In this document: positions 1 through 64,000 of the stretch, piece after piece
Position numbering within the stretch: the first letter of the stretch is position 1
Layout of the letters: every line of letters begins with the position of its first letter
IMG/VR virus record: IMGVR_UViG_3300033498_000048
Coordinates: 160,001-224,000 of that record
Reading direction: 5' to 3' (one strand)
DNA from: a virus
Taxonomy: Duplodnaviria > Caudoviricetes
DNA: 64,000 bases
Made by a program: the position numbers and the translations under genes
The notes under the pieces: generated by a model
What the model was told of the DNA's origin: nothing
Seen by the model: only the letters and a program-made list of their open reading frames with translations
Databases searched by the model: none

Positions 1-247
1 CAGTGATTGTTTTTCCCTTTCTGGACATTTCAACTAATGTTCCCATTGGAAGGGTTTTATGGGCTGCTGTCATAGCATTTTGATTAAAACGTTCACAAGT
101 TCTTCCGTGCTTAGTTTTAATCTGATGTGCTGTACATCTACCATGAAACCCTGGACCATACCAACTTACCAATGCTGAGTCTGCGTTTGCATAAAAACTA
201 GCTAGAGCTAGGGTAATTAATGTGGTATTCTTTAGACATTTTAACAC
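1..247 (-). CDS. RlpA-like lytic transglycosylase (DPBB fold), 3' end runs off the window
   Basis: Not in the ORF track. Manual translation gives a signal-peptide-like N-terminus, then VSWYGPGFHGR...ERFNQNAMTAAHKTLPMGT, the RlpA signature. The GTG start at 247 is tentative. Confidence 0.8.
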   Translation of the reverse strand, partial: MLKCLKNTTLITLALASFYANADSALVSWYGPGFHGRCTAHQIKTKHGRTCERFNQNAMTAAHKTLPMGTLVEMSRKGKTIT

Positions 248-887
248 ACTTTTCGATTCTTTTGTCATCTATTTTTCTCTTAAAGACTTGTGGAAGTCCA
301 CCTCTAACCGAAATTAATACGACTAATTGTGTACATGATATTCCAGTTACTTCGTAAAGCATCATAGCATAAAAGCAACATTGTAAAAAATACGACTCAA
401 TATCTTCAGCCTTTTTTTCACGTCTAGCACTTTTAAAATCAATAATACTCAAGACCCCTTGATAATAGCCAATACAATCTGTACGTCCAGCAATCTTTAG
501 GACATCAGAATATAGTGGCAATTCAAGTGAGATAGCTTCCACTTTTTTCATATAAATCAAAAGATTTCTATACAATTCAATTGCAATGTCATTAGTGGAA
601 ATTAAATGGAAGTCTCCATTTAAATGATGTTCCAATAACTTGTGCATATTTGACCCTAGTTCCGTAGACTCTTTTGTAATTCTATCAGCTTCGGAACTAC
701 CAACTTTTTTTCTCCAATCATCTAACCAAGTTTTATCGGTCATTTTGGACAAGATAGTAGTAACAGATGGATATTTGTTTCCATCTGGGGTAGTATAAAG
801 TCTTTCTCCAATTAAGTTAGTACAATCAGAAAATCTTGCAGCATACGCTTTTGAATAAGATAATATTGTTTCTTTAGTGTTCTTCAT
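198..887 (-). CDS. PD-(D/E)XK exonuclease (T4-like phage exonuclease, Cas4-like fold)
   Basis: RLYTTPDGNKYPSVTTILS, GSNMH, IAGRTDCI, IIDFKSA and YFLQCCFYA motifs. Confidence 0.8.
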   Translation of the reverse strand: MKNTKETILSYSKAYAARFSDCTNLIGERLYTTPDGNKYPSVTTILSKMTDKTWLDDWRKKVGSSEADRITKESTELGSNMHKLLEHHLNGDFHLISTNDIAIELYRNLLIYMKKVEAISLELPLYSDVLKIAGRTDCIGYYQGVLSIIDFKSARREKKAEDIESYFLQCCFYAMMLYEVTGISCTQLVVLISVRGGLPQVFKRKIDDKRIEKCVKMSKEYHINYPSSS

Positions 888-1019
888 CTGATTTAACTTT
901 TACTGTGATATTTTATGTGGACTTCACATAAACCCAATATATTATTTACGTCACAACTTCTTCATAAATCACCTCCATTTGCATAATTTACTACAATCTG
1001 GTTTCGATGTCAACAACTT

Positions 1020-1274
1020 TTAATAAGTTGTAAAATCAGACCCTGGATTTGACCTTGATAACTTGTTAATAAAGGTTTGCCAATCTCCGTGTGGTTTTAT
1101 GTGTCCTAATCTAATAGGGTCTCCCATTCTATTTCCTTTAGTGTGTATTTGTTTAACTAATGTAATCTCACACATTGGACATGGTTCGGATTCAGGCATT
1201 TTATAATCAACCATCTTTAGTGTGCGTTCAAAGATATATTCACAATTCCCGCATTGATACTCATATAGTGGCAT
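1020..1274 (-). CDS. FmdB-family zinc-ribbon protein
   Basis: MPLYEYQCGNC...CPMC N-terminus. Confidence 0.75.
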   Translation of the reverse strand: MPLYEYQCGNCEYIFERTLKMVDYKMPESEPCPMCEITLVKQIHTKGNRMGDPIRLGHIKPHGDWQTFINKLSRSNPGSDFTTY

Positions 1275-1451
1275 TTATTGTCCTTGTATTAATTGCATTT
1301 ATCTATCGCCTTTCTCTATTTGTGGCTATTTCTGATATTTGTGCTTCCAGTAACTTTATGGTGTATTGTAATTGTACATTGTCTGGAATCTGTAATATCA
1401 AATCATTTAACTTATTAACGTGATATTGCATATCTTTAATCTTATCTGTTG

Positions 1452-1667
1452 TCATTCTAATTCTAGTGTCAAGCTATCACATTTAATGGTTTTAAACTTT
1501 CCAGTCAATAGACTTAAAACCACTACACAGAAATATCCATTCGGATTCATGGCTGGTTCAGATGTAATTAAATACCTAGTTTCATCATTATCAATTTTAC
1601 AAACTTTCTTTATTAACATTAACATTCTCCAATTTAGTTGCAATGTCATAATATTTATACGCAACAT
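1452..1667 (-). CDS. hypothetical protein
   Basis: ORF co-directional with neighbours; start uncertain. Confidence 0.35.
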   Translation of the reverse strand: MLRINIMTLQLNWRMLMLIKKVCKIDNDETRYLITSEPAMNPNGYFCVVVLSLLTGKFKTIKCDSLTLELE

Positions 1668-1797
1668 CTTCTTTCAATAACATTGATTGTATGTTAGATA
1701 ATTCAATCAATTCTTTACGAGTTTCTTCCAATTTAATATTCAATTGTGTTTGAATATTGTCAATTTCACTATATAACGATTTAATGTGTAATACCAT
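1597..1797 (-). CDS. hypothetical coiled-coil protein
   Basis: ORF with heptad-like composition. Confidence 0.4.
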   Translation of the reverse strand: MVLHIKSLYSEIDNIQTQLNIKLEETRKELIELSNIQSMLLKEDVAYKYYDIATKLENVNVNKESL

Positions 1798-1877
1798 TAA
1801 TCTTTCGTAGTCCGAATAGTTCCTATGTTTTAACGTCTTTATTGCTTGTTCTTTGTTGTTAATTTTCTTAGCTCCAA

Positions 1878-2653
1878 AATATCAACAGGTTAGCACTTGC
1901 AAACTGGTATTAGTTATATAACTGTTCCAAGTGCTAACTCATTGATTATGTTTAAAAATATAAAACCACCACTAATACCAGTTTGCAAGTGCTAACCTGT
2001 TGATATTGGATGACCATTCTTGTTCAATTATTAAGAATCAATAACATAGCACTTGGAACAGTTTACTAATTAACCAACACCTGTAAGTGCTAACTCATTG
2101 ATTCTTAAACATTCAGTCTAATTAGCACTCGTGGAACTGGTCTTAGTTGTATAATCGTTGCAAGTGCTAACTCATTGATATTATTAGGACACAATCATTC
2201 CGAATTAAATCAATAGGTTAGCATTTACAGATTGGTCTTAGTTATATAACCGTTGATATTTGATTACCATTCTTGTCAATTATGAAGAATCAATGAGTTA
2301 GCACTTGCAACGTGTTAGTAATTACCTAACCGTTATAAATGCTAACTAACTGTTTATTAAGCATTTTCACCATAACCTAACTAAATCAATGAGTTAGCAT
2401 TTATATGGGTGTCTTAATTATATAACGGTTGCAAGTGCTAACCTATTGATTCTTAATACCAACATAAAACTCCAGTATGGACTGATATTAACCATTACTA
2501 ATTCGTTAATATTACCAACGCTTCTAGTCAATTATTTTGAATCAATGACTTAGCACTTGGAACGGTTATATAATTAACTAACTGCTCCAAGTGCTAACTT
2601 ATTGATTTAATTGAGTTTGTGTGATTGTATATGAATCAATGAGTTAGCACTTG
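1878..2653. repeat. Cluster 1 of 66-bp palindromic elements (about 6 full units plus 3 partial)
   Basis: ATCAAT(G/A)(A/G)GTTAGCA(C/T)TT(G/A)-N28-(C/T)AAGTGCTAAC(T/C)(C/T)ATTGAT at 1881-1946, 2037-2102, about 2122-2179, 2289-2354, 2385-2450 and 2541-2606. Partial units at 1971-2007, 2209-2255 and 2635-2653. Confidence 0.95.
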
Positions 2654-2709
2654 GAACAACTAACCAATGAACGACTAAATACCACATACCACATAATTGG
2701 ATAACTTGG

Positions 2710-3189
2710 ATGATAATAAATTTTGATACTGTCACGTTGATATTTATATTCATATTAATTGAATATATCATATACAATTGTATTAAGAGTAAGAATGATA
2801 CAATTCCAGACTGGGATAGAAAGTGTATATGGAAAACAAAAGTAAAAAAATTGGTTAAGGTTGTTGATGGTGATACATTTACAGCATTCGTGGATGGACA
2901 TCATCCAATTGACAATAAACCAATTGGAATTAGAATCAGGGGAATAGATACTCCTGAAATGAAATCGACAGACGAACACACTAAAAGACTAGCAATAGAG
3001 GCTAAAGAAGTTGCTATGGGTGTATTAACTAAGTCCAGAAAGATTGTGCTATATAACGTAAGCTTAAATGACAAATATGGAAGGATGTTAGCGACTGTGT
3101 TTTGTGATGGAATAGATTTAGCCAAACTTCTTCTTAATAGAGGACTGGCTAAACCTTATTTTGGAGGAACTAAAGAGGATTGGGATTAA
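2710..3189 (+). CDS. thermonuclease (SNase family) with N-terminal membrane anchor
   Basis: KVVDGDTF, IRIRGIDTPE and DKYGRMLATV motifs. Confidence 0.9.
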   Translation: MIINFDTVTLIFIFILIEYIIYNCIKSKNDTIPDWDRKCIWKTKVKKLVKVVDGDTFTAFVDGHHPIDNKPIGIRIRGIDTPEMKSTDEHTKRLAIEAKEVAMGVLTKSRKIVLYNVSLNDKYGRMLATVFCDGIDLAKLLLNRGLAKPYFGGTKEDWD

Positions 3190-4589
3190 TTTAGTGCAGC
3201 AAATTTGTTTTTCGGTTGCTGTGGAGTTGGTTGTTTACTATAATTGTGATTAGACACATTTTTTTGTTCTGAATCCATAACGTTATAGATTCGCTGGAGC
3301 ATTAAATCTAAACCTAATAGGAATTTTGAATTGGTGTTTTTATCACCATATCTGTTTTTTAACTGTTTTCCATGAATTTGATTTAATGCCACCAATTCTT
3401 CTGTTTGTGCTAGTGCTATGGCAAAATCCATAGTTGCTGCTACTGCAAGCGATTCGGATATATCAGACATTTCAGCATCCGTAGAACTTTGTGCAGCCCT
3501 ATTCAATTGGAATGCAGACCAACCCACAACATCTAACTCAATGAATAGTCCACGAACTTCTTCCGCAACTGCTTTTAAGTAAAAATAACTAGATGTGTTA
3601 GCTGCCTTTAATCTATAGCTTCCAACTAATCCAAGATAATCAACTAAAATTACTTTTGGGACAAAATTTTGTTTTAATTTTAAATCATTTAATAGTGATT
3701 TAAAGTGCATTACATTTGCAGACCCTGGAGGATATTGTTTTACTTTTATGCGTCCAAAACTAGATTCTTTTATCCTATCAATTTTGGACATATATCTAGT
3801 TCGACCATATTCAGCAAATGAATTTATTGGAATACCCAATACATTAGCATCTATCCGTTTCAATATTTGTTCTTCACTCATTTCCAATGATATGTATAAA
3901 ACATCGTAACCGAGTTTAGCATACATTCCAGCTAAGTAACATAAACTCAATGTTTTACCAACATTTATTCCACTTAATACTATGTTTAATGTTTTACTTT
4001 CAACTCCACCATTTGTAATTGTATTCAAAATGTTTATATCAAATGGGTGTTTGGACAATGGTTGTGTATAATAATCCCAACGTGCATTGGCATCATCTAA
4101 GAAATCCATTCCAACCTTAGTATCAAAACTAATTGATACTGCGTCACGAAGCATATCTGGAATCATAGTTGGTGGAGTTGTTTTATCATCTCCATCGTAT
4201 ATATTAATAGACTTCATAATAGCATTGTAAACGGCTTTATCTTGACAAAACTTTTCAGCTTGTTTTGCCAACCACGCAAAATCGCTAGGGGTTTCAATCT
4301 TGTGAACTTCCCTTACGATGTTTTGAGCTTGAGTCAATTCAATGTCATTTAACTTTGTATTCCGTAAATCAATTAACAAAGTTGTGGCATTTGGTTTTGT
4401 TTGATATTTGGAAATATAGCCAGCAATTGTTTCAAAAACTATTCTTTCCAATTTATCGTGGAAATACTCTGGTTTAATAAACGGTAATGCTTGTCCAATA
4501 AATTCAGTGTTTGTTATCAAACTTCCCAATATCAATTTTTCTGTTGATATATCCATACATAATCCTATTATAATTATTAAATAAAACAC
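3186..4589 (-). CDS. gp41: T4-like replicative DNA helicase (DnaB family)
   Basis: SGINVGKT Walker A, YISLEMSE, RIKVKQYP, ILVDYLG, QLKNRYGD. Likely start at MDISTEK. Confidence 0.95.
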   Translation of the reverse strand: MFYLIIIIGLCMDISTEKLILGSLITNTEFIGQALPFIKPEYFHDKLERIVFETIAGYISKYQTKPNATTLLIDLRNTKLNDIELTQAQNIVREVHKIETPSDFAWLAKQAEKFCQDKAVYNAIMKSINIYDGDDKTTPPTMIPDMLRDAVSISFDTKVGMDFLDDANARWDYYTQPLSKHPFDINILNTITNGGVESKTLNIVLSGINVGKTLSLCYLAGMYAKLGYDVLYISLEMSEEQILKRIDANVLGIPINSFAEYGRTRYMSKIDRIKESSFGRIKVKQYPPGSANVMHFKSLLNDLKLKQNFVPKVILVDYLGLVGSYRLKAANTSSYFYLKAVAEEVRGLFIELDVVGWSAFQLNRAAQSSTDAEMSDISESLAVAATMDFAIALAQTEELVALNQIHGKQLKNRYGDKNTNSKFLLGLDLMLQRIYNVMDSEQKNVSNHNYSKQPTPQQPKNKFAALN

Positions 4590-4626
4590 AATTGGATATT
4601 TAACTTATTCCAATTGTGCATATACA

Positions 4627-6108
4627 TCAATCTATTTCATCTTCAATAACATCAATTGGAACAATACTACTTCCAAATAAATTCGCAGTTGATAATTTAA
4701 AATTGTCAATTACCCATTTTTTAAATGTTGGATTGTCTAATATCGGTGTCCAAAATTCAGAACAATCCGTTTCTTTTAATCTCCATTTTTTAGCTTCAAT
4801 TTCACCTGTATCAAATACTCTTGAATACCAACCTTGGACTGGTTTAATAACAAGCCCTGATTGTAACCCTAACTCAATCAATCCAGTGTAAGTCGATAAT
4901 CCACCATCAAATTTAACTGTAATCGGAATCTTTGATTTCTCTATAACTACTCTTGATTTCTCAACATTTACCACAAAATTATGTCCAATTAATTCTGTTC
5001 CATCTTTTTCTTGTTGTCTACCGATAATGAAAATTGTATCTGCGGAATAATATGGACCCGTATTATGCGTTACAACTCCATTTTCCAAAATATAATGTTC
5101 AGCTTCATAGACTGAAATATCATAAACTGGCAATTTACCAACTATATTAATTGATTTGACAATCCTTCCACTTGTTTTACCAATATACCCATTTGTTGTA
5201 ACTGGAGTATCAATTTTTAAATTTTTTGCCTCTGTCCAACCATCAATTGTTAAAAATGAATGATTGTTTGAACAAGTGACACTATATCCATCATCAAATT
5301 GAATCTCATAACATTCTGGAATGCCAATATGTAACGTATCAGGATTCCATATTGAAGTAACAACTTTATCACCAATCGCAGTTCTAACCTGTTCACCAAC
5401 TTTAATGTTTTGTATTTCTTTAAGAGTGTTGTCCGACATTTGAAGCTTTGTTCCCGACACTAAACAACCTCCACTAACAACTGCTTTTGAATAGATTTCC
5501 TGTGTTTGATAGATGTGTGCCACGATAACACATGGAATGTTCTTTATTTTCATATATGGAGTAATAATTCTAAAAAATGATTTAATCTGTTTAGCTCTGC
5601 TCATATCAGCAACAGATTTTTCATCTTTAGCATCATCAACTTCTTTTTTGGATGCTATATTTCCGATTGAGTCCACAACAAAGATTACTTTATCACCCCG
5701 TTCAATTCCTTCTAATTGGTTTACCATATCGAACTTCAATTCTTCCAAATTCAGGATTGGAATGTGCATTACTCTTCCCATATCAATTTCCAATGAATTG
5801 AAATAGTCTTTAGAAGTACCAAACTCACAATTGTAAAACATTAATACAGACTCAGGATATTTGTCCATGTATTTTTTAGCCATTATCAGGGAAAACATTG
5901 TTTTAAATGATTTCGATGCACCTGCTAATATTGTGATTCCAGGTGAAAAGCCACCATCGACATCTCCCGATAACAAAATATCGAGAGATGGAATCCCAGT
6001 GTGTACGACTTCAGTTTGATTAAAAAACTTAGAGTCCTTTAATATTTCCGTTGCTTTAATTGTTGAATTGCTTTTCAATCTGTCCATCAAGCTTGTTTTT
6101 GTAGCCAT
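4627..6108 (-). CDS. uvsX: UvsX RecA-like recombinase containing a cis mini-intein
   Basis: GASKSFKT Walker A, VVDSIGN, DMSRAK, TGPYYSADTIFIIGRQQEKDG. Confidence 0.95.
   Translation of the reverse strand: MATKTSLMDRLKSNSTIKATEILKDSKFFNQTEVVHTGIPSLDILLSGDVDGGFSPGITILAGASKSFKTMFSLIMAKKYMDKYPESVLMFYNCEFGTSKDYFNSLEIDMGRVMHIPILNLEELKFDMVNQLEGIERGDKVIFVVDSIGNIASKKEVDDAKDEKSVADMSRAKQIKSFFRIITPYMKIKNIPCVIVAHIYQTQEIYSKAVVSGGCLVSGTKLQMSDNTLKEIQNIKVGEQVRTAIGDKVVTSIWNPDTLHIGIPECYEIQFDDGYSVTCSNNHSFLTIDGWTEAKNLKIDTPVTTNGYIGKTSGRIVKSINIVGKLPVYDISVYEAEHYILENGVVTHNTGPYYSADTIFIIGRQQEKDGTELIGHNFVVNVEKSRVVIEKSKIPITVKFDGGLSTYTGLIELGLQSGLVIKPVQGWYSRVFDTGEIEAKKWRLKETDCSEFWTPILDNPTFKKWVIDNFKLSTANLFGSSIVPIDVIEDEID
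5062..5466 (-). mobile_element. mini-intein (135 aa, no endonuclease) in UvsX
   Basis: VVSGG|CLVSGT...TCSNNHSFLT...VYDISV...ENGVVTHN|TGPY. Removal restores SGGTGPYYSAD. Confidence 0.95.
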
Positions 6109-6140
6109 TATTTGTTCCTATAATCCATATCACACAACAA

Positions 6141-7205
6141 TCATATATTGGTTTTAAATTTAATTAATGAGCTTACTGGACGTAAACTACTAACTTCTTT
6201 TTTCTTGGTCTTAGGTTTAATTATATGTTGAGGTTCAACAACTGTCAATTCAGTAGTTTGTTTACGGAATTGATTTAAGTTATTAACTTTAACTGGACTC
6301 CAATTAACTAAATTTGTAAAACTTTCCAATGGTTTTAAGAATGTTTTATTGAATTGGGTTTCTTTATCAACATATTTGTCTAATCCAAATTCCTCTAACA
6401 ATTCATCTGTAAATGCTATTGCATTATTTAATGTTGGATTTTGTTTGATTAAATATAAATATCTAACTTTCATTCCATTGGTAATTAATTGATATTCTTT
6501 ATCTAGTCCATATTTAAATAACTGATTATTGTAGGTTAGGCTAGCTTTGACTTGGACTGGAGTTCCAGACTTCCACGAAAATTTGTTTCCATGTAAACCA
6601 ACATCACTCCAACCACCAATGTCATTTACTCCAGTTGGCTTTGCTATATCATACAAATCAAGCTTAGGGTACGCAGCTTTAAATGATTTAACACGTTGCT
6701 GTAGGTCAGCCTCAGTTCCGTTTAATATTAGCTTAAAACAGGCTTCCAGTTCATTTTTGACTATATTTGGAGTGCTTGTTCGAGCTGTTTCAACACCAAC
6801 TGACTTTAATTTTGGTTCCGCATAACGGACATTTTCATTGTCCCAAACTTGTAAAATGTAGTTCTTTTTCGCTCTCCAAATACCCCTATCACAAATCACT
6901 TCACGTTTCATCTTTAGTGTATTATCAATTGCGTTTAAATAATTTGATAATATCGCAAATTTTTCATCTATAAATGGAGTAACCACTTCATCCGAAAATT
7001 TACTTAAATAGTCCACAATAGTATTAGTTGGAGTGTTTTGTGGAACAACTCTTTCTATTAAATTATTTAATTCTAAATACGAGGAATTATGTAGTAATAC
7101 CCCATTACCAAAAAAGTTGTGACAATCAGCAACTTCAATATCATATACCCATTCTTCTTGTATTCCCAATGATTCGATTGTAAAATTATTTGTTTCTACA
7201 AGCAT
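6141..7205 (-). CDS. gp43: DNA polymerase gp43 C-terminal piece, preceded by a 40-aa C-intein
   Basis: After HN|S come family-B polymerase motifs MKREVI, KKNYIL, KSVGVETARTSTP. Confidence 0.95.
   Translation of the reverse strand: MLVETNNFTIESLGIQEEWVYDIEVADCHNFFGNGVLLHNSSYLELNNLIERVVPQNTPTNTIVDYLSKFSDEVVTPFIDEKFAILSNYLNAIDNTLKMKREVICDRGIWRAKKNYILQVWDNENVRYAEPKLKSVGVETARTSTPNIVKNELEACFKLILNGTEADLQQRVKSFKAAYPKLDLYDIAKPTGVNDIGGWSDVGLHGNKFSWKSGTPVQVKASLTYNNQLFKYGLDKEYQLITNGMKVRYLYLIKQNPTLNNAIAFTDELLEEFGLDKYVDKETQFNKTFLKPLESFTNLVNWSPVKVNNLNQFRKQTTELTVVEPQHIIKPKTKKKEVSSLRPVSSLIKFKTNI
7086..7205 (-). mobile_element. split intein C-fragment (40 aa) of gp43
   Basis: MLVETNNFTIESLGIQEEWVYDIEVADCHNFFGNGVLLHN|S: intein blocks F and G. 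Confidence 0.95.
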
Positions 7206-8241
7206 TAATATTCTCCTGTATTCTTTTTATTTCGGTTTCAAAAAAATTGATATAATCTGTTTCCCATATTATATCTACATAATATCCCAGTGAGCGTAAA
7301 TGGTTATTTTTTATGATGTCATTATCCCATATTTGTTTTGAATTAAGGCTTTTGTTATATGGGTTTGGAGTATCACTCTCGATAAACATTTTTGGATTGG
7401 CGTGAAATACATCACCATTAAACTCTAAACAATATTTAATATCAGTAATTACAAAATCATACTTAAAATATTTAAATTGCTTAGACTCTGAAACCATAGT
7501 AGAACCAAATTCATTTTTATGTTCAGCAAAATAACAATGTTCCCTTTCGACTTCTGTTAAAATATTATCGTAAATGTTCCAACATAAATTTTGGGACATT
7601 TTAGATGCGAATGTGTGTACAGAAGAAATGTAACGGTCATATCTAATCATACCATCAAGTTCACCATACCTATTAATAAAGTTTTGAATTGTGTTAGCCT
7701 TTTTGCTACAAACATCGTTATATTTTTTAACACCATCAGTATTACCGTATTTTTCAATATAATATGGTAATACCTTTCCATTATATTTTTGTTTATCGCA
7801 ATAACTTTTCCATTTTTTATGACCTACGGTTTCACCATATCTTAAAATCATATTATCTAATGTAACAGCTCTCGATTTGTTAAACTTTAAAAAATCAAGT
7901 TCGGTCATTCCAAATTTTTCTTTTTTATATTCAAATGAATTGGTATTTGCTTGCTTATCACAATATGACTTCCACTTTTTACTACCTAATTGATTACCAT
8001 ATCTTAATATCATATTGTCCAACGTTTGGCTTTTTTTAGTTCTTAATAACAAACATCTATCTAATAAGTCATCATGTAATATATTACCATCCATAAATCC
8101 AACAATATACCCACAAATTGATTGTATGGACCAGGTATTATCTAAAAAATGTTTCTTTATTCTTAAATACTCTGATAAGTAATATTCTTTATTAACATTA
8201 CCATCTAACTTCAATTTAAAATCTTTAAAATTAACTACCAT
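7186..8241 (-). CDS. free-standing homing endonuclease (Vsr-like/DUF559-type C-terminal nuclease) between the gp43 halves
   Basis: Repeated (L/E/N)(R/K)YG units, then YDFVI...CLEFNGDVFHANP...LRSLGYYVDIIWETD. It lies between IntN and IntC. Confidence 0.8.
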   Translation of the reverse strand: MVVNFKDFKLKLDGNVNKEYYLSEYLRIKKHFLDNTWSIQSICGYIVGFMDGNILHDDLLDRCLLLRTKKSQTLDNMILRYGNQLGSKKWKSYCDKQANTNSFEYKKEKFGMTELDFLKFNKSRAVTLDNMILRYGETVGHKKWKSYCDKQKYNGKVLPYYIEKYGNTDGVKKYNDVCSKKANTIQNFINRYGELDGMIRYDRYISSVHTFASKMSQNLCWNIYDNILTEVEREHCYFAEHKNEFGSTMVSESKQFKYFKYDFVITDIKYCLEFNGDVFHANPKMFIESDTPNPYNKSLNSKQIWDNDIIKNNHLRSLGYYVDIIWETDYINFFETEIKRIQENINACRNK

Positions 8242-8297
8242 GTCACTGCCTCGTGTCTGTATAAAAATATATTTATGTAGACCTGAGGCAGTGACAT
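8240..8297 (-). promoter_or_regulatory. RBS-sequestering hairpin with an internal late-promoter-like motif upstream of the endonuclease
   Basis: 13-bp perfect stem ATGTCACTGCCTC/GAGGCAGTGACAT contains the GAGG SD and reaches the ATG. CATAAATA (minus strand) lies at 8270-8277 inside the loop region. Confidence 0.75.
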
Positions 8298-8298
8298 A

Positions 8299-10647
8299 TT
8301 ACTTCATCAACTTGATAAACTTGTCTGTACTAATAACTTCAGTTGGTTTAATTGAAATGTTTTTTCCATCACGGTTTACTATTAATGAATGGTCTGCTGT
8401 ACAAATAATTTCAGTTCCATCTACTGTAATTTTAAACAATTCTTTTTTAACTTTGTGAGCCATAACGTATTTTATTGGATTTACAACTAATTTCCCGTTA
8501 ATATCTACTCCATACGCATTTAGATTAAATACTGGTTTAACGATATTGTCAATTTCATTTTTTACTGGAATTGTATTAATTGAATCAAATAAATTCCCTA
8601 TTTTCATATCACCACAATCCATTGAAATTACCGTATCACCAACAACGGAATCTGTATCGGAATAGATGACATAATCAACTCCATTAGTTTTAAACCTAGA
8701 ATTTAAAAACTCGTTTAATCGTTTAGCAATGTATAAGATTACAAGTTGTCCAGTTAGTGTAATACCTTCCGCCATATCATTTGAAGAATATCTGAATCCA
8801 GCGTTTCCACAAGACCCATAACACGAGTTGAGTGCTAATTTTAGGGCTATTTGCATAGCTTCGTGGAATGCCGAATCAGTATATAACTTTTCCAATTCGT
8901 TCTTCAATTCAGCATCCATTAAGTTTGCTAATTTAGTAGTACCACGTTTAGACAATTCGGTTTTAATGAGTTCTATTTTTTTATCAGCAGCTATTCGCAT
9001 CGTTTTATGCGAAACACGGTCATTAAACATTTCAGTGATAATTTCTGGAATGATACCAATTTTATCTTTTGAAAACATTGCCCCATTAGCTGCCATAGCA
9101 CAATTCAGCTTTTTTAAGTGTGCTGTATCTACATTTAAATCAATTAAATCTTCCACTAAATTTCCAGTAGCAGTCTTAACTAATGTTTCATAACTCACGT
9201 TTAACATTCGCATTATTGATGGATATAATGATGTTAAATCAAATGCGACAACCCATTTATATAAACCTGGAATTGGCTCTTTAACAAATGCTCCAGCATA
9301 TCCATCACTTGATTGTTTTTGTGGAGCGGGTGGGATTTGTATTCCTTTTTTTCTAAGTGCGTTATAAACTAAACATTCCCAGTTCTTGACTTGTCCAAAT
9401 ATTTCAGATTGTTTTACTTTACACATATACGCGATTGTTAATCCAATGAAAATGTAATTTAACTTCGCGTCCAACTTTCTAGGCAACCTAACGTCTTGGG
9501 TGTTATATTCTACAAATTTATTATAAGCATACTCTTTAATGTAATTATCAATCGTGAAATAAACATCAATCAATTCATTAGCATTTAGTTTATCCAAATC
9601 AACATTTAATATGTTAATATCAAATTTAGTTGTTTGGATGTAATCTAATTCAATTGGTAATTCTTTTCCATATTGTTGTTGGACACGTTCTTTAAATCTA
9701 CCAATTTTTAATATTTCTAAATCATTGTTTGATTTTAATGCTTTTTGGGATAGTATTCCATTATATAAATTGTGTAATGAACCAAATTCTGAATAATCAA
9801 CCTTCCGTTCTGATAATTCGACTAATGCAATATTATCTAATGAATAACTCCCAAGCTTTTGGGTACTAAACTTTTTATACATTTCGATATAGTCGTATGG
9901 AGAAATACCCAATATTTTATATCCCTTTTTTAAATTATCTAATTCAATTTCGGATATAACATTTCTAGCTTTTTTGTAAAATGGACTCAATCGGTCAGCC
10001 CACTGTTTACCCAATACTTTTTTTATTCGATTGATGATATAGGGAATATCAAATTCATTAATATTGAATCCTGTTATAATATCTGGTTCTATTTTAATCC
10101 ACTCATTAACGAATGTCATTAATAAATGCCGTTCATCGTCACATTCAATATATAATTCATCTGGATTACAATGACCAGTAAATGTTTTAGTTCCAATCGT
10201 TATATAGGTTGTATTATGTGCAAACGTTGCAAGTGTGATACTTGTTACTTCATTATCAGCAACATCTGGAGGTGAATATCCAAGTACAACATCAAATGCA
10301 ACTTCAATATCAAAGTTTAAAATGTTAATCTTTGTTATATCAAACTTTATTAAATCTGGATATTCAGTTGCAATGAATTGATGTGCTAAACTTGTTTGTC
10401 CGTGTATTTGACGATAGTTTCTGTTTTTGCGAATGTACTCATTAGTTTCTTTGACACTATTGAATCGTATGCTTGATAGTTTTTCACCCATAAATCCAAT
10501 TGCATCACCTTTACCCCTGTCACTTGGTACATATAAAACAAATGGGTAATTTTCTAATATTTCAGTCTGTCTTTTTTCTCCATCAAAAAACCTATGGAAT
10601 ATCTTATTTTCTTGCACTTCAACCGATGTGTAAAACTTTTCTGGCAT
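8299..10647 (-). CDS. gp43: DNA polymerase gp43 N-terminal piece ending in an N-intein
   Basis: Exonuclease motifs FDIEV and GFNINEFDIPY; polymerase motifs FDLTSLYPSIM, KLALNSCYG, YSDTD; then the intein N-fragment. Confidence 0.95.
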   Translation of the reverse strand: MPEKFYTSVEVQENKIFHRFFDGEKRQTEILENYPFVLYVPSDRGKGDAIGFMGEKLSSIRFNSVKETNEYIRKNRNYRQIHGQTSLAHQFIATEYPDLIKFDITKINILNFDIEVAFDVVLGYSPPDVADNEVTSITLATFAHNTTYITIGTKTFTGHCNPDELYIECDDERHLLMTFVNEWIKIEPDIITGFNINEFDIPYIINRIKKVLGKQWADRLSPFYKKARNVISEIELDNLKKGYKILGISPYDYIEMYKKFSTQKLGSYSLDNIALVELSERKVDYSEFGSLHNLYNGILSQKALKSNNDLEILKIGRFKERVQQQYGKELPIELDYIQTTKFDINILNVDLDKLNANELIDVYFTIDNYIKEYAYNKFVEYNTQDVRLPRKLDAKLNYIFIGLTIAYMCKVKQSEIFGQVKNWECLVYNALRKKGIQIPPAPQKQSSDGYAGAFVKEPIPGLYKWVVAFDLTSLYPSIMRMLNVSYETLVKTATGNLVEDLIDLNVDTAHLKKLNCAMAANGAMFSKDKIGIIPEIITEMFNDRVSHKTMRIAADKKIELIKTELSKRGTTKLANLMDAELKNELEKLYTDSAFHEAMQIALKLALNSCYGSCGNAGFRYSSNDMAEGITLTGQLVILYIAKRLNEFLNSRFKTNGVDYVIYSDTDSVVGDTVISMDCGDMKIGNLFDSINTIPVKNEIDNIVKPVFNLNAYGVDINGKLVVNPIKYVMAHKVKKELFKITVDGTEIICTADHSLIVNRDGKNISIKPTEVISTDKFIKLMK
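8302..8649 (-). mobile_element. split intein N-fragment (116 aa, Ser1) of gp43 at the YxDTD motif
   Basis: YSDTD|SVVGDTVI...IICTADHSLIV (block B TxxH). Splicing restores YSDTDSSYL. Confidence 0.95.
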
Positions 10648-10648
10648 A

Positions 10649-10963
10649 TTAAATTAACTCCATTATTATATTCTTTATTATATCACCATGACATTTAAAC
10701 GGGGCGCAACAACACTCTAACAAGATTGTAATATCTGGGTTTAACCGTATTAGGTTAATGATACGATTAATTTCAATGGATTGTTGCGATGCTTCATTTA
10801 ATAACTTTTCTTGTAACCAATACTCATATAATTCTAGGACATCTTCTCTGGTATTGTTATCGTCTATTGGATATGGATTACCCAACACAGTTGGACGCAT
10901 AATATTAATGCGTGTTCCACTGCGAACCTTAGATTTGAACTTATTGATTACAATTATATTCAA
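10649..10963 (-). CDS. DUF4326-like protein
   Basis: RPTVLGNPYPI...LECCCAPFKCHGDII. Confidence 0.8.
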   Translation of the reverse strand: MNIIVINKFKSKVRSGTRINIMRPTVLGNPYPIDDNNTREDVLELYEYWLQEKLLNEASQQSIEINRIINLIRLNPDITILLECCCAPFKCHGDIIKNIIMELI

Positions 10964-11247
10964 GTCAATATCATTCCACCATTATTTGGGACAATTAGAC
11001 CAGTTCCAAATTGTTTATTGTAATAATTTAAGATGTCTGTGATTGGAGTAAATGGACCAGCAATTATATCTTTCGATTGTATTGTTATTTCATTTTCAAT
11101 AAAAAAGTTTAATATATTAGCGAGTCCAGTTTGTTCGCCTTGTGAAACAATAGTAACTGGATTCTTAACCCTAATTGATTCTACATTAGTTTCAACTACT
11201 TCACCCATAATGACTCCGATATGGGTCATATAACATTGTACATTCAT
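10960..11247 (-). CDS. small Sm-like fold protein conserved in T4-like phages
   Basis: IMGEVVE...IRVKNPV pattern and position next to gp43. Confidence 0.55.
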   Translation of the reverse strand: MNVQCYMTHIGVIMGEVVETNVESIRVKNPVTIVSQGEQTGLANILNFFIENEITIQSKDIIAGPFTPITDILNYYNKQFGTGLIVPNNGGMILT

Positions 11248-11249
11248 TT

Positions 11250-11867
11250 TTATGCTCCTGTGTGACCTAAGCCACCTTTTCTGTTTGTTTTTAATTTCGG
11301 TCTATCTTTTAATTCTTGGAACGTGTGCTGATTATATTCTACAATTTCAGCTTGTACTAGCCTTGAATCTTGTAAAATGTGTTGTTTAACTGCTGTCGTG
11401 TTTGTAATTAATATATAAACTGGTTCAACATAGTCCTCATCAATATACCCAACACAATTCGACAAATTTATTCCATTTTTAATAGAAACACCACTTCTTG
11501 AATACAGTTTCATAACGAAACCTTGTGGAATATCAAATATTAAATTTGTTGGGATAATTGCCCTATCTCCAGGATTTAACAAGACTCCAACCATATTATT
11601 AACTTCTATGTGATGTCTAACTGACCGTTGGATTTCAACATTCATTTCATCATAAACTGTAACAGTTGGTATTCCACCAAAATCGGTATATAAATCAAAA
11701 CAACCCGATTTTAATGTTCCGTATTTTGGAATTTTAGCACTATCACTAACTTTAAACACACCAACACCCTTTGGTACTGGACAGGTGTTTGTGTTGGGTT
11801 CAAATAATAGTTCCCCCAAATCGGTTACTTCTGGTTGAGTTGTTTTGCCTTTTTTAACTTCTGTCAT
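11250..11867 (-). CDS. dut: trimeric dUTPase
   Basis: SGCFDL, YSRSG, GYIDEDY, RLVQAEI, RKGGLGHTG. Confidence 0.92.
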   Translation of the reverse strand: MTEVKKGKTTQPEVTDLGELLFEPNTNTCPVPKGVGVFKVSDSAKIPKYGTLKSGCFDLYTDFGGIPTVTVYDEMNVEIQRSVRHHIEVNNMVGVLLNPGDRAIIPTNLIFDIPQGFVMKLYSRSGVSIKNGINLSNCVGYIDEDYVEPVYILITNTTAVKQHILQDSRLVQAEIVEYNQHTFQELKDRPKLKTNRKGGLGHTGA

Positions 11868-12327
11868 GTCTTTCTCCTACGGTATATTTTGACATTAATT
11901 TCCATTGTGATTTCTCACTATATGATAAAACGCACAATTTAATTTTGTTTGTGTTGTTTTTTAATACACTCAATGGAGTAATCAATTTCCATTGCATTAA
12001 TAACTTTGATATGTTTTTTAATCTATCAATATCATCGTGTGAAACGATGGTTTTAGATGTTTTTCCATCCAATAGAAACAGGTGTTTGAAGTGTACAATA
12101 AAGTATCTTCCTTGTTTATGTAAAAGGTGACAAGATTGCCACAATATTGGAACACCATTTACATCTTGATAATATGATACAACTCCCATCCTTGTAAGTG
12201 TTTCACACACTTTTAGGAAATCGTCCGTACTTAATGGTGCTACTTCAATAGCAGTTCTTAAGATATTCAAATCATTATTGGTTATCACAATTTCTCCATT
12301 ATTTAATTTTTTTATTAACTTTGCCAC
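11854..12327 (-). CDS. regA: RegA translational repressor
   Basis: CETLTRMGV, QSCHLLHKQGRYFIVHFKHLFLLDGK. Confidence 0.95.
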   Translation of the reverse strand: MAKLIKKLNNGEIVITNNDLNILRTAIEVAPLSTDDFLKVCETLTRMGVVSYYQDVNGVPILWQSCHLLHKQGRYFIVHFKHLFLLDGKTSKTIVSHDDIDRLKNISKLLMQWKLITPLSVLKNNTNKIKLCVLSYSEKSQWKLMSKYTVGERHDRS

Positions 12328-12715
12328 CCTCTAACAATAATGAGTCCAAATAGGACTCATGTTGTTTTAATATTGGCACAACTTCTTTTGCTTTAGTGTA
12401 TGAATAACCATACACTCGCTGTATTTTATCAATTAATACTGTATCGTCAATATTTTTATTCCACTTGGAATACCGTTTTCGTTTTGGTATAACATGGAAT
12501 AAAAATGTGTATTGCATTTGAATGTCCATTTCAAATCTGATATTCAATTCATTCACAAGTAAAGCCGTATCTCGATATTGAGATAGTGCTTTATTAATCA
12601 TAAATGGATTATACTCAGCAGTTAATTGTTCTTCAATTAATTCTGTTTTTCCATTTGTGATATTGTTCACAATATCAAATAAACCTAAAGATGGTTGGTT
12701 GTCCAATGTACTCAT
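12299..12715 (-). CDS. gp62: clamp loader small subunit
   Basis: YNPFMINKALSQ...KRKRYSKW...YGYS; synteny. Confidence 0.9.
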   Translation of the reverse strand: MSTLDNQPSLGLFDIVNNITNGKTELIEEQLTAEYNPFMINKALSQYRDTALLVNELNIRFEMDIQMQYTFLFHVIPKRKRYSKWNKNIDDTVLIDKIQRVYGYSYTKAKEVVPILKQHESYLDSLLLEGGKVNKKIK

Positions 12716-14106
12716 TTGAACTCCAAATCCCGCATTAACTCGGTTAGCATTGCAACTATATTCAATTCTTTATCGGAAACAAAGTTTGACTTATAATCAT
12801 AATCTGATAACGTTAGTACCAATTGTGGTAACGAACTTGGAATAACATAATCTGGGGCTTTAAGATAAATTGCTCTTGATAATGTCATTTGGGAATTGTC
12901 TAAATTACTAACAACCCATTTTCTAACCTCGTTCCATTTACTGGGGTCTCTTAAATATGTAAACAACTCATCAATATTAGCATCTGATAAACTTGTTAAT
13001 ACGAGTTCGTCCAACCTGTTATTGACCATTGATAATTGTTGTAACGTTGTTGTGATTTTTCGCATATCTGGAAAATGCGTTGTTATTACCTTCGCAACAA
13101 CATTCCTATCATATTCAACTCCCTCATGGTCTAATATTTCTAGCATTCTTTTTTCAAGTGGGAGTATCACTTCCATTTTTTCAGCTTTAGTAAGTGCAAA
13201 GTCAACAACTGCACACCTACTTTTTAATGGACCCATAATTCTATTGCTAAAATTGGCAGTCAATATAAACCTACAGTTTGCACTATAGGTTTCCATAAAG
13301 TTTCTTAATGCAGGTTGTGTGCTATTACAATTGTGAGCTACTACACCATTTTCCAAAATGAAATTGTGATTATCATCATTAGTAGTCAAATCATAAACTG
13401 GTAACATTCCCAATGATTCCATCGACACAATGGTTTTTGTTTTTCCATTGGAATCAACAAGCTTATCACCAATTTTGATACCATCCTTTTTTTCTGATAC
13501 TCCACAATATCCATTTATTGATTCAATGGTGTAAAAAGGATGGTCTTTTGTGCAATACATTCTTGAATAATCATCAAATTGTACAATGTACACTTCGCCT
13601 ATTCCCGACTTGAATACGAATGCTTCTGCTGTGTATTGTTCACCTGTTGTTGTGTTATATGATAATATATTAACTGTTTTATCATAAATTGAATCAAATG
13701 ACTTTAATTCTGGAACACCATCTATATTCACAGTGTAAATATGTTGGTTTCCAGCAAAACAATTTAAATAATCGGCTTCATCTAATAATACTACTTTATA
13801 TCCACCTCTATTCTTCATACTAACGGTGCTAGCATAACGTTCAATCGTAGTTCGGAGCGTATCAATGTTCCCATCTTTCGAGGCATTGATTTCCAGTAAG
13901 TCAATGCCCATATCACTACACAACGCTCTTGGAATTGTGGTTTTTCCAACACCCTGATAACCAGTGAACAACATATTTGTTATTTGTCCACTGTCAATAA
14001 TAGCTTGAAAATAGTTTTTTAATCTCGATGGTAAAATAACATTAGCCATCGTTCTTGGACGAAACTTCTCAGCCCAAAGTGGTTGATTCGGAGTAATATC
14101 CAACAT
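12712..14106 (-). CDS. gp44: clamp loader large subunit with a cis mini-intein
   Basis: LWAEKFRP, GYQGVGKTT, LLDEADYL, SRC. Confidence 0.95.
   Translation of the reverse strand: MLDITPNQPLWAEKFRPRTMANVILPSRLKNYFQAIIDSGQITNMLFTGYQGVGKTTIPRALCSDMGIDLLEINASKDGNIDTLRTTIERYASTVSMKNRGGYKVVLLDEADYLNCFAGNQHIYTVNIDGVPELKSFDSIYDKTVNILSYNTTTGEQYTAEAFVFKSGIGEVYIVQFDDYSRMYCTKDHPFYTIESINGYCGVSEKKDGIKIGDKLVDSNGKTKTIVSMESLGMLPVYDLTTNDDNHNFILENGVVAHNCNSTQPALRNFMETYSANCRFILTANFSNRIMGPLKSRCAVVDFALTKAEKMEVILPLEKRMLEILDHEGVEYDRNVVAKVITTHFPDMRKITTTLQQLSMVNNRLDELVLTSLSDANIDELFTYLRDPSKWNEVRKWVVSNLDNSQMTLSRAIYLKAPDYVIPSSLPQLVLTLSDYDYKSNFVSDKELNIVAMLTELMRDLEFK
13330..13761 (-). mobile_element. mini-intein (144 aa) in gp44
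   Basis: DEADYLN|CFAGNQ...CTKDHPF...VYDLT...ENGVVAHN|CNSTQPALR. Confidence 0.95.
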
Positions 14107-14121
14107 TATATAACCTCAATA

Positions 14122-14775
14122 TTAAGATTCTAGTGAAATGAAATATTCAAGATGTCCAGATTCAGATACAAATCTTGACATATCCCCAACATCCACAATA
14201 TAGTTTTGTGGAATTAATTTTAAGTATTGAATTGCAAGTTCAAATGAAAACTCACCTTGCATCTTTTTATTAAAATCAATTTCAATTAATAATTGATTTC
14301 CACTTGGATCCAACTTATTAAACACTTTTAATCCATCATTAGTGATTGCTAGGTGGGATAATGATAGGATGCTTGATGTCTTTAATATCTGTTCTAACAC
14401 TTCTTTTGTTAGTAAAAATGACACACTTTTTTGTTCTTCAGTCATTTCAATATCAACTGTCCACCCAGAGTTGAGTATTAAATTTTGAGGACTTGGAACA
14501 TACTTAACAGTATTTTTACCCTCAGAAATATTAAACGGAATATGTGACTCTGTGAATGTTATTTCTGGGTCATTAAAAGTGCTTAACGTATTCAACAGCT
14601 CAGATAATTCAAAGATGTTGAAGTCTACTGGAAAGGTTTCCTCGATATACGCTGTAACATATATGTGGTCTAATACTGACATTGTTTTTATCACATTTCC
14701 AGATTTGAATACGATTCCTGGATTTATGGTATTAAGATTTTTTAATATATCTCGTGTTGCTTTGCTCAATTTCAT
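14122..14775 (-). CDS. gp45: sliding clamp
   Basis: MKLSKATRDILKNLNTINPGI...FNIFELSELL; synteny. Confidence 0.92.
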   Translation of the reverse strand: MKLSKATRDILKNLNTINPGIVFKSGNVIKTMSVLDHIYVTAYIEETFPVDFNIFELSELLNTLSTFNDPEITFTESHIPFNISEGKNTVKYVPSPQNLILNSGWTVDIEMTEEQKSVSFLLTKEVLEQILKTSSILSLSHLAITNDGLKVFNKLDPSGNQLLIEIDFNKKMQGEFSFELAIQYLKLIPQNYIVDVGDMSRFVSESGHLEYFISLES

Positions 14776-14797
14776 TGTTTATTTCCTGTGTTAATTG

Positions 14798-16528
14798 TTA
14801 AATTGTATTTCCTTCAATCATTTTAGAATACCCATTTTCTTTTCCGAATGCTATTGTTGATTTGAACATATCGACCCATCTATCTGGTGAGTGACTAATA
14901 ACAAACACATTGATATTGTTTAATGAATTTAATAAATCAATTAAGGAACTTGTTCCATCTTCATCTAAACTACCGTCCAATATTTCATCAAAAAACAAAA
15001 CATTGCACGACATATTATTTTGCAATTTGGCAATATCTAACCACGTCATTAATATTGCTAAATCTATTCTAAACTTTTCACCTTCACTAAAATTGAAATA
15101 ACTAATTTCATCCATTCCCCTAGCCAAAATTTGTTCATTAAAGTTTTCATCTAATACAAATGTTGCAAAAAAACCCAAGGTCTTTAAATGTGAGTTTATA
15201 ATCGAATTGATTACTGGAATAAACTCTTTAATAATTGTTCGTTTTATTCCAGTATCTTTTAAAATTAAACTAGACACATCATATTGTACCGATAAATTAT
15301 CAAATTCTGATTTCTTAGCATTTAAGTTATTATATTCACAATTCAGTTTTTGTAAAGTGTTATATTCATCATCAAGATTAGTTAATTCTGGACGTGAATT
15401 TTTCTTCAAATTCATAAGCTTTTTTATTGCCTGTTCTTTCTCAGAAATTTGAAATTTAGCTTTATCTATTTTGTTTTTAATATCTTCATTTGTCAATAAT
15501 TTATTATTGATGTCTGTTAAATATGCACTTAGTCCAGTACTTTTTTCAGTCAATTCAGTTAAAGTATTATGTAATTGATTTATCTTTAAATTCAACCCTT
15601 CAACTTTATTGTACTTCGTTTCATCTGTAATGTCCTGTGAACAAGTTGGACAAATATTATTGGAATTAAAAAATGCAATATCAGATTTAACTGTTCGAGT
15701 TTTCTCTTCCAATTTAAACTTATATTCTCCAAGTGTTGATAGCTTGGATTTTGCTTTATTTAATTCGGTAATATCTACAGATATAAGCTGGTCAATCAAT
15801 ACACCAATATTAGACCTCATGTTATGTAGTTCTGATTCCATATCCTTAATATCTGTTTCAATCTTTTGAAAATGATTCTTACTTTTAGATTCATTTTCTT
15901 TTTCCATTTTTGATATATGGGATTCCATCAATGAAATTTTTTCTTTAAGTATTAAAATTTCATTTTTTAATTGATGTGATGATTCTTTTAATATAGATAC
16001 ATTATTTCTATGGACATCATTCATTAATCCAAATATATGTAATTGGAGCATATCCTCAATAAACTTTCTACGGTCATCTGTTTTTAACTGCATGAATGAA
16101 ACATATGTTGCTTTACCTAAAACTACAATTTGAGTAAAGGCATTGTAATTGAAATGCAAAATATCAGATTCCAATATTGTTTGGTAATCTCGTACAGTGG
16201 ATGATTGGTCTAATAACACACCATCTTTCCATATTTCAAAAACTTGTGGACAACCACCTCTAACAACTTTAAAGTTTACACCTTGTGTTTCAAATTCTAT
16301 TTCACAAAGTAAGCCTTTTTTATTTTTATAATTGATAATTCCAGTTTTGTTAATTTTTCTGAAAGGTTTTCCAAACAATGAATATGTCATAGCATCCAAC
16401 ATTGTTGACTTCCCACCACCATTTTTACCTTGGATTAAGGTTGTTTTATGGCGATTTAGTTCAATGTACGTCCAATCATCCCCAAAACTTAAAATGTTTT
16501 TATATCTAAGATTTTTAAAAATAATCAC
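14798..16528 (-). CDS. gp46: recombination ATPase (SbcC/Rad50-like)
   Basis: GKNGGGKST, CPTC hook, FSEGEKFRIDLA, FFDEILD, SH. Confidence 0.95.
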   Translation of the reverse strand: MIIFKNLRYKNILSFGDDWTYIELNRHKTTLIQGKNGGGKSTMLDAMTYSLFGKPFRKINKTGIINYKNKKGLLCEIEFETQGVNFKVVRGGCPQVFEIWKDGVLLDQSSTVRDYQTILESDILHFNYNAFTQIVVLGKATYVSFMQLKTDDRRKFIEDMLQLHIFGLMNDVHRNNVSILKESSHQLKNEILILKEKISLMESHISKMEKENESKSKNHFQKIETDIKDMESELHNMRSNIGVLIDQLISVDITELNKAKSKLSTLGEYKFKLEEKTRTVKSDIAFFNSNNICPTCSQDITDETKYNKVEGLNLKINQLHNTLTELTEKSTGLSAYLTDINNKLLTNEDIKNKIDKAKFQISEKEQAIKKLMNLKKNSRPELTNLDDEYNTLQKLNCEYNNLNAKKSEFDNLSVQYDVSSLILKDTGIKRTIIKEFIPVINSIINSHLKTLGFFATFVLDENFNEQILARGMDEISYFNFSEGEKFRIDLAILMTWLDIAKLQNNMSCNVLFFDEILDGSLDEDGTSSLIDLLNSLNNINVFVISHSPDRWVDMFKSTIAFGKENGYSKMIEGNTI

Positions 16529-17598
16529 ATATCTCTCCTTGAATTATTAACTGCTTCGGTATAAATGTCAGAAAAATACAATGACAGTTTGTCCTTATTA
16601 ATGTTCACACTATCTACATTATTAATAAATTGATTTATTTTATCAATAGTTGATACTGGTTGTGGAATCACATCAACGTTTGTAGTGCCAATTAATTCTT
16701 TTACTTGTTCGCGTTCTTGTATATCAACACTATATGACACACTTGTTATTTTGTCAACAAACAAGTCCAATAGCTTCCTGTTCACAGAACTTAATGAGTT
16801 TATCATTATCTTAACTACTTTATTGTTAAATTGCTCATAATCATATCCAACAATATCAATCGAATCATTAAAATCAACAATCTCATAAACATTAATTGTA
16901 TTTTCTATAAGTTCTAATTTCATGTTCTTGGTATCTAAGATTGTAAAACCTTTTTTAACTTTGTAATCGCCCCAATTAGTTTGATTGGTATTACCAATGT
17001 ATGTGATTATTCCATTTGTAGATGGAATATGAAAATGTCCACTTAAAACCATATTAAATCTATTAAAAATTGAAGGGTCAAGTCCACTGTTACTTGGTTG
17101 TCCCCTACTAACCTCAAATGATTTAATTTCAAAGTGTCCACCAATAACATCAGCTTCAACTTTGTTTAACCAATCTATACTATCTTCATAATTACCTGAA
17201 TGAATCCAACCAATTAAACCAATTTTAATTCCATCATATTCAAACACCTTATGGTTATTAACAATTTCAATGTTTGAATATGAACCTAACAACAAATCAA
17301 TGCTATTAATCGAGCTGGTGTTTCTATAAAAAATATCGTGATTCCCGTAAATCACCTTGACATCCAACTTCAATTCGAGCATTCTATCTAAGAAGTGTTT
17401 TTTTGTATGGTGTAATATGTAAAAGTTAATATCCTTTCTACGTTCAAATATATCACCAAGCATAATAACTTTTTTTATTTTATTTTTTATAATGTATGGA
17501 AAAAACACTTTATCAAAAAACTCAACCAAGTTATTCATGTAATATGGACTATTAGACCTTGCTCCCCAATGAATATCAGTTATAAATGCAACTTTCAA
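16525..17598 (-). CDS. gp47: recombination nuclease (SbcD/Mre11-like)
   Basis: TDIHWGAR, LGDIF, GNHD, GHFE, SGHFH. Confidence 0.95.
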   Translation of the reverse strand: MKVAFITDIHWGARSNSPYYMNNLVEFFDKVFFPYIIKNKIKKVIMLGDIFERRKDINFYILHHTKKHFLDRMLELKLDVKVIYGNHDIFYRNTSSINSIDLLLGSYSNIEIVNNHKVFEYDGIKIGLIGWIHSGNYEDSIDWLNKVEADVIGGHFEIKSFEVSRGQPSNSGLDPSIFNRFNMVLSGHFHIPSTNGIITYIGNTNQTNWGDYKVKKGFTILDTKNMKLELIENTINVYEIVDFNDSIDIVGYDYEQFNNKVVKIMINSLSSVNRKLLDLFVDKITSVSYSVDIQEREQVKELIGTTNVDVIPQPVSTIDKINQFINNVDSVNINKDKLSLYFSDIYTEAVNNSRRDM

Positions 17599-17599
17599 A

Positions 17600-17791
17600 T
17601 CATACCTCCTTTTCGATTAACATTTCGTACATCTTTTTAACACAATCAAAACACAAATGTATATGTGAACTTTGTCCTCTGATTGTGTACCAACTTACCA
17701 TTTCTTTACCTCTTTCAATTTTAGTATCACATCCCCGACAAATCGCAACACGTTCAGCTTTTCTAATTTCGATTCCATTATATCCAGGCAT
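17600..17791 (-). CDS. small zinc-finger-like protein
   Basis: ICRGC...HLCFDC. Confidence 0.55.
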   Translation of the reverse strand: MPGYNGIEIRKAERVAICRGCDTKIERGKEMVSWYTIRGQSSHIHLCFDCVKKMYEMLIEKEV

Positions 17792-17794
17792 ATA

Positions 17795-18265
17795 TTAATA
17801 CTCTTGGTTGTACCATAAAAACGCATTATCCCGATTCAAATCACAAGTATCAGATTCTTGCAATTCATACATTTCGTGTTCTAATGCAAACATTTTAGAT
17901 TCCTTAGCTGCAAATGTTTTCTTTTCCCGTTCTATTCTACGCAAAAAAGCCCTCCATATAACCATCGTAAAGTAGCTAAACGGTTGTGAACTTTTTAATG
18001 GGTCAAATGAATCAATTGCTTCAATTGCATTTACTATTCCATCTCCAACCATATCTTCTTTATAGGTATAATTGACAAAATTATATTTGTTACTTAAATT
18101 CGTTGCTATTTTAATAAATATAGCTCCAATTTTTTCTGGAACTCTAGGTTTTTTTAAATCATTATTTTTAGCATATTCCCTAGCGGAAACATATTCTTTT
18201 AATAATTCCAAAAAATCCTTATTGTTCACATAATTAATGGGTTCCCTCTTCATTGTTATTTCCAT
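17795..18265 (-). CDS. gp55: late-transcription sigma factor
   Basis: NYVNNKDFL, IATNLS, NYTYKEDMVGDGI, PFSYFT, AFLRRI. Confidence 0.95.
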   Translation of the reverse strand: MEITMKREPINYVNNKDFLELLKEYVSAREYAKNNDLKKPRVPEKIGAIFIKIATNLSNKYNFVNYTYKEDMVGDGIVNAIEAIDSFDPLKSSQPFSYFTMVIWRAFLRRIEREKKTFAAKESKMFALEHEMYELQESDTCDLNRDNAFLWYNQEY

Positions 18266-18333
18266 ATCCTAAATTAAAACTTTAAAGTAAAACTTACATA
18301 TTACTCCACCATCATGTGTTACCACATCTTTTG

Positions 18334-18362
18334 ATTATATAATGACATCGTTAAACTGTCAA
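18334..18362 (-). promoter_or_regulatory. sigma70-type promoter driving the replication operon
   Basis: TTGACA-N17-TATAAT perfect match on the minus strand. Confidence 0.8.
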
Positions 18363-18400
18363 TTTAACTAAATATGTAATTTATAAAGGTTGATTACAAA

Positions 18401-19048
18401 ATGAAAAAATGGAAAATATCAAACGATTGTTTAGATATTATTAAACAAGAAAGTCCTTATTATCAAACACCAGTTTTATTAAATACATTAGAAGTTTTCC
18501 CTTCTAGGCATATCCATGTTTTAGGACATAACATAACAACGTATGTTTGGACTCCACACCGTTCAACTGACCGATATACTGTCCAATCAAGTTTAAAACG
18601 CTGTGAAAAACTACTTAATGACCAATTGAATGATTTACGTCCAAAGTTTAAAGAAATTGCAGACCAAATAAATCAAAATCAAATTGATGCAATAGCAAGT
18701 TGTCTACAAAGTATGTGGATTGAATTAGAGTCGGAACATACTATCATTGATGAGTTTCTTAAAACCCGTTTTTTTAAATCAATGAAAATAGACAAATTTG
18801 AAAGAGCTTCAAATGACCTAAGCAATCACACATCATTTTATTTTCCTAGATATTATCCAGAAGAAGTTGTGCGGGATAATGATAAAAACGAATTGGGAAA
18901 ACGCAGACGAAAAGAGTGTAGACTATTTGACACAACGCAAGAAGAAGCTAAAAGCAATCTACCAGATTCAAATATGTTTGCGTTGGCTAAAAAAATGAAA
19001 AACCCAAAAGAACGTGCTAAGTTTATCAAGCAATTTATGTCAATTTAA
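18401..19048 (+). CDS. hypothetical protein
   Basis: 215-aa ORF with no recognised motif. Confidence 0.6.
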   Translation: MKKWKISNDCLDIIKQESPYYQTPVLLNTLEVFPSRHIHVLGHNITTYVWTPHRSTDRYTVQSSLKRCEKLLNDQLNDLRPKFKEIADQINQNQIDAIASCLQSMWIELESEHTIIDEFLKTRFFKSMKIDKFERASNDLSNHTSFYFPRYYPEEVVRDNDKNELGKRRRKECRLFDTTQEEAKSNLPDSNMFALAKKMKNPKERAKFIKQFMSI

Positions 19049-19061
19049 TTGGAACTAAAAT

Positions 19062-19562
19062 ATGTCTGAACTAAAAAAAGGTACAACAGGGAATAATTAC
19101 AATCTAGCGATGGGTACGAATTATAAATTCGAGCTACATGATGCTGGAGCTGAATCCTTTAATTATTTTATTCAAGATGCTATTATTCCTGGATTAGCAA
19201 TGGGTTCAATTGAAGGTGCGTATCAAAATGAGCAAACCTTTGTTCCAGGGAATAGAATTGATTATGAACCATTTAATACCTCATTTATCGTATCTGAAGA
19301 TTTTGATAACTATTTTTTTATATATGATTGGTTACATAAAATGCGTGATATTGAAACTCCATTTAAACATACCAGAGATGGAACATTACACATTTTTAGT
19401 AACAACAAAACTTATAATTTAGAAGTTAGGTTTTTTGGTATGTTTCCAACTAGCTTAGGTGAATTATCTTTTATGAGTAATACACTTTCAACCGAGCCTT
19501 TAATCTGTATGGTATCGTTTGCATATGAATGGTTCGAGATTTACAATAAAGACAGAGTTTAG
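19062..19562 (+). CDS. gp3: tail tube terminator / tail completion protein (gp3-like, gp19 fold)
   Basis: IIPGLAMG...PGNRIDYEPFNTSFIVSEDFDNY..IYDWL. Position upstream of uvsY/uvsW as in many T4-like phages. Confidence 0.8.
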   Translation: MSELKKGTTGNNYNLAMGTNYKFELHDAGAESFNYFIQDAIIPGLAMGSIEGAYQNEQTFVPGNRIDYEPFNTSFIVSEDFDNYFFIYDWLHKMRDIETPFKHTRDGTLHIFSNNKTYNLEVRFFGMFPTSLGELSFMSNTLSTEPLICMVSFAYEWFEIYNKDRV

Positions 19563-19599
19563 TAGTATTATCAAAGCTCATTACTGTCAATCATTACAA

Positions 19600-20220
19600 A
19601 TCAATAGGTTAGCACTTGATACCGTTAGGTAATTAATATATCGTTCCAAGTGCTAACCAGTTGATATTTGATTACATTCTTGTCAATTATTAAGAATCAA
19701 TGAGTTAGCACTTACATTGGTCTATTAATTATATAACAGTTACAACTGCTAACCTATTGATATTATTAATACTACATCACATCCAATTAAATCAATGACT
19801 TAGCACTTACAACGGTTATATAATTAATAGACCAATGCAAGTGCTAAGTCATTGATTCTTGATAACCGATATTATGTCCAACCAAGTGTTAGCTATAACT
19901 GTCAATTAAATATAAATCAATAAGTTAGCATTTGGAACAGTCTTATAATTAGTAAATGGTATCAAGTGCTAAGTCACTTGACTTAAAATGAATTAGACAA
20001 CTTCACTATTGGTTCTAAAATGATTAGAGCATTACCAATCATTCTCAATTTTAACCGATTTACCGTTGGTACTAAGAATCAATGACTTAGCACTTGCATT
20101 GGTCTGTTAATTATATAACCGTTGTAAGTGCTAACCTATTGATTTTTATTCACTGTCAATTAAATATAAATCAATAAGTTAGCATTTGGAACAGTCTTAC
20201 TAATTAACCTTATGCTAATC
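19600..20220. repeat. Cluster 2 of 66-bp palindromic elements (5 full plus 1 partial)
   Basis: Units at 19600-19665, 19696-19761, 19791-19856, 19916-19981 and 20078-20143, partial from 20170. 48-bp direct repeat at 19898-19945 and 20152-20199. Confidence 0.95.
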
Positions 20221-20223
20221 ACA

Positions 20224-20252
20224 TTGACTATTTTTTGATTCGATAATATAAT
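20224..20252 (+). promoter_or_regulatory. sigma70-type promoter upstream of uvsY
   Basis: TTGACT-N17-TATAAT. Confidence 0.7.
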
Positions 20253-20279
20253 ATAAAATTAACTTATGGAGTTATAATA

Positions 20280-20705
20280 ATGGAATTGGAACAAATACAA
20301 ACCGAAATACAACTTGATAGTGTATTAAATGAAACTAAGCTTGATACTGAAAGTTTAAAGATTCCTATGTTACATTCAAAATGGTACAACTATTTAATAT
20401 TTGAAGCTCAGACATTAAAAAGGGTTGAACGAACATTTAACAAAGTAAAAAAGGCTAGAATTGAATATTATTTAGGGAAAGCTCCAGATGAAGTATATAA
20501 AGAACACCCTAAACCATACAATGTGTTAAAACAGGATTTAGAGTTGTATTTGAGTGCTGATGATGAATATCAAGTTCAACAAGAGTTGATAACTAACCAA
20601 CAAATCAAAATTGATTTAATTGAGCAGTTTTTAAAGCAAGTTTCGCAGCGTTCATTTAATATAAAAAACGCAATAGATTTTATGAAGTTTAAAAGTGGAT
20701 TGTGA
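20280..20705 (+). CDS. uvsY: UvsY recombination mediator
   Basis: LDTESLKIPMLHSKW...YYLGKAP...R.FNIKNAIDF. Confidence 0.92.
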   Translation: MELEQIQTEIQLDSVLNETKLDTESLKIPMLHSKWYNYLIFEAQTLKRVERTFNKVKKARIEYYLGKAPDEVYKEHPKPYNVLKQDLELYLSADDEYQVQQELITNQQIKIDLIEQFLKQVSQRSFNIKNAIDFMKFKSGL

Positions 20706-20983
20706 TGGATAATATAATTAAAAAAATAAATCACATCGTAACAATTGTTGGTGATATAGACTGTTATAATGATGAAATATTAATACAAACATTCCAAGAT
20801 GAATTTAACAACGATAAAGTATATGCTATTACCTTACAATTAGATAAAGCTTTTACGGAATTATATGCTAATGGAAAACCAGTAAATAAGTTATATATTA
20901 ACTATTCAGATTTAGAATATGTAGTATTAGAACAATTACTAAAATTCTCAGAAACCTATATGGATTTATACTATGAAAATTAA
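20702..20983 (+). CDS. hypothetical protein
   Basis: ORF coupled to uvsY. Confidence 0.55.
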   Translation: MMDNIIKKINHIVTIVGDIDCYNDEILIQTFQDEFNNDKVYAITLQLDKAFTELYANGKPVNKLYINYSDLEYVVLEQLLKFSETYMDLYYEN

Positions 20984-20991
20984 AAGGGATT

Positions 20992-21762
20992 GTGATGAGT
21001 AATATCATACTCCACAATGGAGATTGCTTTGAGGTGTTTCACAATATTCCAGATAAGTCTATCGACTTGATATTAACGGATTTACCTTATGGAAAACTAT
21101 CTTGTAAATGGGATATAGTAATTCCATTTACAGTTATGTGGGAAAACATAAACCGAGTCATTAAACCAAACGCTGCTGTTGTTTTGTTTGCAAGCCAACC
21201 GTTTACTAGTTTATTAATTACTTCAAACATTAAGATGTTTAGGTACGAATGGATATGGCAAAAAAACACGAGTGGAAGTTTTGTATTGGCAAAAAAACAA
21301 CCAATGAAGTATCACGAGAATATTTGTGTGTTTTATAATAAACAACCAACTTATAATCCAATTTTCGAGCAATACGCTGAATCAACTAAGATAAGGTTTC
21401 CAAATAATGGACACGTTAATTGCGACAAACTTGTAAACTCAAACAGTTTCAATAACATCCAATCAATAAAACGGGTTAAGGGTGCTGAAATGCTAATGAG
21501 TCGTGGAACATATCCAAAAAGTGTTCAATACTTTAAAGGTGTTCACAATGGAAATAATACTAGGTTACATCCATCACAAAAACCTGTTGATTTGTTAGAA
21601 TATTTAATAAAAACATACACAAATGAAGGCGAGCTTGTATTAGATTTTACTATGGGTAGTGGGTCAACTGGAGTTGCGTGTAAAAATACAAATAGAAACT
21701 TTATCGGTATAGAAAAGGATGAAGATATTTACAACACAGCAAACAATAGATTAAAGGATTAA
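20992..21762 (+). CDS. orphan N6-adenine/N4-cytosine DNA methyltransferase (beta class)
   Basis: TDLPYG, HPSQKP, VLDFTMGSGSTGVAC. Confidence 0.92.
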   Translation: MMSNIILHNGDCFEVFHNIPDKSIDLILTDLPYGKLSCKWDIVIPFTVMWENINRVIKPNAAVVLFASQPFTSLLITSNIKMFRYEWIWQKNTSGSFVLAKKQPMKYHENICVFYNKQPTYNPIFEQYAESTKIRFPNNGHVNCDKLVNSNSFNNIQSIKRVKGAEMLMSRGTYPKSVQYFKGVHNGNNTRLHPSQKPVDLLEYLIKTYTNEGELVLDFTMGSGSTGVACKNTNRNFIGIEKDEDIYNTANNRLKD

Positions 21763-21764
21763 AG

Positions 21765-23252
21765 ATGATAATAATATCAAAGTTAAATGAATTGTATTTA
21801 AAAGTAGATTCGGACGATAGGGGAGTATTAAGAGAAATATCTGATAAGTTTTCATTTATGGTTCCAGGGTATCAATATTCACCACAATATAAAAATGGAG
21901 TTTGGGATGGTAGAATTAAACTCTTTAATGTTAATTTGAGAACTCTGTATTCAGGGTTATTAATGGATTTAATTGATTATTTAAAGTCTGAAAATTATCA
22001 ATTTGATATTTCAGATAAGACAATCATCAAATCACAAACATTGGACTCTGAATTTGATATATTTAAGACTGATGTCTATAACTATACCAATATGTCAGTT
22101 GAAGGTATATACTCATATCAAATGGAAGCATTAATTAAGTGTATATTCTATAATAAAGCCTTGATACTATCCCCCACTGGGTCGGGTAAGAGCCACTTAA
22201 TTTATTTGTTAGTTAGATTTTTATTACAACACTTGGAGCGTGATATTTTAATTTGTGTTCCAACAACAGCATTATGTTCCCAAATTATTGATGATTTTGA
22301 TGATTATGTTGTTGATGATTGGATTGCATATGATAATTGTCATAAAATATACAGTGGACAAGATAAAACATCTAATAAACGAGTTGTTGTTTCTACCTAC
22401 CAATCCTTAGTAAAAATGTCGAGTGACTATTTTAATAAGTTCGATGCTTTAATTGTGGACGAAGCACATCAAGCTGATAGTAAAAGTATTATTAGTATAA
22501 TTGATAATATGGCACACGCTCCATGGAGATTCGGTTTAACTGGAACTTTGAATGGAACTAAAATACATGAATTATGTTTGCGTGGGTTGTTTGGTCCAAC
22601 AATCAAAACAAAAACAACTAAAGAGTTGATGGATATAGGTGTCTTAGCCAAATTGAAAATAGTAGCATATAAGTTAAAGTATTCAGCAGATGATAGGAAA
22701 TTAGTTAGAAAGTTACATAGCGAATATCAAACTGAAATAAAATGGATACTAGAAAATGTTAATAGAAATTCATTCCTAATTAATAAAGCGTTTGAAACAA
22801 CAAAAAACACATTAATATTATTTAATATGTCAGAGCATGGAAAAGAATTATTGCGAATTGCAAATGATATGAATGCTAATGGTACTAAGCAAATATTTTT
22901 TATGAATGGAAATACCAAAACAGATGAACGGGAAGAAATTCGTAAAAATTTAGAATTAATTAATGATGCGATTCTAATAGCATCTTATGGAGTATTTTCA
23001 GTTGGAGCTAATGTTAAAAACATTGACTTTGTGATGTTTGCACACCCGTATAAAGCTAGGATAAGAAACCTCCAGAGTATTGGAAGGTCAATTAGAAAAA
23101 AAGACGGAAAAGACTTTGCAACATTAATAGATATTGGGGATGATTTAACTCAAAATAAAAAACCTAATATCACATATTCCCATTTTACATCAAGGTTGAA
23201 AATTTATACAGCAGAACAATTTGATTACATTATAAGTGAAGTCGATATGTAA
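21765..23252 (+). CDS. uvsW: UvsW SF2 helicase
   Basis: WDGRIKLF, SPTGSGKS, VDEAH, GLTGT, QSIGR. Confidence 0.95.
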   Translation: MIIISKLNELYLKVDSDDRGVLREISDKFSFMVPGYQYSPQYKNGVWDGRIKLFNVNLRTLYSGLLMDLIDYLKSENYQFDISDKTIIKSQTLDSEFDIFKTDVYNYTNMSVEGIYSYQMEALIKCIFYNKALILSPTGSGKSHLIYLLVRFLLQHLERDILICVPTTALCSQIIDDFDDYVVDDWIAYDNCHKIYSGQDKTSNKRVVVSTYQSLVKMSSDYFNKFDALIVDEAHQADSKSIISIIDNMAHAPWRFGLTGTLNGTKIHELCLRGLFGPTIKTKTTKELMDIGVLAKLKIVAYKLKYSADDRKLVRKLHSEYQTEIKWILENVNRNSFLINKAFETTKNTLILFNMSEHGKELLRIANDMNANGTKQIFFMNGNTKTDEREEIRKNLELINDAILIASYGVFSVGANVKNIDFVMFAHPYKARIRNLQSIGRSIRKKDGKDFATLIDIGDDLTQNKKPNITYSHFTSRLKIYTAEQFDYIISEVDM

Positions 23253-23269
23253 ATACAAAAATATTCGAT

Positions 23270-23277
23270 TATAAATA
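23270..23277 (+). promoter_or_regulatory. T4-type late promoter
   Basis: TATAAATA followed by an AGGAG SD. Confidence 0.8.
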
Positions 23278-23297
23278 CTATCTTTTAGGAGTAAGAT

Positions 23298-23588
23298 ATG
23301 TCTCAAAAAGTATTTGAATTGGCTAAAAATGGTCAAGAATCAGGTGTTGTTTTTATCAATTTGGTTAAAGTTGTGAATCCAACACCAGTAGTAGGAACAT
23401 CTACGGTATTAAACCCTGTAGCTCCTACAACTACAGTTTCTGCTGTTGATGGTATTGGTTTCAAAAACGAACAAGCAGATGCTGCATTATCGTCTTTTGC
23501 ATTTGATTCAGTGAACGGTAAAGTTTATATCAAAATCGCTAATACTCATGCAGCCACAGATTGGAAAGAATTGACCCACGCTGCCTAA
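23298..23588 (+). CDS. late hypothetical protein (possible virion component)
   Basis: Late promoter, strong SD and downstream hairpin. Confidence 0.65.
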   Translation: MSQKVFELAKNGQESGVVFINLVKVVNPTPVVGTSTVLNPVAPTTTVSAVDGIGFKNEQADAALSSFAFDSVNGKVYIKIANTHAATDWKELTHAA

Positions 23589-23599
23589 TCCTTAAAATT

Positions 23600-23630
23600 G
23601 GTGGGCATATCAGTTATCGTATGTCCCACC
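23600..23630. terminator. hairpin terminator between convergent units
   Basis: GGTGGGCATA...TATGTCCCACC. Confidence 0.55.
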
Positions 23631-23849
23631 TATTCCACAATAATGTTAAGTAATCTTTTTTGTGGTTTTAAGTTTTTTACAATATATTTAAACACATCAT
23701 CATACGAATAATGTACCTTAGTGCTACCTCTGATTGTATAATATGTGTCGTTACCATATACATTTTCCTCAATAATGTATTCACCTTCAGAATCTATTAA
23801 TGTTTTACCATCACGACTTAACCCAATTAAATATAGTTGTGTTTTTCAT
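23630..23849 (-). pseudogene. probable frameshifted small gene
   Basis: ATG at 23849 closes after 12 codons. Removing one A from the A5 run gives an open frame of about 70 aa, MKTQLYLIGLSRDGK...IIVE*. Confidence 0.3.
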
Positions 23850-24426
23850 ACTCTTTAATTGTTTTTTTGTACACATCAACTATTGCTATGATACCTGCAT
23901 CTGTTAAATCCCTTGTTCCAATTCCAGCATAATTTAATGATAATATTGGAATCTCACATTCAATATACCTATTATATATCCAATTATACCACAATTCAGA
24001 TATACAATCAAATACAAAAACTTCTTTATTGTTAGCGATAGCCATTTCAACAGCGTAACCAGTTCCACCATCAACTGTTACTTTATTTGATTTTGATTTA
24101 AATCCGCGACTATTAGTATTCCCTGGAATAACAAGTCGACTAATTGCTAAAATCCTAGTTGAGTTTTTAACTTGAAACCAGTTCCGACCCAATAAGCTTG
24201 AATACTTATCTGACCAATTTCTACCTAAAACCTTTGCTGCTTTTTTAGCATGATTAATACCTTCGGCAATGTCAGTGTCAGATAATAATTTGTTTCCAAG
24301 TGGAGTTCGTTTACCATGATAATAATGAATGTGGTTAATAAATCCCATATCACGACCTATTATGTCCCAAGCCGAATCTGCACCAGTTGCTCCACCAGAG
24401 TAATTCGTATAATTATGTTGCATCAT
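23827..24426 (-). CDS. SLOG/DprA-like Rossmann-fold protein
   Basis: SGGATGAD, GGTGYAV, YAGIGTR. Confidence 0.75.
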   Translation of the reverse strand: MMQHNYTNYSGGATGADSAWDIIGRDMGFINHIHYYHGKRTPLGNKLLSDTDIAEGINHAKKAAKVLGRNWSDKYSSLLGRNWFQVKNSTRILAISRLVIPGNTNSRGFKSKSNKVTVDGGTGYAVEMAIANNKEVFVFDCISELWYNWIYNRYIECEIPILSLNYAGIGTRDLTDAGIIAIVDVYKKTIKEYEKHNYI

Positions 24427-24673
24427 GTAGTTGAGTCATTGATTGATACCAAAGGGCGATTGGACGATTCCAGACCGTTAAATCATTCAATCTCTGATAT
24501 ACAACTGTTGGTGGATATTCGTCCAACCTGCCTGAATTTAAGTTTGATAGTAAAAGCACGGTATATGTTGAACCATTTTTATGAATCCAAGTCGAACCTA
24601 TTTCTGGATTATTCATCTTTAACCTCCTATAATTATAATACGCCAAATTAACACAATAATAGTATAGTGTCAA
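24413..24673 (-). CDS. DUF1653-like small protein
   Basis: WIHKNGSTYTV...VVYQRL...WNRP. Confidence 0.6.
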   Translation of the reverse strand: MTLYYYCVNLAYYNYRRLKMNNPEIGSTWIHKNGSTYTVLLLSNLNSGRLDEYPPTVVYQRLNDLTVWNRPIALWYQSMTQLHDAT

Positions 24674-24675
24674 AT

Positions 24676-24891
24676 GTCAACAAGTTAGCACTTAGGACAC
24701 ATTAAGTTATTCATTGTCAATTATTATAAATCAATAGGTTAGCACTTACATGGGTGTATTAATTATATAACTGTTCCAAGTGCTAACCTATTGATAGTGT
24801 TATCATTCATTATCAATTATTATAAATCAACAAGTTAGCACTTGGAACGTGTTAGTAATTACTTAATGAGTGTAAGTGCTAAGTCATTGAT
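24676..24891. repeat. Cluster 3 of 66-bp palindromic elements (2 full plus 1 half)
   Basis: 24730-24795 and 24826-24891; half arm at 24676-24694. Confidence 0.95.
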
Positions 24892-24896
24892 TGTTA

Positions 24897-25601
24897 CTAC
24901 TTGCTTAATTTATATATTCCATTAACAAGTGCTAATACTAACTTTACATTTGTAGACATGGGCCAAGGGAAAGTAAGTCCAGTTAATTTACCAGTAGCAA
25001 ATAACAACAGCATTCGAGTTCCTTCTGGTCCACCAAATAATGTTGGTAAATCATAATCACCCTTTACTGCTTTGAGTGCAGATGATAAATCCATATCATA
25101 ATTTGCGTTACCAGTTGATGTACCACCATCATCAAGGAACATCCAAAGCAATAAGCCACCAACAACAACCCCACCAACTTTTTTCAGTGCTGGATGCTTA
25201 ACTAAAAAATCTTGTAATTTTTTTAATTCATTATCTGTCCATTTAACAACTTTTGTTGACGCAACATAATCAGCAATCTTTAATTGTAAATCGGTATATA
25301 ATTGGAATCCAGCTTTTAATTTACTGTATAACATACCAAGACTAAATTTGATTTCCCTAAAAAACTCAAATATTTTTTTGTTTTTACAGGCAACTAATAA
25401 ATCTTGAACACGAGTCTTGGAAATCTGTGCCAATTCTACAAAAAACCAATATTTTTCTTTAATCGCGTCCGTCAATTTAACAAGCTCAAACTCAGTTAAA
25501 AGTTTACCGTTTTCCATCTCAAGCAATCTAATCGCTTCAGAATATGACGCAAAATCTTGGTCATATTCATATTGTTCTAGGAACATCTCAAATGTTAGCA
25601 T
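24897..25601 (-). CDS. putative internal virion protein with capsid-targeting-like N-terminus
   Basis: MLTFEMFLE; TATAAATA at 25626-25633; hydrophobic segment VGGVVVGGLLLWMFL. Confidence 0.6.
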   Translation of the reverse strand: MLTFEMFLEQYEYDQDFASYSEAIRLLEMENGKLLTEFELVKLTDAIKEKYWFFVELAQISKTRVQDLLVACKNKKIFEFFREIKFSLGMLYSKLKAGFQLYTDLQLKIADYVASTKVVKWTDNELKKLQDFLVKHPALKKVGGVVVGGLLLWMFLDDGGTSTGNANYDMDLSSALKAVKGDYDLPTLFGGPEGTRMLLLFATGKLTGLTFPWPMSTNVKLVLALVNGIYKLSK

Positions 25602-25695
25602 ACAATATACCTTATTAAATTCAGGTATTTATATTGCTAGCATTTATATTTGTGTTGTGTTACAATGTGCAAATTGTTTAATTAGGTAGGTTATT

Positions 25696-26337
25696 ATGTT
25701 AGAAATTACAGTGAATGCGGATGTTAGGAATTTTAAAGTTGGAGATGAGTTTAAATTCCAGTTTGATAATGGTTGCAGTGTTATGGTTGGTGAAAATGGT
25801 AGCGGGAAATCAACTATCACAAATGCTATTAGAGGACATTTCATGTCACTCGATAAAGCAAAAGGTGTTGGGAATAGCTTAAATAACTATGACATTGTAA
25901 CCTTATCTAAATCGTTTGATGTAAAAACTGATTATGATTATTGCTTTGTTATTGATTTTCACCTAGATAATCCATTAGCATCAAACAACGCATACGATGC
26001 TGTTGAGTTTTTGATGAATGGTGGATATGCTGTTAAAGATAAGTCACATGGAGAATGTAGTCTACATATGTTGGGTAAACTATTACAACAACTTGACAAT
26101 TTTAGAGCTATTAATAAACTCGCTAAGATTTTGTTGATATTGGACGAACCAGAAAGTGGTATGTCCATTAAAAAACAATTCAAATTGGCAAGTGTTATGA
26201 TTCCTGGAATCATAAAAAAACACAATGTTGATATGTTAATTATTACTCACAACACAATTATTACTTCAAGTGTTGAAACTGTTTTTGATATGGAAACAAA
26301 ACAAATAGTTCCTGTTAATGACTATATTTATAGTTGA
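25696..26337 (+). CDS. ABC/AAA-type ATPase
   Basis: GENGSGKST, SHGE, ILDEPESGMS, ITHN. Confidence 0.85.
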   Translation: MLEITVNADVRNFKVGDEFKFQFDNGCSVMVGENGSGKSTITNAIRGHFMSLDKAKGVGNSLNNYDIVTLSKSFDVKTDYDYCFVIDFHLDNPLASNNAYDAVEFLMNGGYAVKDKSHGECSLHMLGKLLQQLDNFRAINKLAKILLILDEPESGMSIKKQFKLASVMIPGIIKKHNVDMLIITHNTIITSSVETVFDMETKQIVPVNDYIYS

Positions 26338-26343
26338 TATGAT

Positions 26344-26382
26344 ACACGCTCTAATTGCGATATTCAAGCCATTAGAGCGTGT
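26344..26382. terminator. bidirectional hairpin terminator
   Basis: ACACGCTCTAAT/ATTAGAGCGTGT between convergent ORFs. Confidence 0.6.
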
Positions 26383-26390
26383 TGTCATAA

Positions 26391-26720
26391 CTATCGTCTT
26401 TTAGGATAGATAGACTCACCAGTTTCGTGAGGTAATTTGGCTGACGTTTTAACTACGACAGCATTAATATATCCAACTTTTTTAATTAAAATTGTGTTAA
26501 TAACAGCCATATCATCTGGTTCTGATGATATGATTGTTACTGCAACGGTATCACGTTCATCAACATATTCGATTTTTGCTGATGATAAGTCTACTCCATA
26601 ATCACCTAATTCAGATTTAGAATTTTTAAATAATGTATTGGTCATATAGAAACAATACTTCATTTGTACTGATTCGGTCATTTTTGTGTAGGCATTAAAA
26701 CTAATGTGTTTAATTGACAT
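26391..26720 (-). CDS. hypothetical protein
   Basis: ORF with SD and GATAAATA upstream. Confidence 0.55.
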   Translation of the reverse strand: MSIKHISFNAYTKMTESVQMKYCFYMTNTLFKNSKSELGDYGVDLSSAKIEYVDERDTVAVTIISSEPDDMAVINTILIKKVGYINAVVVKTSAKLPHETGESIYPKRR

Positions 26721-26784
26721 ATTAATGTTCCTTAAATATAATTATTTATCAATTGTAATATTTTAGGTAGAGGTGTACTAAACC

Positions 26785-27039
26785 ATGTTATACAAAACAA
26801 CTAATTGTGTATTAAAAATGCAAATCAATGGAGTTTGTCATAGTGCATATTGCACTACGATGGGAAAGGGTATGAAAATTAAATTGGTAATAATCAAATC
26901 AACACATGAAAAAATGCTTAAAAAAGCAATTGCTGCTTATAATAAATTACATTTATCTATAACAATCAACAACGAACAATTGTGGTTTGATGTTGTCAAG
27001 TTTGATAGGAACATTCCAATAGAAGAGTTAAGCCTATGA
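26785..27039 (+). CDS. hypothetical protein
   Basis: ORF with GAGG SD. Confidence 0.5.
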   Translation: MLYKTTNCVLKMQINGVCHSAYCTTMGKGMKIKLVIIKSTHEKMLKKAIAAYNKLHLSITINNEQLWFDVVKFDRNIPIEELSL

Positions 27040-27068
27040 TTGACACAAAATTAACTTCGTAGTATATT
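27040..27068 (+). promoter_or_regulatory. sigma70-type promoter
   Basis: TTGACA-N17-TATATT. Confidence 0.6.
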
Positions 27069-27103
27069 TCGTTAATTCTAAAATTTTAAACGGAGGTTAC
27101 TGA

Positions 27104-28267
27104 ATGATAAGAAAAACGGTAAAAAACTTACATGGCAACGAAGTGTGGGCTGACAAAAGGTATATTTCGATTGATTGCCCTGAAGACCATTGGAAAAATA
27201 TGCCAGATTTCAAAATAAAACCATCAACTGTGTATTGTGCTATATCATTTGAGTTTGAATCACAAGATGATGTACAAACATTTGCCAATACTATAGGACA
27301 AACAATCCACCCTGGAACAAAATCAATATGGCATCCTAAATTAAATATCGGTGATTTTTCAAAAGTTAGATATGTTTCAAATCGTGAACCAGAAAATTCT
27401 ATGAAATATCCAATTTATATTCCATCTAAGGGACGACATAAAAACAGATTAACATCCGACACTCTAATCAAAATGGGTATTAAGCATTATATAGTGGTTG
27501 AAGAATCTGAATATGATTTATATCTTAAAGTATGTAATCCAGATTTTGTAACAGTATTGGTTATTCCACAAAGCTATTTTGATGAATATGAAACATTGGA
27601 CGATTTAGGGTCAACAAAATCAAAGGGACCAGGACCAGCAAGAAACTTTGCATGGGAACATTCAATTTCAATGGGACATAAACGACATTGGGTCTGTGAT
27701 GATAATGTTCAAAATTTTTATCGACTTAATAATAGCAAACGTGTTATTGTTTCAGATAGTGCGATATTTAGAGCAATGGAAGACCATGCTGATAGTTATG
27801 AAAACGTTTATATGTCTGGTCCACACTATCGTTTTTTTGTTCTTCCAAATAAAATCCGTTCTCCATTTTCAATTAATACTAGAATTTACTCTACAAACTT
27901 GATTCTAAATGATATTCCATTTAGATGGCGTGGTAGATATAATGAAGACACGATTTTATCGTTAGATATTTTAGCATCTGGGAATTGTACGTTCCAATAT
28001 TATGCGTTTTTGAGTGGTAAAGTCAAAACTCAATCGATTAAAGGTGGAAACACAGATGAGTTCTATTCAAAAGAAGGGACTAAACCGAAATCACAAATGC
28101 TAAAAGATGTTTACCCAGACATCACAGACGTGGTGTGGAAATTCAATCGGTGGCATCACATCGTTGATTATTCCAAATTTAGAGGCAACAGATTAAAAAC
28201 AAATATTGACTTTGTTCCAAATATCAGTGACAATAACTATGGAATGAAATTGGTGGAAATAAATTAA
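27104..28267 (+). CDS. GT-A fold glycosyltransferase, TET-associated/GREB1-like type, with fused N-terminal domain
   Basis: YPIYIPSKGR, WVCDDN, NTRIYS, WRGRYNEDTILSL. Confidence 0.75.
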   Translation: MIRKTVKNLHGNEVWADKRYISIDCPEDHWKNMPDFKIKPSTVYCAISFEFESQDDVQTFANTIGQTIHPGTKSIWHPKLNIGDFSKVRYVSNREPENSMKYPIYIPSKGRHKNRLTSDTLIKMGIKHYIVVEESEYDLYLKVCNPDFVTVLVIPQSYFDEYETLDDLGSTKSKGPGPARNFAWEHSISMGHKRHWVCDDNVQNFYRLNNSKRVIVSDSAIFRAMEDHADSYENVYMSGPHYRFFVLPNKIRSPFSINTRIYSTNLILNDIPFRWRGRYNEDTILSLDILASGNCTFQYYAFLSGKVKTQSIKGGNTDEFYSKEGTKPKSQMLKDVYPDITDVVWKFNRWHHIVDYSKFRGNRLKTNIDFVPNISDNNYGMKLVEIN

Positions 28268-28429
28268 ATGACTACTAGAAAAATATTAATACGTTTTGCA
28301 TCTCAAAGTGATGTGGATGATTTTATCAAAAAAACTGGCATTAACATCAATACTAAAATGACACGATGCAAATATGCTCCAAAACTATCATTAAAGCGTT
28401 TCATTAAACGAAAAACTGAGGAAGTATAA
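28268..28429 (+). CDS. small protein resembling the N-terminal domain of the preceding glycosyltransferase
   Basis: Manual translation MTTRKILIRFASQSDVDDFIKKTGININ..., compared with ISFEFESQDDVQTFANTIG in 27104..28267. Confidence 0.5.
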   Translation: MTTRKILIRFASQSDVDDFIKKTGININTKMTRCKYAPKLSLKRFIKRKTEEV

Positions 28430-28653
28430 TGAAAACTAAAGTTGTATTTAAAATTCTTGAAGGTAATGTAATTGCATTGTTTCCAGATATTCGTGAAAGT
28501 GGCAATACAATTCTCAGTTATATGCACATCGGTCAACATAGTGCAGCAGCTAGATGTTGGTTATATGAATTAGTTGATGCCACTGTTGCACAATATAGTC
28601 AACTCAAAAAAGAGTTAATTAGTATTGGGTATGATTTACAGCTAATTAATTAA
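28429..28653 (+). CDS. hypothetical phage protein
   Basis: VIALFPD...SYMHIGQHS...YSQLKKEL.SIGY. Confidence 0.6.
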   Translation: MKTKVVFKILEGNVIALFPDIRESGNTILSYMHIGQHSAAARCWLYELVDATVAQYSQLKKELISIGYDLQLIN

Positions 28654-28670
28654 TGTGTTAAACATTTCCA

Positions 28671-29021
28671 TTGGAAATGGCTTTAATTGACAGAATGGAG
28701 CTTGAAATGTGCGATTTAAAAAAAGAGTGTAGTGTGTTAAATGATGTGCTTAAAGAGCAGCATTTTGGGTTAAGTTTTTACGATACCCATTTTGATATAA
28801 TCCCAGAATTAAAGTTGTTTAGGGTGATAGATATTGCTATAGCTGCATACACATTAGATAGTGCAATTAATTATTATAAAAAGCATATAGGTGTTGATGT
28901 TGACATTAACGATGGAGACGTGTATGAAATTTCTAATTCTCAGATGGACAATTATGTTGGTGTGACACTGAAGTCCAAAACGGCAAAAGAGTTTGATTTT
29001 TTATTTAGGTGGGAGATATAG
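28671..29021 (+). CDS. hypothetical protein
   Basis: ORF in operon. Confidence 0.55.
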   Translation: MEMALIDRMELEMCDLKKECSVLNDVLKEQHFGLSFYDTHFDIIPELKLFRVIDIAIAAYTLDSAINYYKKHIGVDVDINDGDVYEISNSQMDNYVGVTLKSKTAKEFDFLFRWEI

Positions 29022-29024
29022 GTT

Positions 29025-30188
29025 ATGTTATACATTCCAAGTCAATTAAGAATTGGTTATAGAAATGATGGTGAATCATATAATGGAAAGCTAGGTTACA
29101 TCATACACATGGACAATAGAAAAACAGTTCCTAATGGGTGGGAAAAATGGAGAAATAAAGATATACACCCGATGGATATTCAAAATGTTCCAACCACTGG
29201 GTTTAAATTAGGTAAGGCAGTTGGTGGTGGACGCTCGTGGAATGCAAGACAAGATTGGGTTAGGGTTTATGACCCAAGAGGTTTTGAATTTGAAATATCG
29301 GTTGATAATTTATTGATTATATTGGGAAGCTCCAATAGTATCCATAAAGAATTGGAAGGTGAATTTGTTTATTCGTGGAATAGACAGCAATTAGTATTAT
29401 TACCAGTAGATTCAATTGAATACCGAGATGCTATGTTAGATACTATGGTTGTAACGAGTGGTAAAAAGTTCAAAAAAACAGATTTGATTATTGGACACAC
29501 ATACACGTTTAAAAACAAAAAACAATATGTGTATATTGGTAGCGATTATAATACACATAGGTTTTATGACACAACTAGGATTGATAATTCTAGGGATAGA
29601 GTTAAACTTGGTCTTGACTTTTTTGACTATTTCTACGAGACAACATCACTAACACAACTGTTGTACATATCAGATACTATTGATGATAATTGGACTGAAT
29701 TATCACACCAAATGCAATTTTCACCAGTTTTTCACGTTTGTACTTCCGTAGAGGAAGTTGAATTTGATACTGAAAACATACCTGAATTATTGGAATATAT
29801 GTCTACAGGTAAATCAATTAGACTTAATTTTCAACCAATTCGAGTTAAATGTAGTAATAAGACTGTATTTGGTCCAATGGAGATAAACTTAAAAGGCAGA
29901 TTGGACTGTGTTAAAACATTGATTCCATGGGATTATGCTATGGTTAATCCAGATAGAGAAGTATCAGATGGTGTTTTTGAATTTAGATTCCCAACGGAGT
30001 ATTGTTATAAATTCAAATGTGAACCATTATTTACCAAACAGAATGTACATTACAATGTAGTAACACTTACACTAGATGAATTAATATCGAAATTTTATGT
30101 GGTATATTTAAAACATAATTTATCTAACGGTAACTATTATTATAGTGGAAAGTTAGATAATAGACGGAACAATAATTATGAAAATTAA
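29025..30188 (+). CDS. conserved hypothetical protein of large phages
   Basis: GKLGYII...WEKWR...NVPTTGFKL...RVYDPRGFEFEISVDNL. Confidence 0.65.
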   Translation: MLYIPSQLRIGYRNDGESYNGKLGYIIHMDNRKTVPNGWEKWRNKDIHPMDIQNVPTTGFKLGKAVGGGRSWNARQDWVRVYDPRGFEFEISVDNLLIILGSSNSIHKELEGEFVYSWNRQQLVLLPVDSIEYRDAMLDTMVVTSGKKFKKTDLIIGHTYTFKNKKQYVYIGSDYNTHRFYDTTRIDNSRDRVKLGLDFFDYFYETTSLTQLLYISDTIDDNWTELSHQMQFSPVFHVCTSVEEVEFDTENIPELLEYMSTGKSIRLNFQPIRVKCSNKTVFGPMEINLKGRLDCVKTLIPWDYAMVNPDREVSDGVFEFRFPTEYCYKFKCEPLFTKQNVHYNVVTLTLDELISKFYVVYLKHNLSNGNYYYSGKLDNRRNNNYEN

Positions 30189-31419
30189 TAAACTTGAAAT
30201 TCAAAATTTCAAATGTATTGAAAATGCTACAATTAAATTTAATTCCAGTATGACAGTTTTAATTGGTGATAATGGAACTGGTAAAACAACAATATTAGAT
30301 GCGTTGTCTTTTGTATTGGGGGCTTTTTTAACTGGGATTGATGGAACTCCAAAACGACCATTAAAAACAACTGAGAAAAGACAGATTCACAACAAAGATG
30401 TTTTTGTAGTTCAATTGCCACTTAGAACAACTGTCCAGTTGTCGCTATTGGGTGAAGATTATTGTTATTACTTACAATCGACTAAAGAGAGTGGTAATCC
30501 AAGCTATATTAATGCAAAAAAGTTAATTGACAAAGCAAAAGAGTTGACTAAACAAGTTAGGTTTGGAGTTGGAGTTAATTTGCCATTAATGGCTTATTAT
30601 AATACTACATTTGAACACAAAAACAAAGAAGTCGCATATGCAAAAATGACATCACGCTTAATAGGTTACGATGATTGTTTATTTCCAGAGGTTGTATCTT
30701 ATAAATTTTTAAGTTGGTTTAAAACATTTGAAGATTCTAAATTAAAATTTAATAAAGATGATGGCTTATATAAAGCCTTTACTAATGCTATTAGTAGTAT
30801 GATTCCTGAATGGAAAAACATTCATTATAATTGGAAAGAAGATGATATTGTTGGACAATTAGACAATGTTGGTTGGACATCTTTTAGAATGTTAAGTGAT
30901 AGTTATAAACACATTATTCGCATTGTAGCTGATATTGCTTATCGTGCAATTAAATTAAACCCTCACTTAGGCATCAATGCTGTTACAGAAACAGAAGGTG
31001 TTGTTTTAATTGATGGAATTGATACACACTTGCATCCCAAATGGCAACGAGCAGTGGTTTCTGGTTTTAAAAGAACGTTTCCCAATATTCAATTTATTGT
31101 TACGACACATTCGCCACAATTGTTAAGCAGTGTTCATAAAAACGATATATTTATCTTAAAGGGTAATAAATTACATCAACCATCCAGTAATCCGATTGGT
31201 CGAGATTCCAGTGATATTTTGGCTGAAATTATGGACATTACTAAGCGTCCTGATGATATTCAAAAACTATCCGATAACTATTTTTCTTTACTGAATAAAA
31301 AATTATTTGAAGAAGCTCAAGAAGTTCGTAACCAACTGTTGGATAAATTAGATAGCAAAGACCCTATTTTTATTAGAGCAGATGCAATGATGACACGATT
31401 GCAATTGTTGAAAAAATGA
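30178..31419 (+). CDS. PtuA-like (Septu/retron-effector type) ABC ATPase with altered catalytic motifs
   Basis: GDNGTGKTT, LSDSY, VADIAYR..KLNPHLG, LIDGIDTHLHPKWQR, QFIVTTHSPQ. Confidence 0.85.
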   Translation: MKINKLEIQNFKCIENATIKFNSSMTVLIGDNGTGKTTILDALSFVLGAFLTGIDGTPKRPLKTTEKRQIHNKDVFVVQLPLRTTVQLSLLGEDYCYYLQSTKESGNPSYINAKKLIDKAKELTKQVRFGVGVNLPLMAYYNTTFEHKNKEVAYAKMTSRLIGYDDCLFPEVVSYKFLSWFKTFEDSKLKFNKDDGLYKAFTNAISSMIPEWKNIHYNWKEDDIVGQLDNVGWTSFRMLSDSYKHIIRIVADIAYRAIKLNPHLGINAVTETEGVVLIDGIDTHLHPKWQRAVVSGFKRTFPNIQFIVTTHSPQLLSSVHKNDIFILKGNKLHQPSSNPIGRDSSDILAEIMDITKRPDDIQKLSDNYFSLLNKKLFEEAQEVRNQLLDKLDSKDPIFIRADAMMTRLQLLKK

Positions 31420-31543
31420 CATATTGTGTTGTTATAATAGCTTGGACACACCGACAATCACTGGAGTTAAACGATATGTGAATAATACTGTCATAGTGTG
31501 TCCAACAACAAAACGTTGCTTAGAACTAAAATAAAAATATGTT

Positions 31544-31975
31544 TTGACAACGTTTTTTAAACCTATTATAATACCACGCATTAGTTACACCAACTGTGAG
31601 AAGAATATGAGTACAACTTTACAAGCACTAGACAGATTGATTAAATGTCACGATTCATTAGCATATCCAAACAAACCACATAATAGTCCAGCAATAGATA
31701 ACGAGTTAATTGAGCTGTTTAATAATGATGCTAGTTATTATGCAGTTGATATTGATGCTATTAGAGATGGAAGTTATTTTGGAAGACAATGTTCAATTGC
31801 ATTTTCAGAGTCTCCAATTATGGGAACTTCAATTGAGCTTGAAATTGCTTGGGATAATACAAATATTGCTGTTTATACTGCTAACCATAATGGTTATTGG
31901 GTTGCACCATACACAACTAATAAAAACGTATTAAAGGCTTGGAAACAGTTTTTAAAGAAACATTTATTCATTTAA
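31544..31975 (+). CDS. hypothetical protein
   Basis: ORF; start may be internal (MSTTLQ). Confidence 0.55.
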   Translation: MTTFFKPIIIPRISYTNCEKNMSTTLQALDRLIKCHDSLAYPNKPHNSPAIDNELIELFNNDASYYAVDIDAIRDGSYFGRQCSIAFSESPIMGTSIELEIAWDNTNIAVYTANHNGYWVAPYTTNKNVLKAWKQFLKKHLFI

Positions 31976-32136
31976 TTGGAGATATATCATATCACTAACC
32001 ATTTGAAATCACTGTCAGTAAAAAGCTAATGCCAAACTTAGGTCTGACAATTTAACATATAATGGGATTGGATTTTTCGATTCGATTTATCTTGGTGCTA
32101 TTAAACACTTAAATCCAGCAGCTACAGACGAACAAT

Positions 32137-32373
32137 ATGGCTGATGTGTATTTAGGATATATACCAGATTTAGACGTTTTTGTATCAGTATGGGACTTAT
32201 ATGATGATAATACTTTGGGTAATGTTGTGTTTATAAAATTTATTGGTATTGGAAATGCAAAGGTAACTAAATTGCTTGATTTTGGAACATCAGTGTATAA
32301 TAAAGATGGGAGCATATCGATACTTGAAAAAGAACTACACAACGATACGATAGTTGATTTTAAATTGGACTAA
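32137..32373 (+). CDS. hypothetical protein
   Basis: ORF. Confidence 0.45.
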   Translation: MADVYLGYIPDLDVFVSVWDLYDDNTLGNVVFIKFIGIGNAKVTKLLDFGTSVYNKDGSISILEKELHNDTIVDFKLD

Positions 32374-32376
32374 GCT

Positions 32377-32625
32377 ATGAAACAAATAACAAAATATTTA
32401 CAAGAAACATTACAATTAATTCCAGATTGGGATTGTAATGATTACTATTATGGTGACTCAAATATAGAAGTTTTACACGATAAGGTTTGGATATGTATTC
32501 AGCATATATATGGAGCGTATGTTGTTTTGATAGCCCCAATTAATGAAGCAGCTATAAAGAAAACATTACAAACCGAGGAAGATGTTATTGAATTATTTAA
32601 TTCTGTTTCACTAATCATTTCATAG
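32377..32625 (+). CDS. hypothetical protein
   Basis: ORF. Confidence 0.45.
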   Translation: MKQITKYLQETLQLIPDWDCNDYYYGDSNIEVLHDKVWICIQHIYGAYVVLIAPINEAAIKKTLQTEEDVIELFNSVSLIIS

Positions 32626-33301
32626 TCCATATTGGGTCAGTAAACACTAAATGAATTTTAGAGCCATTGTATCGCATCATAATATTATTTCCATGTACAT
32701 CTGGTTTAAACTTTTTGAACAATGGCTCTAACAATCTAAGTGCATTTTTTAATTTTGGGTCTGGAGTATTAGTCATCATTAATTGTCTATAATTTGAATC
32801 TTTAAATCTATTCCACATTGTTTTTATTGGGTCATAATAATCTTCAAATTCAATATCAGTTGGAACCAACCCTAAAACTTGTAACATCTTCAAAACTCGT
32901 TCTGGTTCAAAATCCTTAATACTGTTTAGTTTTTCCATTGAAATTAATAATATTTGTTTGCCCTTATATTGTTTATATTCTAAGTTTTGTTGTAGGAATA
33001 TAACATCTTCTGCTGATAATTCAGCACGGTCATATAGTTTAAATCCACGCACTATTGGAAAATATGGATTATCTTGATGGTTAGAACACAATCGTAGAAA
33101 CTGAATTGATGGGTCATTATCTCCAACAACATTAACAACTTTTAAAACCGAGCTAGGTTGCGACTTCATTGAATATACAGTTGATTGTATGCCTGTTCCT
33201 AATACTTCCATATTAGGATTATTGAAGACTCCTGTTATTGGCTTATTTGACTTTGGAATCTCAATTTTCTTTTCTTTTAAGAATGTGTTAAATGTTAGCA
33301 T
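32615..33301 (-). CDS. protein kinase-like enzyme with capsid-targeting-like N-terminus
   Basis: MLTFNTFLKE; LGTGIQSTVY (Gly loop), VLKV, MEKL (hinge), DVHGNNIM (catalytic loop), FTDP. Confidence 0.75.
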   Translation of the reverse strand: MLTFNTFLKEKKIEIPKSNKPITGVFNNPNMEVLGTGIQSTVYSMKSQPSSVLKVVNVVGDNDPSIQFLRLCSNHQDNPYFPIVRGFKLYDRAELSAEDVIFLQQNLEYKQYKGKQILLISMEKLNSIKDFEPERVLKMLQVLGLVPTDIEFEDYYDPIKTMWNRFKDSNYRQLMMTNTPDPKLKNALRLLEPLFKKFKPDVHGNNIMMRYNGSKIHLVFTDPIWTMK

Positions 33302-33303
33302 AG

Positions 33304-33770
33304 TTAATTCGGTGTTAAAAAATAATATGTATCTTCATTGTCATCAACAACCTTATCTAATTTCAGTCCAGGTATAAATTTACTAGCACTATTTGACAAT
33401 CTACTATATAACTTTACCCGACTAGGTTCATTATTAGCAGCACATAATCCAACATGATTAACATTGCCATTAGATTTCAAATATTGTCTGATTGCATCAA
33501 ATACAATTGAAAATATGTAAATTGAATCTGTGCCTGATGGTAACAATTTTGCTGTGAATTTTCCATCTTTATCGGTTCTATCAAATGATATATGCAAGTA
33601 GTTGTATCTGAAACTTTTTAGATTTTTCATGGAAAATAAAAGATACTCGAATTGTGTATTCTCCATCATCGTAAGAATATAGGGTAGAATCGCTACTCTT
33701 AATTTCGATAGAAAATTTTATGTCATTTGAATTTCATTTCTTTCAAATATTCATTGAACGGTAATATCAA
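33304..33770 (-). pseudogene. frameshifted third paralog of the EPSRVKLY family
   Basis: The C-terminal part (track ORF 33304..33669) aligns with 34297..34827. The N-terminal LPFNEYLKEM and a middle segment lie in other frames. CATAAATA at 33783-33790. Confidence 0.55.
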
Positions 33771-33791
33771 CTCAAAAATAATTATTTATGT

Positions 33792-34280
33792 TTAGTTACA
33801 TTTCAACAGATAATATTCATTATAATTGAAAGTTTTTTCTACTGAGTTTAAGTTGCGACTAAATTTTGTGATGTTTTTATATATTCTGTCATATAATTTC
33901 ACCCTGGATGGTTCATCTGCATCAGCCGAAAAAACAATATAATCGTGGTTTTTTGATTCAATTGAAATTACTTGGGTAACTAATGAAAGGATAATATATT
34001 CGCTATTATTGCTGTTGGTGATTTCGTATTCACCATTTGTTGAAAATTCAACTCCACAAACACGTTCATTATCCGAAAATCGTTTATTAAATATGTCGTT
34101 AAGTAAATTTATATCCATGCCAAAAAACTTAACTTGGATTATGATATTCCCATTCAATGGAATATCATAATTTATATGTCCATACTTAACATATCTTTTA
34201 AACTTAAAACCATTCAGGTTGTATCTGGTTAATGTTACCTCGGAAATATAATCTTTAAACTTTAACATTTTATTGTCCAC
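33792..34280 (-). CDS. EPSRVKLY-family protein, putative internal virion protein
   Basis: MLKFKDYISE; FSADADEPSRVKLYDR. Confidence 0.65.
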   Translation of the reverse strand: MDNKMLKFKDYISEVTLTRYNLNGFKFKRYVKYGHINYDIPLNGNIIIQVKFFGMDINLLNDIFNKRFSDNERVCGVEFSTNGEYEITNSNNSEYIILSLVTQVISIESKNHDYIVFSADADEPSRVKLYDRIYKNITKFSRNLNSVEKTFNYNEYYLLKCN

Positions 34281-34296
34281 ATTTGTTTTACGAATG

Positions 34297-34827
34297 TTAC
34301 TTGGAAAGGAAATACCATTTAGCCGAGTGACTGTTAATTATTCTCTTATTAGTGAATCCAGTTAAATATTTTTCTGCCTGTTTAAAAAACCTATCATACA
34401 ATTTTACTCTGCTAGGTTCACTAAAGTCGGCTGAAAACTCAATAGTTTCAACTTGTGAATTACCTTTTAAGTATTGTCTTAATGCCTCTAGTACGACTGA
34501 AAATATTGTAATAGCAGCACCACCACTTGGAATAATACCCCACCCTTCTTGGTCATCTCGCTTAAACGTAACATCCACCATATTTTCAATGAAAACTGGT
34601 ACATCCACCATATTTTCAGTGGAAACTGGTGCATCCATATGATAATCTTTGTATTTTTTGAAAAAACGGAAGGTTATCTTTAGTGGTATATCACCAATGT
34701 AACATTTGTAATAGGTGTTATTACCTGCTGATGTAATGGTAAAATCCATTTCCACACCAAGACTGAACGACATTTCATCCAATTTGTGTTGTTGTGTTAA
34801 TATAAACTGATTAAATGTCTTCATCAT
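34297..34827 (-). CDS. EPSRVKLY-family protein, putative internal virion protein
   Basis: MKTFNQFI; FSADFSEPSRVKLYDR; TATAAATA at 34845-34852. Confidence 0.65.
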   Translation of the reverse strand: MMKTFNQFILTQQHKLDEMSFSLGVEMDFTITSAGNNTYYKCYIGDIPLKITFRFFKKYKDYHMDAPVSTENMVDVPVFIENMVDVTFKRDDQEGWGIIPSGGAAITIFSVVLEALRQYLKGNSQVETIEFSADFSEPSRVKLYDRFFKQAEKYLTGFTNKRIINSHSAKWYFLSK

Positions 34828-34931
34828 ACTAACCTAAAAACTATTATTTATATTAAATCATTTCAATATTATGTTGACTTGAGTAGCTTGTAGGTGTAAA
34901 TTGCACACAATAACAACAAAGGGCTTTAATC

Positions 34932-35297
34932 ATGTATGAAATTATTGTAGCAGTTGAACAAGGACACGATGGTGATGACCAATCAGAATTTCCAATAGAA
35001 ACATTGGAAATTGACCAATCAAAATCTTTAGATGAAGCTAATGAAAATGTACGCAGGATAAAAGCCTATGATGATTTTGCAGCTATCCACAACCATCCTC
35101 ACATATACAAAGATGAGTTAAATACTCCTCGACCAGATTGTATGACCGAAAATGGTGATTTATTATTGGTGTCTGGAGGTAAAATTGTGGTTGTACCATC
35201 ATGTGAGGTTGGCTTTGGTGGATATTATGATTGTATTATATCAATTGGTATATCGCTTCCATCAAATTTAAGAAAGGCATCGCAATCTAAAATTTAA
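34932..35297 (+). CDS. hypothetical protein
   Basis: ORF after a TTGACT promoter-like site. Confidence 0.55.
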   Translation: MYEIIVAVEQGHDGDDQSEFPIETLEIDQSKSLDEANENVRRIKAYDDFAAIHNHPHIYKDELNTPRPDCMTENGDLLLVSGGKIVVVPSCEVGFGGYYDCIISIGISLPSNLRKASQSKI

Positions 35298-35317
35298 CTA
35301 TTCTTACAGGATAAATC

Positions 35318-35593
35318 ATGTCAAAAATAAAAATTCACACAATTAAAAAAGTTACAACATCGAGAATAAGCAACAGTCCAGACCGTGAATATACACAAGA
35401 GGGTACACTTGCCGAACTGATAGAGTATTATAGCTATACACTAGAAACGGGTAGAAGTTATGGACATGAACGTGGAAATAAAAAGATTAATGTTAAACCA
35501 AAAACAATAGGTACATTAATCACAAACCTCAACAATGCTGTAAACAACGTAGCCTCAGACGGGTACTCAATGACAACTTATGAATTAATCTAA
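35318..35593 (+). CDS. hypothetical phage protein
   Basis: ORF with AGGA SD. Confidence 0.6.
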   Translation: MSKIKIHTIKKVTTSRISNSPDREYTQEGTLAELIEYYSYTLETGRSYGHERGNKKINVKPKTIGTLITNLNNAVNNVASDGYSMTTYELI

Positions 35594-35956
35594 TTGGTTG
35601 TGAGTTATATTCCATAGTAAGCTCACAATCAGTAATATGTATTAAACTAATAATCGGATTGGTTTATTGTAACCATGCAATGTGTTATTAGACAAGTCTG
35701 TGGTATTTACACAAAATACCTATTCCAATATAAAAACATCCAAGTTCATTATACGCTCAATAAATTTTGAATCTACAATTAACACTTTAAATATTCTAGG
35801 TTTTTTGAATATGTGCGAATTAATATTTTCATAGTTCGCATACAATCATCAAAAGAATCATATTGTCGTAAATATTGCGATTCCATACTCAACGTATATT
35901 CTAGCGAGCTAAGTTCTGTAATATCTTTATTAACAACTTTTCACGATGTTTATCCA

Positions 35957-37240
35957 TTAATCACATCTTGGAATCATACCTCTTATCCAATGTAACTCTG
36001 GTTCCACTTTATTCCTATCAATAGAATATGTTTTAATACCATCATTCCAAAATTCTTTTTTAGCAGCATTCGGTTTATTTTTCTTTAATCTTGGTTTCAT
36101 TCCTTTAATCCAATGTGATTCTGGTACGTCATCAACCGAAATAAAATAGTTTTTAATTCCATCGTTCCAATAAACCATTTCACCTGCTTTACGTTTTAAA
36201 TCCGAATTAACATTCCTTTCTAATCCACCCTCATTCCAACCATCTCCAGGATGTTCTTTAAATTTCTTAGTGATAATCCCATTATTGTAAGATTTTGACC
36301 CAATGTTAGCCTGTTTAGCTTTAATGGCATTCTCAATGTACATTCTAGTTAAAGCCTCAGTTTTTTTAGCTCCAAGGTTTAATAGCTTGACATCTGGATT
36401 ATCAGTAGTAGTCCAACCATAAGGTGTAATTCCATCTGGGTGATAATAAAATTGTTTTCCTGACATTGCTTGTGAGTGTTTCTTTTTTTCTATTACAAAT
36501 CGGTATTCACGGCTTTCTGAGTCCAAATATGGCATCCACCCTTGTGCTAAATATTCGTTTAAATCTATTTCATTAATTACAAACTTCTTATCAATATCAA
36601 GAAAGTACAATTTAATCTTTTTTAGATTATCTTTAGCGTTGCTCATTAATTGTTTGGATTCATTGGACATTTTATATCCCATATTATTTCCAACTAAATT
36701 TAGTTTTTTAATTAACGGACTATCTGTTTGTAAATAAAAACGATTACCAAGCTCGTCTTTATAAGTTGACTTATTCTTATGGAATTGTGAATGATATTTT
36801 TTTAGTGGAACTCTAATACTAGCTAGGTATCTTATTTGGACACAAGTAGGGATTAATCTATATGATAGTCTTGAATTGGTATTAGAATTGAAATTATATA
36901 GCATACAAAATAACGCATTAGTTTGTGAACCTTTATATGTTTTGTGTAACAATATGTGAGCTATAATGTGTTGTCTTGATGTTAGTTTAACTTTATTCCA
37001 ACTATGCAAATTGAAATTGGAATATTGTGGAAATAAGTCTTTTGCTTTAGGGCAAATGTGATGATATTCAACGTAATCATTTACATTTAACGATTCGTTA
37101 GCAATTTTACAATGATTTATTAATTTGATATATCTATTAAGATAATGTGAATTGTGTTTTTTTGAACTTAGAATGGTTTGTATGTCTTCCATTAATAACT
37201 TCCGTTTTAGTTTAGTGACTATACCGTAATTATAACACAA
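35957..37240 (-). CDS. free-standing HNH homing endonuclease with NUMOD-like C-terminal repeats
   Basis: EYHHICPK...NKVKLTSRQHIIAHILL; repeated (Y/W)N(D/N)GI units. Confidence 0.8.
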   Translation of the reverse strand: MCYNYGIVTKLKRKLLMEDIQTILSSKKHNSHYLNRYIKLINHCKIANESLNVNDYVEYHHICPKAKDLFPQYSNFNLHSWNKVKLTSRQHIIAHILLHKTYKGSQTNALFCMLYNFNSNTNSRLSYRLIPTCVQIRYLASIRVPLKKYHSQFHKNKSTYKDELGNRFYLQTDSPLIKKLNLVGNNMGYKMSNESKQLMSNAKDNLKKIKLYFLDIDKKFVINEIDLNEYLAQGWMPYLDSESREYRFVIEKKKHSQAMSGKQFYYHPDGITPYGWTTTDNPDVKLLNLGAKKTEALTRMYIENAIKAKQANIGSKSYNNGIITKKFKEHPGDGWNEGGLERNVNSDLKRKAGEMVYWNDGIKNYFISVDDVPESHWIKGMKPRLKKNKPNAAKKEFWNDGIKTYSIDRNKVEPELHWIRGMIPRCD

Positions 37241-37244
37241 AAAT

Positions 37245-37276
37245 AAGCCTGTAAAGACGAAAAACTTTACAGGCTT
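37245..37276 (-). terminator. intrinsic terminator after the major capsid gene
   Basis: AAGCCTGTAAAG/CTTTACAGGCTT stem followed by ATTTTTG on the minus strand. Confidence 0.75.
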
Positions 37277-37303
37277 GTAAGTTATTGATTTACAACAACA
37301 ATT

Positions 37304-38485
37304 CTATAAAAGATTTGAAACTTTTATTTTCCGATAATATACGTTTTGATTAGCACTTAAGCTAGTGAATGGATTAGCGATAATCCCGTAACGGGTTTTG
37401 AAACCGATAGCAGGTTGGAACGAATCCACGCTAGTAGCTCTAACCATTTGCAATGGAACATAAGGACAATAGAACACACCTGCGTCATAAGCATTTGAGC
37501 CTTTATAGCCAACAACGTATGAATCTGAGCCTAAATATGGATCCACATATACTTTATACCGACCCATTTGACCAGCATAAGTAGTACCAGTAACATCGAC
37601 TTCTAGTGCAGTATTAGCTTGGAGGTTAGGGTTATAATCTAACAATCCAGCCATAACTAGAGCAGATGCAATATCAGCACCAGTAATTAAGATATTACCT
37701 TTACCACGTCTGGTTTCTGCTGCGATAGCATTAGCATCGCGTTCAATAGCAAACAATAGCCCTTTATACCGTTCTAAAGACCATCTACCATCTGAATCAG
37801 CTTGGAGGTTAAATGTACCAGGAACACCTGTCCATTGCGCTCCAGGTTTAGCAACAGAATAGATTTTACGGATAACTTCTCTGTTATTTTCAGCGATAAT
37901 TTCAGTGGATAAAATATTGCTTAATTCATTTTCGGCATCTAAACCATGTAAAGCTCTTAAATCTTGTGCTAACTCCATTGAGTAGTCAGCTCTTAATTGT
38001 CTAGTTTGTGCTGTAACCGAGGTTTTCTCGATTGTCATTGACATACTATTCCAAGCATCTGCTTCGCCATCTGCTGTAACTTTACCAGTTCCTGTTGAAT
38101 ACAATGGGTCGTATGGGTCTGTACCAACTTGTGTACCTGCTCCAGAGAAAGCAGAATCGGTTTCTTGGAACAATGCTTCAGCACCAGTTTTATTTGTGTA
38201 TCTAGCTCGCATAGCAAACACTAAACCAGTTGGACCAGTCATTGGTTGTACACCACAAACATCATAAGCAATTAGTTTTGGAGCCATCCGTCTTACCAAT
38301 GAGATAAGAATAGGATTCCATTGGTCTACGTTTCCAGTGTTAGATACGTTTGACACTTCATTCAAAAATCGTTCTTGATTTTCTAATAATTGTGCTGTTA
38401 CTTTTCTTCTATGTTCATCTAAAATAGGAGCAGCCTTTTCAGTGTTTAAAAGTCTATCCCATTTTTCAACTAATTGTGAACTCAT
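37304..38485 (-). CDS. gp23: major capsid protein
   Basis: LISLVRR.MP.LIAYDVCGVQPMTGPTGLVFAMR, YCPYVPLQM, GFKTRYG. Confidence 0.97.
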   Translation of the reverse strand: MSSQLVEKWDRLLNTEKAAPILDEHRRKVTAQLLENQERFLNEVSNVSNTGNVDQWNPILISLVRRMAPKLIAYDVCGVQPMTGPTGLVFAMRARYTNKTGAEALFQETDSAFSGAGTQVGTDPYDPLYSTGTGKVTADGEADAWNSMSMTIEKTSVTAQTRQLRADYSMELAQDLRALHGLDAENELSNILSTEIIAENNREVIRKIYSVAKPGAQWTGVPGTFNLQADSDGRWSLERYKGLLFAIERDANAIAAETRRGKGNILITGADIASALVMAGLLDYNPNLQANTALEVDVTGTTYAGQMGRYKVYVDPYLGSDSYVVGYKGSNAYDAGVFYCPYVPLQMVRATSVDSFQPAIGFKTRYGIIANPFTSLSANQNVYYRKIKVSNLL

Positions 38486-38517
38486 TTGTTAAATCTCCTA
38501 AAAGTTTTTAATTGTTA

Positions 38518-38525
38518 TATTTATA
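38518..38525 (-). promoter_or_regulatory. T4-type late promoter
   Basis: TATAAATA upstream of gp23. Confidence 0.85.
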
Positions 38526-38543
38526 ATTTAATTGAATTTGGAT

Positions 38544-39578
38544 TTACTTAAAACAATTAATATATCTGTTCATTTTGTCATGTTCCGAACCAGTGTTATT
38601 GGTAGGTGTAGTATTTACTTCATCAAACAAAGCCATTTTGATTATAGTTTCTGTATTGGATTCATTGATTAAACGTTTGTTAGTGTTAGTGTTAGCTTTG
38701 GCAACTGTTCTTGTTGGAGGTGAAACAACTTCTTCAATCATCAATTCAACACCACGCTTATATTCAGAATCATTTGAGAATCTCATATTTTCAACTAGAC
38801 TTTCAATTTTTTCTTTTTGTGTGTCAGTTAAATTTCGAGTTGTTTGTTCCAAAACCAACTTTCTATTTAATTCAGAGTTTTTACGTTTTATATTTGCCAT
38901 TTCAAGTAATACTTTATTATGCTCTGTAATACTTTCACCTAATTTGTGTTTTACATCATTGACAGTATTATCTGGATTCAATTGAAATAAATGTCTTGAA
39001 AAGGTTTCTTGTATATCAGCAAATACAGATTTCATATTTCTATAATCAACTGATTCAACCATAGCTTCCATGTTTTCAGAAATGAAATGAGAAACAACAT
39101 AATCCAAATATTGGTCAACTTCGTCAGTCAAGCTTTCAAGTACATATTCACCATAAGATTCAGCAGCTTCTGATAACTTTTGTTTTTCAGCTTCATATTC
39201 AGAACTTAAGTATTGTCCATACGCTTCTGCCTTTTCTGATATTGTTTTCTCAACATATTTTCCATAAGCATTTGCTTGTTCGGTCAATTTAGTGTGTTCC
39301 GATAACGCATAATCACTATATTCAGAAATATTGCTTTCTAAACCATTTAACTTGGAATCATATCCATTTTTAACATAATCTCCATAGGATTCACCTATTT
39401 TCTTTAATCGTTCAACTTCCTCTGTTAAATTGTGTATAGTTTCCTTATAAATGGATTGTTTTTCGGCAACACGTTCAGTTATAGCGGATTCTACCATTAA
39501 CCTTAAATTAACAAGAACATCATCTGAAAGATTGTTCTCACCTAAAAGTTGAGATACTTGTTCCTTTGTTATACTCAT
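38544..39578 (-). CDS. gp22: prohead core scaffold
   Basis: Coiled-coil, VDQYLDYVV, LTDTQKEKI, MNRYI; synteny. Confidence 0.9.
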   Translation of the reverse strand: MSITKEQVSQLLGENNLSDDVLVNLRLMVESAITERVAEKQSIYKETIHNLTEEVERLKKIGESYGDYVKNGYDSKLNGLESNISEYSDYALSEHTKLTEQANAYGKYVEKTISEKAEAYGQYLSSEYEAEKQKLSEAAESYGEYVLESLTDEVDQYLDYVVSHFISENMEAMVESVDYRNMKSVFADIQETFSRHLFQLNPDNTVNDVKHKLGESITEHNKVLLEMANIKRKNSELNRKLVLEQTTRNLTDTQKEKIESLVENMRFSNDSEYKRGVELMIEEVVSPPTRTVAKANTNTNKRLINESNTETIIKMALFDEVNTTPTNNTGSEHDKMNRYINCFK

Positions 39579-39589
39579 TTACATACCCC

Positions 39590-40249
39590 TTATTTAATAT
39601 TTGTTAAAACATAATCAAAGATTTGTCTTAAACCTTCGGTGTTTAATTGATTATTTCTACTCATGGTATTTATAGTTTTTTTGATTTCAGATTCGTGTTC
39701 TATTAACGAACCATTATTCCAATACCATTCTTTATTTTCCATTAGACCAGAAACTAAAGCGTCTGGAGCAGATGGGTCTGAAACAATATCAGCTGCTGTA
39801 ACTAGGAAAAAATCATCACATACAACTTTAACACCATTTTTTTCAGATAATGAACCCAAGCCTCTTGATGATACTCCAATTTGTACATTATCTTTCAGCA
39901 ATCCTTGAACAATTAAACCATTGGGTGTATCTAAAATTAAAGCTTTCCCTATATAATTATCACCATCTTCTATTAAACTAATAATTTTGTGTGATGCGTT
40001 TTTATAAGAAACAACTGGGGAATCAGGATGTTCCAATTCCCCACAAGCTCTATTGGTATTTACAAACTCTTTGATGTATCTCTGAACTTCATTTTTCATT
40101 ATATCTTTTGGATATAATCTACCATTCCGATTTTTAATATTAGATTGTAAGAATATTCCCCCAATATAATATCGTTTTAATCCAACTTCATTTTCTTCAA
40201 TTAGTATGTTAGTTGAGTCTAATTCAGTAGATTCTCTTAGTAATTTCAT
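39590..40249 (-). CDS. gp21: prohead protease
   Basis: GIFLQSNIKNRNGRLYP, GELEHP, GVSSRGLGS, DIVSDPSAPDA. Confidence 0.96.
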   Translation of the reverse strand: MKLLRESTELDSTNILIEENEVGLKRYYIGGIFLQSNIKNRNGRLYPKDIMKNEVQRYIKEFVNTNRACGELEHPDSPVVSYKNASHKIISLIEDGDNYIGKALILDTPNGLIVQGLLKDNVQIGVSSRGLGSLSEKNGVKVVCDDFFLVTAADIVSDPSAPDALVSGLMENKEWYWNNGSLIEHESEIKKTINTMSRNNQLNTEGLRQIFDYVLTNIK

Positions 40250-40258
40250 GTAAATTCC

Positions 40259-41068
40259 TTAACGGTACAATCCCATTTTTGCGCCCTTTTTACGAGTTTT
40301 TGATGCTTTCATAGCGGAACGATGTTTCTCAGATGAACTTTTGCTAGCAGCCAATCTTTGCATTTTTTTAGATGCTAATCTGGAAGCCATTTTATCTGCT
40401 CCAGTTTTAGTTGCTAACTTGCCATTTACGACCTTTTGGTTTTTACCGTGTTCTAATCGTTTTATGACCTTTCCACCTGCACCTAAATGACGACTAATCT
40501 TTTCGTCTAGGTGATAAGATTCACCCATCCAATCTTTCCATTCCATATTATCGACTTGTGCGCCCATATCAAAAGAGCCATCATCGTATGGAAACAAATC
40601 TACTGTGTAATTATCATATTCAGTTTCATCTATAACTCCAGTTATATCTGGGTTTAATTCAATGTCAAAAGTAAATGTATAATTACCATCATCATCAATG
40701 TCATCAATATCGACTTCAGTTGAATATCCTTTAAGTCTATCATTATAAGTTGCTCTCAATTCATAATCATAAACATCATCATCGGAATCAAGATAATCTG
40801 CAAAATCAAAAGCAGCTTGTTTATTCCTCAAATGTAATTCAATTATTCCATCTACATATGAACCAGAATCTGAACCGAAACCTCTAGCTGCAACTTGTAT
40901 TCTAGTAACAACTTCCATTTCTTCATCGGTATAAACTGACCCCTCTGTTATTGTTCGAGCTTTGCGAACCAATCTTTTTTCCAATTCACCTCGGATAGTG
41001 CTGTTAAATTCAATAGAGTTATTTTCTCTTAAATGTTTTTTAACATAATCTTTAAATTGTAGTAACAT
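40259..41068 (-). CDS. prohead core protein (gp67/gp68 position)
   Basis: Between gp20 and gp21; acidic core and basic C-terminus; TATAAATA at 41100-41107. Confidence 0.65.
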   Translation of the reverse strand: MLLQFKDYVKKHLRENNSIEFNSTIRGELEKRLVRKARTITEGSVYTDEEMEVVTRIQVAARGFGSDSGSYVDGIIELHLRNKQAAFDFADYLDSDDDVYDYELRATYNDRLKGYSTEVDIDDIDDDGNYTFTFDIELNPDITGVIDETEYDNYTVDLFPYDDGSFDMGAQVDNMEWKDWMGESYHLDEKISRHLGAGGKVIKRLEHGKNQKVVNGKLATKTGADKMASRLASKKMQRLAASKSSSEKHRSAMKASKTRKKGAKMGLYR

Positions 41069-41110
41069 ATTGTCTCCAGTGTAATATTAATCATTAATAT
41101 ATTTATAAAA

Positions 41111-42610
41111 TTATAATTCAGCTTCAGCAGCAATTGCATCAGCTTCTTCTTTTTGTTTGGTCATGTCTTCAATTTGTTTATCTGTGTATTTTAAAACTGT
41201 TTGTAATATCCATTTATAATCAAAATACTTACCAACGTATGGATCCATACTATCAATCAATCCAACTCGATTTGCTAATATCTCTGCTTCTTTATATTCA
41301 ACAAAATTATTATCTTCAGCATATATCCACTGAATTTGATTCTTCATAGTATTCCAATCATTTTCAGTTATTATATTTTTTAGTAACAATTGGCTTTTTA
41401 ATAAATCACCAATGATTCCATTAACAAACCGTTGTCTCAATCTATCAATAGACTTTTTAAATCTATATTCATCCCTATCAATTTCAACTGAACGACCAAA
41501 CATAAATGGGATTGCGCCATCCCTAGAAAAACGATTAAACGGAACACTTAACGATTTAAAAAACTTATCTTTAAAATACTCGACATCTTCTGTTACTCCA
41601 AGGTTTTCGCCTCCAGGTAATGTTTCGATTTCAGTTCCCTTACCATCACGTCTGGGAAGCCAAAAGTCTTCAACCATGCTTAATATATTTTTTCTATCAA
41701 CTATGTTTCCAGTTTTACTATCATAAACTAACTTGGTTTTAAAACGATTCATCATATCGTGAACGTATTGCTCGGCTTTGTTTTTTGGTAAATTACCAAC
41801 ATCAACGTATATAATTCTACGTTCTGGAGCGCGAGCTACTCGATATATAACAAGACTATCTTCCATTAGCTTTAAATTATTATATGGACCAATTGCTTTA
41901 TATAAGTATCCGATTACATCTCTTGTTTTTTTATTATACAGACCACTATCACAATATGACATGGAATCTGCTGATATTTTTAATCCAGAACCCAATTGAA
42001 CTTTCGATAATGTGTTAATATCATCATACCTTTCAACATAAACAAAATACTCAATTATTTTGTTAATATCTACAGTACCATTTGCGTCTGGTTGTGGAAC
42101 TTCCCTAATCTTTTTAATTTTTAATGGGTCTATTGGAATTATCTTTCTTATTCCAGATTTAGGGTTATCTTGGTCAAGTATTTTATAGATAAACAATCTA
42201 CCATCAATATACCAATCCATGAACAAATTAATTCCAGTATTATGAAAATCAATTATATTATATAAATTAACAAATTCAGTTTTTATTTTATCTTGTATAG
42301 TGGTTGATATGTCACAATCTGGTAAGAACATAATATCAAATGCTCGTTTTCCAACAACATCAAAGATAAACACTTCATTTCTTATTTCAGTTAATGCTAA
42401 ATCGACATCAGCCATTCTAGCCATATTGCGATAAGTGTTAATTAATTCGACTTCTGACTCTGGTATAGTAACTAAATTATAATCTTGAGCTACTATACCA
42501 TTCCCAGCTGCTCCAACCATTTCAGTGGACGGGTCATTTTCTAATTGAAATGTTTTTAATATTTCTTTTTTTGTATCTTTTTTATTAAATACCCAACCAA
42601 ACAATTCCAT
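41111..42610 (-). CDS. gp20: portal protein
   Basis: WYIDGRL, LMEDSLVIYRVARAPERR, EDFWLPRRDG, LPGGENLG; CATAAATA at 42638-42645. Confidence 0.97.
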   Translation of the reverse strand: MELFGWVFNKKDTKKEILKTFQLENDPSTEMVGAAGNGIVAQDYNLVTIPESEVELINTYRNMARMADVDLALTEIRNEVFIFDVVGKRAFDIMFLPDCDISTTIQDKIKTEFVNLYNIIDFHNTGINLFMDWYIDGRLFIYKILDQDNPKSGIRKIIPIDPLKIKKIREVPQPDANGTVDINKIIEYFVYVERYDDINTLSKVQLGSGLKISADSMSYCDSGLYNKKTRDVIGYLYKAIGPYNNLKLMEDSLVIYRVARAPERRIIYVDVGNLPKNKAEQYVHDMMNRFKTKLVYDSKTGNIVDRKNILSMVEDFWLPRRDGKGTEIETLPGGENLGVTEDVEYFKDKFFKSLSVPFNRFSRDGAIPFMFGRSVEIDRDEYRFKKSIDRLRQRFVNGIIGDLLKSQLLLKNIITENDWNTMKNQIQWIYAEDNNFVEYKEAEILANRVGLIDSMDPYVGKYFDYKWILQTVLKYTDKQIEDMTKQKEEADAIAAEAEL

Positions 42611-42658
42611 AAATTAATCTCCAATGTATATTACATCTATTTATGGTTTAATTTTGAA

Positions 42659-43213
42659 TTAAGTTGTAGTAGTAGTTTTCCACCAGTTAAATGCGAATGA
42701 CACCTCAAATTCTTCAACTGAGTTGTTGTTTTCATATCCCAATTCAATTGAACCTAAGCTAGTTGGAAATATTTGTTCAACTGTGTAGGTTTTAACTATA
42801 TTCCCCTCACGGTCTGTTTGTGATACAGCAGCAGTTGAATAATAATTAGATGGATTCATCCAACCTGGAATCGCAATATTACTTTCATGTCCATTAATTC
42901 TATCCATCCACTTTTCAAATGTATCTCTAACAATAAAATCGGTATCATTGATAACAGTTATAGTCCAATCTTCCCAAGTCCTATCACCTGCAACTTTTAC
43001 TTCACGTCCCATATATGGAACAGTTACTGCTTCCATTGTACTACTAGGAATGCTAGTGGCTTTACAAGTAAAACCTAATTTTGTTGGTGCGTATGCCGAG
43101 TTTACCTTTTGTGGAAATGTTAAAATCACTTCATATCGGTTTGGTCTAGCTCCACCACCTTTGAAGTTTGATACGAAATCCGCAACTCGTGGACTTTGTG
43201 TTACAGTAGCCAT
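42659..43213 (-). CDS. gp19: tail tube protein
   Basis: GGARPNRYEV, VKVAGDRTWEDWTITVINDTDF. Confidence 0.96.
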   Translation of the reverse strand: MATVTQSPRVADFVSNFKGGGARPNRYEVILTFPQKVNSAYAPTKLGFTCKATSIPSSTMEAVTVPYMGREVKVAGDRTWEDWTITVINDTDFIVRDTFEKWMDRINGHESNIAIPGWMNPSNYYSTAAVSQTDREGNIVKTYTVEQIFPTSLGSIELGYENNNSVEEFEVSFAFNWWKTTTTT

Positions 43214-43274
43214 GTTTACTCCTTTATTTTGATTAAGGAACGATTAATCAACGTTCCTTAAACGTTAAATTTAA

Positions 43275-45539
43275 TTAAGCGACTTCATCAAACGAAATAC
43301 CTGACTTCGTAGCAACAAAGTTTAGTGTTATGTAATTAATACTTCTAGTTGGTTTAATCAAGATAGTAGCAATAAATTCACCTGTATCGACAACTTCTGG
43401 AGTATTATTGCTTTCATCACAAATTATTTTATATTCATAAATTCCACGTCTACCTTGAACTTCTCGTAAGAATGGTTCTACAATACCAACAAATTGAGTT
43501 CTTGAAAATCTATCATTAAACTCAAATAATTGGTAATTCGCACCTTTTGAAATAGTCAATTCTAATGCAATGAATAAACGTCTAACATTAATCCATTGAA
43601 ATGCACTCGCTTTAGCTTGTAATGTTTTATCACCAAATAATATAGTACCTTCACCTTTAAATGAAACTACTGGGTTAATGTTGTTTGGGTACAAACCATC
43701 CCTAGATTCTTTACTTGGATTATAAGCTAAACTAATAACATTTTTAATTTGACCCCTATTAAATCCAGCTGGAGACCACCATGAATCAAAGTCTTTATCG
43801 ACTAATGCACATAAACCAGCAACATCGGCATTTAATGGAGTCCATGTAGATTGACCAGTCCATTTATTGAATTGTAATTTCCAACCTGAATCCATTACAG
43901 CATAACTAGATGACCTATTAATCAAGTTACGTTTTGCTATAATTGCCAGTTTCGCATCTAATTGGTCTAATCCACGACATTCGTCCAAACTTGGACTAAA
44001 AAATGCAATACAATCTTTTCTAACTTCACAAATATTATCAATAACGTGTTGAATAACTAAATGGTTTGCATCACCCAATATCATCAAACTTGCTGATACT
44101 TTATCAGCATCTTTAAACATATTCCAGCCAGCAATTATATCGTCCGTTGTAATAGTTGTATCATTTGTTCCATTAGACAATTTAACATCATAATGTGATA
44201 ACAATGATTGGAAATTAACTGGAACATCACCAACTGGGTCAAAACAAGGTGTTCCCCACAACGCAGACGTATTATTGAAATTATTTAAATCAGACGTTGA
44301 CATTACAGCAGTTGCAATTGCACCAGTACCATTTCCAGTTATAGTTATTACAGGAGTCGAACCAGCAATATAACCAGACCCTGGATTTGTGATAGTAATT
44401 GCTGTAATTATTCCACCTACAATTACTGCCTCTGCTGTTGCTGGAATACCAGTAATTGGTATGTTGGTTCCAACAATATAATTAGATGGAGGTGCTATAT
44501 TAATCGTTGCTCCAGTATAGCCAGTTCCACCATTTGAAACACTAATTGATGATACACTGACATTACTATCTGAATATGTTAATGTAGCTGTTGCTCCAGT
44601 GCCTCCACCACCTGTCAATTGAATTGTAGGAGCAGATGTATAACCAGAACCCATATTTGTGATAGTGATTGAAGTAACTGTTGTATCATCAACTCCAACC
44701 TCAGTTCCCAAGTGTGCTGTTGCTATTAAACCAGTACCTGACCCACCAATAAAAGATACTACTGGAGCTGTTGTATAACCTGTCCCTGGATTTGTTATCG
44801 TAACTGTTCCAGATATAGACCCAGCTGGATTAAAATATGATGCTCGTGGTTTACCTAAGTATCTAACATATTTTGAGTCTTTGTTAATTACTGAGCCATA
44901 AAAACTAAAGGAATTATCTAAGCCTTTAGCATCAATAGATTTGCTTAAAAATTGGTAAGATTCAAGGACTTTACCTTTAGTGTTTGAGAATGTTCCAAAC
45001 TCATCAATAACAACGATATGAACTTCGTCATTGGTTGCTCCGATTGCTTTAGCGTATTCGCTAGTTCCTGGAGCGAAACTAAACAATGATTTATATTTCC
45101 AATTATGGAAAGTATGTGAGTCAGCTATACTAACTCGAATACCATTGCCTCGTCTTCCAGGATATATCGCTGCAAACTCAGCACTTGAATTTTGTAACGA
45201 TTCTTGGATTAAAAAGAAATGGCTTGAATTTTGTATTTGAACACCTGGACCATATGCAGTAGCATTTAAAGAATCTGTTACTACTCTAACCAGTGTTAAA
45301 TTTGATGAATAGTCTAGGAAGTTTGCAGCAGTAAACCACGATACCGTATTTTCAGGTGATGGTGTGTTGAATATTCCAACCAATTCTTGTTGTTTTGTTA
45401 CAGTTTTTAAATCAAATGCGGGACCCCAGTCAAACTGACCTACAACAGCTCCACCACTTGTACTAACTGCCGAATCGTATCCTGATAAGTTGTTTTCGTG
45501 TATCGACACTCCAGGGCTTAATCTATCTTCAGCACTCAT
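43275..45539 (-). CDS. gp18: tail sheath protein with a repeat-domain insertion
   Basis: LSPGVSI, GQFDWGP, WWSPAGFNRG, INVRRLF, IKPTRSINYI. Confidence 0.96.
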   Translation of the reverse strand: MSAEDRLSPGVSIHENNLSGYDSAVSTSGGAVVGQFDWGPAFDLKTVTKQQELVGIFNTPSPENTVSWFTAANFLDYSSNLTLVRVVTDSLNATAYGPGVQIQNSSHFFLIQESLQNSSAEFAAIYPGRRGNGIRVSIADSHTFHNWKYKSLFSFAPGTSEYAKAIGATNDEVHIVVIDEFGTFSNTKGKVLESYQFLSKSIDAKGLDNSFSFYGSVINKDSKYVRYLGKPRASYFNPAGSISGTVTITNPGTGYTTAPVVSFIGGSGTGLIATAHLGTEVGVDDTTVTSITITNMGSGYTSAPTIQLTGGGGTGATATLTYSDSNVSVSSISVSNGGTGYTGATINIAPPSNYIVGTNIPITGIPATAEAVIVGGIITAITITNPGSGYIAGSTPVITITGNGTGAIATAVMSTSDLNNFNNTSALWGTPCFDPVGDVPVNFQSLLSHYDVKLSNGTNDTTITTDDIIAGWNMFKDADKVSASLMILGDANHLVIQHVIDNICEVRKDCIAFFSPSLDECRGLDQLDAKLAIIAKRNLINRSSSYAVMDSGWKLQFNKWTGQSTWTPLNADVAGLCALVDKDFDSWWSPAGFNRGQIKNVISLAYNPSKESRDGLYPNNINPVVSFKGEGTILFGDKTLQAKASAFQWINVRRLFIALELTISKGANYQLFEFNDRFSRTQFVGIVEPFLREVQGRRGIYEYKIICDESNNTPEVVDTGEFIATILIKPTRSINYITLNFVATKSGISFDEVA

Positions 45540-45845
45540 ATCTACTCCTTTAATAAGTATGTTTAATATTTTTATATTTATTAATTATCATATTTTGATT
45601 GACATTAATATGGAAATTGTTTATGATACTTTCATCTTAATCCAACTTGGAGTCATAATGAGTTTAACATACACACAAAAAGAACACTACAACACATCAA
45701 AGATACTATTAAACATAGATATGTTCCAATTGTAATTAAGTATAATAAAGCTACAATTAGAGCATTAGACCATAAAGGATATTTGAAAGTGAATTATGCC
45801 ACTGGGGTTATTACAACAACAGATTTGGGAAATGAACCAATTTAA

Positions 45846-46934
45846 TTATGTACCATCGCTGAAGAATCCAAATATTAAATGATTGGATTCTTCATTGTTT
45901 AAATAATTTTCACGCATTGACATTCTAGTGTCTAAATTTGTTAAATCGTAAAAATAGTCTTGACTTGTTAGCCATGCAAATATAACTAAGGTCATTACAA
46001 TATCATCGTGTTTACCACGTTCAGCTTCATAGGAAGTTCCCTTCTTAATAAACATAGTCAACTCTGTAATTGTATTGTAATCTACTAATTCTAAGGTATC
46101 ACTTTCAATTAGATTTTTTAATGTACTACATCCTATTAATTTGGTCTTTTTAGTTTGTCTTATTCCAACAATACTTGAATCTGTTATTATCGTATCTCCC
46201 TGCTTAGATTTTGATGTTAGCATATTTTCATATTCATATTCATAATACAATATGTTTGCTACTATTGTTCCAACACTATTGGATTCAATTACAATATAAG
46301 CATCATTATACTTTTTCGAGATGTGATATGATTCATCTGCAAACATAAAAGGAACAATTTGATTGTTCCTATAAACAGCAACTTGTTTATATCGCTTCTC
46401 AGTGACATCAATTATTGATATTACAGAATAGTCTTTGCCCATTCCCTCAGCAACATCAATAATTGAAATGTACGAATTACCTTGAATTGGATGCTCATAA
46501 ATGTATAAAGAATCGTTGATAACTTCTAATGGTTGTTTGTGGGTTAATTGTTGTAATTTCTTACCTGATATTAATGTACCAGAACTTCCAAGGAAATTAC
46601 AATTGTGACTGAGTATTCCATTAGTGTAATAAACACTATCTGTTCCAACATCAATTAAATCATACATTTCAATTGGAACATCTATCAGCTCTTTGTCAAT
46701 AACAAAACAACCATCCATATTAGTATCAACAAAATCACCTATAACCAACTCAATTGCCGTTTTTATTCCATCAATGGTAACTAATGGATGATTATCAGAA
46801 CATACCAAGTTAGTTCCATTAGAAAAACTTAACTTGATTTGCCTATCTTTGTTAATTTTATTAATCCCAATAAACGGTTCAAACCCATTAGGTGTTAAAA
46901 CTGTTAATTGTAAGTTGTTTGTTAATGTTGTCAT
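45846..46934 (-). CDS. gp17: terminase large subunit piece C (IntC-2 plus nuclease domain)
   Basis: After SHN|C come CNFLGSSGTLISG, DVAEGMGKDYS, IESN, HDDIVM. Confidence 0.95.
   Translation of the reverse strand: MTTLTNNLQLTVLTPNGFEPFIGINKINKDRQIKLSFSNGTNLVCSDNHPLVTIDGIKTAIELVIGDFVDTNMDGCFVIDKELIDVPIEMYDLIDVGTDSVYYTNGILSHNCNFLGSSGTLISGKKLQQLTHKQPLEVINDSLYIYEHPIQGNSYISIIDVAEGMGKDYSVISIIDVTEKRYKQVAVYRNNQIVPFMFADESYHISKKYNDAYIVIESNSVGTIVANILYYEYEYENMLTSKSKQGDTIITDSSIVGIRQTKKTKLIGCSTLKNLIESDTLELVDYNTITELTMFIKKGTSYEAERGKHDDIVMTLVIFAWLTSQDYFYDLTNLDTRMSMRENYLNNEESNHLIFGFFSDGT
46602..46934 (-). mobile_element. atypical split intein C-fragment 2 (111 aa), AceL-TerL-like
   Basis: VLTPNGF...LVCSDNHPL...MYDLIDV...YYTNGILSHN|C. 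Confidence 0.92.
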
Positions 46935-46949
46935 TATTATTCCATATCG

Positions 46950-48299
46950 TTATATGACATTGCAATTCAATCTATTATTTGTTGGATATACTGAAACCTT
47001 ATCAATAACATGACTATCAATTATTATTGAGTGTATTGTTCTTCCTATAAACGATTGTTTGTTTAGCCTTTCAACATATATTTTAACCCCGTTTTGCGAC
47101 TCGACTGATTTCTTCAATCTGTGTTTTAGTGGACTCTTTAATACCATGCAATCACTCGTAATTCCATTATACAATTCAATTATTTTATTTAATATTTCAC
47201 ATCCAATTATACTTTTACCAACAACTATTGGAATAGTTAAATTTGAATTAAATGCTAAACTAATAGCAGCATCATATATTAAATTGTTTGATATTTCAAA
47301 ATCGCGAGTACAATATTCTGGAGTTTGACTATTGTTAATTAATTGATATAAATCTCCAAATGTAATATTGTTACAAATTGAATTTTCGGATTTAATTATA
47401 ACTTCGGTATTAGCGGAACAACAATCATATTCTTGTGAGAAATTTTGTGTCCCAATATTACTTTCGGTTGTTTGTCTCCACGCTTCATCGCGTTCTGGGT
47501 GGTCATACCACAAATATTTACTCCTAACAAACTCATTTCTACCCTGTTCAGATTCAATCCACAGTTTGTAAAACAAATTCATACCTTTTGGAGTAGACGT
47601 GATTATCACCTTAGTTGTTTTTCCAGATGATATTACTGGGTAGGTTGATTCAAAAAATTCAACATCATTGTCAATATGGGCGAACTCATCACAGTAGAGT
47701 GTTCCAACTGATTTACCCCTGATGGAACTTGATGATGTTGCTGCACTAAAACACTTTGAACCATTCGCCAGTGTGATACTTGTTTTGTTCCAAGTTACAA
47801 CTCCAGGTTTTAAAAACCAAGGCAACTCCTCAAACATCTTACATAAACGGTCTAATATTTCTGCGGAAGTAGCTCCCTTATTTGCTAATATTCCAATCGA
47901 CTTATTACTATTGAATATTGCCTCATATAACAAATAGGCTGCTGCTGTTGTTGTATTGTGACTTACTATTCCATTTGAATAATATTGGTGTGATTCAGAA
48001 TCAACTTCAACATCATACATATTCTCGTATTCAGTTGTATTAGTAATTGATATTACTTTTGATGTACCGTTAATAGTTTTAATCACATCACCAATTATTA
48101 AGTCTTTAACAAATACTTCGGAATTGTATTCTGACATTACTATATGCGTATCTGCACACTCTAATTTTGCTCCACAATCAAACTCAACAACCCATTTTTC
48201 ATACGGAACAGTTTTCATTACATTTGTACAATTTACCCAACCTTCTGGGGTAAATACTTCCCAATCTGTAATTGGAATAACCCTCTCAAACTTCCTCAT
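46950..48299 (-). CDS. gp17: terminase large subunit piece B (IntC-1 + ATPase core + IntN-2 + extra tail)
   Basis: SHN|TTTAAAYLL, ILANK, IRGKSVGTLYCDEFAH, STPKGMN, FSQEYD|CCSANT. Confidence 0.95.
   Translation of the reverse strand: MRKFERVIPITDWEVFTPEGWVNCTNVMKTVPYEKWVVEFDCGAKLECADTHIVMSEYNSEVFVKDLIIGDVIKTINGTSKVISITNTTEYENMYDVEVDSESHQYYSNGIVSHNTTTAAAYLLYEAIFNSNKSIGILANKGATSAEILDRLCKMFEELPWFLKPGVVTWNKTSITLANGSKCFSAATSSSSIRGKSVGTLYCDEFAHIDNDVEFFESTYPVISSGKTTKVIITSTPKGMNLFYKLWIESEQGRNEFVRSKYLWYDHPERDEAWRQTTESNIGTQNFSQEYDCCSANTEVIIKSENSICNNITFGDLYQLINNSQTPEYCTRDFEISNNLIYDAAISLAFNSNLTIPIVVGKSIIGCEILNKIIELYNGITSDCMVLKSPLKHRLKKSVESQNGVKIYVERLNKQSFIGRTIHSIIIDSHVIDKVSVYPTNNRLNCNVI
47334..47423 (-). 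mobile_element. atypical split intein N-fragment 2 (about 30 aa)
   Basis: CCSANTEVIIK...NITFGDLYQLI parallels short TerL-type IntN (C..xT.V...I.DLY). The end coordinate is approximate. Confidence 0.85.
47955..48299 (-). mobile_element. atypical split intein C-fragment 1 (115 aa)
   Basis: EVFTPEGW...LECADTHIV...MYDVEV...YYSNGIVSHN|T. Confidence 0.92.
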
Positions 48300-48837
48300 T
48301 TATGATTCCATTTATCAACTTCAATGTATCACATTGGTCACTAGGTGTGTCATTATTTACTAATATAGTATTAGCAAAATTTGATTTTAATATATTGCGT
48401 ATTTTAGTTTTTCTACCCTTTAAGAATGTTTGATTTTGGTTACTACCTCTATCCAAATACCGTTTTTCCAAGTCTGTTGATTGTAAACATATAATATGTA
48501 AGGTTGTGTTTGCAATCTTAGAATAATACTCGAATAAACTAGATGACGATAACCTATCCCCTTCAAAAATAATTGTTGAATTTGTATTAATATCATCTAT
48601 TATAAATTCTTTAAATACTGGCATTACATTCATAGCCAACTTGTCTGTTCCAGAAAATGTTTCTGTTGGATTAGAGTAATCGCCAACTATTTTAACAACA
48701 CCAATATCATGGTACTTAACCAATTTCATATACTTCTTCATATCGGTTACATCAACGTTCAATGATTCAATTAACCGTTTCATTAAAGATGTTTTCCCAG
48801 TTCCAGGCTCGCCTATTATTGCTATCATTTTTTGCAT
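48286..48837 (-). CDS. P-loop kinase of the 5-hydroxymethyluracil DNA kinase type
   Basis: IGEPGTGKT, FSGTDKL, IIFEGDRL; adjacent to the aGPT-Pplase gene. Confidence 0.75.
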   Translation of the reverse strand: MQKMIAIIGEPGTGKTSLMKRLIESLNVDVTDMKKYMKLVKYHDIGVVKIVGDYSNPTETFSGTDKLAMNVMPVFKEFIIDDINTNSTIIFEGDRLSSSSLFEYYSKIANTTLHIICLQSTDLEKRYLDRGSNQNQTFLKGRKTKIRNILKSNFANTILVNNDTPSDQCDTLKLINGIINEEV

Positions 48838-49973
48838 ACAAATCCCCTAAGTGATTGATTGTTTGTTTTGTAATAAGTATCATTATAATCATTTTTAAAA
48901 CAATCGTGTTCAAAGTTCAACATTACAACTTGACCCGTGTTCCTAAAATGATTTTGTTTGTCCTTGTGTACACCTTTACATCTTGGGTTATATTCAAATA
49001 GTAAATACTCAGGTAAGCAATTATGTCTAATATTCCAGAATAAATCAAAACGTTTATTCCATTTAATTTCAGCATATTTTATTCTATCGTGAAACATATC
49101 ATTATACACATTTGGATAACGTCTATTTTTCCTATACCACGATTTGTAGCAGCACAAGGTTGATTCTAATGTAAAATAATTTACATCATTAATATAATTT
49201 TCTTCCTTGAACCTACCAATACATTCGCTTAACAGTACACCACCTTCAATTGTTAATGCTTCAATAATACCTTTATCATATTTACCATCAAAATCTGGAT
49301 TAGATTGTGAATGCCAATCTAAATCGTCACGCCCCAATACCTTGCACAAACCATTCCTATGTGATTTACTACCATTCAAATCATGTAAAAACAATGAACT
49401 ACAGCAAATATTTAAGCCTATTATTTTCAAATATTCTAAATATGAAAATGTCGATAGTCTCCCGAATAAGTAAAACTTATCAATTACAGTTTTCCATACT
49501 GTATCAAAATTATCAAATTGGTTGTCGGTATTGCACATTGATGTGAAAAAATTATGTTGAGTATCGTATTTAGAGATTATTTCTTTATAATTTAGAATCA
49601 TATTCTCTAATTTATTTTTTACATATCTCCTATCTGTATCCCAACCAAACTTAGTATAGTTTTCTCTGAAAAAAACAGAAAATTTGTCAATATCGAGTGT
49701 GTTAAAATCACTAAAATTCTCAAACAAAATCCATGATGTAATAATATTTTGACAACAACCATTTAAAAACACCAACCAATATTGCTGCTCTATATTTAAA
49801 TTGTGTATTTTAATTAACTCTGGAATGACATAATACACTGCCCCAGGGTGTGATTTATATTTTAAATGGAATTGATAAAACCTAATAAATGTTTCACGCC
49901 GATATTTGTGTTCCCTGAAATCAGAACCAACAACCAAGTTTGAATCATTGTTGCTGTTAATTTTAAATACCAT
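48825..49973 (-). CDS. aGPT-Pplase2 / amino acid:DNA transferase-like protein
   Basis: DTDRRY, FGRLSTFSYLEYL, SKSHRNGL, FTLESTLCCYK, RRYPNVY. Confidence 0.8.
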   Translation of the reverse strand: MVFKINSNNDSNLVVGSDFREHKYRRETFIRFYQFHLKYKSHPGAVYYVIPELIKIHNLNIEQQYWLVFLNGCCQNIITSWILFENFSDFNTLDIDKFSVFFRENYTKFGWDTDRRYVKNKLENMILNYKEIISKYDTQHNFFTSMCNTDNQFDNFDTVWKTVIDKFYLFGRLSTFSYLEYLKIIGLNICCSSLFLHDLNGSKSHRNGLCKVLGRDDLDWHSQSNPDFDGKYDKGIIEALTIEGGVLLSECIGRFKEENYINDVNYFTLESTLCCYKSWYRKNRRYPNVYNDMFHDRIKYAEIKWNKRFDLFWNIRHNCLPEYLLFEYNPRCKGVHKDKQNHFRNTGQVVMLNFEHDCFKNDYNDTYYKTNNQSLRGFVCKK

Positions 49974-51375
49974 AATTTGTTCCTGTAAAATATTGTAATA
50001 TAGGTTTATGATATTGCTCTAACCAATCTTTGCCATTATCTTTAGTTAGTAAGAACTCATACCACTCCCTAGCACATTCATAATTACCATCTTTTTCTAT
50101 TATATTACCAAAAGAATTTGTTCCAACTCCATTCCAACCTTTGATATTTGAATTGTTTTTCCTCAACTCAACAAATTCTTTTCGGGCTTGCTCATATTCA
50201 TATGTGCCTAGTGATAACATCCCTTCATGTAAAAATGCTATCACACTAACACGTTCAGCATCGGGTTCATGTAACACTATCTCAGTATTACCATGTAAGC
50301 CTTGCATATTATTGATTAATAGTAAATCGCGGGGTCTAATATCAATTGCATATCCAATTTCAGGTAATACTAAATGTCCACCAGAATAATTATCATTTTT
50401 GGATAATACACATAAATTAGCAAAACCTTGTTCCATGTTTGCTGGGTCATAATGTGCTGAGGTTCTGAAATTTTTATTTACAGTAATAGTGGTAAATGGT
50501 GTGTTAGGTACAATGAACTTATTATCTATTTTATCACAAGCTGCTAGTTGATTAGCATACCTAATTGGTAATAACTCTTTGAATAATTGTGCCAGCCTTT
50601 CTAAAAATGGAAAAGATAATTTAAATTTTTCATAGTTGTTTTTTGTGTATGCCGTTTCACGCCCAAACGGAATCCTTGGGTATCTATCATAATATCCAGC
50701 AACCCCAGAGTTTACAAAGTTTGCGTATATTGTTTTTGATATGTACGATTTAACCAATTTACAATTATCTACAATAGTTGTAAATTCATATTGTCCAGAC
50801 TTAATTGTACTAATTAATTCAAAATACCACAATTCAAAATTAAAATTATTTATAATAACTTTATTAGATATGTAAACTTTATCGGTATATTCTGGTTCAC
50901 TTTTATACACCTCAAATATTGATTCCAACTGTAATATTGTTTCAGTTGTAATTCTTTTACAATTAATTAAAATATCCAGTATAGAAAGTTCTTGTTTTGT
51001 TGCTCTGACCCTATTACCATGTAATCTAGTGTTTATTTTTCCACTAGCATTACCTCGATTATCTGTTGGAACTGCTGCGTCAGCCAACCCATCATACCCA
51101 GATTCAACTTCAGATTGAGTGAATGCGTTTTTTCTAAACTTGAATAGTATGTATTTTTCTGGATTTGAATTAACACACCTAATACAATCATCTTTTGTTT
51201 GGCAGTTATTACCTTTAGCATATTTTAATAACCCTCCAGGGTTACAAGAATCATATAGATATAAGTCGGTATCTTCAGTTATTAATGTGTGGTATGATGT
51301 ATCATCTAACCACTCCCTAACCAATTCTTGTTTGTTAGTATAATCTTTAATTGTTAAAACTATTTGTTTAACCAC
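49963..51375 (-). CDS. TET/JBP-family 2OG-Fe(II) dioxygenase
   Basis: TPFTTITVNKNFRTSAHYD (HxD), GGHLVLPE, LHGNT, RVSVIAF; GATAAATA at 51409-51416. Confidence 0.85.
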   Translation of the reverse strand: MVKQIVLTIKDYTNKQELVREWLDDTSYHTLITEDTDLYLYDSCNPGGLLKYAKGNNCQTKDDCIRCVNSNPEKYILFKFRKNAFTQSEVESGYDGLADAAVPTDNRGNASGKINTRLHGNRVRATKQELSILDILINCKRITTETILQLESIFEVYKSEPEYTDKVYISNKVIINNFNFELWYFELISTIKSGQYEFTTIVDNCKLVKSYISKTIYANFVNSGVAGYYDRYPRIPFGRETAYTKNNYEKFKLSFPFLERLAQLFKELLPIRYANQLAACDKIDNKFIVPNTPFTTITVNKNFRTSAHYDPANMEQGFANLCVLSKNDNYSGGHLVLPEIGYAIDIRPRDLLLINNMQGLHGNTEIVLHEPDAERVSVIAFLHEGMLSLGTYEYEQARKEFVELRKNNSNIKGWNGVGTNSFGNIIEKDGNYECAREWYEFLLTKDNGKDWLEQYHKPILQYFTGTNYGI

Positions 51376-51505
51376 ATCAATGCTCCTTGTTTTTGTGTAT
51401 TGTTGTAGTATTTATCACAATAATCAAACGCAACATTTATATTTACACTACCACAACAGTCTGCTAAAATTGTACATTTAAACGTATTAATTTGGAGTCA
51501 TCATT

Positions 51506-52063
51506 ATGTTTGGATTTATTGTTTCGGTATTGTTATTTGTGTTTTTATATTTTATGATACCAGATGATGGAGTAACTATTAAACCAGATGATGGAGTAAC
51601 TATTAAACCTGATATTGGAATATTTGAATCTGATTTAGATTGTATAAGTGAGGCTATTTACTTTGAAAGTAGGGGTGAACCAGAGAGAGGTCAACAACTT
51701 GTTGCGTGGTCAATTATCAACAGAAGTATTGTAACTGGATTAAGTATGTGTGAAGTGGTACATTACCCAATGCAATATTCATATAGGAATTGTATTAATC
51801 CAGATACAAACAAACCTATAAACGCAAAAGAATGGAACAAGATATTGAACAAAGTTTGTCCAGTATTAGTAATGTCGGATTTACAAAGCAAAGCAAACTC
51901 AGAAAGAATTGCAATGGAAGTTTTAGATGATTATAACTTACATGGAGCAACAGAAAACACAACACACTTTCACCATATTCGATTAGGTGGAGTTCGATAT
52001 GGTGGAACAAACTCACAACTTATTGGAAATCAATTGTATTATTCAGCTCCAGACGCACTTTGA
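51506..52063 (+). CDS. SleB-type cell wall hydrolase with N-terminal membrane anchor
   Basis: CISEAIYFESRGEP..GQ.LVAWSIINR...QYS. Confidence 0.85.
   Translation: MFGFIVSVLLFVFLYFMIPDDGVTIKPDDGVTIKPDIGIFESDLDCISEAIYFESRGEPERGQQLVAWSIINRSIVTGLSMCEVVHYPMQYSYRNCINPDTNKPINAKEWNKILNKVCPVLVMSDLQSKANSERIAMEVLDDYNLHGATENTTHFHHIRLGGVRYGGTNSQLIGNQLYYSAPDAL
51560..51607 (+). repeat. perfect 24-nt tandem duplication (PDDGVTIK x2)
   Basis: CCAGATGATGGAGTAACTATTAAA occurs twice in tandem. Confidence 0.9.
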
Positions 52064-52073
52064 AAAATACAAA

Positions 52074-52102
52074 TTGACAGAAATCAGCTTTAGTCATAAA
52101 AT
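52074..52102 (+). promoter_or_regulatory. sigma70-type promoter
   Basis: TTGACA-N17-TAAAAT upstream of the primase-helicase gene. Confidence 0.7.
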
Positions 52103-52198
52103 AGCTTTAGCGAATGAGTATTAAATATATAATGAATGGAAGTGAACAAATACCCATGTGTTTAACCTTAAACCTTAAACTTTTGGATTGTAGATATA

Positions 52199-55096
52199 AT
52201 GGAAACAAGAACCTATACTCAAATATTGGAATTAGATGATTCAACAATTGCCAATAAAGCTTCAATGTGTGGAATCAATTGGGCTAATATCAGAAACTTA
52301 ATTATTCCACAAATTAACATGACCTTTCAAACTGATATTGAACTATCTAAAAAAGATAAAGGACGTGTTAAAGCTTGGATTCAATGTAAACAAGATGATA
52401 ACGGTAATTCATATCCGTTAATTACCTTCAATAATTTTAACGATGGTGGTATCAGTGAAACATATACTGGTATCACTGCTATACATGGAAAAAACAATAC
52501 TAAAAAAACACAATTAAATATCAATCCAGTCGTACAACAGCCAACACAGGCAACAAATCAATTGGACACTTATAACGAATTTCATTCTATATTTGGTACA
52601 CTTCCAACGGTATCAATCAATGATGTTACTTATTTAAATAATAAGGGATTATCAATGAAAGAAGTTCCGAATACATTGGATTTAAGACGTGGAGTTGATA
52701 GTTATAATAAAAAGTTTATTGCATTTCCATTGGTTAATGTACACAATGAAATTGTAGGCTATCAAAAAATCTATGATAAGAAATTCAAACACGGAAACAA
52801 ATTAAAAGATAAAATTGTAGTATTTAAACCAAACACAAAAAATGGTAGTTTTGCAATATTGGGAACAATTACCCAACACACGAAAGTCATTTATTTGTGT
52901 GAGGGTTTAGCAACAGCATTATCAGTTTATGAATCAACTAAAGTTCCAACTATCATTTGTTTAGATTTGGGTAATGTCCATAATGTAATGCAATTATTCA
53001 ATAGCCACGAATTGATATTGGCTATTGATAATGATTATAATTACATCCACGATACACTCGAAAACTTACCACACAATGCTAAAATCATTTTACCAACTTT
53101 AAATGATATGGGAAAATGTGATTATAATGATGTGTATGTTAAATGTGGAAAACAGGAAGTTAAAAAACAATTACTATTCACACATAGTTATATTAAGTTG
53201 AATAGTAAGAGATTAGACATTAATGGATTCAATAGTGGAGTAACCTTAATTAAATCGACATATGAAACAGGAAAAACCTATAATTGTATTCAATATGTCC
53301 GTAAAAATTCAAAATTGAGTGTGTTATATATTGCACATTTAATATCATTGTGTGACCAAGCTGCTACTAAGTTTGCTATTAAAAGTTATAGCAAAGTTAA
53401 ACAGGTTAGCAATGAAAAAAGAATGAGTATTTGTATCAATTCATTGTACAAGATTATTAAGAATAATGTTGTTCCAATATTTGATATTTTAATTCTTGAT
53501 GAAATTGAGCAATTACTTGAAAGACTTGCTAATTCAAGAGCCACCGATATAAGAAATAAGGAAATGATATTCCAAGTATTAGAATATCTTGTTAAAAACT
53601 GTCGACAAGTAATTTGTCTGGATGCTGATTTGAGTAAAGTAACACTTGATTTTATAGAAGCTATTAGAAATGGTGAATCATTCACAATATATGATAATTC
53701 ATATGTACATAAGAAAACGATGTATGTGTATGAGTCTGCTGAGGAAATAATCGAATTAACACAAGAAGCTGTTAATGCAAATGTTCCAACACTGTTTTGT
53801 ACAAACACGCTTAATAGAAGTGAAACCGTGTTTGAACAAATACAATGCTCAAATAAACGGGTAATTAACTCTAAAACTACATCAACGGATGATGTAATTG
53901 AGTTTTTAGAAGACATTGATGTTCATTGTCAACAGGATTTACTAACAATTTGTAGTCCTTCAATAAGCACTGGAGTTAGTATAGAATCTGGACATTACAA
54001 ACTTAATACTGGAATATTTGTTCATAATGTTAATACTCCATTAGATGTATTACAACAATTGGAACGTGATAGAAGAACATTAGACAAACACATTTTTATT
54101 AGTCCATATTCTAATAAAATTGACAATCCTAATTATTCAGATGCAACAGATTTCACATTAAAAATGATTAGTGCTAATGGTGAAATCGTCCATAGAAATA
54201 ATAATTATTCAAAACTGGTTAATAATGTGAATAATAAAAAGATTAAATTAATGTCAAACTTTAAAGGAACATTGTTAGACCTTGCTATAAGTAAAGGCTA
54301 CAATATCATAATGGTTGAACCCAAAATAACTCCAGAAGAAAAAACACGCATAAAAAACGAACAAAAACAAATAACCGAAACACTTGAAAAGGAAAGAATT
54401 GAAATGATTGTCACTTCTAATAAAATTGACGATGAAACATATTCTAATCTTAGGGATTTACAGATTATTACGGAAGATGAACGAGCTGAAATGTCCAGAT
54501 TTGAAATGGAAACATTTTACAACAAAGATATTTCAGAAAAATTAGTTAGATTTGATAATAAGGGTAAAACCAGAAAACAAATTAAATTGTTGCGTTTACT
54601 TAAACAAAACATTGACACAATAAAAGATAGACAGAAGTGGGCATTTAAAGATGTATTCATGGAAGATGTGGACTATAGCTATCTTAGATATACTTTGTAT
54701 TCCAAGTTATTCCACCACATTGGAATTGATATAGACACAATGCAAGTAATTAAAGAACAATATTCCCATAGTGATGCTTTAGATTTTTATAATTGGGTTG
54801 CAAAAAATAAATCAGCATTTTCAGTTGTTTGGTCTATACCAGATGAAAGTAAATTTAGTGCAAATCCGTTTAAATACATTGGCAATTTATTACAAAATTG
54901 TGGACTAAAACAATCCCGAAAATACCAAAAAGTAAATGGTGAAACTTTTACATATTACCAAGTATCACAAGCCTCTATTGACTCACTTGTGCAATATGTT
55001 AATAAATCAGTTGAACCAGGAACTGAAACAAAAAAAGATGTTCCCGTAAAAACAAAAAATAAGTTTGATGTACTAAACAATTCGACTCAATTATAA
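52199..55096 (+). CDS. TOPRIM primase fused to an origin-binding-protein-type SF2 helicase (plasmid Rep-like)
   Basis: LCEGLATALS...LAIDND...DYNDV (TOPRIM); KSTYETGKT, LILDEIEQ, ICLDADL, CSPSISTGVSI, QQLERDR (SF2). Confidence 0.75.
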   Translation: METRTYTQILELDDSTIANKASMCGINWANIRNLIIPQINMTFQTDIELSKKDKGRVKAWIQCKQDDNGNSYPLITFNNFNDGGISETYTGITAIHGKNNTKKTQLNINPVVQQPTQATNQLDTYNEFHSIFGTLPTVSINDVTYLNNKGLSMKEVPNTLDLRRGVDSYNKKFIAFPLVNVHNEIVGYQKIYDKKFKHGNKLKDKIVVFKPNTKNGSFAILGTITQHTKVIYLCEGLATALSVYESTKVPTIICLDLGNVHNVMQLFNSHELILAIDNDYNYIHDTLENLPHNAKIILPTLNDMGKCDYNDVYVKCGKQEVKKQLLFTHSYIKLNSKRLDINGFNSGVTLIKSTYETGKTYNCIQYVRKNSKLSVLYIAHLISLCDQAATKFAIKSYSKVKQVSNEKRMSICINSLYKIIKNNVVPIFDILILDEIEQLLERLANSRATDIRNKEMIFQVLEYLVKNCRQVICLDADLSKVTLDFIEAIRNGESFTIYDNSYVHKKTMYVYESAEEIIELTQEAVNANVPTLFCTNTLNRSETVFEQIQCSNKRVINSKTTSTDDVIEFLEDIDVHCQQDLLTICSPSISTGVSIESGHYKLNTGIFVHNVNTPLDVLQQLERDRRTLDKHIFISPYSNKIDNPNYSDATDFTLKMISANGEIVHRNNNYSKLVNNVNNKKIKLMSNFKGTLLDLAISKGYNIIMVEPKITPEEKTRIKNEQKQITETLEKERIEMIVTSNKIDDETYSNLRDLQIITEDERAEMSRFEMETFYNKDISEKLVRFDNKGKTRKQIKLLRLLKQNIDTIKDRQKWAFKDVFMEDVDYSYLRYTLYSKLFHHIGIDIDTMQVIKEQYSHSDALDFYNWVAKNKSAFSVVWSIPDESKFSANPFKYIGNLLQNCGLKQSRKYQKVNGETFTYYQVSQASIDSLVQYVNKSVEPGTETKKDVPVKTKNKFDVLNNSTQL

Positions 55097-55257
55097 ATCA
55101 ATAGGTTAGCACTTACAACCGTTAAGGTATTATATAACTGTTCCAAATGCTAACTCGTTGTTTAATATACATAAAGTTGTAAGGTATATAAATCAATAGG
55201 TTAGCACTTACAAGTGATAGTTAATTATAAGACCAGTCAAAGTGCTAAGTCATTGAT
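55097..55257. repeat. Cluster 4 of 66-bp palindromic elements (2 units)
   Basis: 55097-55162 and 55192-55257, starting right after the stop codon of the primase-helicase. Confidence 0.92.
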
Positions 55258-55475
55258 TATTACATCATTGTCAATTATAACTGTATTTGGAATAACAATG
55301 ATGTAAATTACTTCTAAAGACCGATAATGGAGCAACTATATGTGACTATGTAAAATGTTTTTCGTGCGATAAAACACACTGGAGTGCAAATTAATGATGT
55401 TTTGTAGACTCAAGAATCATATTGATTCGGTTGAGAATACCCACACGCCTTAAGCAATTGAATCACAAGTTCGAG

Positions 55476-55504
55476 TTGACATTATAATACGAATTGTGTA
55501 ATAT
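55476..55504 (+). promoter_or_regulatory. sigma70-type promoter
   Basis: TTGACA-N17-TAATAT. Confidence 0.6.
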
Positions 55505-55533
55505 AACGTCAACTAAACCAACGGAGTATAAAC

Positions 55534-55722
55534 ATGGAACTAAAATTATACGTTTTGCGACACATAAGTGGAGCTTATATGACTAAATCAGGTGATGTTA
55601 ATAGAGGCAATCAAGCAGATATGGCAATATATACTAAACGACATTTTGCAGAGGCAAAGTTAAGACGGAATTTCACAGTGATTGAATTTGATGCACAATT
55701 AACTGAAGTAGGGATGAGTTAA
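55534..55722 (+). CDS. hypothetical protein
   Basis: ORF with GGAG SD. Confidence 0.55.
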   Translation: MELKLYVLRHISGAYMTKSGDVNRGNQADMAIYTKRHFAEAKLRRNFTVIEFDAQLTEVGMS

Positions 55723-56394
55723 ATGCGAATCATTAGACCTAATGGAATTACAGATTTATATGATTGTATGGCTGGTGTGTGTGGTATAGACCCATTAGTT
55801 ACATTAAAACACAAATCAAAATTTGACAAATGTACAATCACATCGAAAGGTGGCTTTAAATTACAAAATTTTAATTACATAAACAATATAGAAAATCCAA
55901 AAACAAGGACACAAATATATTACACTATTGTTGTTTGTGGAATACCATATGTTATTAGAAAACGTTTAATTGGCTATGAACGTAATACTTGGTCTCCAGA
56001 TAGACCAATGTTCGATAAAATGGTTATATCAAAAGAAGAGTTTTTGATGGAATTTGATAAACCATCATCCAAAATTGTTGATTATGCTGAATCACTAGAG
56101 AAGTATTCTCAACATTGGGTTGATTTTCATAAATTTTACAATTATCCAATTATGTTGTTAGAAAGCGAAACCTATGATAAAGTTAGAAGTGAATACAATT
56201 CAACTGTAAGTAGTGTTGTTCCTATGCTTAATGACTTTAAGTTCGCTCGTGTTAAATCCCCTATGGAATTATATCTCGAAATTCAAAGTTTTATGTTACA
56301 ATTGAAAAATACAAATGTTCCAGTGATTTTATCTGACTCCGACTTAGCAATTAAACACGGATTCAACAAACAGTCATTTAGAAAAAGAAAATGA
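55723..56394 (+). CDS. hypothetical phage protein
   Basis: ORF ending in the ..KHGFNKQSFRKRK pattern. Confidence 0.6.
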   Translation: MRIIRPNGITDLYDCMAGVCGIDPLVTLKHKSKFDKCTITSKGGFKLQNFNYINNIENPKTRTQIYYTIVVCGIPYVIRKRLIGYERNTWSPDRPMFDKMVISKEEFLMEFDKPSSKIVDYAESLEKYSQHWVDFHKFYNYPIMLLESETYDKVRSEYNSTVSSVVPMLNDFKFARVKSPMELYLEIQSFMLQLKNTNVPVILSDSDLAIKHGFNKQSFRKRK

Positions 56395-56468
56395 TAATGG
56401 CAATGTTTCCATTGGAAGCTAACAGAAAATAAATCAGTTGACTAAATACTTAATTTTTAATAGGAAAA

Positions 56469-56950
56469 ATGATGAAAACGTTTAAGCAATTTCTAGGTGA
56501 AGCAACAACAAGTTCATTCGGTATTTTTGACACAAAATACCTGGGTGTCAACGATGCTGAAAAAACAATTAGTGCAAACTATCCTGATAACCTTAACATA
56601 TAAAAGGTATCGAATTTTTCGATACGATTTATATGTCTGATATTATTAGAAAGGCTAGTGCTAAGTTGGACAAGTCAGGTCAAGAATCATATTTAGGTTA
56701 TTTACCCAAAGAAGATTTGTTCATATCAGGGTGGGACACATGGTCAGATGATGAGGAAGATGATTATAGAGATTTTAACCCCACCGAATCATTTAGTGGC
56801 AACTTAGCATTTGTTAAGGTAAATGATAAAGGTGTTGCCAAAGTTATTAATATCTCTGGTGACGCTGGTGATATGATGTACGGGAGTGGTGGTTCACTAA
56901 GTAAATTAAAGAAAGAATATCCTAACTTAGTTAATATTAGATTAGATTAA
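56469..56950 (+). pseudogene. frameshifted capsid-targeted protein (56469-56603 plus 56633-56950)
   Basis: MMKTFKQFLGEA... stops after 44 aa. Removing 2 nt at AACATA-TA-AAAGGT joins it to IKGIEFFDTIY-MSDIIRK of the next ORF. Confidence 0.55.
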
Positions 56951-57109
56951 AATTGGGTTAGTTTGATGTACTTACGCATTTAACGTAATGTCTATCAACG
57001 AATTAGCAAATGGTAGCAGAATCTCGACTGTGAAAATTTAGTCCAACAAAAGAAGACTATGTAATTTGATTATACACAATTGATATTTTTATATACCTCC
57101 CTTACAATA

Positions 57110-57175
57110 AACAACGAGTTAGCACTTGGAACGATTATGTAACTAATACCAGTTTCCAAGTGCTAACTCGTTAAT
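57110..57175. repeat. Cluster 5: single 66-bp palindromic element
   Basis: AACAACGAGTTAGCACTTG-N28-CAAGTGCTAACTCGTTAAT. Confidence 0.9.
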
Positions 57176-57198
57176 TTCCAACTAATACATGGGGACAA

Positions 57199-57600
57199 AT
57201 GATGGCAGTATACACAGCTTCACAATTTGATGAAAAACTATTATTATCGACAATTAAAGCTATAGATTTTGTTAAAGCTGGAGGTGATATTGATGATTTT
57301 GATGGAATAGTTCATTCTAGCTTATCAGATAAACTAAATGATATTATTAATAGGCAAGAATTATTTTATATTATTCCAATTAGAAACACATGGGAAAAGA
57401 AACAATCTAACACTTTGAGCATTTTAAATGATACTATAACATTGTTACGATATGCTATGTTTACATCGGACTTATCTTGGAAAGATTTTAAAAAATTTGA
57501 TGTTGAAATGGCTGATTGTATCAGAAGTTGTGATAGAGAATATATAATTCAATTGTGTGTTAAATGGCTTCTATTTGCAGATTATTATGATTGCAATTAA
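57199..57600 (+). CDS. hypothetical protein
   Basis: ORF. Confidence 0.55.
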   Translation: MMAVYTASQFDEKLLLSTIKAIDFVKAGGDIDDFDGIVHSSLSDKLNDIINRQELFYIIPIRNTWEKKQSNTLSILNDTITLLRYAMFTSDLSWKDFKKFDVEMADCIRSCDREYIIQLCVKWLLFADYYDCN

Positions 57601-57624
57601 CCTATTATCTAATAACCAAGAATC

Positions 57625-58203
57625 GTGAACACTAGAACTAGAATACAAACATCGAATAACTCATCAATCAATATCCACAAACAATTTTTAAATAATGATA
57701 CTGTTACATTTCTAATAAAGTATTATAAAAAATTACCATACTTCCAAGATAATTACAATTTTAATGGAAACATTGTTCAATCGCCAAGGTTGATTTGTTA
57801 TATGGGAGTTAAAAACTATTTTTACAGTGGAATTAACCATGTTCCAATTCCATTCGATAACATCACTAAAACACTATTGGATTTAATTGTGAAGTTATAT
57901 CCATACCAATATAACGGGTGTTTGATTAATTATTATAGAAATGGTAACGATTCTATTGGAATGCACACGGATAATGAATCGTGTATTGATTTATCCGTTC
58001 CAATTATAAATCTATCATTAGGTTCAAATCGAACACTAATTGTAAAGGATATTAAAACAAATGAAAAACACAAAATTCTAATGGAATCTGGTTCATTAAT
58101 TGGTATGATTGGTGATTTTCAACAAGATTGCATACACGGAATTGCAAAAGAAAAGAATATATTAACTCCTAGAATATCTATAACATTTAGAAGATTTAAA
58201 TGA
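57625..58203 (+). CDS. AlkB-family 2OG-Fe(II) dioxygenase
   Basis: LINYYRNGNDSIGMHTD, NLSLGS.R, HGIAK, RISITFR. Confidence 0.92.
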   Translation: MNTRTRIQTSNNSSINIHKQFLNNDTVTFLIKYYKKLPYFQDNYNFNGNIVQSPRLICYMGVKNYFYSGINHVPIPFDNITKTLLDLIVKLYPYQYNGCLINYYRNGNDSIGMHTDNESCIDLSVPIINLSLGSNRTLIVKDIKTNEKHKILMESGSLIGMIGDFQQDCIHGIAKEKNILTPRISITFRRFK

Positions 58204-58204
58204 A

Positions 58205-58680
58205 TACACTCATAAACACTACGATATATCAGCTAGACAGAGTTTATCTCTTTTGTTTCCGCGAGTACCACAACATAAGTTACTATATGAGGACGACACT
58301 ATTGCTAGAATTTGTTTTAGCGATAGTATATCTGGATGTTTAAGTGCAATCTCTGATAAATCACCTTGTTTATATGTTTACAAGGTGGCACACGTTTATA
58401 AAAATACAAAATTTGTTTCTGATATTCCACAGTCACACAATTAAGCGAAATGGCTATTGGAATAAGCAATCGCGACCTAATAAAATATGAACGGGTTGAT
58501 GATGCACATATAACTAATGAGGTTTGGGTATGTGAACCAGTTGGGTTAAAATTGATTGGGGAGATTGTATTATGTGGAAGCTATACATCAATTCTAACAC
58601 ATAGATTTAATAATACAAAATATGATGAAAGTTGTGTTTCCAGATTTCATATTCAAAAATCAAGTCAACCTGAGATATAA
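58205..58680 (+). pseudogene. probable frameshifted phage gene (track ORFs 58253..58444 and 58450..58680)
   Basis: PRVP...EDD..RIC.S.SI.GCL.AI and V.DA..T.E.W are motifs I recall from one phage protein family; here they sit in different frames. Confidence 0.4.
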
Positions 58681-58716
58681 ATATCATATCACAGTTAATA
58701 TTAATTAGGAGCAACA

Positions 58717-60309
58717 ATGTCATTTAGTACATTTAAAGGTTTTTTAAAAGAAGGTAGAGTTTCGTTATATGAAGCAATTAGGTTGGGGGATTTCAACAAA
58801 GCTTCTGTAATAATTGGCAAATACATAACACGGACAGTTTGTAAAACGTTTTGTTTACCCGAACCAGAGGTTGTTAAAAGTCGTGGAAAAGAATACATTG
58901 GAATTAGATATTTATTAGATGATGATAGGTCAATCAGATTAAATTGGCTTTCATCTATATCAGCAGCATCTAATCTAGTATCATTCGATTACTGGGATGG
59001 TAGTGGAGCAAAACAATTATTTCCGTCCCATCACATTGAGTTTGATGTAGACCAACAACGAACCCTAGTTAAATCATTGCCATTTATTAAAGATTTTTTG
59101 AATGGAAAGATTAAAGATAAGTCTGGATATTATGTTGATGATGATACTCTATCTGAATCACATAAAATAATTGATACTACGTTTTTGTCGGAGGCTGTAG
59201 TAACAGAAGATGATATTGTATATTCTATAAAAGGTATTATTGATGGATTATCACAAGGTGAAGACTTCTACAAACAATGCAAATCTCCAGATAGGTTGAA
59301 GTTGTATGGTAAGAATATGCGGAAAGTACAGGGGGCAATTAGAGAACTATATCCAATATTTTCCAAGTCTAAATATCCAATTGATAAACTATCAGATATT
59401 GATGTTAATTTGATATTAGATTCTGTTTTGGGTAGAAATGGTAAATCTACAACTGACGGAATAGATTTAATTAAATTTGATGTAACCCCTGGAACGCCAG
59501 AGGTTAGAGTTCCACAAGATAGTACATTAACCGATGTTGAAATTGAAAGAATCTCATATGAAGACCAATTAGAAGATTTAACAACATCAATTGGCTTACT
59601 ATTGGCAGGAGCATCACACGGATTGTTTATTACTGGCAGAGGTGGTACTGGTAAATCTGTTACTGTCAAACAAGCCTTGAATAATAATGGATTACAAGAA
59701 GGTGATGGTTATGTCAAGTTGAAAACAACTGCTACAACAGTTGGTATATATCAATTGTTATACAAATATCGCGACTCTGTGTTATTGTTTGATGATTCAG
59801 ATTCAATATTTACTGACCAAGCAACACGAAACATTTTTAAGGCTGCTACTGAGTCTGGTTCAGAAAAAAGAATGTTAATGTGGGACAAAAAATCTAGTGA
59901 TATTGTTGATTCTGATATATACGATGAAGATGACCCAGAATTTGATAGCAAATATCCAAATCGGTATGAATTTACTGGAAAAATAATATTCATATCAAAC
60001 CTTGAAATGGACAAAGTTGACCCAGATGGTGCATTGCGTACCAGAGGTAATATTTTCAATATATCGGCAACTAATGAAGAGATATATGAAAAGGCTGCAA
60101 AGATTATTATGTTCATTCCGTTGCGAGTTAATTACAATTTAGACAAACCAAAACGGTTAGAGATTCTTGAAGCTTTTGCTGCAAAAAAACGTATGGTAGA
60201 TACAGCAGACCTTAGAACATTTGAGCGAGCGTTAAATGATTCTGCTGCAATCTTATTGCAAGGTGGAGATGATAGTAAATGGAAAACGTGGATAATTAGA
60301 TACTGTTAA
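58717..60309 (+). CDS. AAA+ ATPase with capsid-targeting-like N-terminus
   Basis: MSFSTFKGFLKE; GRGGTGKS, LLFDDSD, IIFISN, ALRTR; TATAAATA at 58676-58683. Confidence 0.8.
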   Translation: MSFSTFKGFLKEGRVSLYEAIRLGDFNKASVIIGKYITRTVCKTFCLPEPEVVKSRGKEYIGIRYLLDDDRSIRLNWLSSISAASNLVSFDYWDGSGAKQLFPSHHIEFDVDQQRTLVKSLPFIKDFLNGKIKDKSGYYVDDDTLSESHKIIDTTFLSEAVVTEDDIVYSIKGIIDGLSQGEDFYKQCKSPDRLKLYGKNMRKVQGAIRELYPIFSKSKYPIDKLSDIDVNLILDSVLGRNGKSTTDGIDLIKFDVTPGTPEVRVPQDSTLTDVEIERISYEDQLEDLTTSIGLLLAGASHGLFITGRGGTGKSVTVKQALNNNGLQEGDGYVKLKTTATTVGIYQLLYKYRDSVLLFDDSDSIFTDQATRNIFKAATESGSEKRMLMWDKKSSDIVDSDIYDEDDPEFDSKYPNRYEFTGKIIFISNLEMDKVDPDGALRTRGNIFNISATNEEIYEKAAKIIMFIPLRVNYNLDKPKRLEILEAFAAKKRMVDTADLRTFERALNDSAAILLQGGDDSKWKTWIIRYC

Positions 60310-60329
60310 TCCGTGTTTGATATATAATT

Positions 60330-61097
60330 GTGAAATGGAGACATGATGTCTCCATTTCACATATGGGGAGAATAAGAAAGATGAAAGTTTACAATGTAGA
60401 TTGTTTAGTTGGAATGAAAGAAATTGAAGATAGCTCGATAGACCATATAATATGTGATTTGCCATATTTTCAGGTATTAAAGAATGATTGGGACAATGCG
60501 TGGAAATCAGGACAAGAATATTTAGGATGGATAAATCAAGTAATATTAGAATATAAGCGAATTATAAAGCCAAATGGAAACATAATATTGTTTGTGGGTC
60601 GCCAATATAGTCACAAGATATGTTCAATGTTGGATTTACATTTCACAGAGAAACGAGTCATAATATGGTCAAGAAAGCGAAACTTAAATAACTCTAGGGG
60701 AAAGGCATTATCTAGTGGATATGAATTGATTTTATATTATTGTAATGGTGTTAATGGAACATTTAATAACATAAAAATAAAACGTGAATCTAATAGAAAA
60801 GAATACACCACTGGAATATTAAAGGATGGAGTTAGTTTATCGGATGTATGGGATGATATTCCAGCATTACCTCACAATTCAAAAGAAAAATTAAAACATC
60901 CATCACAGAAACCAATTAGATTAATCCAACGAATAGTCGATTTATTTACCAATGAAAATGATATTATATTAGACAATTGTGCTGGAACAGGTACTACTGG
61001 AATAGCGTGTTTGAATGGTAATAGAAAGTTCATATTGATGGAATCCAACAAAGAATATTGTGATATAATAAATGACAGAATTACTGGCACAGTGTAA
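60330..61097 (+). CDS. second orphan N6/N4 DNA methyltransferase (beta class)
   Basis: CDLPYF, HPSQKP, ILDNCAGTGTTGIAC; true start probably MKVYNVD. Confidence 0.92.
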   Translation: MKWRHDVSISHMGRIRKMKVYNVDCLVGMKEIEDSSIDHIICDLPYFQVLKNDWDNAWKSGQEYLGWINQVILEYKRIIKPNGNIILFVGRQYSHKICSMLDLHFTEKRVIIWSRKRNLNNSRGKALSSGYELILYYCNGVNGTFNNIKIKRESNRKEYTTGILKDGVSLSDVWDDIPALPHNSKEKLKHPSQKPIRLIQRIVDLFTNENDIILDNCAGTGTTGIACLNGNRKFILMESNKEYCDIINDRITGTV

Positions 61098-62205
61098 AGA
61101 ATTGCTTAATGTTTCTAATAAGTATAATTTAGCCTCGGCTGCAAAGCACATTAAGCTTGATGTAATTAAAGCAACACAAGCATTTCCAGATAAAATAACG
61201 TTATCACAAAGAATACGAGCTATTGCTGACAATAATGCTTGTATTTGTCCATATTGTGGAAAGGTACACGGTAATCCATATCGAGATTATTGTAATCAAC
61301 AATGTTACACAAAACATACAACAGCTAATGCTATATCCAACAAAATCAATAAACTAATTCAAGCAGGTGAAATAAAATATGCTGGTTTAGTTGAAGGTGT
61401 CGATTATCTTGTTTGTCAAGTTTGTGGATGTAAGTGTCAAGATGTAGGTAAACATAGTAAAATCCATGGATTATCTGCTACAGAATATAAACTAAAATTT
61501 GGCATTAAGAAAACTAAAGCTGATATTATTTGTAAATATGGAGCAGATAATCCAGGTTATCAACATGGTGGGAAGTTTTCTAAATGGTCAAAGAATTACA
61601 TCCACGGTTATGACGAAGTTGCTCATAAAGAGTTTAAAGAAAAACAGTCTAAATGTAGGACAAACAACCCAACCAATCATTTTTCTAGGGCGCACTATTC
61701 TAGCGATGCTGAATATAGTAAAGCTCAATCCAGAGGATTAGATTATTTTATTAGAAAATATGGCGATGCTGGAATTGATAAATGGCATAATAAAAATATG
61801 AATATGCAGGTATCTCAACCAATTATGTCTTTTAAATCTTTGTGGACAAATAGAAGTGAGGTTTTAGGACATTTCTACATCCTTAAAATATCAACTGATA
61901 AAATAAAAATCGGAATAACAACAAGAAAGGTGGTGAAACGGTATTGTAATAGTGTTGATGTGATAGTTGATTTAGAATGTACAATATCTATAGCATTTAT
62001 GATTGAACAATTAACAAAACGACAATTTATAAACTTTTTAATTGATAAAAATGATGCTGTAACTGGATTTGGGTGGACAGAAACATTTAACATTAATTGT
62101 TTAGAACCGATGTTGAAATCAGTCGATACTTATGTGAATAATACTGATATGTTATCGACTGATTTCAAATCAACATTTAAGTTGAAATACCCTGACCGTT
62201 TTTAA
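61072..62205 (+). CDS. putative free-standing homing endonuclease (Zn-finger N-terminus, GIY-YIG-like C-terminus)
   Basis: CPYC, CQVCGC...HGLSATEYK.KF; FYILK...IKIGITTRKVVKRY...E.F. Confidence 0.65.
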   Translation: MTELLAQCKELLNVSNKYNLASAAKHIKLDVIKATQAFPDKITLSQRIRAIADNNACICPYCGKVHGNPYRDYCNQQCYTKHTTANAISNKINKLIQAGEIKYAGLVEGVDYLVCQVCGCKCQDVGKHSKIHGLSATEYKLKFGIKKTKADIICKYGADNPGYQHGGKFSKWSKNYIHGYDEVAHKEFKEKQSKCRTNNPTNHFSRAHYSSDAEYSKAQSRGLDYFIRKYGDAGIDKWHNKNMNMQVSQPIMSFKSLWTNRSEVLGHFYILKISTDKIKIGITTRKVVKRYCNSVDVIVDLECTISIAFMIEQLTKRQFINFLIDKNDAVTGFGWTETFNINCLEPMLKSVDTYVNNTDMLSTDFKSTFKLKYPDRF

Positions 62206-62299
62206 TACTTAGATTGAACAAATCTACAATTGTAATTTCCTCAATGGTATTTGTAGATTTGTTCCTGATTGTTAGTTTTGTTTCTGGTGACACACATTT
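62177..62299 (-). CDS. gp17: terminase piece A exon 2: Walker A Lys plus 39-aa split intein N-fragment 1
   Basis: Not in the ORF track. Manual translation K|CVSPETKLTIRNKSTNTIEEITIVDLFNLSIKNGQGIST*. Confidence 0.9.
   Translation of the reverse strand, partial: KCVSPETKLTIRNKSTNTIEEITIVDLFNLSIKNGQGIST
62216..62264. other. 14-bp perfect inverted repeat inside the IntN-1 coding sequence
   Basis: GAACAAATCTACAA / TTGTAGATTTGTTC, just past the stop of the opposite-strand endonuclease. Confidence 0.7.
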
Positions 62300-62609
62300 C
62301 AATATCTTCAGTGATATTCGCTAAATATCACCCGTTTATTAGACTGCTTTAGCTTTTCGCTAAATGTTGAGACTATATCTTAGTGTTTAATAAACACCCC
62401 TAATGTTTCGAGATTGCTTAATCCCTACGGCATATTGCCTAGTCGTTGAACTGCTTCCAGTGTGGTTACATTCCACTTAGGAAACTAGCTGCTGATTTAC
62501 CAATTCTTGATATTGTCACTGTGTTGTATTATTTCTAATACAATTGAGTAATCAAGACTCTAAGGTTGTTCCAGCAATTAAAAAGGTTTTACATGGGCAA
62601 GTTCATCCC
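62300..62609 (-). ncRNA. group I self-splicing intron (310 nt, no ORF) in the terminase gene
   Basis: P AATTGCTGGAA, Q AATCAGCAG, R GTTCAACGACTA and S AAGATATAGTCT in order. P1 AUGGGU/GCCCAU has a U-G pair at the 5' splice site; terminal G. Splicing gives in-frame RQMG|K. Confidence 0.93.
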
Positions 62610-62924
62610 ACCCATTTGTCTTGATAGTAAACATAAATTAAATCTATTTTCCTGGAAAGATTTAATCATTTTTTGTTGATATGGATATAATTTAAATTTA
62701 ACTAAACCTTCATCTAAGTTTACGATATAGACATAGTTTTCAATAAAGTAAATTATGTCAGTGGCACATTTGTAAATTTCCCTAATTTGGTCTTCAGTGT
62801 ATGATAATAGAGTTCCAGCCTTCATAAGTTTTGTATTTCCGTTGTAACAAAACTTATCTTTGTTTAGTGTTGGGGAATCTTCTACTGTTTTATGTGTGTT
62901 TATAGGAACTATTTGAGTTTCCAT
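62610..62924 (-). CDS. gp17: terminase large subunit piece A exon 1
   Basis: YNGNTKL, EIYKCATDIIYFIENYVYIVNLDEGLVKFKLYPYQ...RFNLCLLSRQMG; ATG at 62924 after a GGAG SD. Confidence 0.93.
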
Positions 62925-62956
62925 GTTTGTGTAATCTCCAAATAACAATATTTAGC

Positions 62957-62985
62957 TTGACAAAGGCATTGATGTTAATTATAAT
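62957..62985 (+). promoter_or_regulatory. sigma70-type promoter, divergent from terminase piece A
   Basis: TTGACA-N17-TATAAT perfect match. Confidence 0.8.
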
Positions 62986-63020
62986 TTCTATTAATACATG
63001 ATGCTATTGGAAATATAAAA

Positions 63021-63236
63021 ATGATGCGTAGAACAGAGGTTATAAATGGAGAATTGTATCGTCCAACGATATACGAATTGTCTCGTGGAATCAACGTTGA
63101 GGTGTGGGACGATTTTAACAATTTATATACTGCGAAAGTGATATTGTTTGTTAGTTACCCTAAAAACAGAATCTTAATTGATGATGGAACATTACAACAT
63201 TGGGTAGCATTGAACAAAATCCACAAAGTGGTTTAA
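63021..63236 (+). CDS. hypothetical protein
   Basis: ORF. Confidence 0.5.
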   Translation: MMRRTEVINGELYRPTIYELSRGINVEVWDDFNNLYTAKVILFVSYPKNRILIDDGTLQHWVALNKIHKVV

Positions 63237-63604
63237 TAATGCAAATGAGTAATTCTTATATTGTCTTTGAATTTAAAGACTTGAAGGGCAACCTAGCAAC
63301 ATATTTTAATTCGGTTGAAAAAATGTATGCTGCTGGGTATATGAAAAATAATACCACATTAAGGTCTGCTATGACAGTCCAAGAACTTAAGAACGAATTA
63401 GAAGACATTGAAGTGTGGAGACACGATAATAACTATGTTGGGAACACAATTGATATGATTCCCGATATTAAACCAACGCACAATTATGATTGGATGGGGA
63501 ATATATTAAATGCACTATTGTTAATTGGTACATTAATTTTCATATTGTATATGGTAGATAATCCACCACCAAACGTTGTTGTGACGCACAAGACTGGACA
63601 ATAA
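63200..63604 (+). CDS. hypothetical membrane protein
   Basis: C-terminal hydrophobic helix; start probably internal. Confidence 0.55.
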   Translation: MGSIEQNPQSGLIMQMSNSYIVFEFKDLKGNLATYFNSVEKMYAAGYMKNNTTLRSAMTVQELKNELEDIEVWRHDNNYVGNTIDMIPDIKPTHNYDWMGNILNALLLIGTLIFILYMVDNPPPNVVVTHKTGQ

Positions 63605-63606
63605 TT

Positions 63607-63948
63607 ATGGAACATGAAACAAGTATAAAAATCATAATCGGGGTAATCTTAGGTGTATTGTGTTTAATAGCAGTTCAACAGCATTGGATTTCTGGAATAT
63701 TTAGTTATATCATGTCGTTTGTAACTGAAGACTTTACTATGAGATTCACATCGTATATTCCAGATATTTTAATATTATTATCATTCATTTTAATGGTAAT
63801 AGGAATAATTCATTTAATTCAATATTATATATCTGCAACGATAATTTGTGTATTAGCAATAGCCTTAATCACTGGATATTACAAATATGATATGAATAAA
63901 AGCCACAAACCAGTTGAATATACCACAATCACAAGTCATGGTAATTAA
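63607..63948 (+). CDS. hypothetical membrane protein (about 3 TM segments)
   Basis: Hydrophobic stretches. Confidence 0.6.
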   Translation: MEHETSIKIIIGVILGVLCLIAVQQHWISGIFSYIMSFVTEDFTMRFTSYIPDILILLSFILMVIGIIHLIQYYISATIICVLAIALITGYYKYDMNKSHKPVEYTTITSHGN

Positions 63949-63976
63949 ATATAAATAACAATATTTAGGAGTATTA

Positions 63977-64000
63977 ATGATGACCACATTAGGTATTGAT
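63977..64000 (+). CDS. start of a late gene running off the window
   Basis: TATAAATA at 63950-63957, AGGAG SD, MMTTLGID... Confidence 0.5.

Follow-up and report, generated by a model that had tools for sequence, protein, structure and literature searches.

A large family of intergenic 66-bp palindromes was found in the 305,782-bp genome of an uncultured T4-like jumbo phage from a microbial mat metagenome. We tentatively favour the view that the units are composite double-stranded recognition modules, arranged in arrays on which an architectural protein complex docks at the DNA level and which are reshuffled by recombination.

Size and reality of the palindrome family

The window (the whole stretch of 64,000 nucleotides that was analysed) is part of this genome. 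Allowing at most three mismatches (<=3), the arm sequence ATCAATRRGTTAGCACTTR was matched 34 times in the window compared with 0.24 matches expected from shuffled sequences, and arms are 2-3 orders of magnitude more frequent than expected by chance. All window matches were confined to the five clusters named in a preliminary description of this DNA, which had counted about 16 full units with a 28-bp core; we obtained 14 strict units, all of exactly 66 bp with a 28-bp core, and about 16-18 when the units with degenerate arms (2120-2179, 2209-2255, 19916-19981 and 20170-20215) were added. The whole-genome scan that it had proposed showed the family to be genome-wide, with 215 arms, 87 paired units and about 35-43 clusters. 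Across the genome the unit length was exactly 66 bp in 81/87 paired units, the core was 28 bp in 81/88 arm pairs and 207/215 arms were intergenic, and the arm-containing junctions made up 19.0 of the 53.6 kb of intergenic DNA, i.e. about a third of the phage non-coding DNA. Contigs of the source run ended at units, where read depth was heaped up. Given that units were also present on contigs of two other freshwater studies, an assembly artefact was ruled out, and the family is confirmed as real and larger than first stated.

Cluster 1 (1881-2653) contains full units at 1881-1946, 2037-2102, 2289-2354 (right arm degenerate), 2385-2450 and 2541-2606, together with half or truncated units at 1972-2004, 2120-2179, 2209-2255 and 2635-2653, the first of which is an inverted copy of the left half of the unit at 1881. 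Cluster 2 (19600-20215) consists of units at 19600-19665, 19696-19761, 19791-19856, 19916-19981 (right arm degenerate) and 20078-20143 and a partial unit at 20170-20215, whose decayed outer arm provides the -35 of the uvsY promoter. This sigma70-type promoter (20224-20252, plus strand, TTGACT-17-TATAAT) follows directly after the cluster, and uvsY (20280-20705) lies downstream of it. In cluster 3 (24676-24891) an orphan arm (24676-24694) is followed by units at 24730-24795 and 24826-24891 with a 30-bp F1-type linker (24796-24825) between them; the cluster is situated between two minus-strand genes, 5 and 2 bp from the stop of one and the start of the next. Cluster 4 (55097-55257; units 55097-55162 and 55192-55257) begins one base past the stop codon of the gene for a 965-aa primase-helicase. 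Cluster 5 is a single unit (57110-57175), with a degenerate arm nearby (56994-57012); the next start codon follows the unit after about 24-35 nt, leaving no room for a separate promoter.

Anatomy of units and arrays

Each half-unit consists of three conserved parts: an outer box corresponding to the IHF consensus (W-ATCAA-N4-TTA), an invariant TTAGCACTT fused to it, and an inner RTTA beside a constant TAAYTA centre. Conservation in the arms is position-specific with restricted alphabets (R at positions 7-8, S at position 9); the 19-bp arm of the preliminary description was thus recovered, with the correction that position 9 is G or C and not G alone. Position 0 was A or T in 160/162 half-sites, G13 and C14 were invariant (162/162) and position 18 was T in 161/162, while core positions 22-30 were almost free to vary. 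In 68 of the 81 units of 66 bp the core was heterotypic, pairing two half-core types whose register differs by one base. The core motif reported earlier, TTATATAAC, was present in only about half of the cores, the others having ATTAGGTAA- or ATTAAGTAA-type halves. The inner elements together form a 17-bp inverted repeat whose centre is shifted from the outer dyad by half a base pair, an offset that would force a heterotypic, "polar" core. The core had been described as fixed and polar: its length is indeed largely constant, but its polarity reflects the pairing of unlike half-cores, has no relation to the gene strand (16 vs 17 in minus-minus context) and can be flipped, since in one pair of units with matching flanks the core was inverted at 27/28 positions.

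The arrays are similarly regular. The linker was 27-30 bp in 46/70 cases, and in 28 of about 50 cases units followed each other with a period of 92-96 bp, so that units are stacked in helical phase, with a 95-bp step of about nine turns and 29-bp linkers. Linkers carry outward-facing F1 or F2 motifs; F1 (TAATAATTGACA; for example in the linker at 19666-19695, minus strand) is located 6 nt outside an arm, always pointing outward, and 15 copies of the F1 12-mer were found genome-wide compared with 0.4 expected. Truncated copies, half copies and mosaic arrays are common and segments only 10-20 bp apart are near linkage equilibrium (Mantel r <= 0.26).

Genomic placement, relatives and the selfish-repeat alternative

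Among gaps of at least 70 bp, arrays were present in 5/22 convergent, 5/31 divergent and 31/111 co-directional junctions. This lack of preference for a junction type indicated that the arrays are not simple promoters or terminators. Clusters were confined to plastic regions and missing from the replication and structural modules, and their neighbours are small ORFs and cREC, deformylase, SNase and lectin-domain genes; one TnsA-like nuclease gene adjoins one cluster. A paralogue analysis aimed at an array-linked cassette gene or homing endonuclease revealed no more than one lectin-domain (Laminin_G_3) family and a few pairs, with no nuclease link.

The family was present in relatives of about 90% and missing from those at 52-70% protein identity. 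No comparable repeat family was found in two records (127 kb and 67 kb) at a portal identity of 60%, no units were found at the examined loci of a 291-kb relative, and in place of the 10-arm array of the phage a relative with a 70% identical UvsY has a promoter and nothing else. Pattern scans of viral, metagenome and genome contigs returned unrelated single hairpins only, and no description of the element was found in the literature. The absence from the 52-70% relatives, including the orthologous region upstream of uvsY, indicated that the family is dispensable for the T4-like core programme.

Such dispensability fits a selfish repeat equally well. The main rival to docking arrays, which we consider rather unlikely, is a non-autonomous repeat of REP/BIME or MITE type that spreads in tolerated intergenic DNA without benefit to the phage, its conserved positions being those required by a mobilising enzyme or by copying through recombination. 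The restriction to one lineage with an empty orthologous site, the insensitivity to junction type and strand, the location in plastic regions only, the many truncated and mosaic copies and the large share of intergenic DNA in arm-containing junctions are all compatible with it. However, the complete phage genome has no gene for a Y1 transposase (RAYT, PF01797), rve, TnpB, integrase, resolvase or tyrosine or serine recombinase (no PF00589 or PF00239), and hence no cognate transposase for a MITE; for a lox/FRT/res/attC-type site, in addition, the 28-bp core is not a short crossover core. Inverted arms are present as in a MITE, but no consistent target-site duplication was observed, the flanks instead being inverted (AAGA/TCTT) or palindromic (TTAA) and thus prolonging the palindrome. 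Independent insertions would not be expected to give a strict 28-bp core, a constrained 29-bp linker and helical phasing, and the restricted alphabets combined with near linkage equilibrium point to selection over a long time, or to intense conversion, and not to a recent burst.

Recognition of double-stranded DNA rather than a folded RNA

In a covariation test the variable positions of the left and right arms changed independently, without a compensatory pattern or an excess of pairing. Mismatches of the G·U and A·C type were equally frequent on the sense strand (64 vs 62), and although most units can fold, hairpin energies ranged from -5 to -20 kcal/mol with very uneven stability (z -0.95 to -9.4). 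Taken together, these results indicated that the double-stranded sequence is recognised and not a hairpin. With the strict spacing and helical phasing they bear out the protein-DNA architecture that had been suggested earlier, and they depart from the conserved stem pairing of REP/BIME elements.

The same data make it very unlikely that the units act at the RNA level as intercistronic or 3' hairpins, i.e. as terminators or attenuators, RNase III sites or mRNA stabilisers, on the model of the E. coli REP and of the stem-loops of T4-type PeSL cassettes. Several units are located only 2-30 nt from a stop and the following start with no room for a promoter and are thus probably transcribed, and some stand alone between convergent genes (e.g. 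genome positions 120776-120840, with one stop 8 bp and the other 7 bp away), which speaks for this explanation. Yet the units do not have the GC-rich stem and trailing U-tract of intrinsic terminators, a terminator scan found none inside arrays, and canonical terminators do occur outside them, one being next to the array at genome position 127094. Moreover, divergent junctions hold arrays just as often, and Rfam gave no match at gathering score in the window. No RNA run was found to contain the sequence.

Promoter and origin readings

The phage carries its own sigma70-type and T4-type late promoters. It is highly improbable that the units are middle-class or bidirectional promoters in which the arm is an activator box and the central TATAAT or TAATTA the -10. 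In A-type cores a TATAAT is found at positions 29-34, and GAC-type arms yield ATGACT-18-TATAAT; the phage is without MotA, so its mode of middle transcription may differ from the MotA type, and 15/80 strong sigma70-type promoters are within 100 bp of an arm. Against this, the TATAAT type is present in only about half of the cores, promoter-like matches within arrays are no commoner than in shuffles, the offset from arm to true promoter scatters from 0 to 91 bp, core polarity ignores the gene strand and convergent junctions also hold arrays. Pairings with TTAGCA or ATCAAT as -35, or with the TTGACA of F1 and a -10 in the next arm, and a MotA-box-like reading of GTGCTAAC were tried and gave no consistent spacing, and polarity was again unrelated to gene strand.

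In T4, oriF is located in the region upstream of uvsY, and packaging of the T4 type is headful and sequence-independent. Least probable of all is that the units are replication origins, recombination or break sites seeding recombination-dependent replication, or packaging signals; the preliminary description had named multiple origins, by analogy with baculovirus hr regions, and recombination or packaging sites among its candidates. The architecture does resemble hr regions and IHF-flanked origins, one array has the corresponding position just upstream of uvsY, and breaks at the AT-rich centre could account for the exchange of half-units and the truncations seen at that point, but about 40 loci are far too many for origins, the proposed GC-skew analysis gave a skew that follows the coding strand (r=0.86) with no replication signal, the uvsY array is absent from relatives, and headful packaging needs no such sequence.

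IHF and other candidate binders

The IHF consensus WATCAANNNNTTR fitted 164/215 arms (76%), and of the 221 matches in the genome 164 were inside arms, the remainder being at chance level. The earlier statement that most arms match this consensus is thus upheld, with the enrichment confined to arms. The least conserved arm positions (6-8) coincide with the N4 stretch of the consensus. The invariant TTAGCACTT fused to the box is not explained by IHF, however. Given an IHF footprint of 34-35 bp and a distance of only about 29 bp between the outward-facing boxes of neighbouring units, we infer that all boxes cannot be occupied simultaneously. The units might act as an IHF sink. The closest cultured relatives infect IHF-bearing proteobacteria, but the host of the phage itself may not carry IHF. 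No phage gene with an HU/IHF, ParB_N, HTH_3 or MotA domain was found, nor any DNA-binding domain among 30 array-flanking genes.

Other known sites did not fit. The half-site of CIRCE (HrcA operator, TTAGCACTC-N9-GAGTGCTAA) matches at 8/9 positions but its spacing is wrong, the gap from TTAGCAC to GTGCTAA being 34 in 55/64 pairs and never 13 as CIRCE would need, and no CIRCE-like site was found even with four mismatches. By-eye comparison with consensus sequences gave no match to FNR, Fis, NtcA, LexA or DnaA.

Comparison with known systems

No named phage element of this form had been known to the preliminary description. A named comparator does exist in the PeSL (promoter-early stem-loop) cassettes of T4-type phages, which combine a strong sigma70 promoter with a GC-rich stem-loop that acts as a terminator and has a Shine-Dalgarno sequence and start codon at its end (Arbiol et al. 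2010, PMC2839356), but the family lacks these defining features. Both are dispersed, repeated intergenic cassettes of roughly 100 bp that bracket accessory genes and small ORFs in plastic T4-type regions and provide a substrate for recombination between copies. In contrast to PeSLs, the units are AT-rich without a T-run or any fixed promoter or terminator features, strong promoters being near arms only in the minority of cases and at the variable offsets given above, and they form tandem phased arrays without intervening genes, also at convergent junctions.

The REP/BIME elements of enterobacteria, especially the IHF-binding BIME-1 (RIP/RIB), are likewise high-copy extragenic palindromes that are species- or lineage-specific. 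They too are arranged in mosaics whose members alternate in orientation, their conserved linker motifs have a fixed length, and an IHF-consensus box is included. The phage palindrome differs in its 66-bp length and 28-bp heterotypic core, in stem pairing that is not selected, in an IHF box within each arm and not in the linker, and in being carried without a RAYT gene by a lytic-type phage and not by a chromosome. Correia elements (Neisseria MITEs) are also short and intergenic with terminal inverted repeats and an IHF site, but their TA target duplications, length of 100-155 bp and single occurrence in a bacterial chromosome set them apart from the phage units, which share none of these. Stoperators of cluster A mycobacteriophages (L5 gp71 sites) are similar in that dozens of copies of one protein-binding site are present in short intergenic regions across a phage genome, but they are asymmetric 13-bp sites that follow the direction of transcription and are recognised by a repressor that has been identified, whereas the phage units are symmetric 66-bp composites without orientation bias. 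Baculovirus hr regions, which are bound by a dimeric viral protein and have enhancer and origin functions, contain 2-8 tandem units of about 70 bp with an imperfect palindrome at several loci of a large DNA virus. The likeness is of architecture alone, given that there is no relation in sequence or host domain and that the phage has five times as many loci.

Discussion

The data above show the anatomy, the statistics, the DNA-level constraint and the reshuffling of the arrays, whereas their binding proteins and biological role are inferred. In the docking-array model, a DNA-bending or architectural protein complex would assemble cooperatively on the arrays, with a host IHF-type protein on the outer box, while TTAGCACTT and the inner repeat would be bound by another factor from phage or host. 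This would give rise to nucleoprotein blocks that work in either direction and occupy the gaps separating transcription units in plastic accessory-gene regions; such blocks might act as boundary, compaction or recombination-organising elements. The arrays themselves are reshuffled by the homologous recombination of the phage between arms, which flips cores, exchanges half-units at the centre and duplicates the 95-bp step.

A more far-reaching version, which is speculative and which we regard as unlikely, is that the arrays are the cis part of an undescribed chromatin-like system of the phage, in which a complex, either phage-specified or a phage-retargeted host IHF-type protein, would sit in helical phase on the 66-bp sites, partition the 306-kb genome into insulated domains of transcription or recombination, and focus recombination at the AT-rich centres. 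If true, the system would do in a bacteriophage what the hr regions do in large eukaryotic DNA viruses.

A base-pair-precise, helically phased family in junctions that make up about a third of the non-coding DNA is costly for a phage that recombines readily at short homologies. If the family is selfish, it would be a rare REP-like expansion in a lytic-type phage without a recognisable transposase and would point to recombination-driven spread. Under either reading the arms are a ready probe with which to fish out the binding protein. If the units are docking platforms, they would give insight into how a jumbo phage organises or insulates a very large genome, and would represent a new protein-DNA recognition code.

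The repeat family in the window and in the complete genome

The 19-nt arm of the repeat, searched with at most 3 mismatches, matched 34 times in the window against 0.24 expected, and the matches were confined to the five clusters (1.9-2.7, 19.6-20.2, 24.7-24.9, 55.1-55.3 and 57.1 kb) in which a preliminary description had placed a family of palindromes. That family was thereby confirmed: 14 arm pairs formed units of exactly 66 bp (arm, 28-bp core and inverted arm), and several further units had one decayed arm. A scan of the whole virus record, as had been proposed, showed that the family extends throughout this complete genome of 305,782 bp (terminal repeats, 31% G+C), with 215 arms, 87 paired units (exactly 66 bp in 81 of them) and 41 unpaired arms in about 40 clusters. 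About 25 additional intergenic copies retained TTAGCACTT and a core without the ATCAAT portion. Outside ORFs lay 207 of the 215 arms (crude ORF set covering 87% of the genome), and junctions with arms made up 19.0 of the 53.6 kb of intergenic DNA. In the source run contig ends fell at units, where read depth accumulated, and relatives of about 90% identity in runs of two other freshwater studies also had units at the same locus.

The phage, from a microbial mat metagenome, carries the T4 core set: a T4-type portal (E = 3e-149) and tail sheath, a family B polymerase, clamp loader and DnaB-like helicase, and UvsX, UvsW, UvsY and an ATPase resembling gp46, along with a TET/JBP oxygenase and several inteins. 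Among cultured phages, those of Acidovorax, Variovorax and Xanthomonas were closest by portal (44-49% identity), with cyanophages next. Intein splicing domains were located within the genes for family B polymerase, UvsX and the clamp loader (window 8299-10647, 4627-6108 and 12712-14106, all minus strand). The TET/JBP-family 2OG-Fe dioxygenase gene (window 49963-51375, minus strand) suggests that cytosines in the phage DNA are hypermodified; the repeat arms of the same phage contain an invariant GC dinucleotide. The genome has about 80 strong TTGACA-N16-18-TATAAT promoters, canonical terminators (hairpin and T-run) and 23 intergenic T4-type late promoters TATAAATA (in the window, for example, at 23270, 25626, 34845, 38518 and 41100), all correctly oriented with a start codon 11-52 nt downstream; genome-wide TATAAATA was rarer than chance (45 versus about 123 expected).

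Architecture of units and arrays

A profile built from 162 half-units (arm plus half core) had A or T at position 0, ATCAA at 1-5, T-R-R-S at 6-9 (the weakest conservation within the arm), TTAGCACTT at 10-18 with G13 and C14 invariant, R-S-A at 19-21, a variable stretch containing an RTTA element and TAA at 31-33, so that the unit centre is TAAYTA. The two half-cores were unlike, left/right identity at positions 19-30 being far below the shuffled expectation (at position 28, 7 observed versus 37.6 expected). One type, A, has TTA at 26-28 (typically GAACNGTTATATAA or NNNNNATTAGGTAA) and the other, B, at 27-29 (typically CANNGTGTTAGTAA or CANNNTGGTMTTAR); among 81 units the pairing was A/B in 68, A/A in 6 and B/B in 1. 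Of the "fixed 28-bp polar core" described earlier, the spacing held in 81 of 88 arm pairs, and the polarity amounts to this heterotypic pairing and is unrelated to gene strand (core orientations 16 versus 17 between minus-minus genes and 6 versus 4 between plus-plus genes). On our reading, RTTA-N9-TAAY makes up an inner inverted repeat of 17 bp with its centre at 33.0, within outer arms centred at 33.5, and such an odd site inside an even one would force an apparent core polarity. Instead of this, or in addition to it, the half-cores may be unlike because a perfect 66-bp palindrome is avoided.

Of 70 linkers between units, 46 were 27-30 bp long (mode 29), and the step from one unit to the next was 92-96 bp in 28 of roughly 50 adjacent pairs (mode 95, about nine helical turns). 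Linker types were few, each polar and invariably facing outward from the arm: in F1, TAATAATTGACA lies 6 nt beyond the arm (15 copies versus 0.4 expected), and in F2 TTAATTGAG directly abuts it.

Between-unit distances for segments 10-20 bp apart were nearly uncorrelated (r <= 0.26); the copies are mosaics near linkage equilibrium. Neighbouring 94-bp steps may be identical (e.g. 67,872 and 67,966), unit 1881 has its left half repeated in inverted form at window 1972-2004, and identical half-cores were found joined to different partners. The units at genome 282,275 and 283,392 have flanks alike in the same orientation (21/25 and 15/25) and cores that match in reverse complement at 27 of the 28 positions. 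These patterns are compatible with inverted arms recombining and with exchange at the unit centre, events that would also randomise core polarity.

Recognition of the repeat

At the variable arm positions 6-9 and 16 the two arms differed independently, identity and pairing compatibility both equalling the shuffled expectation. In 54 units located between genes of the same direction, the sense strand had 64 G·U and 62 A·C oppositions (p = 0.93), and pairing in the transcript is therefore not selected; on both features the RNA-hairpin reading fails. Folding energies of nine window units were -5.1 to -20.1 kcal/mol (z -0.95 to -9.4), and no Rfam family matched in the window at gathering score. 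Restricted alphabets at degenerate positions and invariant blocks beside a nearly free core show selection on sequence, as in protein-binding sites. The data favour a double-stranded sequence read by proteins assembled in phase, in arrays reshuffled by recombination; the protein-DNA architecture suggested earlier gains from the lack of arm covariation, the 28-bp core spacing and the period of about 95 bp.

The match of the arms to the IHF consensus was upheld, 164 of the 221 genomic matches to WATCAANNNNTTR lying within arms and the other 57 being at chance level (52.6 expected after shuffling). IHF leaves the invariant GCACTT unexplained. The TTAGCACT stretch equals a CIRCE half-site, but its partner lies at a spacing of 34, in no case 13, and T stands in place of C at position 18; these features exclude CIRCE. 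Family searches of the complete genome gave no match to HU/IHF, ParB_N, HTH_3, MotA, Y1 transposase, rve, TnpB, or tyrosine or serine recombinases, and none of 30 array-adjoining genes had a DNA-binding domain. Readings as a MITE or a site-specific recombination site were each contradicted by a tested feature.

Relation to genes and promoters

Among gaps of at least 70 bp, arms occurred in 5/22 convergent, 5/31 divergent, 5/13 plus-plus and 26/98 minus-minus junctions and showed no preference. Fifteen of the 80 strong promoters lay within 100 bp of an arm (offsets 0-91 bp), a number not above expectation for the share of intergenic DNA that arrays take up; two late promoters immediately followed arrays. 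Certain units lie within a few bases of both a stop codon and the start codon after it and must therefore be transcribed through. Simple promoter and terminator readings were each contradicted by a tested feature. Within window 20170-20252, the uvsY promoter takes its -35 hexamer, TTGACT, from the outer arm, now decayed, of the final unit in the array. Three further arrays (ends at genome 116593, 254221 and 281104) have a -35 TTGACA that overlaps the terminal arm base.

Clusters were absent from the replication and structural modules and were placed among small ORFs and accessory genes, with cREC, peptide deformylase, an SNase homologue, uvsY, lectin-domain paralogues and a TnsA-like nuclease among them. 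The five Laminin_G_3 (ConA-like lectin) paralogues are plus-strand genes among minus-strand genes (genome 49458-51329, 69215-71068, 87165-88733, 88730-92386 and 289309-291477); four adjoin repeat clusters, and late promoters situated directly after an array serve two. The 152-aa protein with a TnsA-like endonuclease N-terminal domain (genome 283545-284003, minus strand) adjoins the cluster at 283261-283491, and the phage genome has no TnsB or rve partner for it.

Possible role and distribution

The GC skew tracked the coding strand (r = 0.86) and says nothing on origins. The origin-like role once proposed for the repeats is without support. We tentatively prefer the reading, slightly less likely than not, that the arrays serve the phage as architectural or boundary elements, possibly via host IHF; that they mainly serve themselves, as a REP-like selfish repeat, appears less likely.

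The unit was absent from all other records searched in viral, metagenome and genome collections, where the matches were single, unrelated hairpins. Several unrelated IMG/VR viral contigs (L046, L047, L054, L063, L067, L071 and L077) share a conserved hairpin of 49 nt, with arms TTAGCACTTCAAAGTT and flanks GGGTGGACTCTT, that is unconnected with the 66-bp family, and a different tandem repeat of about 47 bp, GGGAAAAAGTCCGCAAAAAACATATTTAGCAC, lies at L053:7740-7900 in a very large phage contig (466 kb, IMG/VR). The 291-kb relative (L126; jgi 3300037810, Ga0376277_0000297, 290,956 bp) and the 178-kb record L125 represent another T4-like jumbo phage (UvsY 52% identical, G+C 29%, split UvsW with inteins), labelled a Bacteroidales MAG by one source. 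Relatives with 60% portal identity (127 kb and 67 kb) had no arm and no comparable repeat, the 291-kb relative had no arms in 20 kb around uvsY, and a relative with 70% identical UvsY had a 146-bp gap holding only a promoter, versus 717 bp and ten arms in this phage. This absence from relatives at 52-70% protein identity indicates that the family is young or lineage-specific and stands outside the conserved T4-type programme.

Follow-up and report, generated by a model that had tools for sequence, protein, structure and literature searches.

Background

Septu is among the commoner bacterial defence systems. In solved PtuAB complexes the C-terminal helices of the ATPase subunit, PtuA, form a clamp for PtuB (PMC12819146, PMC12673091). 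In the stand-alone Septu system Ec-B88, substitutions in Walker A (K43) and Walker B (D316) abolish immunity (PMC13096335). In the PtuA of Retron-Eco7, a type I-A retron, replacement of the Walker B Glu (E396A or E396Q) likewise leaves defence dead (PMC12673091, PMC12819146), and the same residue also stabilises the dimer (PMC12673091). According to PMC12673091 and PMC12819146, stand-alone Septu PtuA reportedly binds ATP but does not hydrolyse it. T-even phages are restricted by Septu (PMC13096335); the only published anti-Septu counter-measure is the supply of tRNA-Tyr, and proteins that bind a Septu subunit, or imitate one, have not been described according to a November 2026 review (PMC13728456).

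Here we describe a PtuA-like gene in a 64,000-nt stretch of phage DNA (the window), in whose coordinates all positions are given:

30178..31419, + strand: orphan PtuA-like gene, chimeric; 413 aa from an ATG start, frame intact

A PtuA homologue without PtuB in a jumbo phage

The encoded protein matches the PADLOC PtuA profile (PDLC00278) with E=1.7e-115, residues 1-411 aligning with profile positions 1-431 of 436, and its phmmer comparison with the E. coli Septu PtuA 8EE4 gives E=2e-47. The AlphaFold2 model (pLDDT 90) ends in three C-terminal helices (residues 359-373, 377-390 and 396-412), and its best match in the PDB, over the full length, is E. coli Septu PtuAB 8EEA (8EEA_D, Foldseek TM 0.78). 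By profile match and predicted fold, including the C-terminal extension, the ORF encodes a PtuA homologue that is full-length and belongs to the short stand-alone type.

The adjacent HNH nuclease of a Septu system is absent. Searches of the 305,782-bp phage record with a PtuB protein, the PtuB profile PDLC00315 and the Pfam HNH family PF01844 found no PtuB or HNH protein, and the same searches gave matches in control genomes; the ORFs adjoining the gene match no defence family. In every cellular or viral-contig relative examined, PtuB lies directly downstream. The intact full-length frame and the missing HNH partner had both been pointed out in an earlier note on this DNA, and both hold, the latter for the whole record as well as for the immediate neighbourhood.

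The record is DTR-bounded and complete, and represents a T4-like jumbo phage of lytic type. The same phage carries two tRNA-Tyr genes, and a second orphan mini ABC ATPase is encoded 4 kb upstream of the PtuA-like gene. The surroundings of the gene comprise the following features:

26714..26742, + strand: promoter with a perfect sigma-70 consensus (TTGACA-17-TATAAT), heading the block of + strand genes
27040..27068, + strand: sigma-70-like promoter (11/12) directly 5' of the glycosyltransferase gene
27104..31419, + strand: tightly packed operon in which stops and starts abut or overlap; the PtuA-like gene is last
27104-28267, + strand: TET-associated-type DNA glycosyltransferase gene, first in the operon
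29025-30188, + strand: 387-aa ORF, function not assigned, directly upstream of the PtuA-like gene
31442..31505, no strand: inverted repeat with 10-nt perfect arms, 44 nt apart
31544..31572, + strand: next promoter with a perfect sigma-70 consensus, where the following transcription unit starts

The glycosyltransferase gene is followed by ORFs of 53, 74 and 116 aa, then by the 387-aa ORF, and finally by the PtuA-like gene, the start of which overlaps the 387-aa ORF by 11 nt. Perfect sigma-70 matches occur five times in the window, compared with 0.08 expected from shuffles, and the promoter at 27040..27068 is likely to be where the operon with the PtuA-like gene as its last member begins. The 124-nt spacer 3' of the gene contains the inverted repeat.

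Substitutions in the ATP-site motifs

Examination of the ATPase motifs shows a canonical Walker A (GxxGxGK[ST]), and departures from both the Walker B (hhhhDE) and the signature (LSxG) patterns:

30265..30288, + strand: Walker A GDNGTGKT, residues 30-37, intact
30892..30906, + strand: signature motif LSDSY, residues 239-243, with Gly242 replaced by Ser
31000..31038, + strand: Walker B and D-loop VVLIDGIDTHLHP, residues 275-287, with Glu280 replaced by Gly and Met/Leu283 by Thr

The Walker B reads VVLIDG, and the motif VLIDGIDTHLHP occupies residues 276-287. The codon for Gly280 is GGA (31015-31017) where the sister genes have GAA, and that for Ser242 is AGT (30901-30903) where they have GGT, so that the two replacements read in the earlier note, IDGID for IDEID and LSDSY for LSDGY, are indeed present. 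Besides Walker A, the protein keeps Asp279, Asp282, the D-loop histidines (His284 and His286) and the H-loop.

Among all homologues fetched, the Walker B position is Glu in 363 of 366 and Asp in the remaining three, with Gly in none. The Glu is found in all 77 close homologues and in 145 of 149 diverse 50%-cluster representatives, the others having Asp (3) or Lys (1, a truncated fragment). The signature Gly is similarly conserved (77/77 close homologues, 148/149 cluster representatives), and its sole exception, P0248, combines LSESY with LIDDID and has a PtuB gene directly downstream. Against these homologues, E280G is unique to the phage protein and G242S is not. The earlier view of the protein as a dead subunit is accordingly sustained in part: the Walker B Glu is lost, but the signature change occurs in a PtuB-paired protein as well and is not diagnostic. 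The term "hydrolysis-dead" also describes a smaller departure than it suggests, and the effect of E280G is uncertain, because stand-alone Septu PtuA is itself reported as non-hydrolysing.

Exceptional in the phage protein are only three single transitions, G242S, E280G and M283T, and a YYGTxR loop with a short deletion. An initial count of 13 deviations at 83 conserved columns, with an exceptionally long branch, proved to be partly an artefact of the chimeric structure described below: seven of the 13 fall in the tail, where they are normal for its clade (clade B), and T49A, E77V and R99L are ordinary variants across the wider family. We make no claim of "targeted" inactivation, since the deviations are not enriched in the ATP-site motifs relative to other conserved columns.

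The earlier note had proposed examining whether the substitutions are conserved in phage homologues, private substitutions having been named beforehand as a refuting outcome. The substitutions are shared by no phage homologue and are private. Searches for viral relatives through the flanking genes gave either none or distant ones lacking a PtuA-like gene, and relatives found through the major capsid protein are at most 58% identical, all without such a gene.

A chimera of two Septu clades

Comparison with cellular Septu proteins divides the gene into three parts:

30178..31074, + strand: head, residues 1-299, ABC ATPase core with insertions, from Septu clade A
31075..31116, + strand: crossover zone TFPNIQFIVTTHSP, residues 300-313, H-loop included, a 42-nt conserved block
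31117..31416, + strand: tail, residues 314-413, from Septu clade B

The head is 60-62% identical to clade A proteins (P0002, P0003, P0004) and 23-33% to clade B, and the tail is 84% identical in amino acids and 85% in nucleotides to P0268 of clade B and 22-38% to clade A. The protein sequence of the crossover zone is identical in both parental clades, and a 23-nt stretch within it is identical in the phage, P0003, P0268 and P0270. The tail comprises the segment after the H-loop, a linker and the three C-terminal helices. On these identities, the gene is a chimera of two cellular Septu clades with its junction in the H-loop block, a feature which the earlier note had not recognised and which is new here. 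The clean head/tail junction points to the conserved H-loop-coding block as a crossover site. The combination of an A head with a B tail was found in no sampled cellular protein.

Each clade has a PtuB subfamily of its own as partner (PDLC00315 and PDLC00332). Within clade B the PtuB-clamping tail is 66-87% identical and the heads only 30-50%, and the two modules therefore appear to evolve at different rates, a property of use in engineering and in the study of partner specificity. Clades A and B occur together in a single Methylococcaceae MAG and again in a single MAG of Methylomonas, and both are present in the same three JGI samples (3300033516, 3300033512 and 3300045502); cellular examples are P0003 (locus L086) and P0004 (L084) for clade A, and P0268 (L251) and P0276 (L255) for clade B.

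The record is a metagenome-assembled contig, and a chimeric assembly, or base-calling errors at the two motif codons, could in principle produce such a gene. This we regard as very remote. Phage context is present on both sides, the head overlapping a phage ORF and the tail being followed by a phage promoter; the tail DNA is only 85% identical to the nearest cellular gene, and is thus not a mis-joined sampled contig; the GC content, GC3 and codon usage of the gene match those of the phage, and the frame is intact over the junction; and it is improbable that two errors, arising independently, would both hit motif residues exactly. Compositional amelioration was considered as a clock and rejected, the cellular donor genes being equally AT-rich (GC3 0.19-0.24 versus 0.21).

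Selection on the two halves

The phage-lineage tail has accumulated 16 nonsynonymous and 13 synonymous changes, compared with a neutral expectation of ~4.2:1 (omega about 0.29). Its pairwise omega is 0.15, the same as among PtuB-paired cellular genes, and that of the head is 0.28-0.33, versus a baseline of 0.21-0.26. Substitutions avoid the family-conserved columns (13% versus 30-43%, p=0.002). These ratios indicate purifying selection on both halves of the gene. The phage lineage as defined in these tests includes any unsampled cellular ancestors, so that the selection may have acted, in part or entirely, before the gene was captured.

Evolution is also quicker in both halves than in the cellular relatives (unique amino-acid changes in the head, 44-48 versus 26-28; nonsynonymous changes in the tail, 16 versus 3), which fits relaxed constraint as well. 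The gene might be a remnant in early decay, in which a ptuA, perhaps already chimeric, was captured without ptuB or later lost it by deletion, and E280G, G242S and M283T would then be the first neutral changes in a functionless gene. Such a history is in keeping with private single transitions at key sites, with the missing partner, with the faster amino-acid evolution and with the fact that no phage relative shows conservation; moreover, a neutral divergence of ~1-3% would leave the frame open with P 0.16-0.55. To account for the excess of nonsynonymous changes in the tail, however, neutral divergence must reach ~4-5%, and by then the frame stays open with a probability of only ~5-7%, indels uncounted (P=0.05 at 5% divergence and <0.01 at 8%). 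The avoidance of conserved columns, the intact Walker A, Asp279, D-loop histidines and H-loop, and the spacer-free position inside an operon also speak against it. Simple decay, the alternative allowed for in the earlier note, is thus disfavoured by omega, by the conserved columns and by the odds of frame survival, and we consider it unlikely, both as an account of the gene and as the origin of the three substitutions.

Possible role of the phage protein

Our leading interpretation, to which we assign a probability of roughly 40%, is that the phage maintains a non-catalytic PtuA which acts as an anti-Septu decoy or as a trap for PtuB. The protein would be made from an early-type operon and would dimerise. 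The clade-B tails of the dimer could then capture the clade-B PtuB of the host; alternatively, the clade-A head could co-assemble with host clade-A PtuA. By either route, host nuclease would end up in assemblies incapable of activation. We infer that the protein is expressed early, that it binds PtuA or PtuB of the host and that it inhibits defence. The earlier note had already proposed a dominant-negative decoy acting on host PtuAB complexes.

The combination of an almost host-identical clamp module that is kept with a Walker B Glu and a nuclease that are gone makes this the most likely reading of the sequence, and the close packing of the operon and its consensus promoters count as circumstantial. 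The phage is of virulent type, and the gene is a homologue of a host immune subunit with no effector function. For early expression, the sequence alone offers the consensus sigma-70 promoters upstream and the operon structure. As for a matching host system, both parental Septu types co-occur in methanotroph MAGs, and the phage host is presumably a methanotroph. The loss of Glu280 could itself weaken the assembly that a decoy needs, since this Glu stabilises the Retron-Eco7 PtuA dimer.

A doubtful alternative, though one to be weighed, is that the protein has been repurposed for a functional role outside Septu, for example in rivalry between phages, or as a scaffold that binds ATP or DNA and works with a new partner. 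The evidence of selection and of an intact frame fits this equally well; complete Septu systems on other phage and prophage contigs imply that phages use the PtuA family in other ways; and the second orphan mini ABC ATPase upstream points in the same direction. A similarly doubtful candidate for the new partner is the translationally coupled 387-aa upstream protein, the 11-nt overlap suggesting coupled synthesis. Pfam and PADLOC searches with that protein gave no family match and its structural model is poor, for which reasons it was dropped as a new effector partner, and no other candidate effector was recognised. Repurposing is further opposed by the best-conserved part being the PtuB-binding module, an awkward fact if PtuB plays no part, and by the loss of the Walker B Glu, which argues against a normal ATP-driven effector complex.

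A more ambitious form of the decoy interpretation is that a single early hybrid subunit, dominant-negative in action, disarms two co-resident Septu systems at once. Type-B PtuB would be trapped, type-A PtuA assemblies would be spoiled by mismatched tails, and the ATP switch would be disabled. We hold this to be rather improbable; if true, the hybrid subunit would have no precedent, either as a protein inhibitor of Septu or as a chimeric decoy of a bacterial immune complex. Should the protein instead be inert, the case would nonetheless show how far a defence gene can persist in a jumbo phage once it is orphaned.

Comparison with known systems

Published escapes from Septu act downstream, by tRNA-Tyr resupply, and no protein targeting PtuA or PtuB is known. 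The counter-measures described against Septu/Retron-Eco7, namely tRNA-Tyr supply and SegB-driven tRNA amplification (PMC11555353, PMC13096335), are directed at the same target system; they replace the cleaved tRNA, unlike the subunit decoy proposed here. Phage antitoxin mimics that act against toxin-antitoxin systems (PMC13728456) follow the same logic, in that a phage copy of a sequestering or regulatory subunit neutralises a toxic effector, the likeness being conceptual only.

The PtuA of type I-A retrons (Ec78/Eco7 and Ec83; 9KJX, 9NNB, 9E8Z) is a homologous ATPase whose C-terminal helices clamp PtuB. The retron PtuAs hydrolyse ATP and, for binding the RT and msDNA, are extended at the N terminus and bear a helical flap; the phage protein is of the short stand-alone type. 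The stand-alone Septu PtuA of E. coli (8EE4/8EEA/8SUX; Li et al. 2024, as relayed in PMC12819146 and PMC12673091) is of the same family and fold, and shares with the phage protein Walker A, the D-loop His-x-His, the H-loop and the C-terminal three-helix extension. In contrast to it, the phage protein has a Walker B Gly, a signature Ser and a two-clade head/tail structure, lacks a PtuB in its genome, and is encoded in a T4-like jumbo phage and not in a defence island. The methanotroph Septu clades A and B are the direct parents of the phage head and tail, respectively; in both, the cellular ptuA retains the Walker B DE and the signature Gly, and after it comes an overlapping ptuB from the subfamily proper to that clade.

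Identity and ATPase motifs of the PtuA-like protein

The phage record comprises 305,782 bp with direct terminal repeats, and the window (its bases 160001-224000; GC about 31%) codes for a T4-type major head protein, portal, scaffold and an SbcD/gp47 homologue. The PtuA-like gene (30178-31419, + strand) is, as the earlier note had claimed, an intact open frame, and its 413-aa product matches the PADLOC PtuA profile PDLC00278 along its whole length (E=1.7e-115) and the solved E. coli Septu PtuA (E=2e-47). Its AlphaFold2 model, built with 78 sequences (mean pLDDT 90, pTM 0.86), terminates in three helices, and among PDB entries it fits 8EEA, the E. coli PtuAB complex, best (TM 0.78, full length).

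The protein displays a Walker A motif (GDNGTGKT), a signature (LSDSY), a Walker B motif and D-loop (VVLIDGIDTHLHP) and then an H-loop (TTHSP). The Walker B Glu-to-Gly substitution (E280G), proposed earlier as a departure from the family, is unique among homologues: Glu occupies this position in 77 of 77 close homologues and in 145 of 149 diverse representatives (Asp in three, Lys in one truncated fragment), and among all fetched homologues the counts are Glu 363/366, Asp 3/366 and Gly 0/366. One transition (GAA to GGA) accounts for the substitution. The corresponding Glu of Retron-Eco7 PtuA, E396, bridges the ATPase dimer, and both E396A and E396Q abolish defence (PMC12673091); immunity by the stand-alone Septu Ec-B88 is abolished by Walker A (K43) or Walker B (D316) substitutions (PMC13096335). 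Stand-alone PtuA reportedly binds ATP without hydrolysis, and ATP inhibits the nuclease (PMC12673091, PMC12819146).

The accompanying signature change (G242S) is likewise present and rare, the Gly being found in 77/77 close homologues and 148/149 diverse representatives. The sole other Ser variant, the homologue P0248 (LSESY with LIDDIDTHLHP), is followed directly by PtuB, which is also true of the other two Walker B Asp variants; G242S alone is therefore no proof of inactivation.

A chimera of two Septu clades

Windowed identities along the protein revealed different origins for its two parts. The head (residues 1-299) is 60-62% identical to the cellular PtuA proteins of clade A (P0002, P0003, P0004 and others) and just 23-33% to those of clade B, whereas the tail (residues 314-413) is 84% identical to the clade-B protein P0268 and 56-84% identical to 22 proteins of that clade, compared with just 22-38% for clade A. 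Residues 308-413 as query yielded relatives of up to 85% identity that are absent from the full-length search listing. The switch point lies within TFPNIQFIVTTHSP (residues 300-313), a block of the same protein sequence in both clades, within which the phage and both parents share 23 consecutive nt without a difference. A junction-spanning query gave no match above 67% identity, and thus no protein of the same head/tail build has been sampled. That the PtuA-like finding is an artefact we regard as highly improbable.

The PtuB partners belong to subfamily PDLC00315 (about 217-229 aa) in clade A and PDLC00332 (246 aa) in clade B. [quoted passage not shown] Within clade B (P0268-P0286) the tails are 66-87% identical but the heads just 30-50%, which suggests that in cellular Septu the heads diversify fast or that heads and tails are frequently shuffled.

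Members of both clades are cellular genes, with murG/murC, or serS, modB and C1-metabolism genes, as neighbours; the two clades share the same three JGI samples of origin. Source names and reference genomes suggest that the parental genes come from MAGs of Methylococcaceae, Methylococcales and Methylomonas. In one Methylococcaceae MAG, contig 155 bears a clade-A gene and contig 179 a clade-B gene; one Methylomonas MAG likewise contains both types. Solely from gene origin, we infer that the host may be a methanotroph. In two metagenomic contigs (L085:1748-3665 and L086:5001-6940) the clade-A operon lies between murG and murC, inside the cell-division/cell-wall (dcw) cluster, an unusual site for a defence system.

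Orphan state and genomic setting

The ORFs neighbouring the PtuA-like gene match no defence family. The claimed lack of an HNH partner extends to the whole phage record, where PtuB protein, PtuB profile and Pfam HNH searches gave no match, the same profiles being positive in control genomes. Every relative with context examined (three clade-A cellular, three clade-B cellular, three Asp variants and six viral or prophage contigs) has a PtuB-sized gene downstream, overlapping or abutting, confirmed as PtuB where scanned. The earlier note had proposed looking for the substitutions in phage homologues; all six viral or prophage relatives retain the Walker B DE. A 427-aa ORF adjoining the major head gene (35957-37240, - strand) has matches in PHROG to homing-endonuclease and HNH families (phrog_655, phrog_12434); missed by the Pfam HNH search and without a PADLOC match, it is probably a mobile endonuclease, not PtuB-like.

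The window contains five perfect TTGACA-17-TATAAT promoters versus 0.08 expected by chance, and the phage therefore evidently uses host-type early promoters.

Promoters (by consensus match) and inverted repeat in the window
6220-6248, - strand, perfect sigma-70 consensus promoter
18334-18362, - strand, perfect sigma-70 consensus promoter
26714-26742, + strand, perfect sigma-70 consensus promoter
27040, 11/12 sigma-70 consensus match
31442-31505, inverted repeat 3' of the PtuA-like gene, 64 bp, perfect 10-nt arms TTGGACACAC / GTGTGTCCAA
31544-31572, + strand, perfect sigma-70 consensus promoter
62957-62985, + strand, perfect sigma-70 consensus promoter

Between promoters 26714/27040 and 31544 lie a TET-associated-type DNA glycosyltransferase gene, four ORFs and the PtuA-like gene, and along this run stops and starts abut or overlap. 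The inverted repeat separates the PtuA-like gene from promoter 31544. Judged by consensus matching only, this run fits an early operon read by host polymerase.

Other genes nearby are of note. A 213-aa minimal ABC ATPase (P0121; 25696-26334, + strand), with Walker A GENGSGKS, Walker B LLILDEPE and H-loop ITHN, lies 4 kb upstream; profiles of GajA (PDLC00091, the best match at E=3.4e-14), AriA and PtuA match its N-terminus, no effector domain is recognisable in it, and it is a predicted second orphan defence-type ATPase head. On the opposite strand, 1.2 kb downstream of the PtuA-like gene, a 228-aa protein (32615-33301, -) weakly matches a T7 gp0.7-type protein kinase (phrog_15752, E=5.5e-8), and three tandem paralogous genes (33304-34827, -; 121/162/176 aa) have the motif EPSRVKLYDR in common and match no Pfam family.

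Selection or decay

Early decay of the gene was weighed against maintenance. Composition is uninformative here, since phage and donor genes are equally AT-rich. Among the columns on which eight sister sequences agree, tail included, the phage departs at 13% of the family-conserved ones versus 30-43% of the others (Fisher p=0.002). For the tail, pairwise dN/dS between phage and P0268 is 0.15 at dS 0.59, within the range among PtuB-paired clade-B genes (0.13-0.27); with clade-B P0270 as outgroup, the phage lineage shows 13 synonymous changes on 58 sites and 16 nonsynonymous changes on 242 (omega about 0.29), the P0268 lineage six and three. Head omega is 0.28-0.33 for the phage and 0.21-0.26 among clade-A genes, with 44-48 unique amino-acid changes versus 26-28 in sisters at equal synonymous counts. 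By these measures head and tail are both constrained, yet about two- to five-fold less than PtuB-paired cellular genes.

The relaxation would be expected of a decaying gene, and a short, recent neutral phase stays compatible because the phage lineage in these counts takes in any unsampled cellular ancestry. Against this stand the constraint itself, the avoidance of conserved columns and the open frame: in simulated neutral mutation of the gene, indels ignored, the probability of no stop was 0.29 at 2%, 0.05 at 5% and 0.007 at 8% divergence. Early decay is accordingly considered unlikely.

Possible function

A constrained PtuB clamp whose type occurs in the candidate hosts, a head from a second co-resident Septu type, a uniquely disabled Walker B, the lack of a nuclease, and the DNA-modification gene alongside together argue for retention of the gene for a function involving the parental Septu types' PtuB or PtuA. 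Sequestration or poisoning of host Septu subunits would be the simplest such function, and we tentatively propose, at a probability of roughly 40%, that the protein is an anti-Septu decoy. Retention for some other maintained function seems somewhat doubtful.

T-even phages are restricted by Septu (PMC13096335), and the anti-Septu measures in published work consist of tRNA-Tyr supply only (PMC13728456). The phage record contains 17 tRNA genes, two of them tRNA-Tyr(GTA), located outside the window (G000:C1 20253-20343 and 21941-22032). For Retron-Eco7 as for Septu, the escape route in published work is tRNA-Tyr supply.

Follow-up and report, generated by a model that had tools for sequence, protein, structure and literature searches.

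Cyanobacterial split dnaE and other remote split-intein genes encode the two halves of an essential enzyme at distant loci, on separate transcripts, and join the products by protein trans-splicing. Split dnaE is found in cellular genomes and carries one intein, which is split canonically into a long IntN and a short IntC.

Fractured phage genes were described by Dassa et al. 2009 (PMC2677866), and one of the loci, from Lake Gatun, encodes a gp17-like terminase. Each of those loci has one split, three coding regions on the same strand, and spacers of 27–51 nt (PMC2677866). AceL-TerL, GOS-TerL, and Cat-TerL are inteins split atypically, their IntN being short (PMC11766414; PDB 6dsl); in an atypical split, block B lies in IntC, with IntN of ~15–40 aa and IntC of ~100–170 aa (PMC13014065). 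No member of the AceL-TerL family with a second split intein in the same host protein was found in the literature searched. In mycobacteriophages, the TerL1-a intein sits between the invariant Lys and Thr of the terminase Walker A motif (Kelley et al. 2016, PMC5050341). In jumbo gut phages, terL is broken by self-splicing group I introns accompanied by free-standing endonuclease genes, and repair of the co-transcribed fragments takes place in the RNA (PMC12880540). On the engineering side, PMC12707363 describes tandem trans-splicing of three segments with an IntC-insert-IntN middle segment and two orthogonal split inteins, and transposon constructs exist for this approach (PMC11185735).

Layout of the terminase pieces

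The window –the whole stretch of DNA that was analysed, 64 kb long– belongs to a complete genome record of 305.8 kb with terminal repeats. The sole large terminase (TerL) of this 306-kb T4-like phage is encoded as three polypeptides, all on the minus strand (Table 1).

Table 1. Features of the TerL locus, in window positions. Piece A, 62924-62610 + 62299-62177; piece B, 48299-46950; piece C, 46934-45846.
Feature	Position	Strand	Basis
Piece A exon 1, M1-G105 of N-extein; ends SRQMG (GGT), first part of Walker A	62610..62924	-	translation
Group I intron, 310 nt, no ORF	62300..62609	-	Rfam RF00028, 56.1 bits, E 4.8e-12, full model
Piece A exon 2: Lys106 (Walker A), 39-aa IntN1 from Cys1, stop	62177..62299	-	translation
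16-bp perfect hairpin directly 3' of the stop codon of A	62113..62168	-	sequence
Free-standing homing-endonuclease-like gene, 377 aa	61072..62205	+	homology to endonucleases at this site
Operon: TET/JBP oxygenase, amino acid:DNA transferase, P-loop kinase	48286..51375	-	Pfam + ORF coordinates
Piece B IntC1, 115 aa, ends SHN, blocks B/F/G of intein 1	47955..48299	-	translation + PDB matches
Piece B extein, 177 aa, TTT...QEYD, ATPase core after Walker A	47424..47954	-	Pfam Terminase_6N 2.7e-23
Piece B IntN2, ~33 aa from Cys1, approximate end	47325..47423	-	alignment to IntN2 of relatives
Piece B C-terminal tail, 124 aa + stop	46950..47324	-	diverged TerL ATPase copy
Piece C IntC2, 111 aa, ends SHN	46602..46934	-	CatC (6dsl_B) 7.8e-20, full length
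Piece C extein, 251 aa, CNFLGS..., then stop	45846..46601	-	Pfam Terminase_6C 1.4e-16

The first-pass annotation had proposed these pieces and their two junctions, and translation together with a gap-free TerL alignment bore both out. Joined in silico, the exteins gave a 534-aa product that is colinear with intact T4-like TerLs, those of Acidovorax phage ACP17 and cyanophage P-TIM40, with no gap at RQMGK/TTT or QEYD/CNFLGS. The extein of piece B is 59% identical to ACP17 TerL, and that of piece C comprises the end of the ATPase domain and the TerL nuclease domain. T4 gp17 structures were matched by piece B (E 3.9e-36) and by piece C (E 6e-42), whose extein also matched the gp17 nuclease domain of RB49 (3e-44). 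An intact gp17 was sought elsewhere: the complete 305.8-kb record holds one Terminase_6N, one Terminase_6C, one copy of each TerL part, and no second terminase or TerL_ATPase.

Piece A carries the group I intron that had been proposed for it, the only one in the whole genome. The Rfam match (62649-62347, minus strand) lies above the RF00028 gathering cut-off of 50 bits. The intron falls between the Walker A Gly and Lys codons, 3 nt upstream of the intein-1 site; in its P1, AUGGGU pairs with GCCCAU, the 5' splice site being marked by a U.G pair, its last nucleotide is G (position 62300), and its fold z-score is -4.84. Joining both exons keeps the frame and gives RQMGK-C, as in intron-less relatives. 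The same intron site is found in L181/L182 (52.4 bits), with four compensatory pair changes, and P0126 and P0127 are likewise truncated directly after RQMG. The reading frame of an unspliced mRNA ends at RQMGGMNLPM followed by a stop, so that neither the Walker A lysine nor IntN1 would be made from it.

Exon 1 of piece A is 87% identical to P0126/L181 and 65% to L168, and a GGAG ribosome-binding site lies ~10 nt 5' of its ATG. Opposite-strand genes flank the piece on both sides. The hairpin after its stop codon may serve as a terminator or mark the 3' end; a scan for terminators showed no T-tract there, and the promoter scans identified no promoter for piece A. None of the RNA runs searched holds the TerL locus.

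Both inteins present the sequence features of class 1 inteins (HINT fold): nucleophile, block B His, His-Asn, +1 residue, and a colinear host protein. Cys1 directly follows RQMGK in A and QEYD in B, at positions fixed by the gap-free TerL alignment. IntC1 contains ..CADTH.. (block B His) and the terminal SHN before Thr+1, and IntC2 contains ..CSDNH.. and the terminal SHN before Cys+1; their catalytic residues align to VidaL and CatC. These class 1 splicing residues are kept across diverged relatives, and both inteins are predicted to trans-splice. The first-pass annotation had called both of them atypical, with a short IntN and a long IntC, and this agrees with the sizes found (39 + 115 aa for intein 1; ~33 + 111 aa for intein 2, with 124 extra residues after IntN2) and with the split itself, which is atypical because the block B His lies in each IntC half.

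Intein 1 is only distantly similar to VidaL (5e-6 to IntC1) and CatC (2e-5), and its IntC1 is 38–54% identical to IntC1 of relatives. Intein 2 belongs with the AceL-TerL/GOS-TerL/Cat family, with CatC residues 13-117 covered and SH(A)/C aligned to SHN/C; its insertion site was compared by way of the CatC chain. IntC2 is 46–49% identical to IntC2 of L079, L081, and L133. The IntN1 motif C..x.T...RNK.T....I..(D/E)(F/L) is common to L080, L081, L083, L168, L171, and L173. IntN1 and IntN2 have a motif in common and IntC1 and IntC2 are ~31% identical, so the two inteins might cross-react and give an A-C product or cyclised B; we infer that they do not.

An IntN2 of about 30 aa had been proposed. 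The ~33 aa, delimited by alignment with IntN2 of L079, L081, P0005, P0006, and P0007, are IntN2-like as claimed, but the polypeptide past QEYD is 157 aa long and ends in a TerL-like tail. This tail is a diverged copy of B-extein residues ~8-113 (BLASTP 9e-8, 26% identity) that has no Walker A and has lost the catalytic Glu after Walker B (IIIDS). It scored 18.9 bits against a TerL profile vs. a maximum of 9.4 among 2000 shuffles, and its Atlas structure reached TM 0.69–0.73 to Terminase_6N clusters; no Pfam or PHROG match to it was found. No other phage among the sequences compared has it. The joining of B to C might be slowed or blocked by it. In P0007 and P0023, IntN2 is followed by a fused GIY-YIG domain, a precedent for an extended IntN2.

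The first gap and its relatives

IntN1 and IntC1 lie 13.9 kb and ~17 genes apart, whereas pieces B and C are separated by a 15-nt spacer, and their break has no endonuclease gene. The gap cargo includes the endonuclease-like gene, genes for replication and repair, and an operon for DNA hypermodification. The endonuclease-like gene is convergent with piece A and overlaps its 3' end by 29 nt. The N-terminal 235 aa of its product are homologous to Vsr-type endonucleases of this site: residues 3-235 share 42% identity (E 3e-68) with the A/B-gap endonuclease of L080, and the match to that of L081 is 2e-16. The product also has a ROS_MUCR-like zinc finger, and only in the ESM Atlas is there a resemblance of its C-terminal 140 aa to T5orf172/GIY-YIG, with no Pfam match to that domain. 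The operon (Pfam Tet_JBP 3.3e-25, ADDT 1.2e-22; Ploopntkinase3 2.1e-7) is the minus-strand part of the gap filling, and its last gene, the kinase, overlaps the start of piece B by 14 nt.

For the first piece, the proposed distance of 14 kb held (13.9 kb), but a reading in which it had moved does not. Piece A lies after gp15, which is 3 kb upstream, and the sheath gene gp18 follows piece C. Piece A is not displaced: it kept its ancestral place after gp15, as B-C did before gp18, and the gap was filled by cargo. Elsewhere, the DNA polymerase gene of the window is another fractured gene, and the genome carries a full T4-like structural module.

Related genomes were searched for the same layout, and it recurs in relatives. 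Middle pieces with both IntC1 and IntN2 made up 32 of the 119 best B homologue clusters in public metagenomes, and L081, L171, L173, L179, and L180 have three-piece TerLs with the same two split-intein sites. The A-B separation forms a continuum: adjacent, ~1 kb with an endonuclease gene, 4.6 kb (L168/L169), >10 kb (L177/L178), and the 13.9 kb found here. L181/L182, from two other samples, have an isolated piece A after gp15. Their A flanks are syntenic with ours on the gp15 side, in the opposite-strand islands, an endonuclease remnant, and a homologue of a 530-aa gene. A chance origin of the TerL layout is ruled out, as the pieces are single-copy in the genome and the layout recurs in relatives.

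Proposed route to a full-length terminase and alternatives

We propose, with a probability of about 0.8, that this phage builds its only large terminase from three polypeptides via one intron and two split inteins. Piece A would have its own transcript, and the group I intron would remove itself from it before Lys106 and IntN1 could be translated. B and C would probably share one transcript with the upstream TET/ADDT/kinase operon. IntN1 of A and IntC1 of B would then join K106 to Thr+1, completing the Walker A motif, and IntN2 of B and IntC2 of C would join ...QEYD to Cys+1, yielding a T4-type TerL. Both splicing reactions and the transcript structure of A and B-C are predicted from sequence, and the three-piece layout is real and probably functional.

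As for its origin, an A-IntN1 / endonuclease / IntC1-B fractured gene, as in L080 and L081, may have had its gap progressively filled with cargo, since a trans-splicing gene would tolerate any distance between pieces. The same conserved P-loop codons would also be the target of two further selfish elements, the intron and the endonuclease-like gene beside it. An elaboration that we consider unlikely is a logic gate, with active terminase only when intron-gated A coincides with the hypermodification-B-C transcript and with the tail as a functional module. If true, packaging would be tied to DNA modification, the pseudo-ATPase tail could, e.g., keep B inactive or block self-cyclisation until C comes, and two atypically split inteins that are orthogonal to each other would be available from nature in this lineage.

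The pieces might instead form a non-covalent complex, with the intein halves acting only as tight docking domains. PMC3045599 describes fragmented NrdA of phage Aeh1 as assembling without covalent joining, the intein halves would gather the pieces regardless, and the 124-aa tail might hinder catalysis. We regard this as improbable, since all class 1 splicing residues are present in both inteins and kept in diverged relatives, IntC2 is close to the experimentally active Cat/AceL-TerL family, and in unligated pieces 154 aa of intein would lie inside the P-loop, keeping the Lys and Thr of Walker A apart. That the terminase is decayed, and the record a defective or helper-dependent element, appears very improbable. 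The genome is metagenome-assembled with no cultured host, the tail of B resembles recombination debris, and all that is left of the endonuclease gene in L181 is a 65-aa remnant, which points to regional turnover. However, the exteins share 59–69% identity with those of relatives and are free of frameshifts and stops, a phage with just 79% DNA identity has kept the layout, identical sequence occurs in several unrelated metagenomes, and the genome is complete, with terminal repeats, its structural module, and no other terminase.

An assembly artefact, in which A truly adjoins B and 14 kb were wrongly inserted, is extremely improbable. A second assembler reproduced the 19.5 kb across A to B: over 44500-64000, a Logan contig of 67,881 nt shows zero differences and an even depth of 22. 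This sole bridging contig probably derives from the source sample, so it is not independent data. Three other metagenomes yielded short contigs, identical or nearly so, that span the A locus with its two splice junctions and its overlap with the endonuclease gene. The synteny of the A flanks in L181/L182 and the separation of A from B in L168/L169 also argue against an artefact, and the overlap of B with the kinase gene leaves no room for A there.

If the three-polypeptide route is correct, many phage lineages appear to pair two atypically split inteins naturally on a single essential protein. Three-segment ligation requires two orthogonal split inteins, and these lineages are a ready panel for testing; atypical inteins are especially valued because their short IntN half can be chemically synthesised. 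The locus also illustrates how the pieces of a trans-spliced gene can drift apart and the gap become a landing site for cargo, and how three kinds of element –intron, intein, and free-standing endonuclease– gather within one codon of the same P-loop. Moreover, full-length TerL is invisible to gene callers here, so terminase-based phylogeny and completeness checks misjudge such genomes.

Comparison with known systems

The first-pass annotation considered this architecture extreme and undescribed. The combination of two split inteins, an intron, and a remote first piece was not found in the published literature searched, and the sequence fits the proposed mechanism of one RNA and two protein splicing steps from two transcription units. 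Its novelty was overstated, however, since three-piece TerLs are common in public metagenomes. The component parts –split inteins, group I intron, and fractured gene– are of known kinds, and their combination is a new variant of fractured gene.

As in the fractured genes of Dassa et al., a conserved phage enzyme is cut by a split intein, and the gap contains a free-standing gene, of a Vsr-like or GIY-YIG endonuclease in their loci and endonuclease-like here. L080 and L081 fit that definition, whereas this locus falls outside its strict form (same strand, short spacers): it has two splits, a 13.9-kb, ~17-gene first gap, an endonuclease-like gene that runs the other way, and an intron besides. 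Intein 2 is in line with AceL-TerL, GOS-TerL, and Cat-TerL: it lies in a T4-type TerL, has a short IntN and an IntC of ~105–115 aa, and its Cys+1 is aligned. Its residue 1 is Cys, as in AceL-TerL, while relatives have Ser, as in GOS-TerL. Unlike that family, IntN2 continues in frame into the TerL-like tail. Intein 1 sits exactly at the K/T of the terminase Walker A, as TerL1-a does, but TerL1-a is contiguous and in Terminase_1, and intein 1 is split and in Terminase_6 (T4-type). Compared to split dnaE, this is a phage genome with two atypical splits plus an intron; compared to terL of jumbo gut phages, one of the three breaks would be repaired as RNA and two as protein. Finally, piece B has the IntC-insert-IntN form of the middle segment in engineered tandem trans-splicing, but here it is natural and recurrent in many phages.

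A single terminase in three pieces

The large terminase subunit (TerL, gp17) of this phage is encoded by three minus-strand pieces, A, B and C (see table), and it is the only terminase of its kind in the genome. The three-piece TerL is real and well supported, and it is probably functional. The ORF calls and translations reproduced the coordinates of the first-pass annotation, which had proposed an alignment of the joined exteins to gp17 as a check. They do align: against TerL of both Acidovorax phage ACP17 and cyanophage P-TIM40, the joined exteins (534 aa) showed gap-free junctions. B and C, separated by a 15-nt spacer, matched the T4 gp17 crystal structures and Pfam Terminase_6N/6C, and a B-C megablast search against GenBank phages gave no match. 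In ACP17, a 660-nt unannotated gap (L002, 1627-2288) runs from a small terminase-like gene to the annotated TerL start.

Neither an intact terminase elsewhere nor a misassembly accounts for the three pieces. The genome contains one Terminase_6N, one Terminase_6C, zero TerL_ATPase and a single tblastn copy of each part. At the assembly level, a 67,881-nt Logan contig of metagenome run X1 covered positions 44500-64000 with zero differences and even depth; as X1 probably represents the source sample, the contig shows what an independent assembler makes of the same data. The A locus was also covered by short contigs of three further metagenomes, which contain the two splice junctions and the stretch where A overlaps its neighbouring gene.

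The record is a 305,782-bp virus with direct terminal repeats, rated complete, of which the window represents bases 160001-224000, with a GC content near 30%. Its structural genes (sheath, gp15, gp16-like small terminase) are of the T4 type. The sole gp16-like gene is separated from A by about 36 kb and from B-C by 50 kb and is encoded on the strand opposite to both, and thus the packaging module as a whole is scattered. Three more replication genes with inteins are found at 4627-14106, and the 64-kb window harbors at least five inteins.

Coordinates of the terminase pieces and other features (window positions unless stated otherwise)
Feature	Position	Strand	Details
Piece A, exon 1	62924-62610	minus	ends ...LCLLSRQMG
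Piece B	48299-46950	minus	IntC1 (115 aa, SHN end), 177-aa extein (TTT...QEYD), 157 further residues
Piece C	46934-45846	minus	IntC2 (111 aa, SHN end), 251-aa extein starting CNFLGS
377-aa gene	61072-62205	plus	overlaps 3' end of A by 29 nt
TET/JBP oxygenase, amino acid:DNA transferase (ADDT), P-loop nucleotide kinase	48286-51375	minus	compact operon
Sigma-70 consensus, perfect	62957-62985	plus	12/12 (TTGACA, 17 nt, TATAAT); directed away from A, to plus-strand genes starting at 63021
UvsX	4627-6108	minus	contiguous intein
DNA polymerase B, fractured	8299-10647 + 6141-7205	minus
Vsr-like gene	7186-8241	minus	MTES_1575; between DNA polymerase B pieces
gp44 clamp loader	12712-14106	minus	with intein
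gp16-like small terminase	258895-259281 (genome; outside window)	plus	PF11053, 31 bits
Portal gene of relative L179	14579-18238 (L179)		1219 aa; Intein_splicing domain within Portal_T4

Piece A, its intron and the gap to piece B

Piece A contains a group I intron with a full-length Rfam match (56.1 bits, E 4.8e-12) and a fold far more stable than shuffled sequence (z = -4.84). Its P1 pairs AUGGGU with GCCCAU, with a U.G pair at the splice site, and the last intron base is a G (62300). In the predicted translations, spliced A reads G105-K106 followed by a 39-aa IntN1 (the N-terminal half of intein 1) with Cys as its first residue and a stop, and an mRNA retaining the intron stops at RQMGGMNLPM*. 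Two relatives from further samples, L181 and L182, carry the intron at the same site, with 4 compensatory pair changes and P1 unchanged. The related protein P0127 (79% identical) likewise breaks off directly past RQMG, and the intron was found in none of the other relatives examined. In a relative from run X2, the first intron base is altered (62609) and 1 nt is deleted at 62602, near the intron start.

On the minus strand, a sigma-70 scan retrieved no candidate promoter for A above chance level. The cyanophage-type late motif CTAAATA is present upstream of A, but the window shows no enrichment for it (19 vs. 21.7 expected). The terminator scan found no terminators; two perfect hairpins, one directly beyond each of the converging stop codons of A and the 377-aa gene, may act as 3' elements. 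From the sequence, TerL would most likely be made through one RNA splicing and two protein trans-splicing reactions, with its pieces expressed as two transcription units from presumptive promoters.

IntN1 and IntC1, the two halves of intein 1, are 13.9 kb apart. From A downward, the gap contains the opposite-strand 377-aa gene, a plus-strand block (DNA methyltransferase, 530-aa unknown, AlkB-like repair gene, 965-aa primase/replication gene and endolysin-like gene) and the minus-strand modification genes, followed by B. The last of these form the TET/JBP-ADDT-kinase operon, a predicted DNA base hypermodification pathway, and the final codons of the kinase gene overlap the start of B. Residues 3-235 of the 377-aa protein are 42% identical (E 3e-68) to an endonuclease sited between A and B in L080. 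Its C-terminal domain differs from the Vsr/DUF559 of that endonuclease, and a T5orf172/GIY-YIG likeness appeared in the Atlas only. The X2 relative has an in-frame 18-nt insertion at 61327, within this endonuclease-like gene.

On the strand of A, the gp15 gene is found 3 kb upstream, with the neck genes further beyond, and the sheath gene comes after C, so the T4 order gp15 - gp17 - gp18 is retained. A never relocated; the 13.9 kb are an insertion into the IntN1-IntC1 gap. A simple inversion as the source of the opposite-strand block was rejected, since the endonuclease gene would then be located at the end distant from A and not adjoining it.

The two inteins and the tail of piece B

Block B (..H) was found in the IntC halves of both inteins, so both are split near the N-terminus and belong to the atypical type. 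IntC2 gave a full-length match (7.8e-20) to CatC, the consensus AceL/GOS-TerL intein, in which Cys+1 was also aligned; this makes intein 2 a member of the known TerL intein family (PMC11766414). IntC1 resembles VidaL and CatC just distantly, and the two IntC halves are about 31% identical. Intein 1 sits between Lys and Thr of Walker A. The topology of B (IntC-insert-IntN) is that used in engineered tandem ligation. Cross-reaction of the inteins would give a cyclised B or a direct A-C product, so selection for orthogonality would be expected.

IntN2 had been described as short (about 30-39 aa). This holds for the IntN2-like part, but not for B, which continues 157 aa past QEYD: IntN2 of relatives ends after 25-34 aa with a stop, and the frame of B stays open 124 residues longer. 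This tail shares 26% identity with the B extein over extein residues 8-113 (BLASTP 9e-8), scored 18.9 bits with a home-made profile of 95 other TerLs (maximum 9.4 in 2000 shuffles), and its ESM Atlas model superposed on Terminase_6N clusters with TM 0.69-0.73. It had zero Pfam or PHROG matches, contains no Walker A and has lost the acidic residue past Walker B (IIIDS). Considering the BLASTP, profile and model results on which its TerL origin is based, we read the tail as a putative second copy of the ATPase core, diverged and incomplete, which may have an effect of its own. In the relatives P0007 and P0023, the same slot holds a GIY-YIG endonuclease fused to IntN2.

Related loci and known systems

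A search of related genomes for the layout showed that both insertion sites are widely recurrent. Among the best 119 homologues of B, the architectures were IntC1-B-C (67), IntC1-B-IntN2 in short form (26) or with a long extension (6), IntC1-B-[contiguous intein 2]-C (10), contiguous intein 1 (7) and other (3). L081 and L082 have A+IntN1, a Vsr-like endonuclease gene, IntC1-B-IntN2 and IntC2-C next to one another, and L171, L173, L179 and L180 are arranged similarly. In L168 and L169, with exteins about 65% identical to those of the window, B is preceded at a distance of 4.6 kb by A with IntN1 and the endonuclease gene, and the A-to-B interval holds seven unrelated genes. These otherwise near-identical phages share the endonuclease N-terminal module beside A (L168 5421-6659, L169 5753-6934), and their C-terminal domains differ: window-like (T5orf172-like) in L168, Vsr/DUF559 in L169. 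This looks like a nuclease-domain swap.

The isolated A, with its intron site, recurred in L181 and L182 (exon 1 87% identical; DNA, 79%). Their order is gp13-gp14-gp15, an opposite-strand island, isolated A and then opposite-strand genes, and a 65-aa remnant is all that is left of the endonuclease gene. In L177 and L178, A is absent within 10 kb on each side of B. Gene-free stretches of 1.9-2 kb (L177 7635-9504, L178 7461-9534) lie there upstream of an unknown 156-166-aa ORF abutting B, and neither an A piece, an intron nor an RNA family was detected in them. The apparent A-only loci L017, L018, L073 and L076 were left out of the isolated-A set; on inspection, L017 and L018 were other, diverged terminase types. 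The gene upstream in L079 is unrelated to the kinase of the window.

The architecture had been claimed as extreme and undescribed. Our literature search found no natural protein made via two split inteins and no three-piece or similarly combined terminase, but most subscription journals were outside its scope, so this absence is weak evidence. The architecture is extreme, but it is not a one-off. The atypically split inteins of TerL have been studied in depth (PMC11766414), the Walker A Lys/Thr position is the classic P-loop site of contiguous terminase inteins (Kelley et al.), fractured genes include a gp17-like locus (Dassa et al. 2009, PMC2677866), and terL genes of jumbo gut phages are interrupted by group I introns (PMC12880540). 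The TerL of the window is the extreme end of a continuum of fractured genes and split inteins, one commonly encountered among uncultured T4-like phages.

Follow-up and report, generated by a model that had tools for sequence, protein, structure and literature searches.

A minus-strand open reading frame (ORF) at 46950-48299 of the DNA analysed here raises the question of how a large terminase (TerL) can be assembled when its middle piece begins with the C-terminal half of one intein (IntC-1) and carries the N-terminal half of another (IntN-2) behind its ATPase core, and whether such a layout implies a natural pair of mutually orthogonal split inteins. The stretch analysed, hereafter the window, comprises 64,000 nucleotides and corresponds to bases 160001-224000 of a 305,782-bp IMG/VR virus record that has direct terminal repeats and is estimated to be complete; because the genome is a metagenome assembly, the viability of the phage is an assumption. 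The G+C content of the window is approximately 30%, its structural and replication genes are T4-like, and the T4 late-promoter motif TATAAATA was not enriched. When the two halves of one intein are placed in an IntC-target-IntN chain, an arrangement known as SICLOPPS, the target is cyclised. The original prediction recognised this arrangement in the ORF, and the topology was confirmed by its anatomy: the 449 encoded residues follow the order IntC-1, TerL ATPase core, IntN-2 and a tail. The accompanying argument on mispairing is also sound, in that a reaction of IntN-2 with IntC-1 would produce a circular ATPase core, while a reaction of IntN-1 with IntC-2, the halves carried by the flanking pieces, would yield a terminase from which the ATPase core is deleted. 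Our analysis revealed that TerL is encoded in three pieces (A, B and C), of which this ORF is piece B, and all four intein halves were located.

As predicted, IntC-1 heads the middle piece, covering residues 1-115 (47955..48299, minus strand) with intein blocks B (ECADTHIV), F (MYDVEVDSESHQYY) and G (NGIVSHN); its C-terminus reads ...YYSNGIVSHN, with the SHN motif placed before Thr116 as the +1 residue. Its sequence matched two atypically split inteins, VidaL (6VGV; E 8e-6) and CatC (6DSL_B; E 3.5e-5), and its AF2 model (pLDDT 76-95) superposed on 6VGV with an rmsd of 1.5 A and on 6DSL_B with a TM score, by target, of 0.72. Residues A49, D50, H52, D96, H104, H114 and N115 were invariant across the homologues. 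Extein B, the ATPase core (47424..47954, minus strand; residues 116-292, 177 aa), begins with the Thr that directly follows the Walker A Lys, contains Walker B (LYCDEF) and extends to QEYD, where the hinge leads into the nuclease domain. It was identified as Pfam Terminase_6N (2.7e-23) and is equivalent to residues 167-321 of T4 gp17 (E 4e-36). IntN-2 was expected near the C-terminus of the same chain; it is indeed present at residues 293-322 (47334..47423, minus strand; CCSANTEVIIKSENSICNNITFGDLYQLIN), but "near" proved a loose description, with 127 more residues lying behind it. Its Cys1 is residue 293, the first Cys of a "CC" pair right after QEYD, and it has a beta1-beta2-alpha1 make-up and an S2-type split, the AF2 model giving E299-304, E307-313 and H314-322. 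A PDB search with the short IntN fragments returned no match. IntN-2 aligned column for column with its counterparts in other middle pieces, and likewise with the first residues of the contiguous intein that a relative (P0002) has at this site.

The TAA stop codon of piece B is separated by 15 nt from the ATG of piece C, which lies in the same frame (ORF 45846-46934). IntC-2 makes up residues 1-111 of piece C (46602..46934, minus strand), contains block B as CSDNHPL and ends in SHN (109-111) before Cys112; it matched CatC (6DSL_B) with an E-value of 3.7e-19 over 107 residues. The remainder of the piece, extein C (45846..46601, minus strand; residues 112-362, 251 aa plus the stop codon), begins CNFLGSS... 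and represents the TerL nuclease domain (Pfam Terminase_6C, 1.4e-16).

Piece A lies 14 kb from piece B, with genes on both strands in between, and was found by tblastn with residues 6-85 of TerL from the cyanophage S-RIM2, in which the protein is uninterrupted (E 2e-18). Its first exon (62610..62924, minus strand) encodes 105 aa, METQ...LLSRQMG, corresponding to the N-terminal subdomain up to the Walker A Gly, and the ORF is broken after this ...LLSRQMG. The interruption is a group I intron of 310 nt (62300..62609, minus strand), which contains no ORF and sits between the Walker A Gly and Lys codons. While Rfam at the gathering threshold over the whole window missed the intron, a local search scored it above threshold, at 56.1 bits against RF00028 (gathering 50; E 1.6e-13). 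In addition to this covariance score, the intron forms a P1 stem (AUGGGU/GCCCAU) in which U.G marks the 5' splice site, has a fold z of -3.6 and ends in a G at 62300, and joining of the exons restores the frame. The second exon (62177..62299, minus strand) supplies the Walker A Lys, IntN-1 (39 aa, CVSPETKLTIRNKSTNTIEEITIVDLFNLSIKNGQGIST) and the stop codon, and the joined exons read ...SRQMG-K-CVSPETKL.... IntN-1 fits an alignment of approximately 50 other loci with the consensus C....T.I.IRNK.TGEI.EI.IGEFY. The piece A region is covered by the source contig at a depth of 22 with no differences, and neither an intron-less allele nor a spliced joint was found among four DNA runs. A look for RNA runs containing this phage returned none.

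These data suggest that piece B is probably the middle of a three-polypeptide large terminase whose parts are joined in two trans-splicing steps, with the cognate pairings dominant in vivo. The group I intron would be removed from the piece A mRNA by splicing. Pairing of IntN-1 on piece A with IntC-1 on piece B would presumably follow, joining ...SRQMGK to TTTAAA... and rebuilding the Walker A loop. Pairing of IntN-2 on piece B with IntC-2 on piece C would then link ...QEYD with CNFLGSS..., a junction that lies at the ATPase-nuclease hinge; the tail would depart with the excised intein. The product would be a TerL of 534 aa, composed of exteins of 106, 177 and 251 aa. Compared with uninterrupted TerL and T4 gp17, the junctions RQMGK|TTT and QEYD|CNFLGSSGTLISG recreate conserved TerL motifs, and neither intein has lost a catalytic residue (Cys1/Thr+1 and Cys1/Cys+1, block B T/SxxH, terminal HN). 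Searches of the complete 305,782-bp genome revealed no second terminase: Terminase_6N and Terminase_6C each occurred once, and there was no TerL_ATPase family match. The cognate partner could be selected through an intrinsic preference of the IntC domains, through co-translation of B and C as neighbouring genes, or through both.

Both TerL inteins are split past the first beta-hairpin and helix, giving an IntN of approximately 30-39 aa and an IntC of approximately 110-115 aa that holds block B. A split after beta2/alpha1, referred to as the S2 site, has been reported for AceL-TerL and GOS-TerL (PMC13014065). Judged by its sequence, intein 2 is a member of this AceL-TerL/GOS-TerL ("Cat") family, showing homology to CatC, an S2-type split that deviates by the 127 extra residues, and the Cys1, His-Asn and Cys+1 residues with which trans-splicing is predicted. 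AceL-TerL, GOS-TerL and their consensus, Cat (PDB 6DSL), resemble it in their TerL host, in an IntN of approximately 25-37 aa that ends after alpha1, in an IntC of more than 100 aa with block B, and in Cys+1; the +1 Cys together with family membership suggests that the insertion site is the same. Dassa et al. 2009 (PMC2677866) had previously described the GOS terminase split intein, with a 122-residue C-part that lacks motif N1 only, and were the first to list its locus among fractured genes, under the name "Terminase". However, AceL-TerL and GOS-TerL have been described and used as single split inteins, whereas here a second homologous split intein is found in the same protein, and IntN-2 is followed by a 127-aa tail that resembles a defunct ATPase domain.

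Intein 1, inserted at the P-loop, shares both the homology and the split architecture, with its 39-aa IntN-1 and its 115-aa IntC-1 containing block B. Since it falls in a clade apart from the site-2 inteins, it appears to be a sister lineage rather than an AceL/GOS allele. In a maximum-likelihood tree of 72 IntC domains (62 from site 1 and 10 from site 2), based on the final 105 residues of each, a single branch with a support of 96/91 parted all site-1 from all site-2 sequences, and within site 1 the split and contiguous forms were intermixed. The tree thus indicates an old paralogy between the two TerL inteins, with each lineage bound to one site. The closest parallels to intein 1 among cultured phages are the TerL mini-inteins of Salmonella phage SFP10 and Vibrio phage VPALA, which occupy the same P-loop site (RQSGK|C ... 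SHN|T) and have a homologous C-terminal half. Unlike intein 1, these are one-piece inteins of 159-173 aa within a single TerL gene, and with splicing in cis no choice of partner arises. The occurrence of both inteins in contiguous form at the same sites elsewhere (P0002, P0041, P0054, L009 and L048, as well as SFP10 and VPALA) implies that they belong to ordinary splicing-competent families.

The layout is not unique to this phage; uncultured phages commonly have it. With piece B as the query, a search of 5.8 billion proteins recovered many proteins of 303-356 aa that span IntC-1, the core and a short IntN-2; approximately 26 of the best 120 protein clusters look like such middle pieces, and seven were verified by alignment. 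Three-piece loci with A and C nearby were found in at least seven further metagenomic lineages (L003/L004/L007, L005/L006, L017, L020, L023, L038), in some of which piece A adjoins piece B or sits a few kb away. The split position was the same in the other lineages, and each IntC-2 piece had its own start codon. Variants were also recovered in which intein 1 is contiguous and intein 2 split (L009, L048, P0041, P0054), or in which intein 2 is contiguous (P0002, L012/13) or absent (P0011, P0031). Among cultured phages, the searches revealed contiguous forms only and no split. In the paper library that was searched, no description of a natural protein built by two split inteins or by tandem trans-splicing was found. 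As far as this search shows, what is new here is that two known kinds of TerL intein are both split in one gene and that this recurs in metagenomes.

The 127 residues behind IntN-2 (46953..47333, minus strand; residues 323-449) were found to be collinear, over residues ~340-439 (window 46983-47282), with about residues 119-221 of extein B in the same chain. The homology to the chain's own ATPase core was significant in BLASTP (E 4e-8, 26% identity, core residues ~123-221) and in hhalign (residues 343-428 against 119-204; probability 94%, E 1e-7), and the structural matches of an ESM Atlas model of the tail stretch were all Terminase_6N clusters (TM 0.75 by query). The copy has no Walker A, and the DE of Walker B is changed to DS; in Pfam, it had no match at E <= 10. 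The tail was otherwise found in one lineage alone (P0049/P0051), at 50% identity and as a longer copy; in P0049, it matches the TerL PHROG phrog_5989 at 1e-5. The P0049/P0051 protein begins with the IntC of a further intein of the atypically split type, whose insertion site is Walker B. Across 1.8 billion proteins, HMMER gave P0049 as the sole further relative of the tail, and scans of IMG/VR and JGI contigs gave none. The AF2 model of the tail alone, on a three-sequence alignment, reached a pLDDT of 37, whereas within the full-length model the same region reached 66-83, a value that the full-length TerL rows in the alignment may bias. A MAFFT alignment with two relatives (P0004/P0016) had hinted at a decayed GIY-YIG endonuclease; this was rejected on the basis of the Pfam result, a BLASTP E-value of 0.12 against a true fused GIY-YIG domain, and the significant homology to the ATPase core.

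On this homology, the tail is best described as a degenerate duplicate of the ATPase core that precedes it in the chain. Recombination most likely left it as a relic, for example through unequal crossing-over between the homologous inteins that flank the core. It occupies the gap where relatives have endonucleases, and the start of piece C directly after it may be the reason why its frame has stayed open. GIY-YIG domains are fused behind IntN-2 in P0004, P0016 and P0020, indicating that bulky extensions are tolerated at this position. It is also conceivable, though unlikely, that the tail acts as a built-in device for selectivity or assembly, which would block the folding back of IntN-2 onto IntC-1 or dock piece B onto the nuclease piece C, and would thereby let two homologous inteins with short IntN fragments coexist. 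If this were true, a pseudo-ATPase tail would represent a natural route to orthogonal behaviour in cross-reactive atypical split inteins.

Whether the two TerL inteins are mutually orthogonal, as the original prediction had proposed, has to be judged separately from whether they select their partners well enough in the phage. Since the genome has a sole terminase and the layout recurs in many lineages, mis-splicing must be low in vivo, and sufficient selectivity in vivo is very likely. The proposal of orthogonality itself is reasonable but only partly supported: function, recurrence and the site-specific IntC clades speak for it, and the similarity of the IntN fragments speaks against it. It also offers less certainty than its wording suggests, given that the inteins are homologous and that their type is prone to promiscuity. 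It is possible, rather than probable, that the TerL inteins are not intrinsically orthogonal and cross-react to a measurable degree, with the dead-end products (cyclic B and A-C) being either tolerated or avoided through kinetics and co-translational pairing of B and C, in which case the pair would be no clean tool. Such cross-reaction is suggested by membership of the same family, the same S2-type split and the distance of 15 nt between the B and C genes, as well as by the IntN fragments themselves: IntN-1 and IntN-2 of this phage are 44% identical (16/36) with the same hydrophobic pattern, and in seven genomes IntN-1 and IntN-2 had 37% identity when taken from the same genome and 33% when taken from different ones, on a par with the 32% that IntN-2 orthologues show among one another. 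These values gave no signal of character displacement within a genome (37% vs 33%, n = 7), and across genomes no clear class signature was found in the IntN fragments, nor did net charges discriminate between them. According to a review, the GOS-TerL IntN can be replaced by that of AceL-TerL (PMC11766414), and a 24 x 24 split-intein matrix showed that cross-reaction was for the most part confined to the atypically split members (Pinto et al. 2020, PMC7090010). Against cross-reaction, IntC-1 and IntC-2 share 31% identity, compared with 35-54% among same-site orthologues, consistent with long-separate lineages. The presence of IntC-1 and IntN-2 on one chain leads to a very high local concentration for mispairing, both mis-products would be dead, and even a weak affinity would thus be costly; yet the layout is stable in many lineages. 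A weak hint in the same direction comes from the RNK motif, which was present in all IntN-1 but in no IntN-2 of the three-piece phages, a small sample of non-independent cases; two IntN-2 also have it, both from genomes in which intein 1 is contiguous. The published IntN swapping and the cross-reaction among atypical splits make intrinsic orthogonality uncertain, and overall we rate an intrinsic, tool-grade orthogonality of the TerL pair as roughly an even call.

Two further readings dispense with one or both of the trans-splicing steps. It is quite improbable that one or both split inteins serve as non-splicing docking domains, with TerL functioning as a three-chain complex. A precedent exists in phage enzymes that are broken into fragments and kept together by domains of mobile-element origin (PMC3045599), and the unusual tail of IntN-2 could impair splicing; however, the catalytic positions are all intact and conserved across homologues, and it is hard to see how a Walker A loop cut between Lys and Thr could function without a peptide bond. 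Moreover, the CatC family, which includes IntC-2, is active in splicing in vitro. We consider it very improbable that B and C are really one gene, with the break between them introduced by an error of assembly or sequencing or by a nonsense mutation that arose very recently in a contiguous intein 2. A broken single gene would fit the fact that B stops in the frame in which C starts, with one TAA and five codons in between, but other lineages are split at exactly this position, and in each of them the IntC-2 piece has a start codon of its own. Over the region compared, that of piece A, the source contig is free of differences at the depth given above. The region before the stop is the pseudo-ATPase tail, not intein, and is also present in P0049; reading through it would interrupt the HINT fold at the S2 site with approximately 130 residues of foreign origin. 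The reading that we prefer, two trans-splicing steps with predominantly cognate pairing, would represent natural tandem protein trans-splicing, in which three polypeptides and an RNA splicing step yield one essential enzyme.

Engineered tandem protein trans-splicing with orthogonal split inteins was reportedly achieved by Shi and Muir in 2005. Piece B resembles the engineered systems in its IntC-target-IntN chain, and the locus resembles them in its three fragments and two split inteins. In SICLOPPS, however, the halves come from one intein and cyclisation is wanted, whereas in piece B they come from two inteins and cyclisation would be a failure; engineered tandem systems combine unrelated inteins, whereas the TerL pair is homologous and both members have a short IntN. 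Provided that they prove truly orthogonal, the two inteins would form a matched pair of a kind that is rare among atypically split inteins, and the one-pot semisynthesis of proteins from three segments could benefit. A comparison of cognate and non-cognate interfaces would reveal the basis of partner specificity in a somewhat promiscuous family. Orthogonal split-intein sets with 15 members are already available (PMC7090010), and three-segment ligation and labelling have already been performed, as cited in PMC13014065; the practical gain would therefore be modest and incremental. Specialists in phages and inteins may find more interest in the biological point that an essential phage motor tolerates being cut into three proteins, as is commonly the case in uncultured T4-like phages.

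The original prediction also named a gp43 split intein among those expected to be orthogonal, and this intein was found in the window (8299-10647, 7186-8241 and 6141-7205) with a canonical split: an IntN of approximately 110 aa lies behind YSDTD|S and a 40-aa IntC ends in LLHN|S, with Ser1 and Ser+1. Cross-reaction with the TerL inteins is unlikely because a 40-aa IntC cannot complete an IntN of 30-39 aa, and on these structural grounds the gp43 intein is likely orthogonal to them. The gp43 locus fits the definition of a fractured gene, in which a free-standing homing endonuclease gene lies between split-intein halves on the same strand, whereas TerL B/C, with 15 nt between its genes, does not qualify. 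A likeness to fractured genes is seen in TerL relatives, with a DUF723 ORF between B and C in one lineage (L005) and GIY-YIG domains fused to IntN-2 in others. In the gp43 locus of this phage, the ORF between the intein halves encodes 351 aa, is assigned to phrog_22677 and shows a weak REase-like match.

The RNK motif was retained by IntN-1, the intein-1 half carried on piece A of the large terminase (TerL), in all three-piece phages, and it occurred in the IntN-2 of none of them. The motif was also present in the IntN-2 of two genomes with a contiguous intein 1; the comparison covered loci L009, L003, L017, L020, L023, and L038 and protein P0054. Selection against cross-pairing may have left its mark in this distribution, although the sample is too small for a firm conclusion.

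Homologs of TerL piece B revealed further arrangements of the middle piece. Two proteins from 1.8-kb ENA contigs, P0049 and P0051, represent a further TerL middle piece. It opens with the IntC of a third intein, atypical and 115 aa long, whose insertion site is at Walker B (..SLISN|CILLDEFAH); behind this come an extein of 97 aa, then IntN-2, then a longer pseudo-ATPase tail. Such a layout implies that TerL of this lineage is divided into at least four pieces. Three other middle pieces (P0004, P0016, and P0020) carry a true GIY-YIG nuclease domain in frame behind IntN-2, and these fusions suggest that the atypical split site originated from an endonuclease gene inserted after alpha1. In the phage studied here, the 127-aa extension behind IntN-2 (46953-47333, minus strand) is a degenerate partial duplicate of piece B's own ATPase core, lacking Walker A and having DS in place of the Walker B DE, and its open frame is maintained in this phage and one other lineage. 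Short repeats that could promote duplication or deletion flank the ATPase core: besides the homologous IntN codons, the block-G codons of IntC-2 (46602-46631) and IntC-1 (47955-47984) form a 30-nt direct repeat with 83% identity.

Immediately upstream of piece B, genes for a Tet/JBP dioxygenase, an amino acid:DNA transferase (ADDT), and a P-loop nucleotide kinase (48286-51375, minus strand) likely constitute a DNA hypermodification cassette. This putative cassette separates the two halves of split intein 1, and its kinase gene overlaps the start of piece B by 14 nt. In piece A, an ORF-less group I intron of 310 nt (62300-62609, minus strand) interrupts Walker A a single codon before the site at which intein 1 is inserted; it scored 56.1 bits in a local Rfam run and was missed by Rfam at the gathering threshold across the whole window. 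Converging on TerL exon 2, a 377-aa ORF (61072-62205, plus strand) overlaps the last 29 nt of that exon, which encodes IntN-1; its sole match was a weak one to a ROS/MucR zinc-finger, and it may be a free-standing endonuclease tied to the intron or the intein.

All five inteins detected in the genome (in TerL, gp43, UvsX, and gp44) fall inside the window. The gp43 DNA polymerase (6141-10647, minus strand) is a classical fractured gene with a canonical split intein (Ser1/Ser+1) inserted at YSDTD|S, between whose halves lies a 351-aa ORF (phrog_22677) with a weak REase_MTES_1575 match. Contiguous inteins with Intein_splicing matches were present in the UvsX recombinase (4627-6108) and the gp44 clamp-loader subunit (12712-14106), both on the minus strand.
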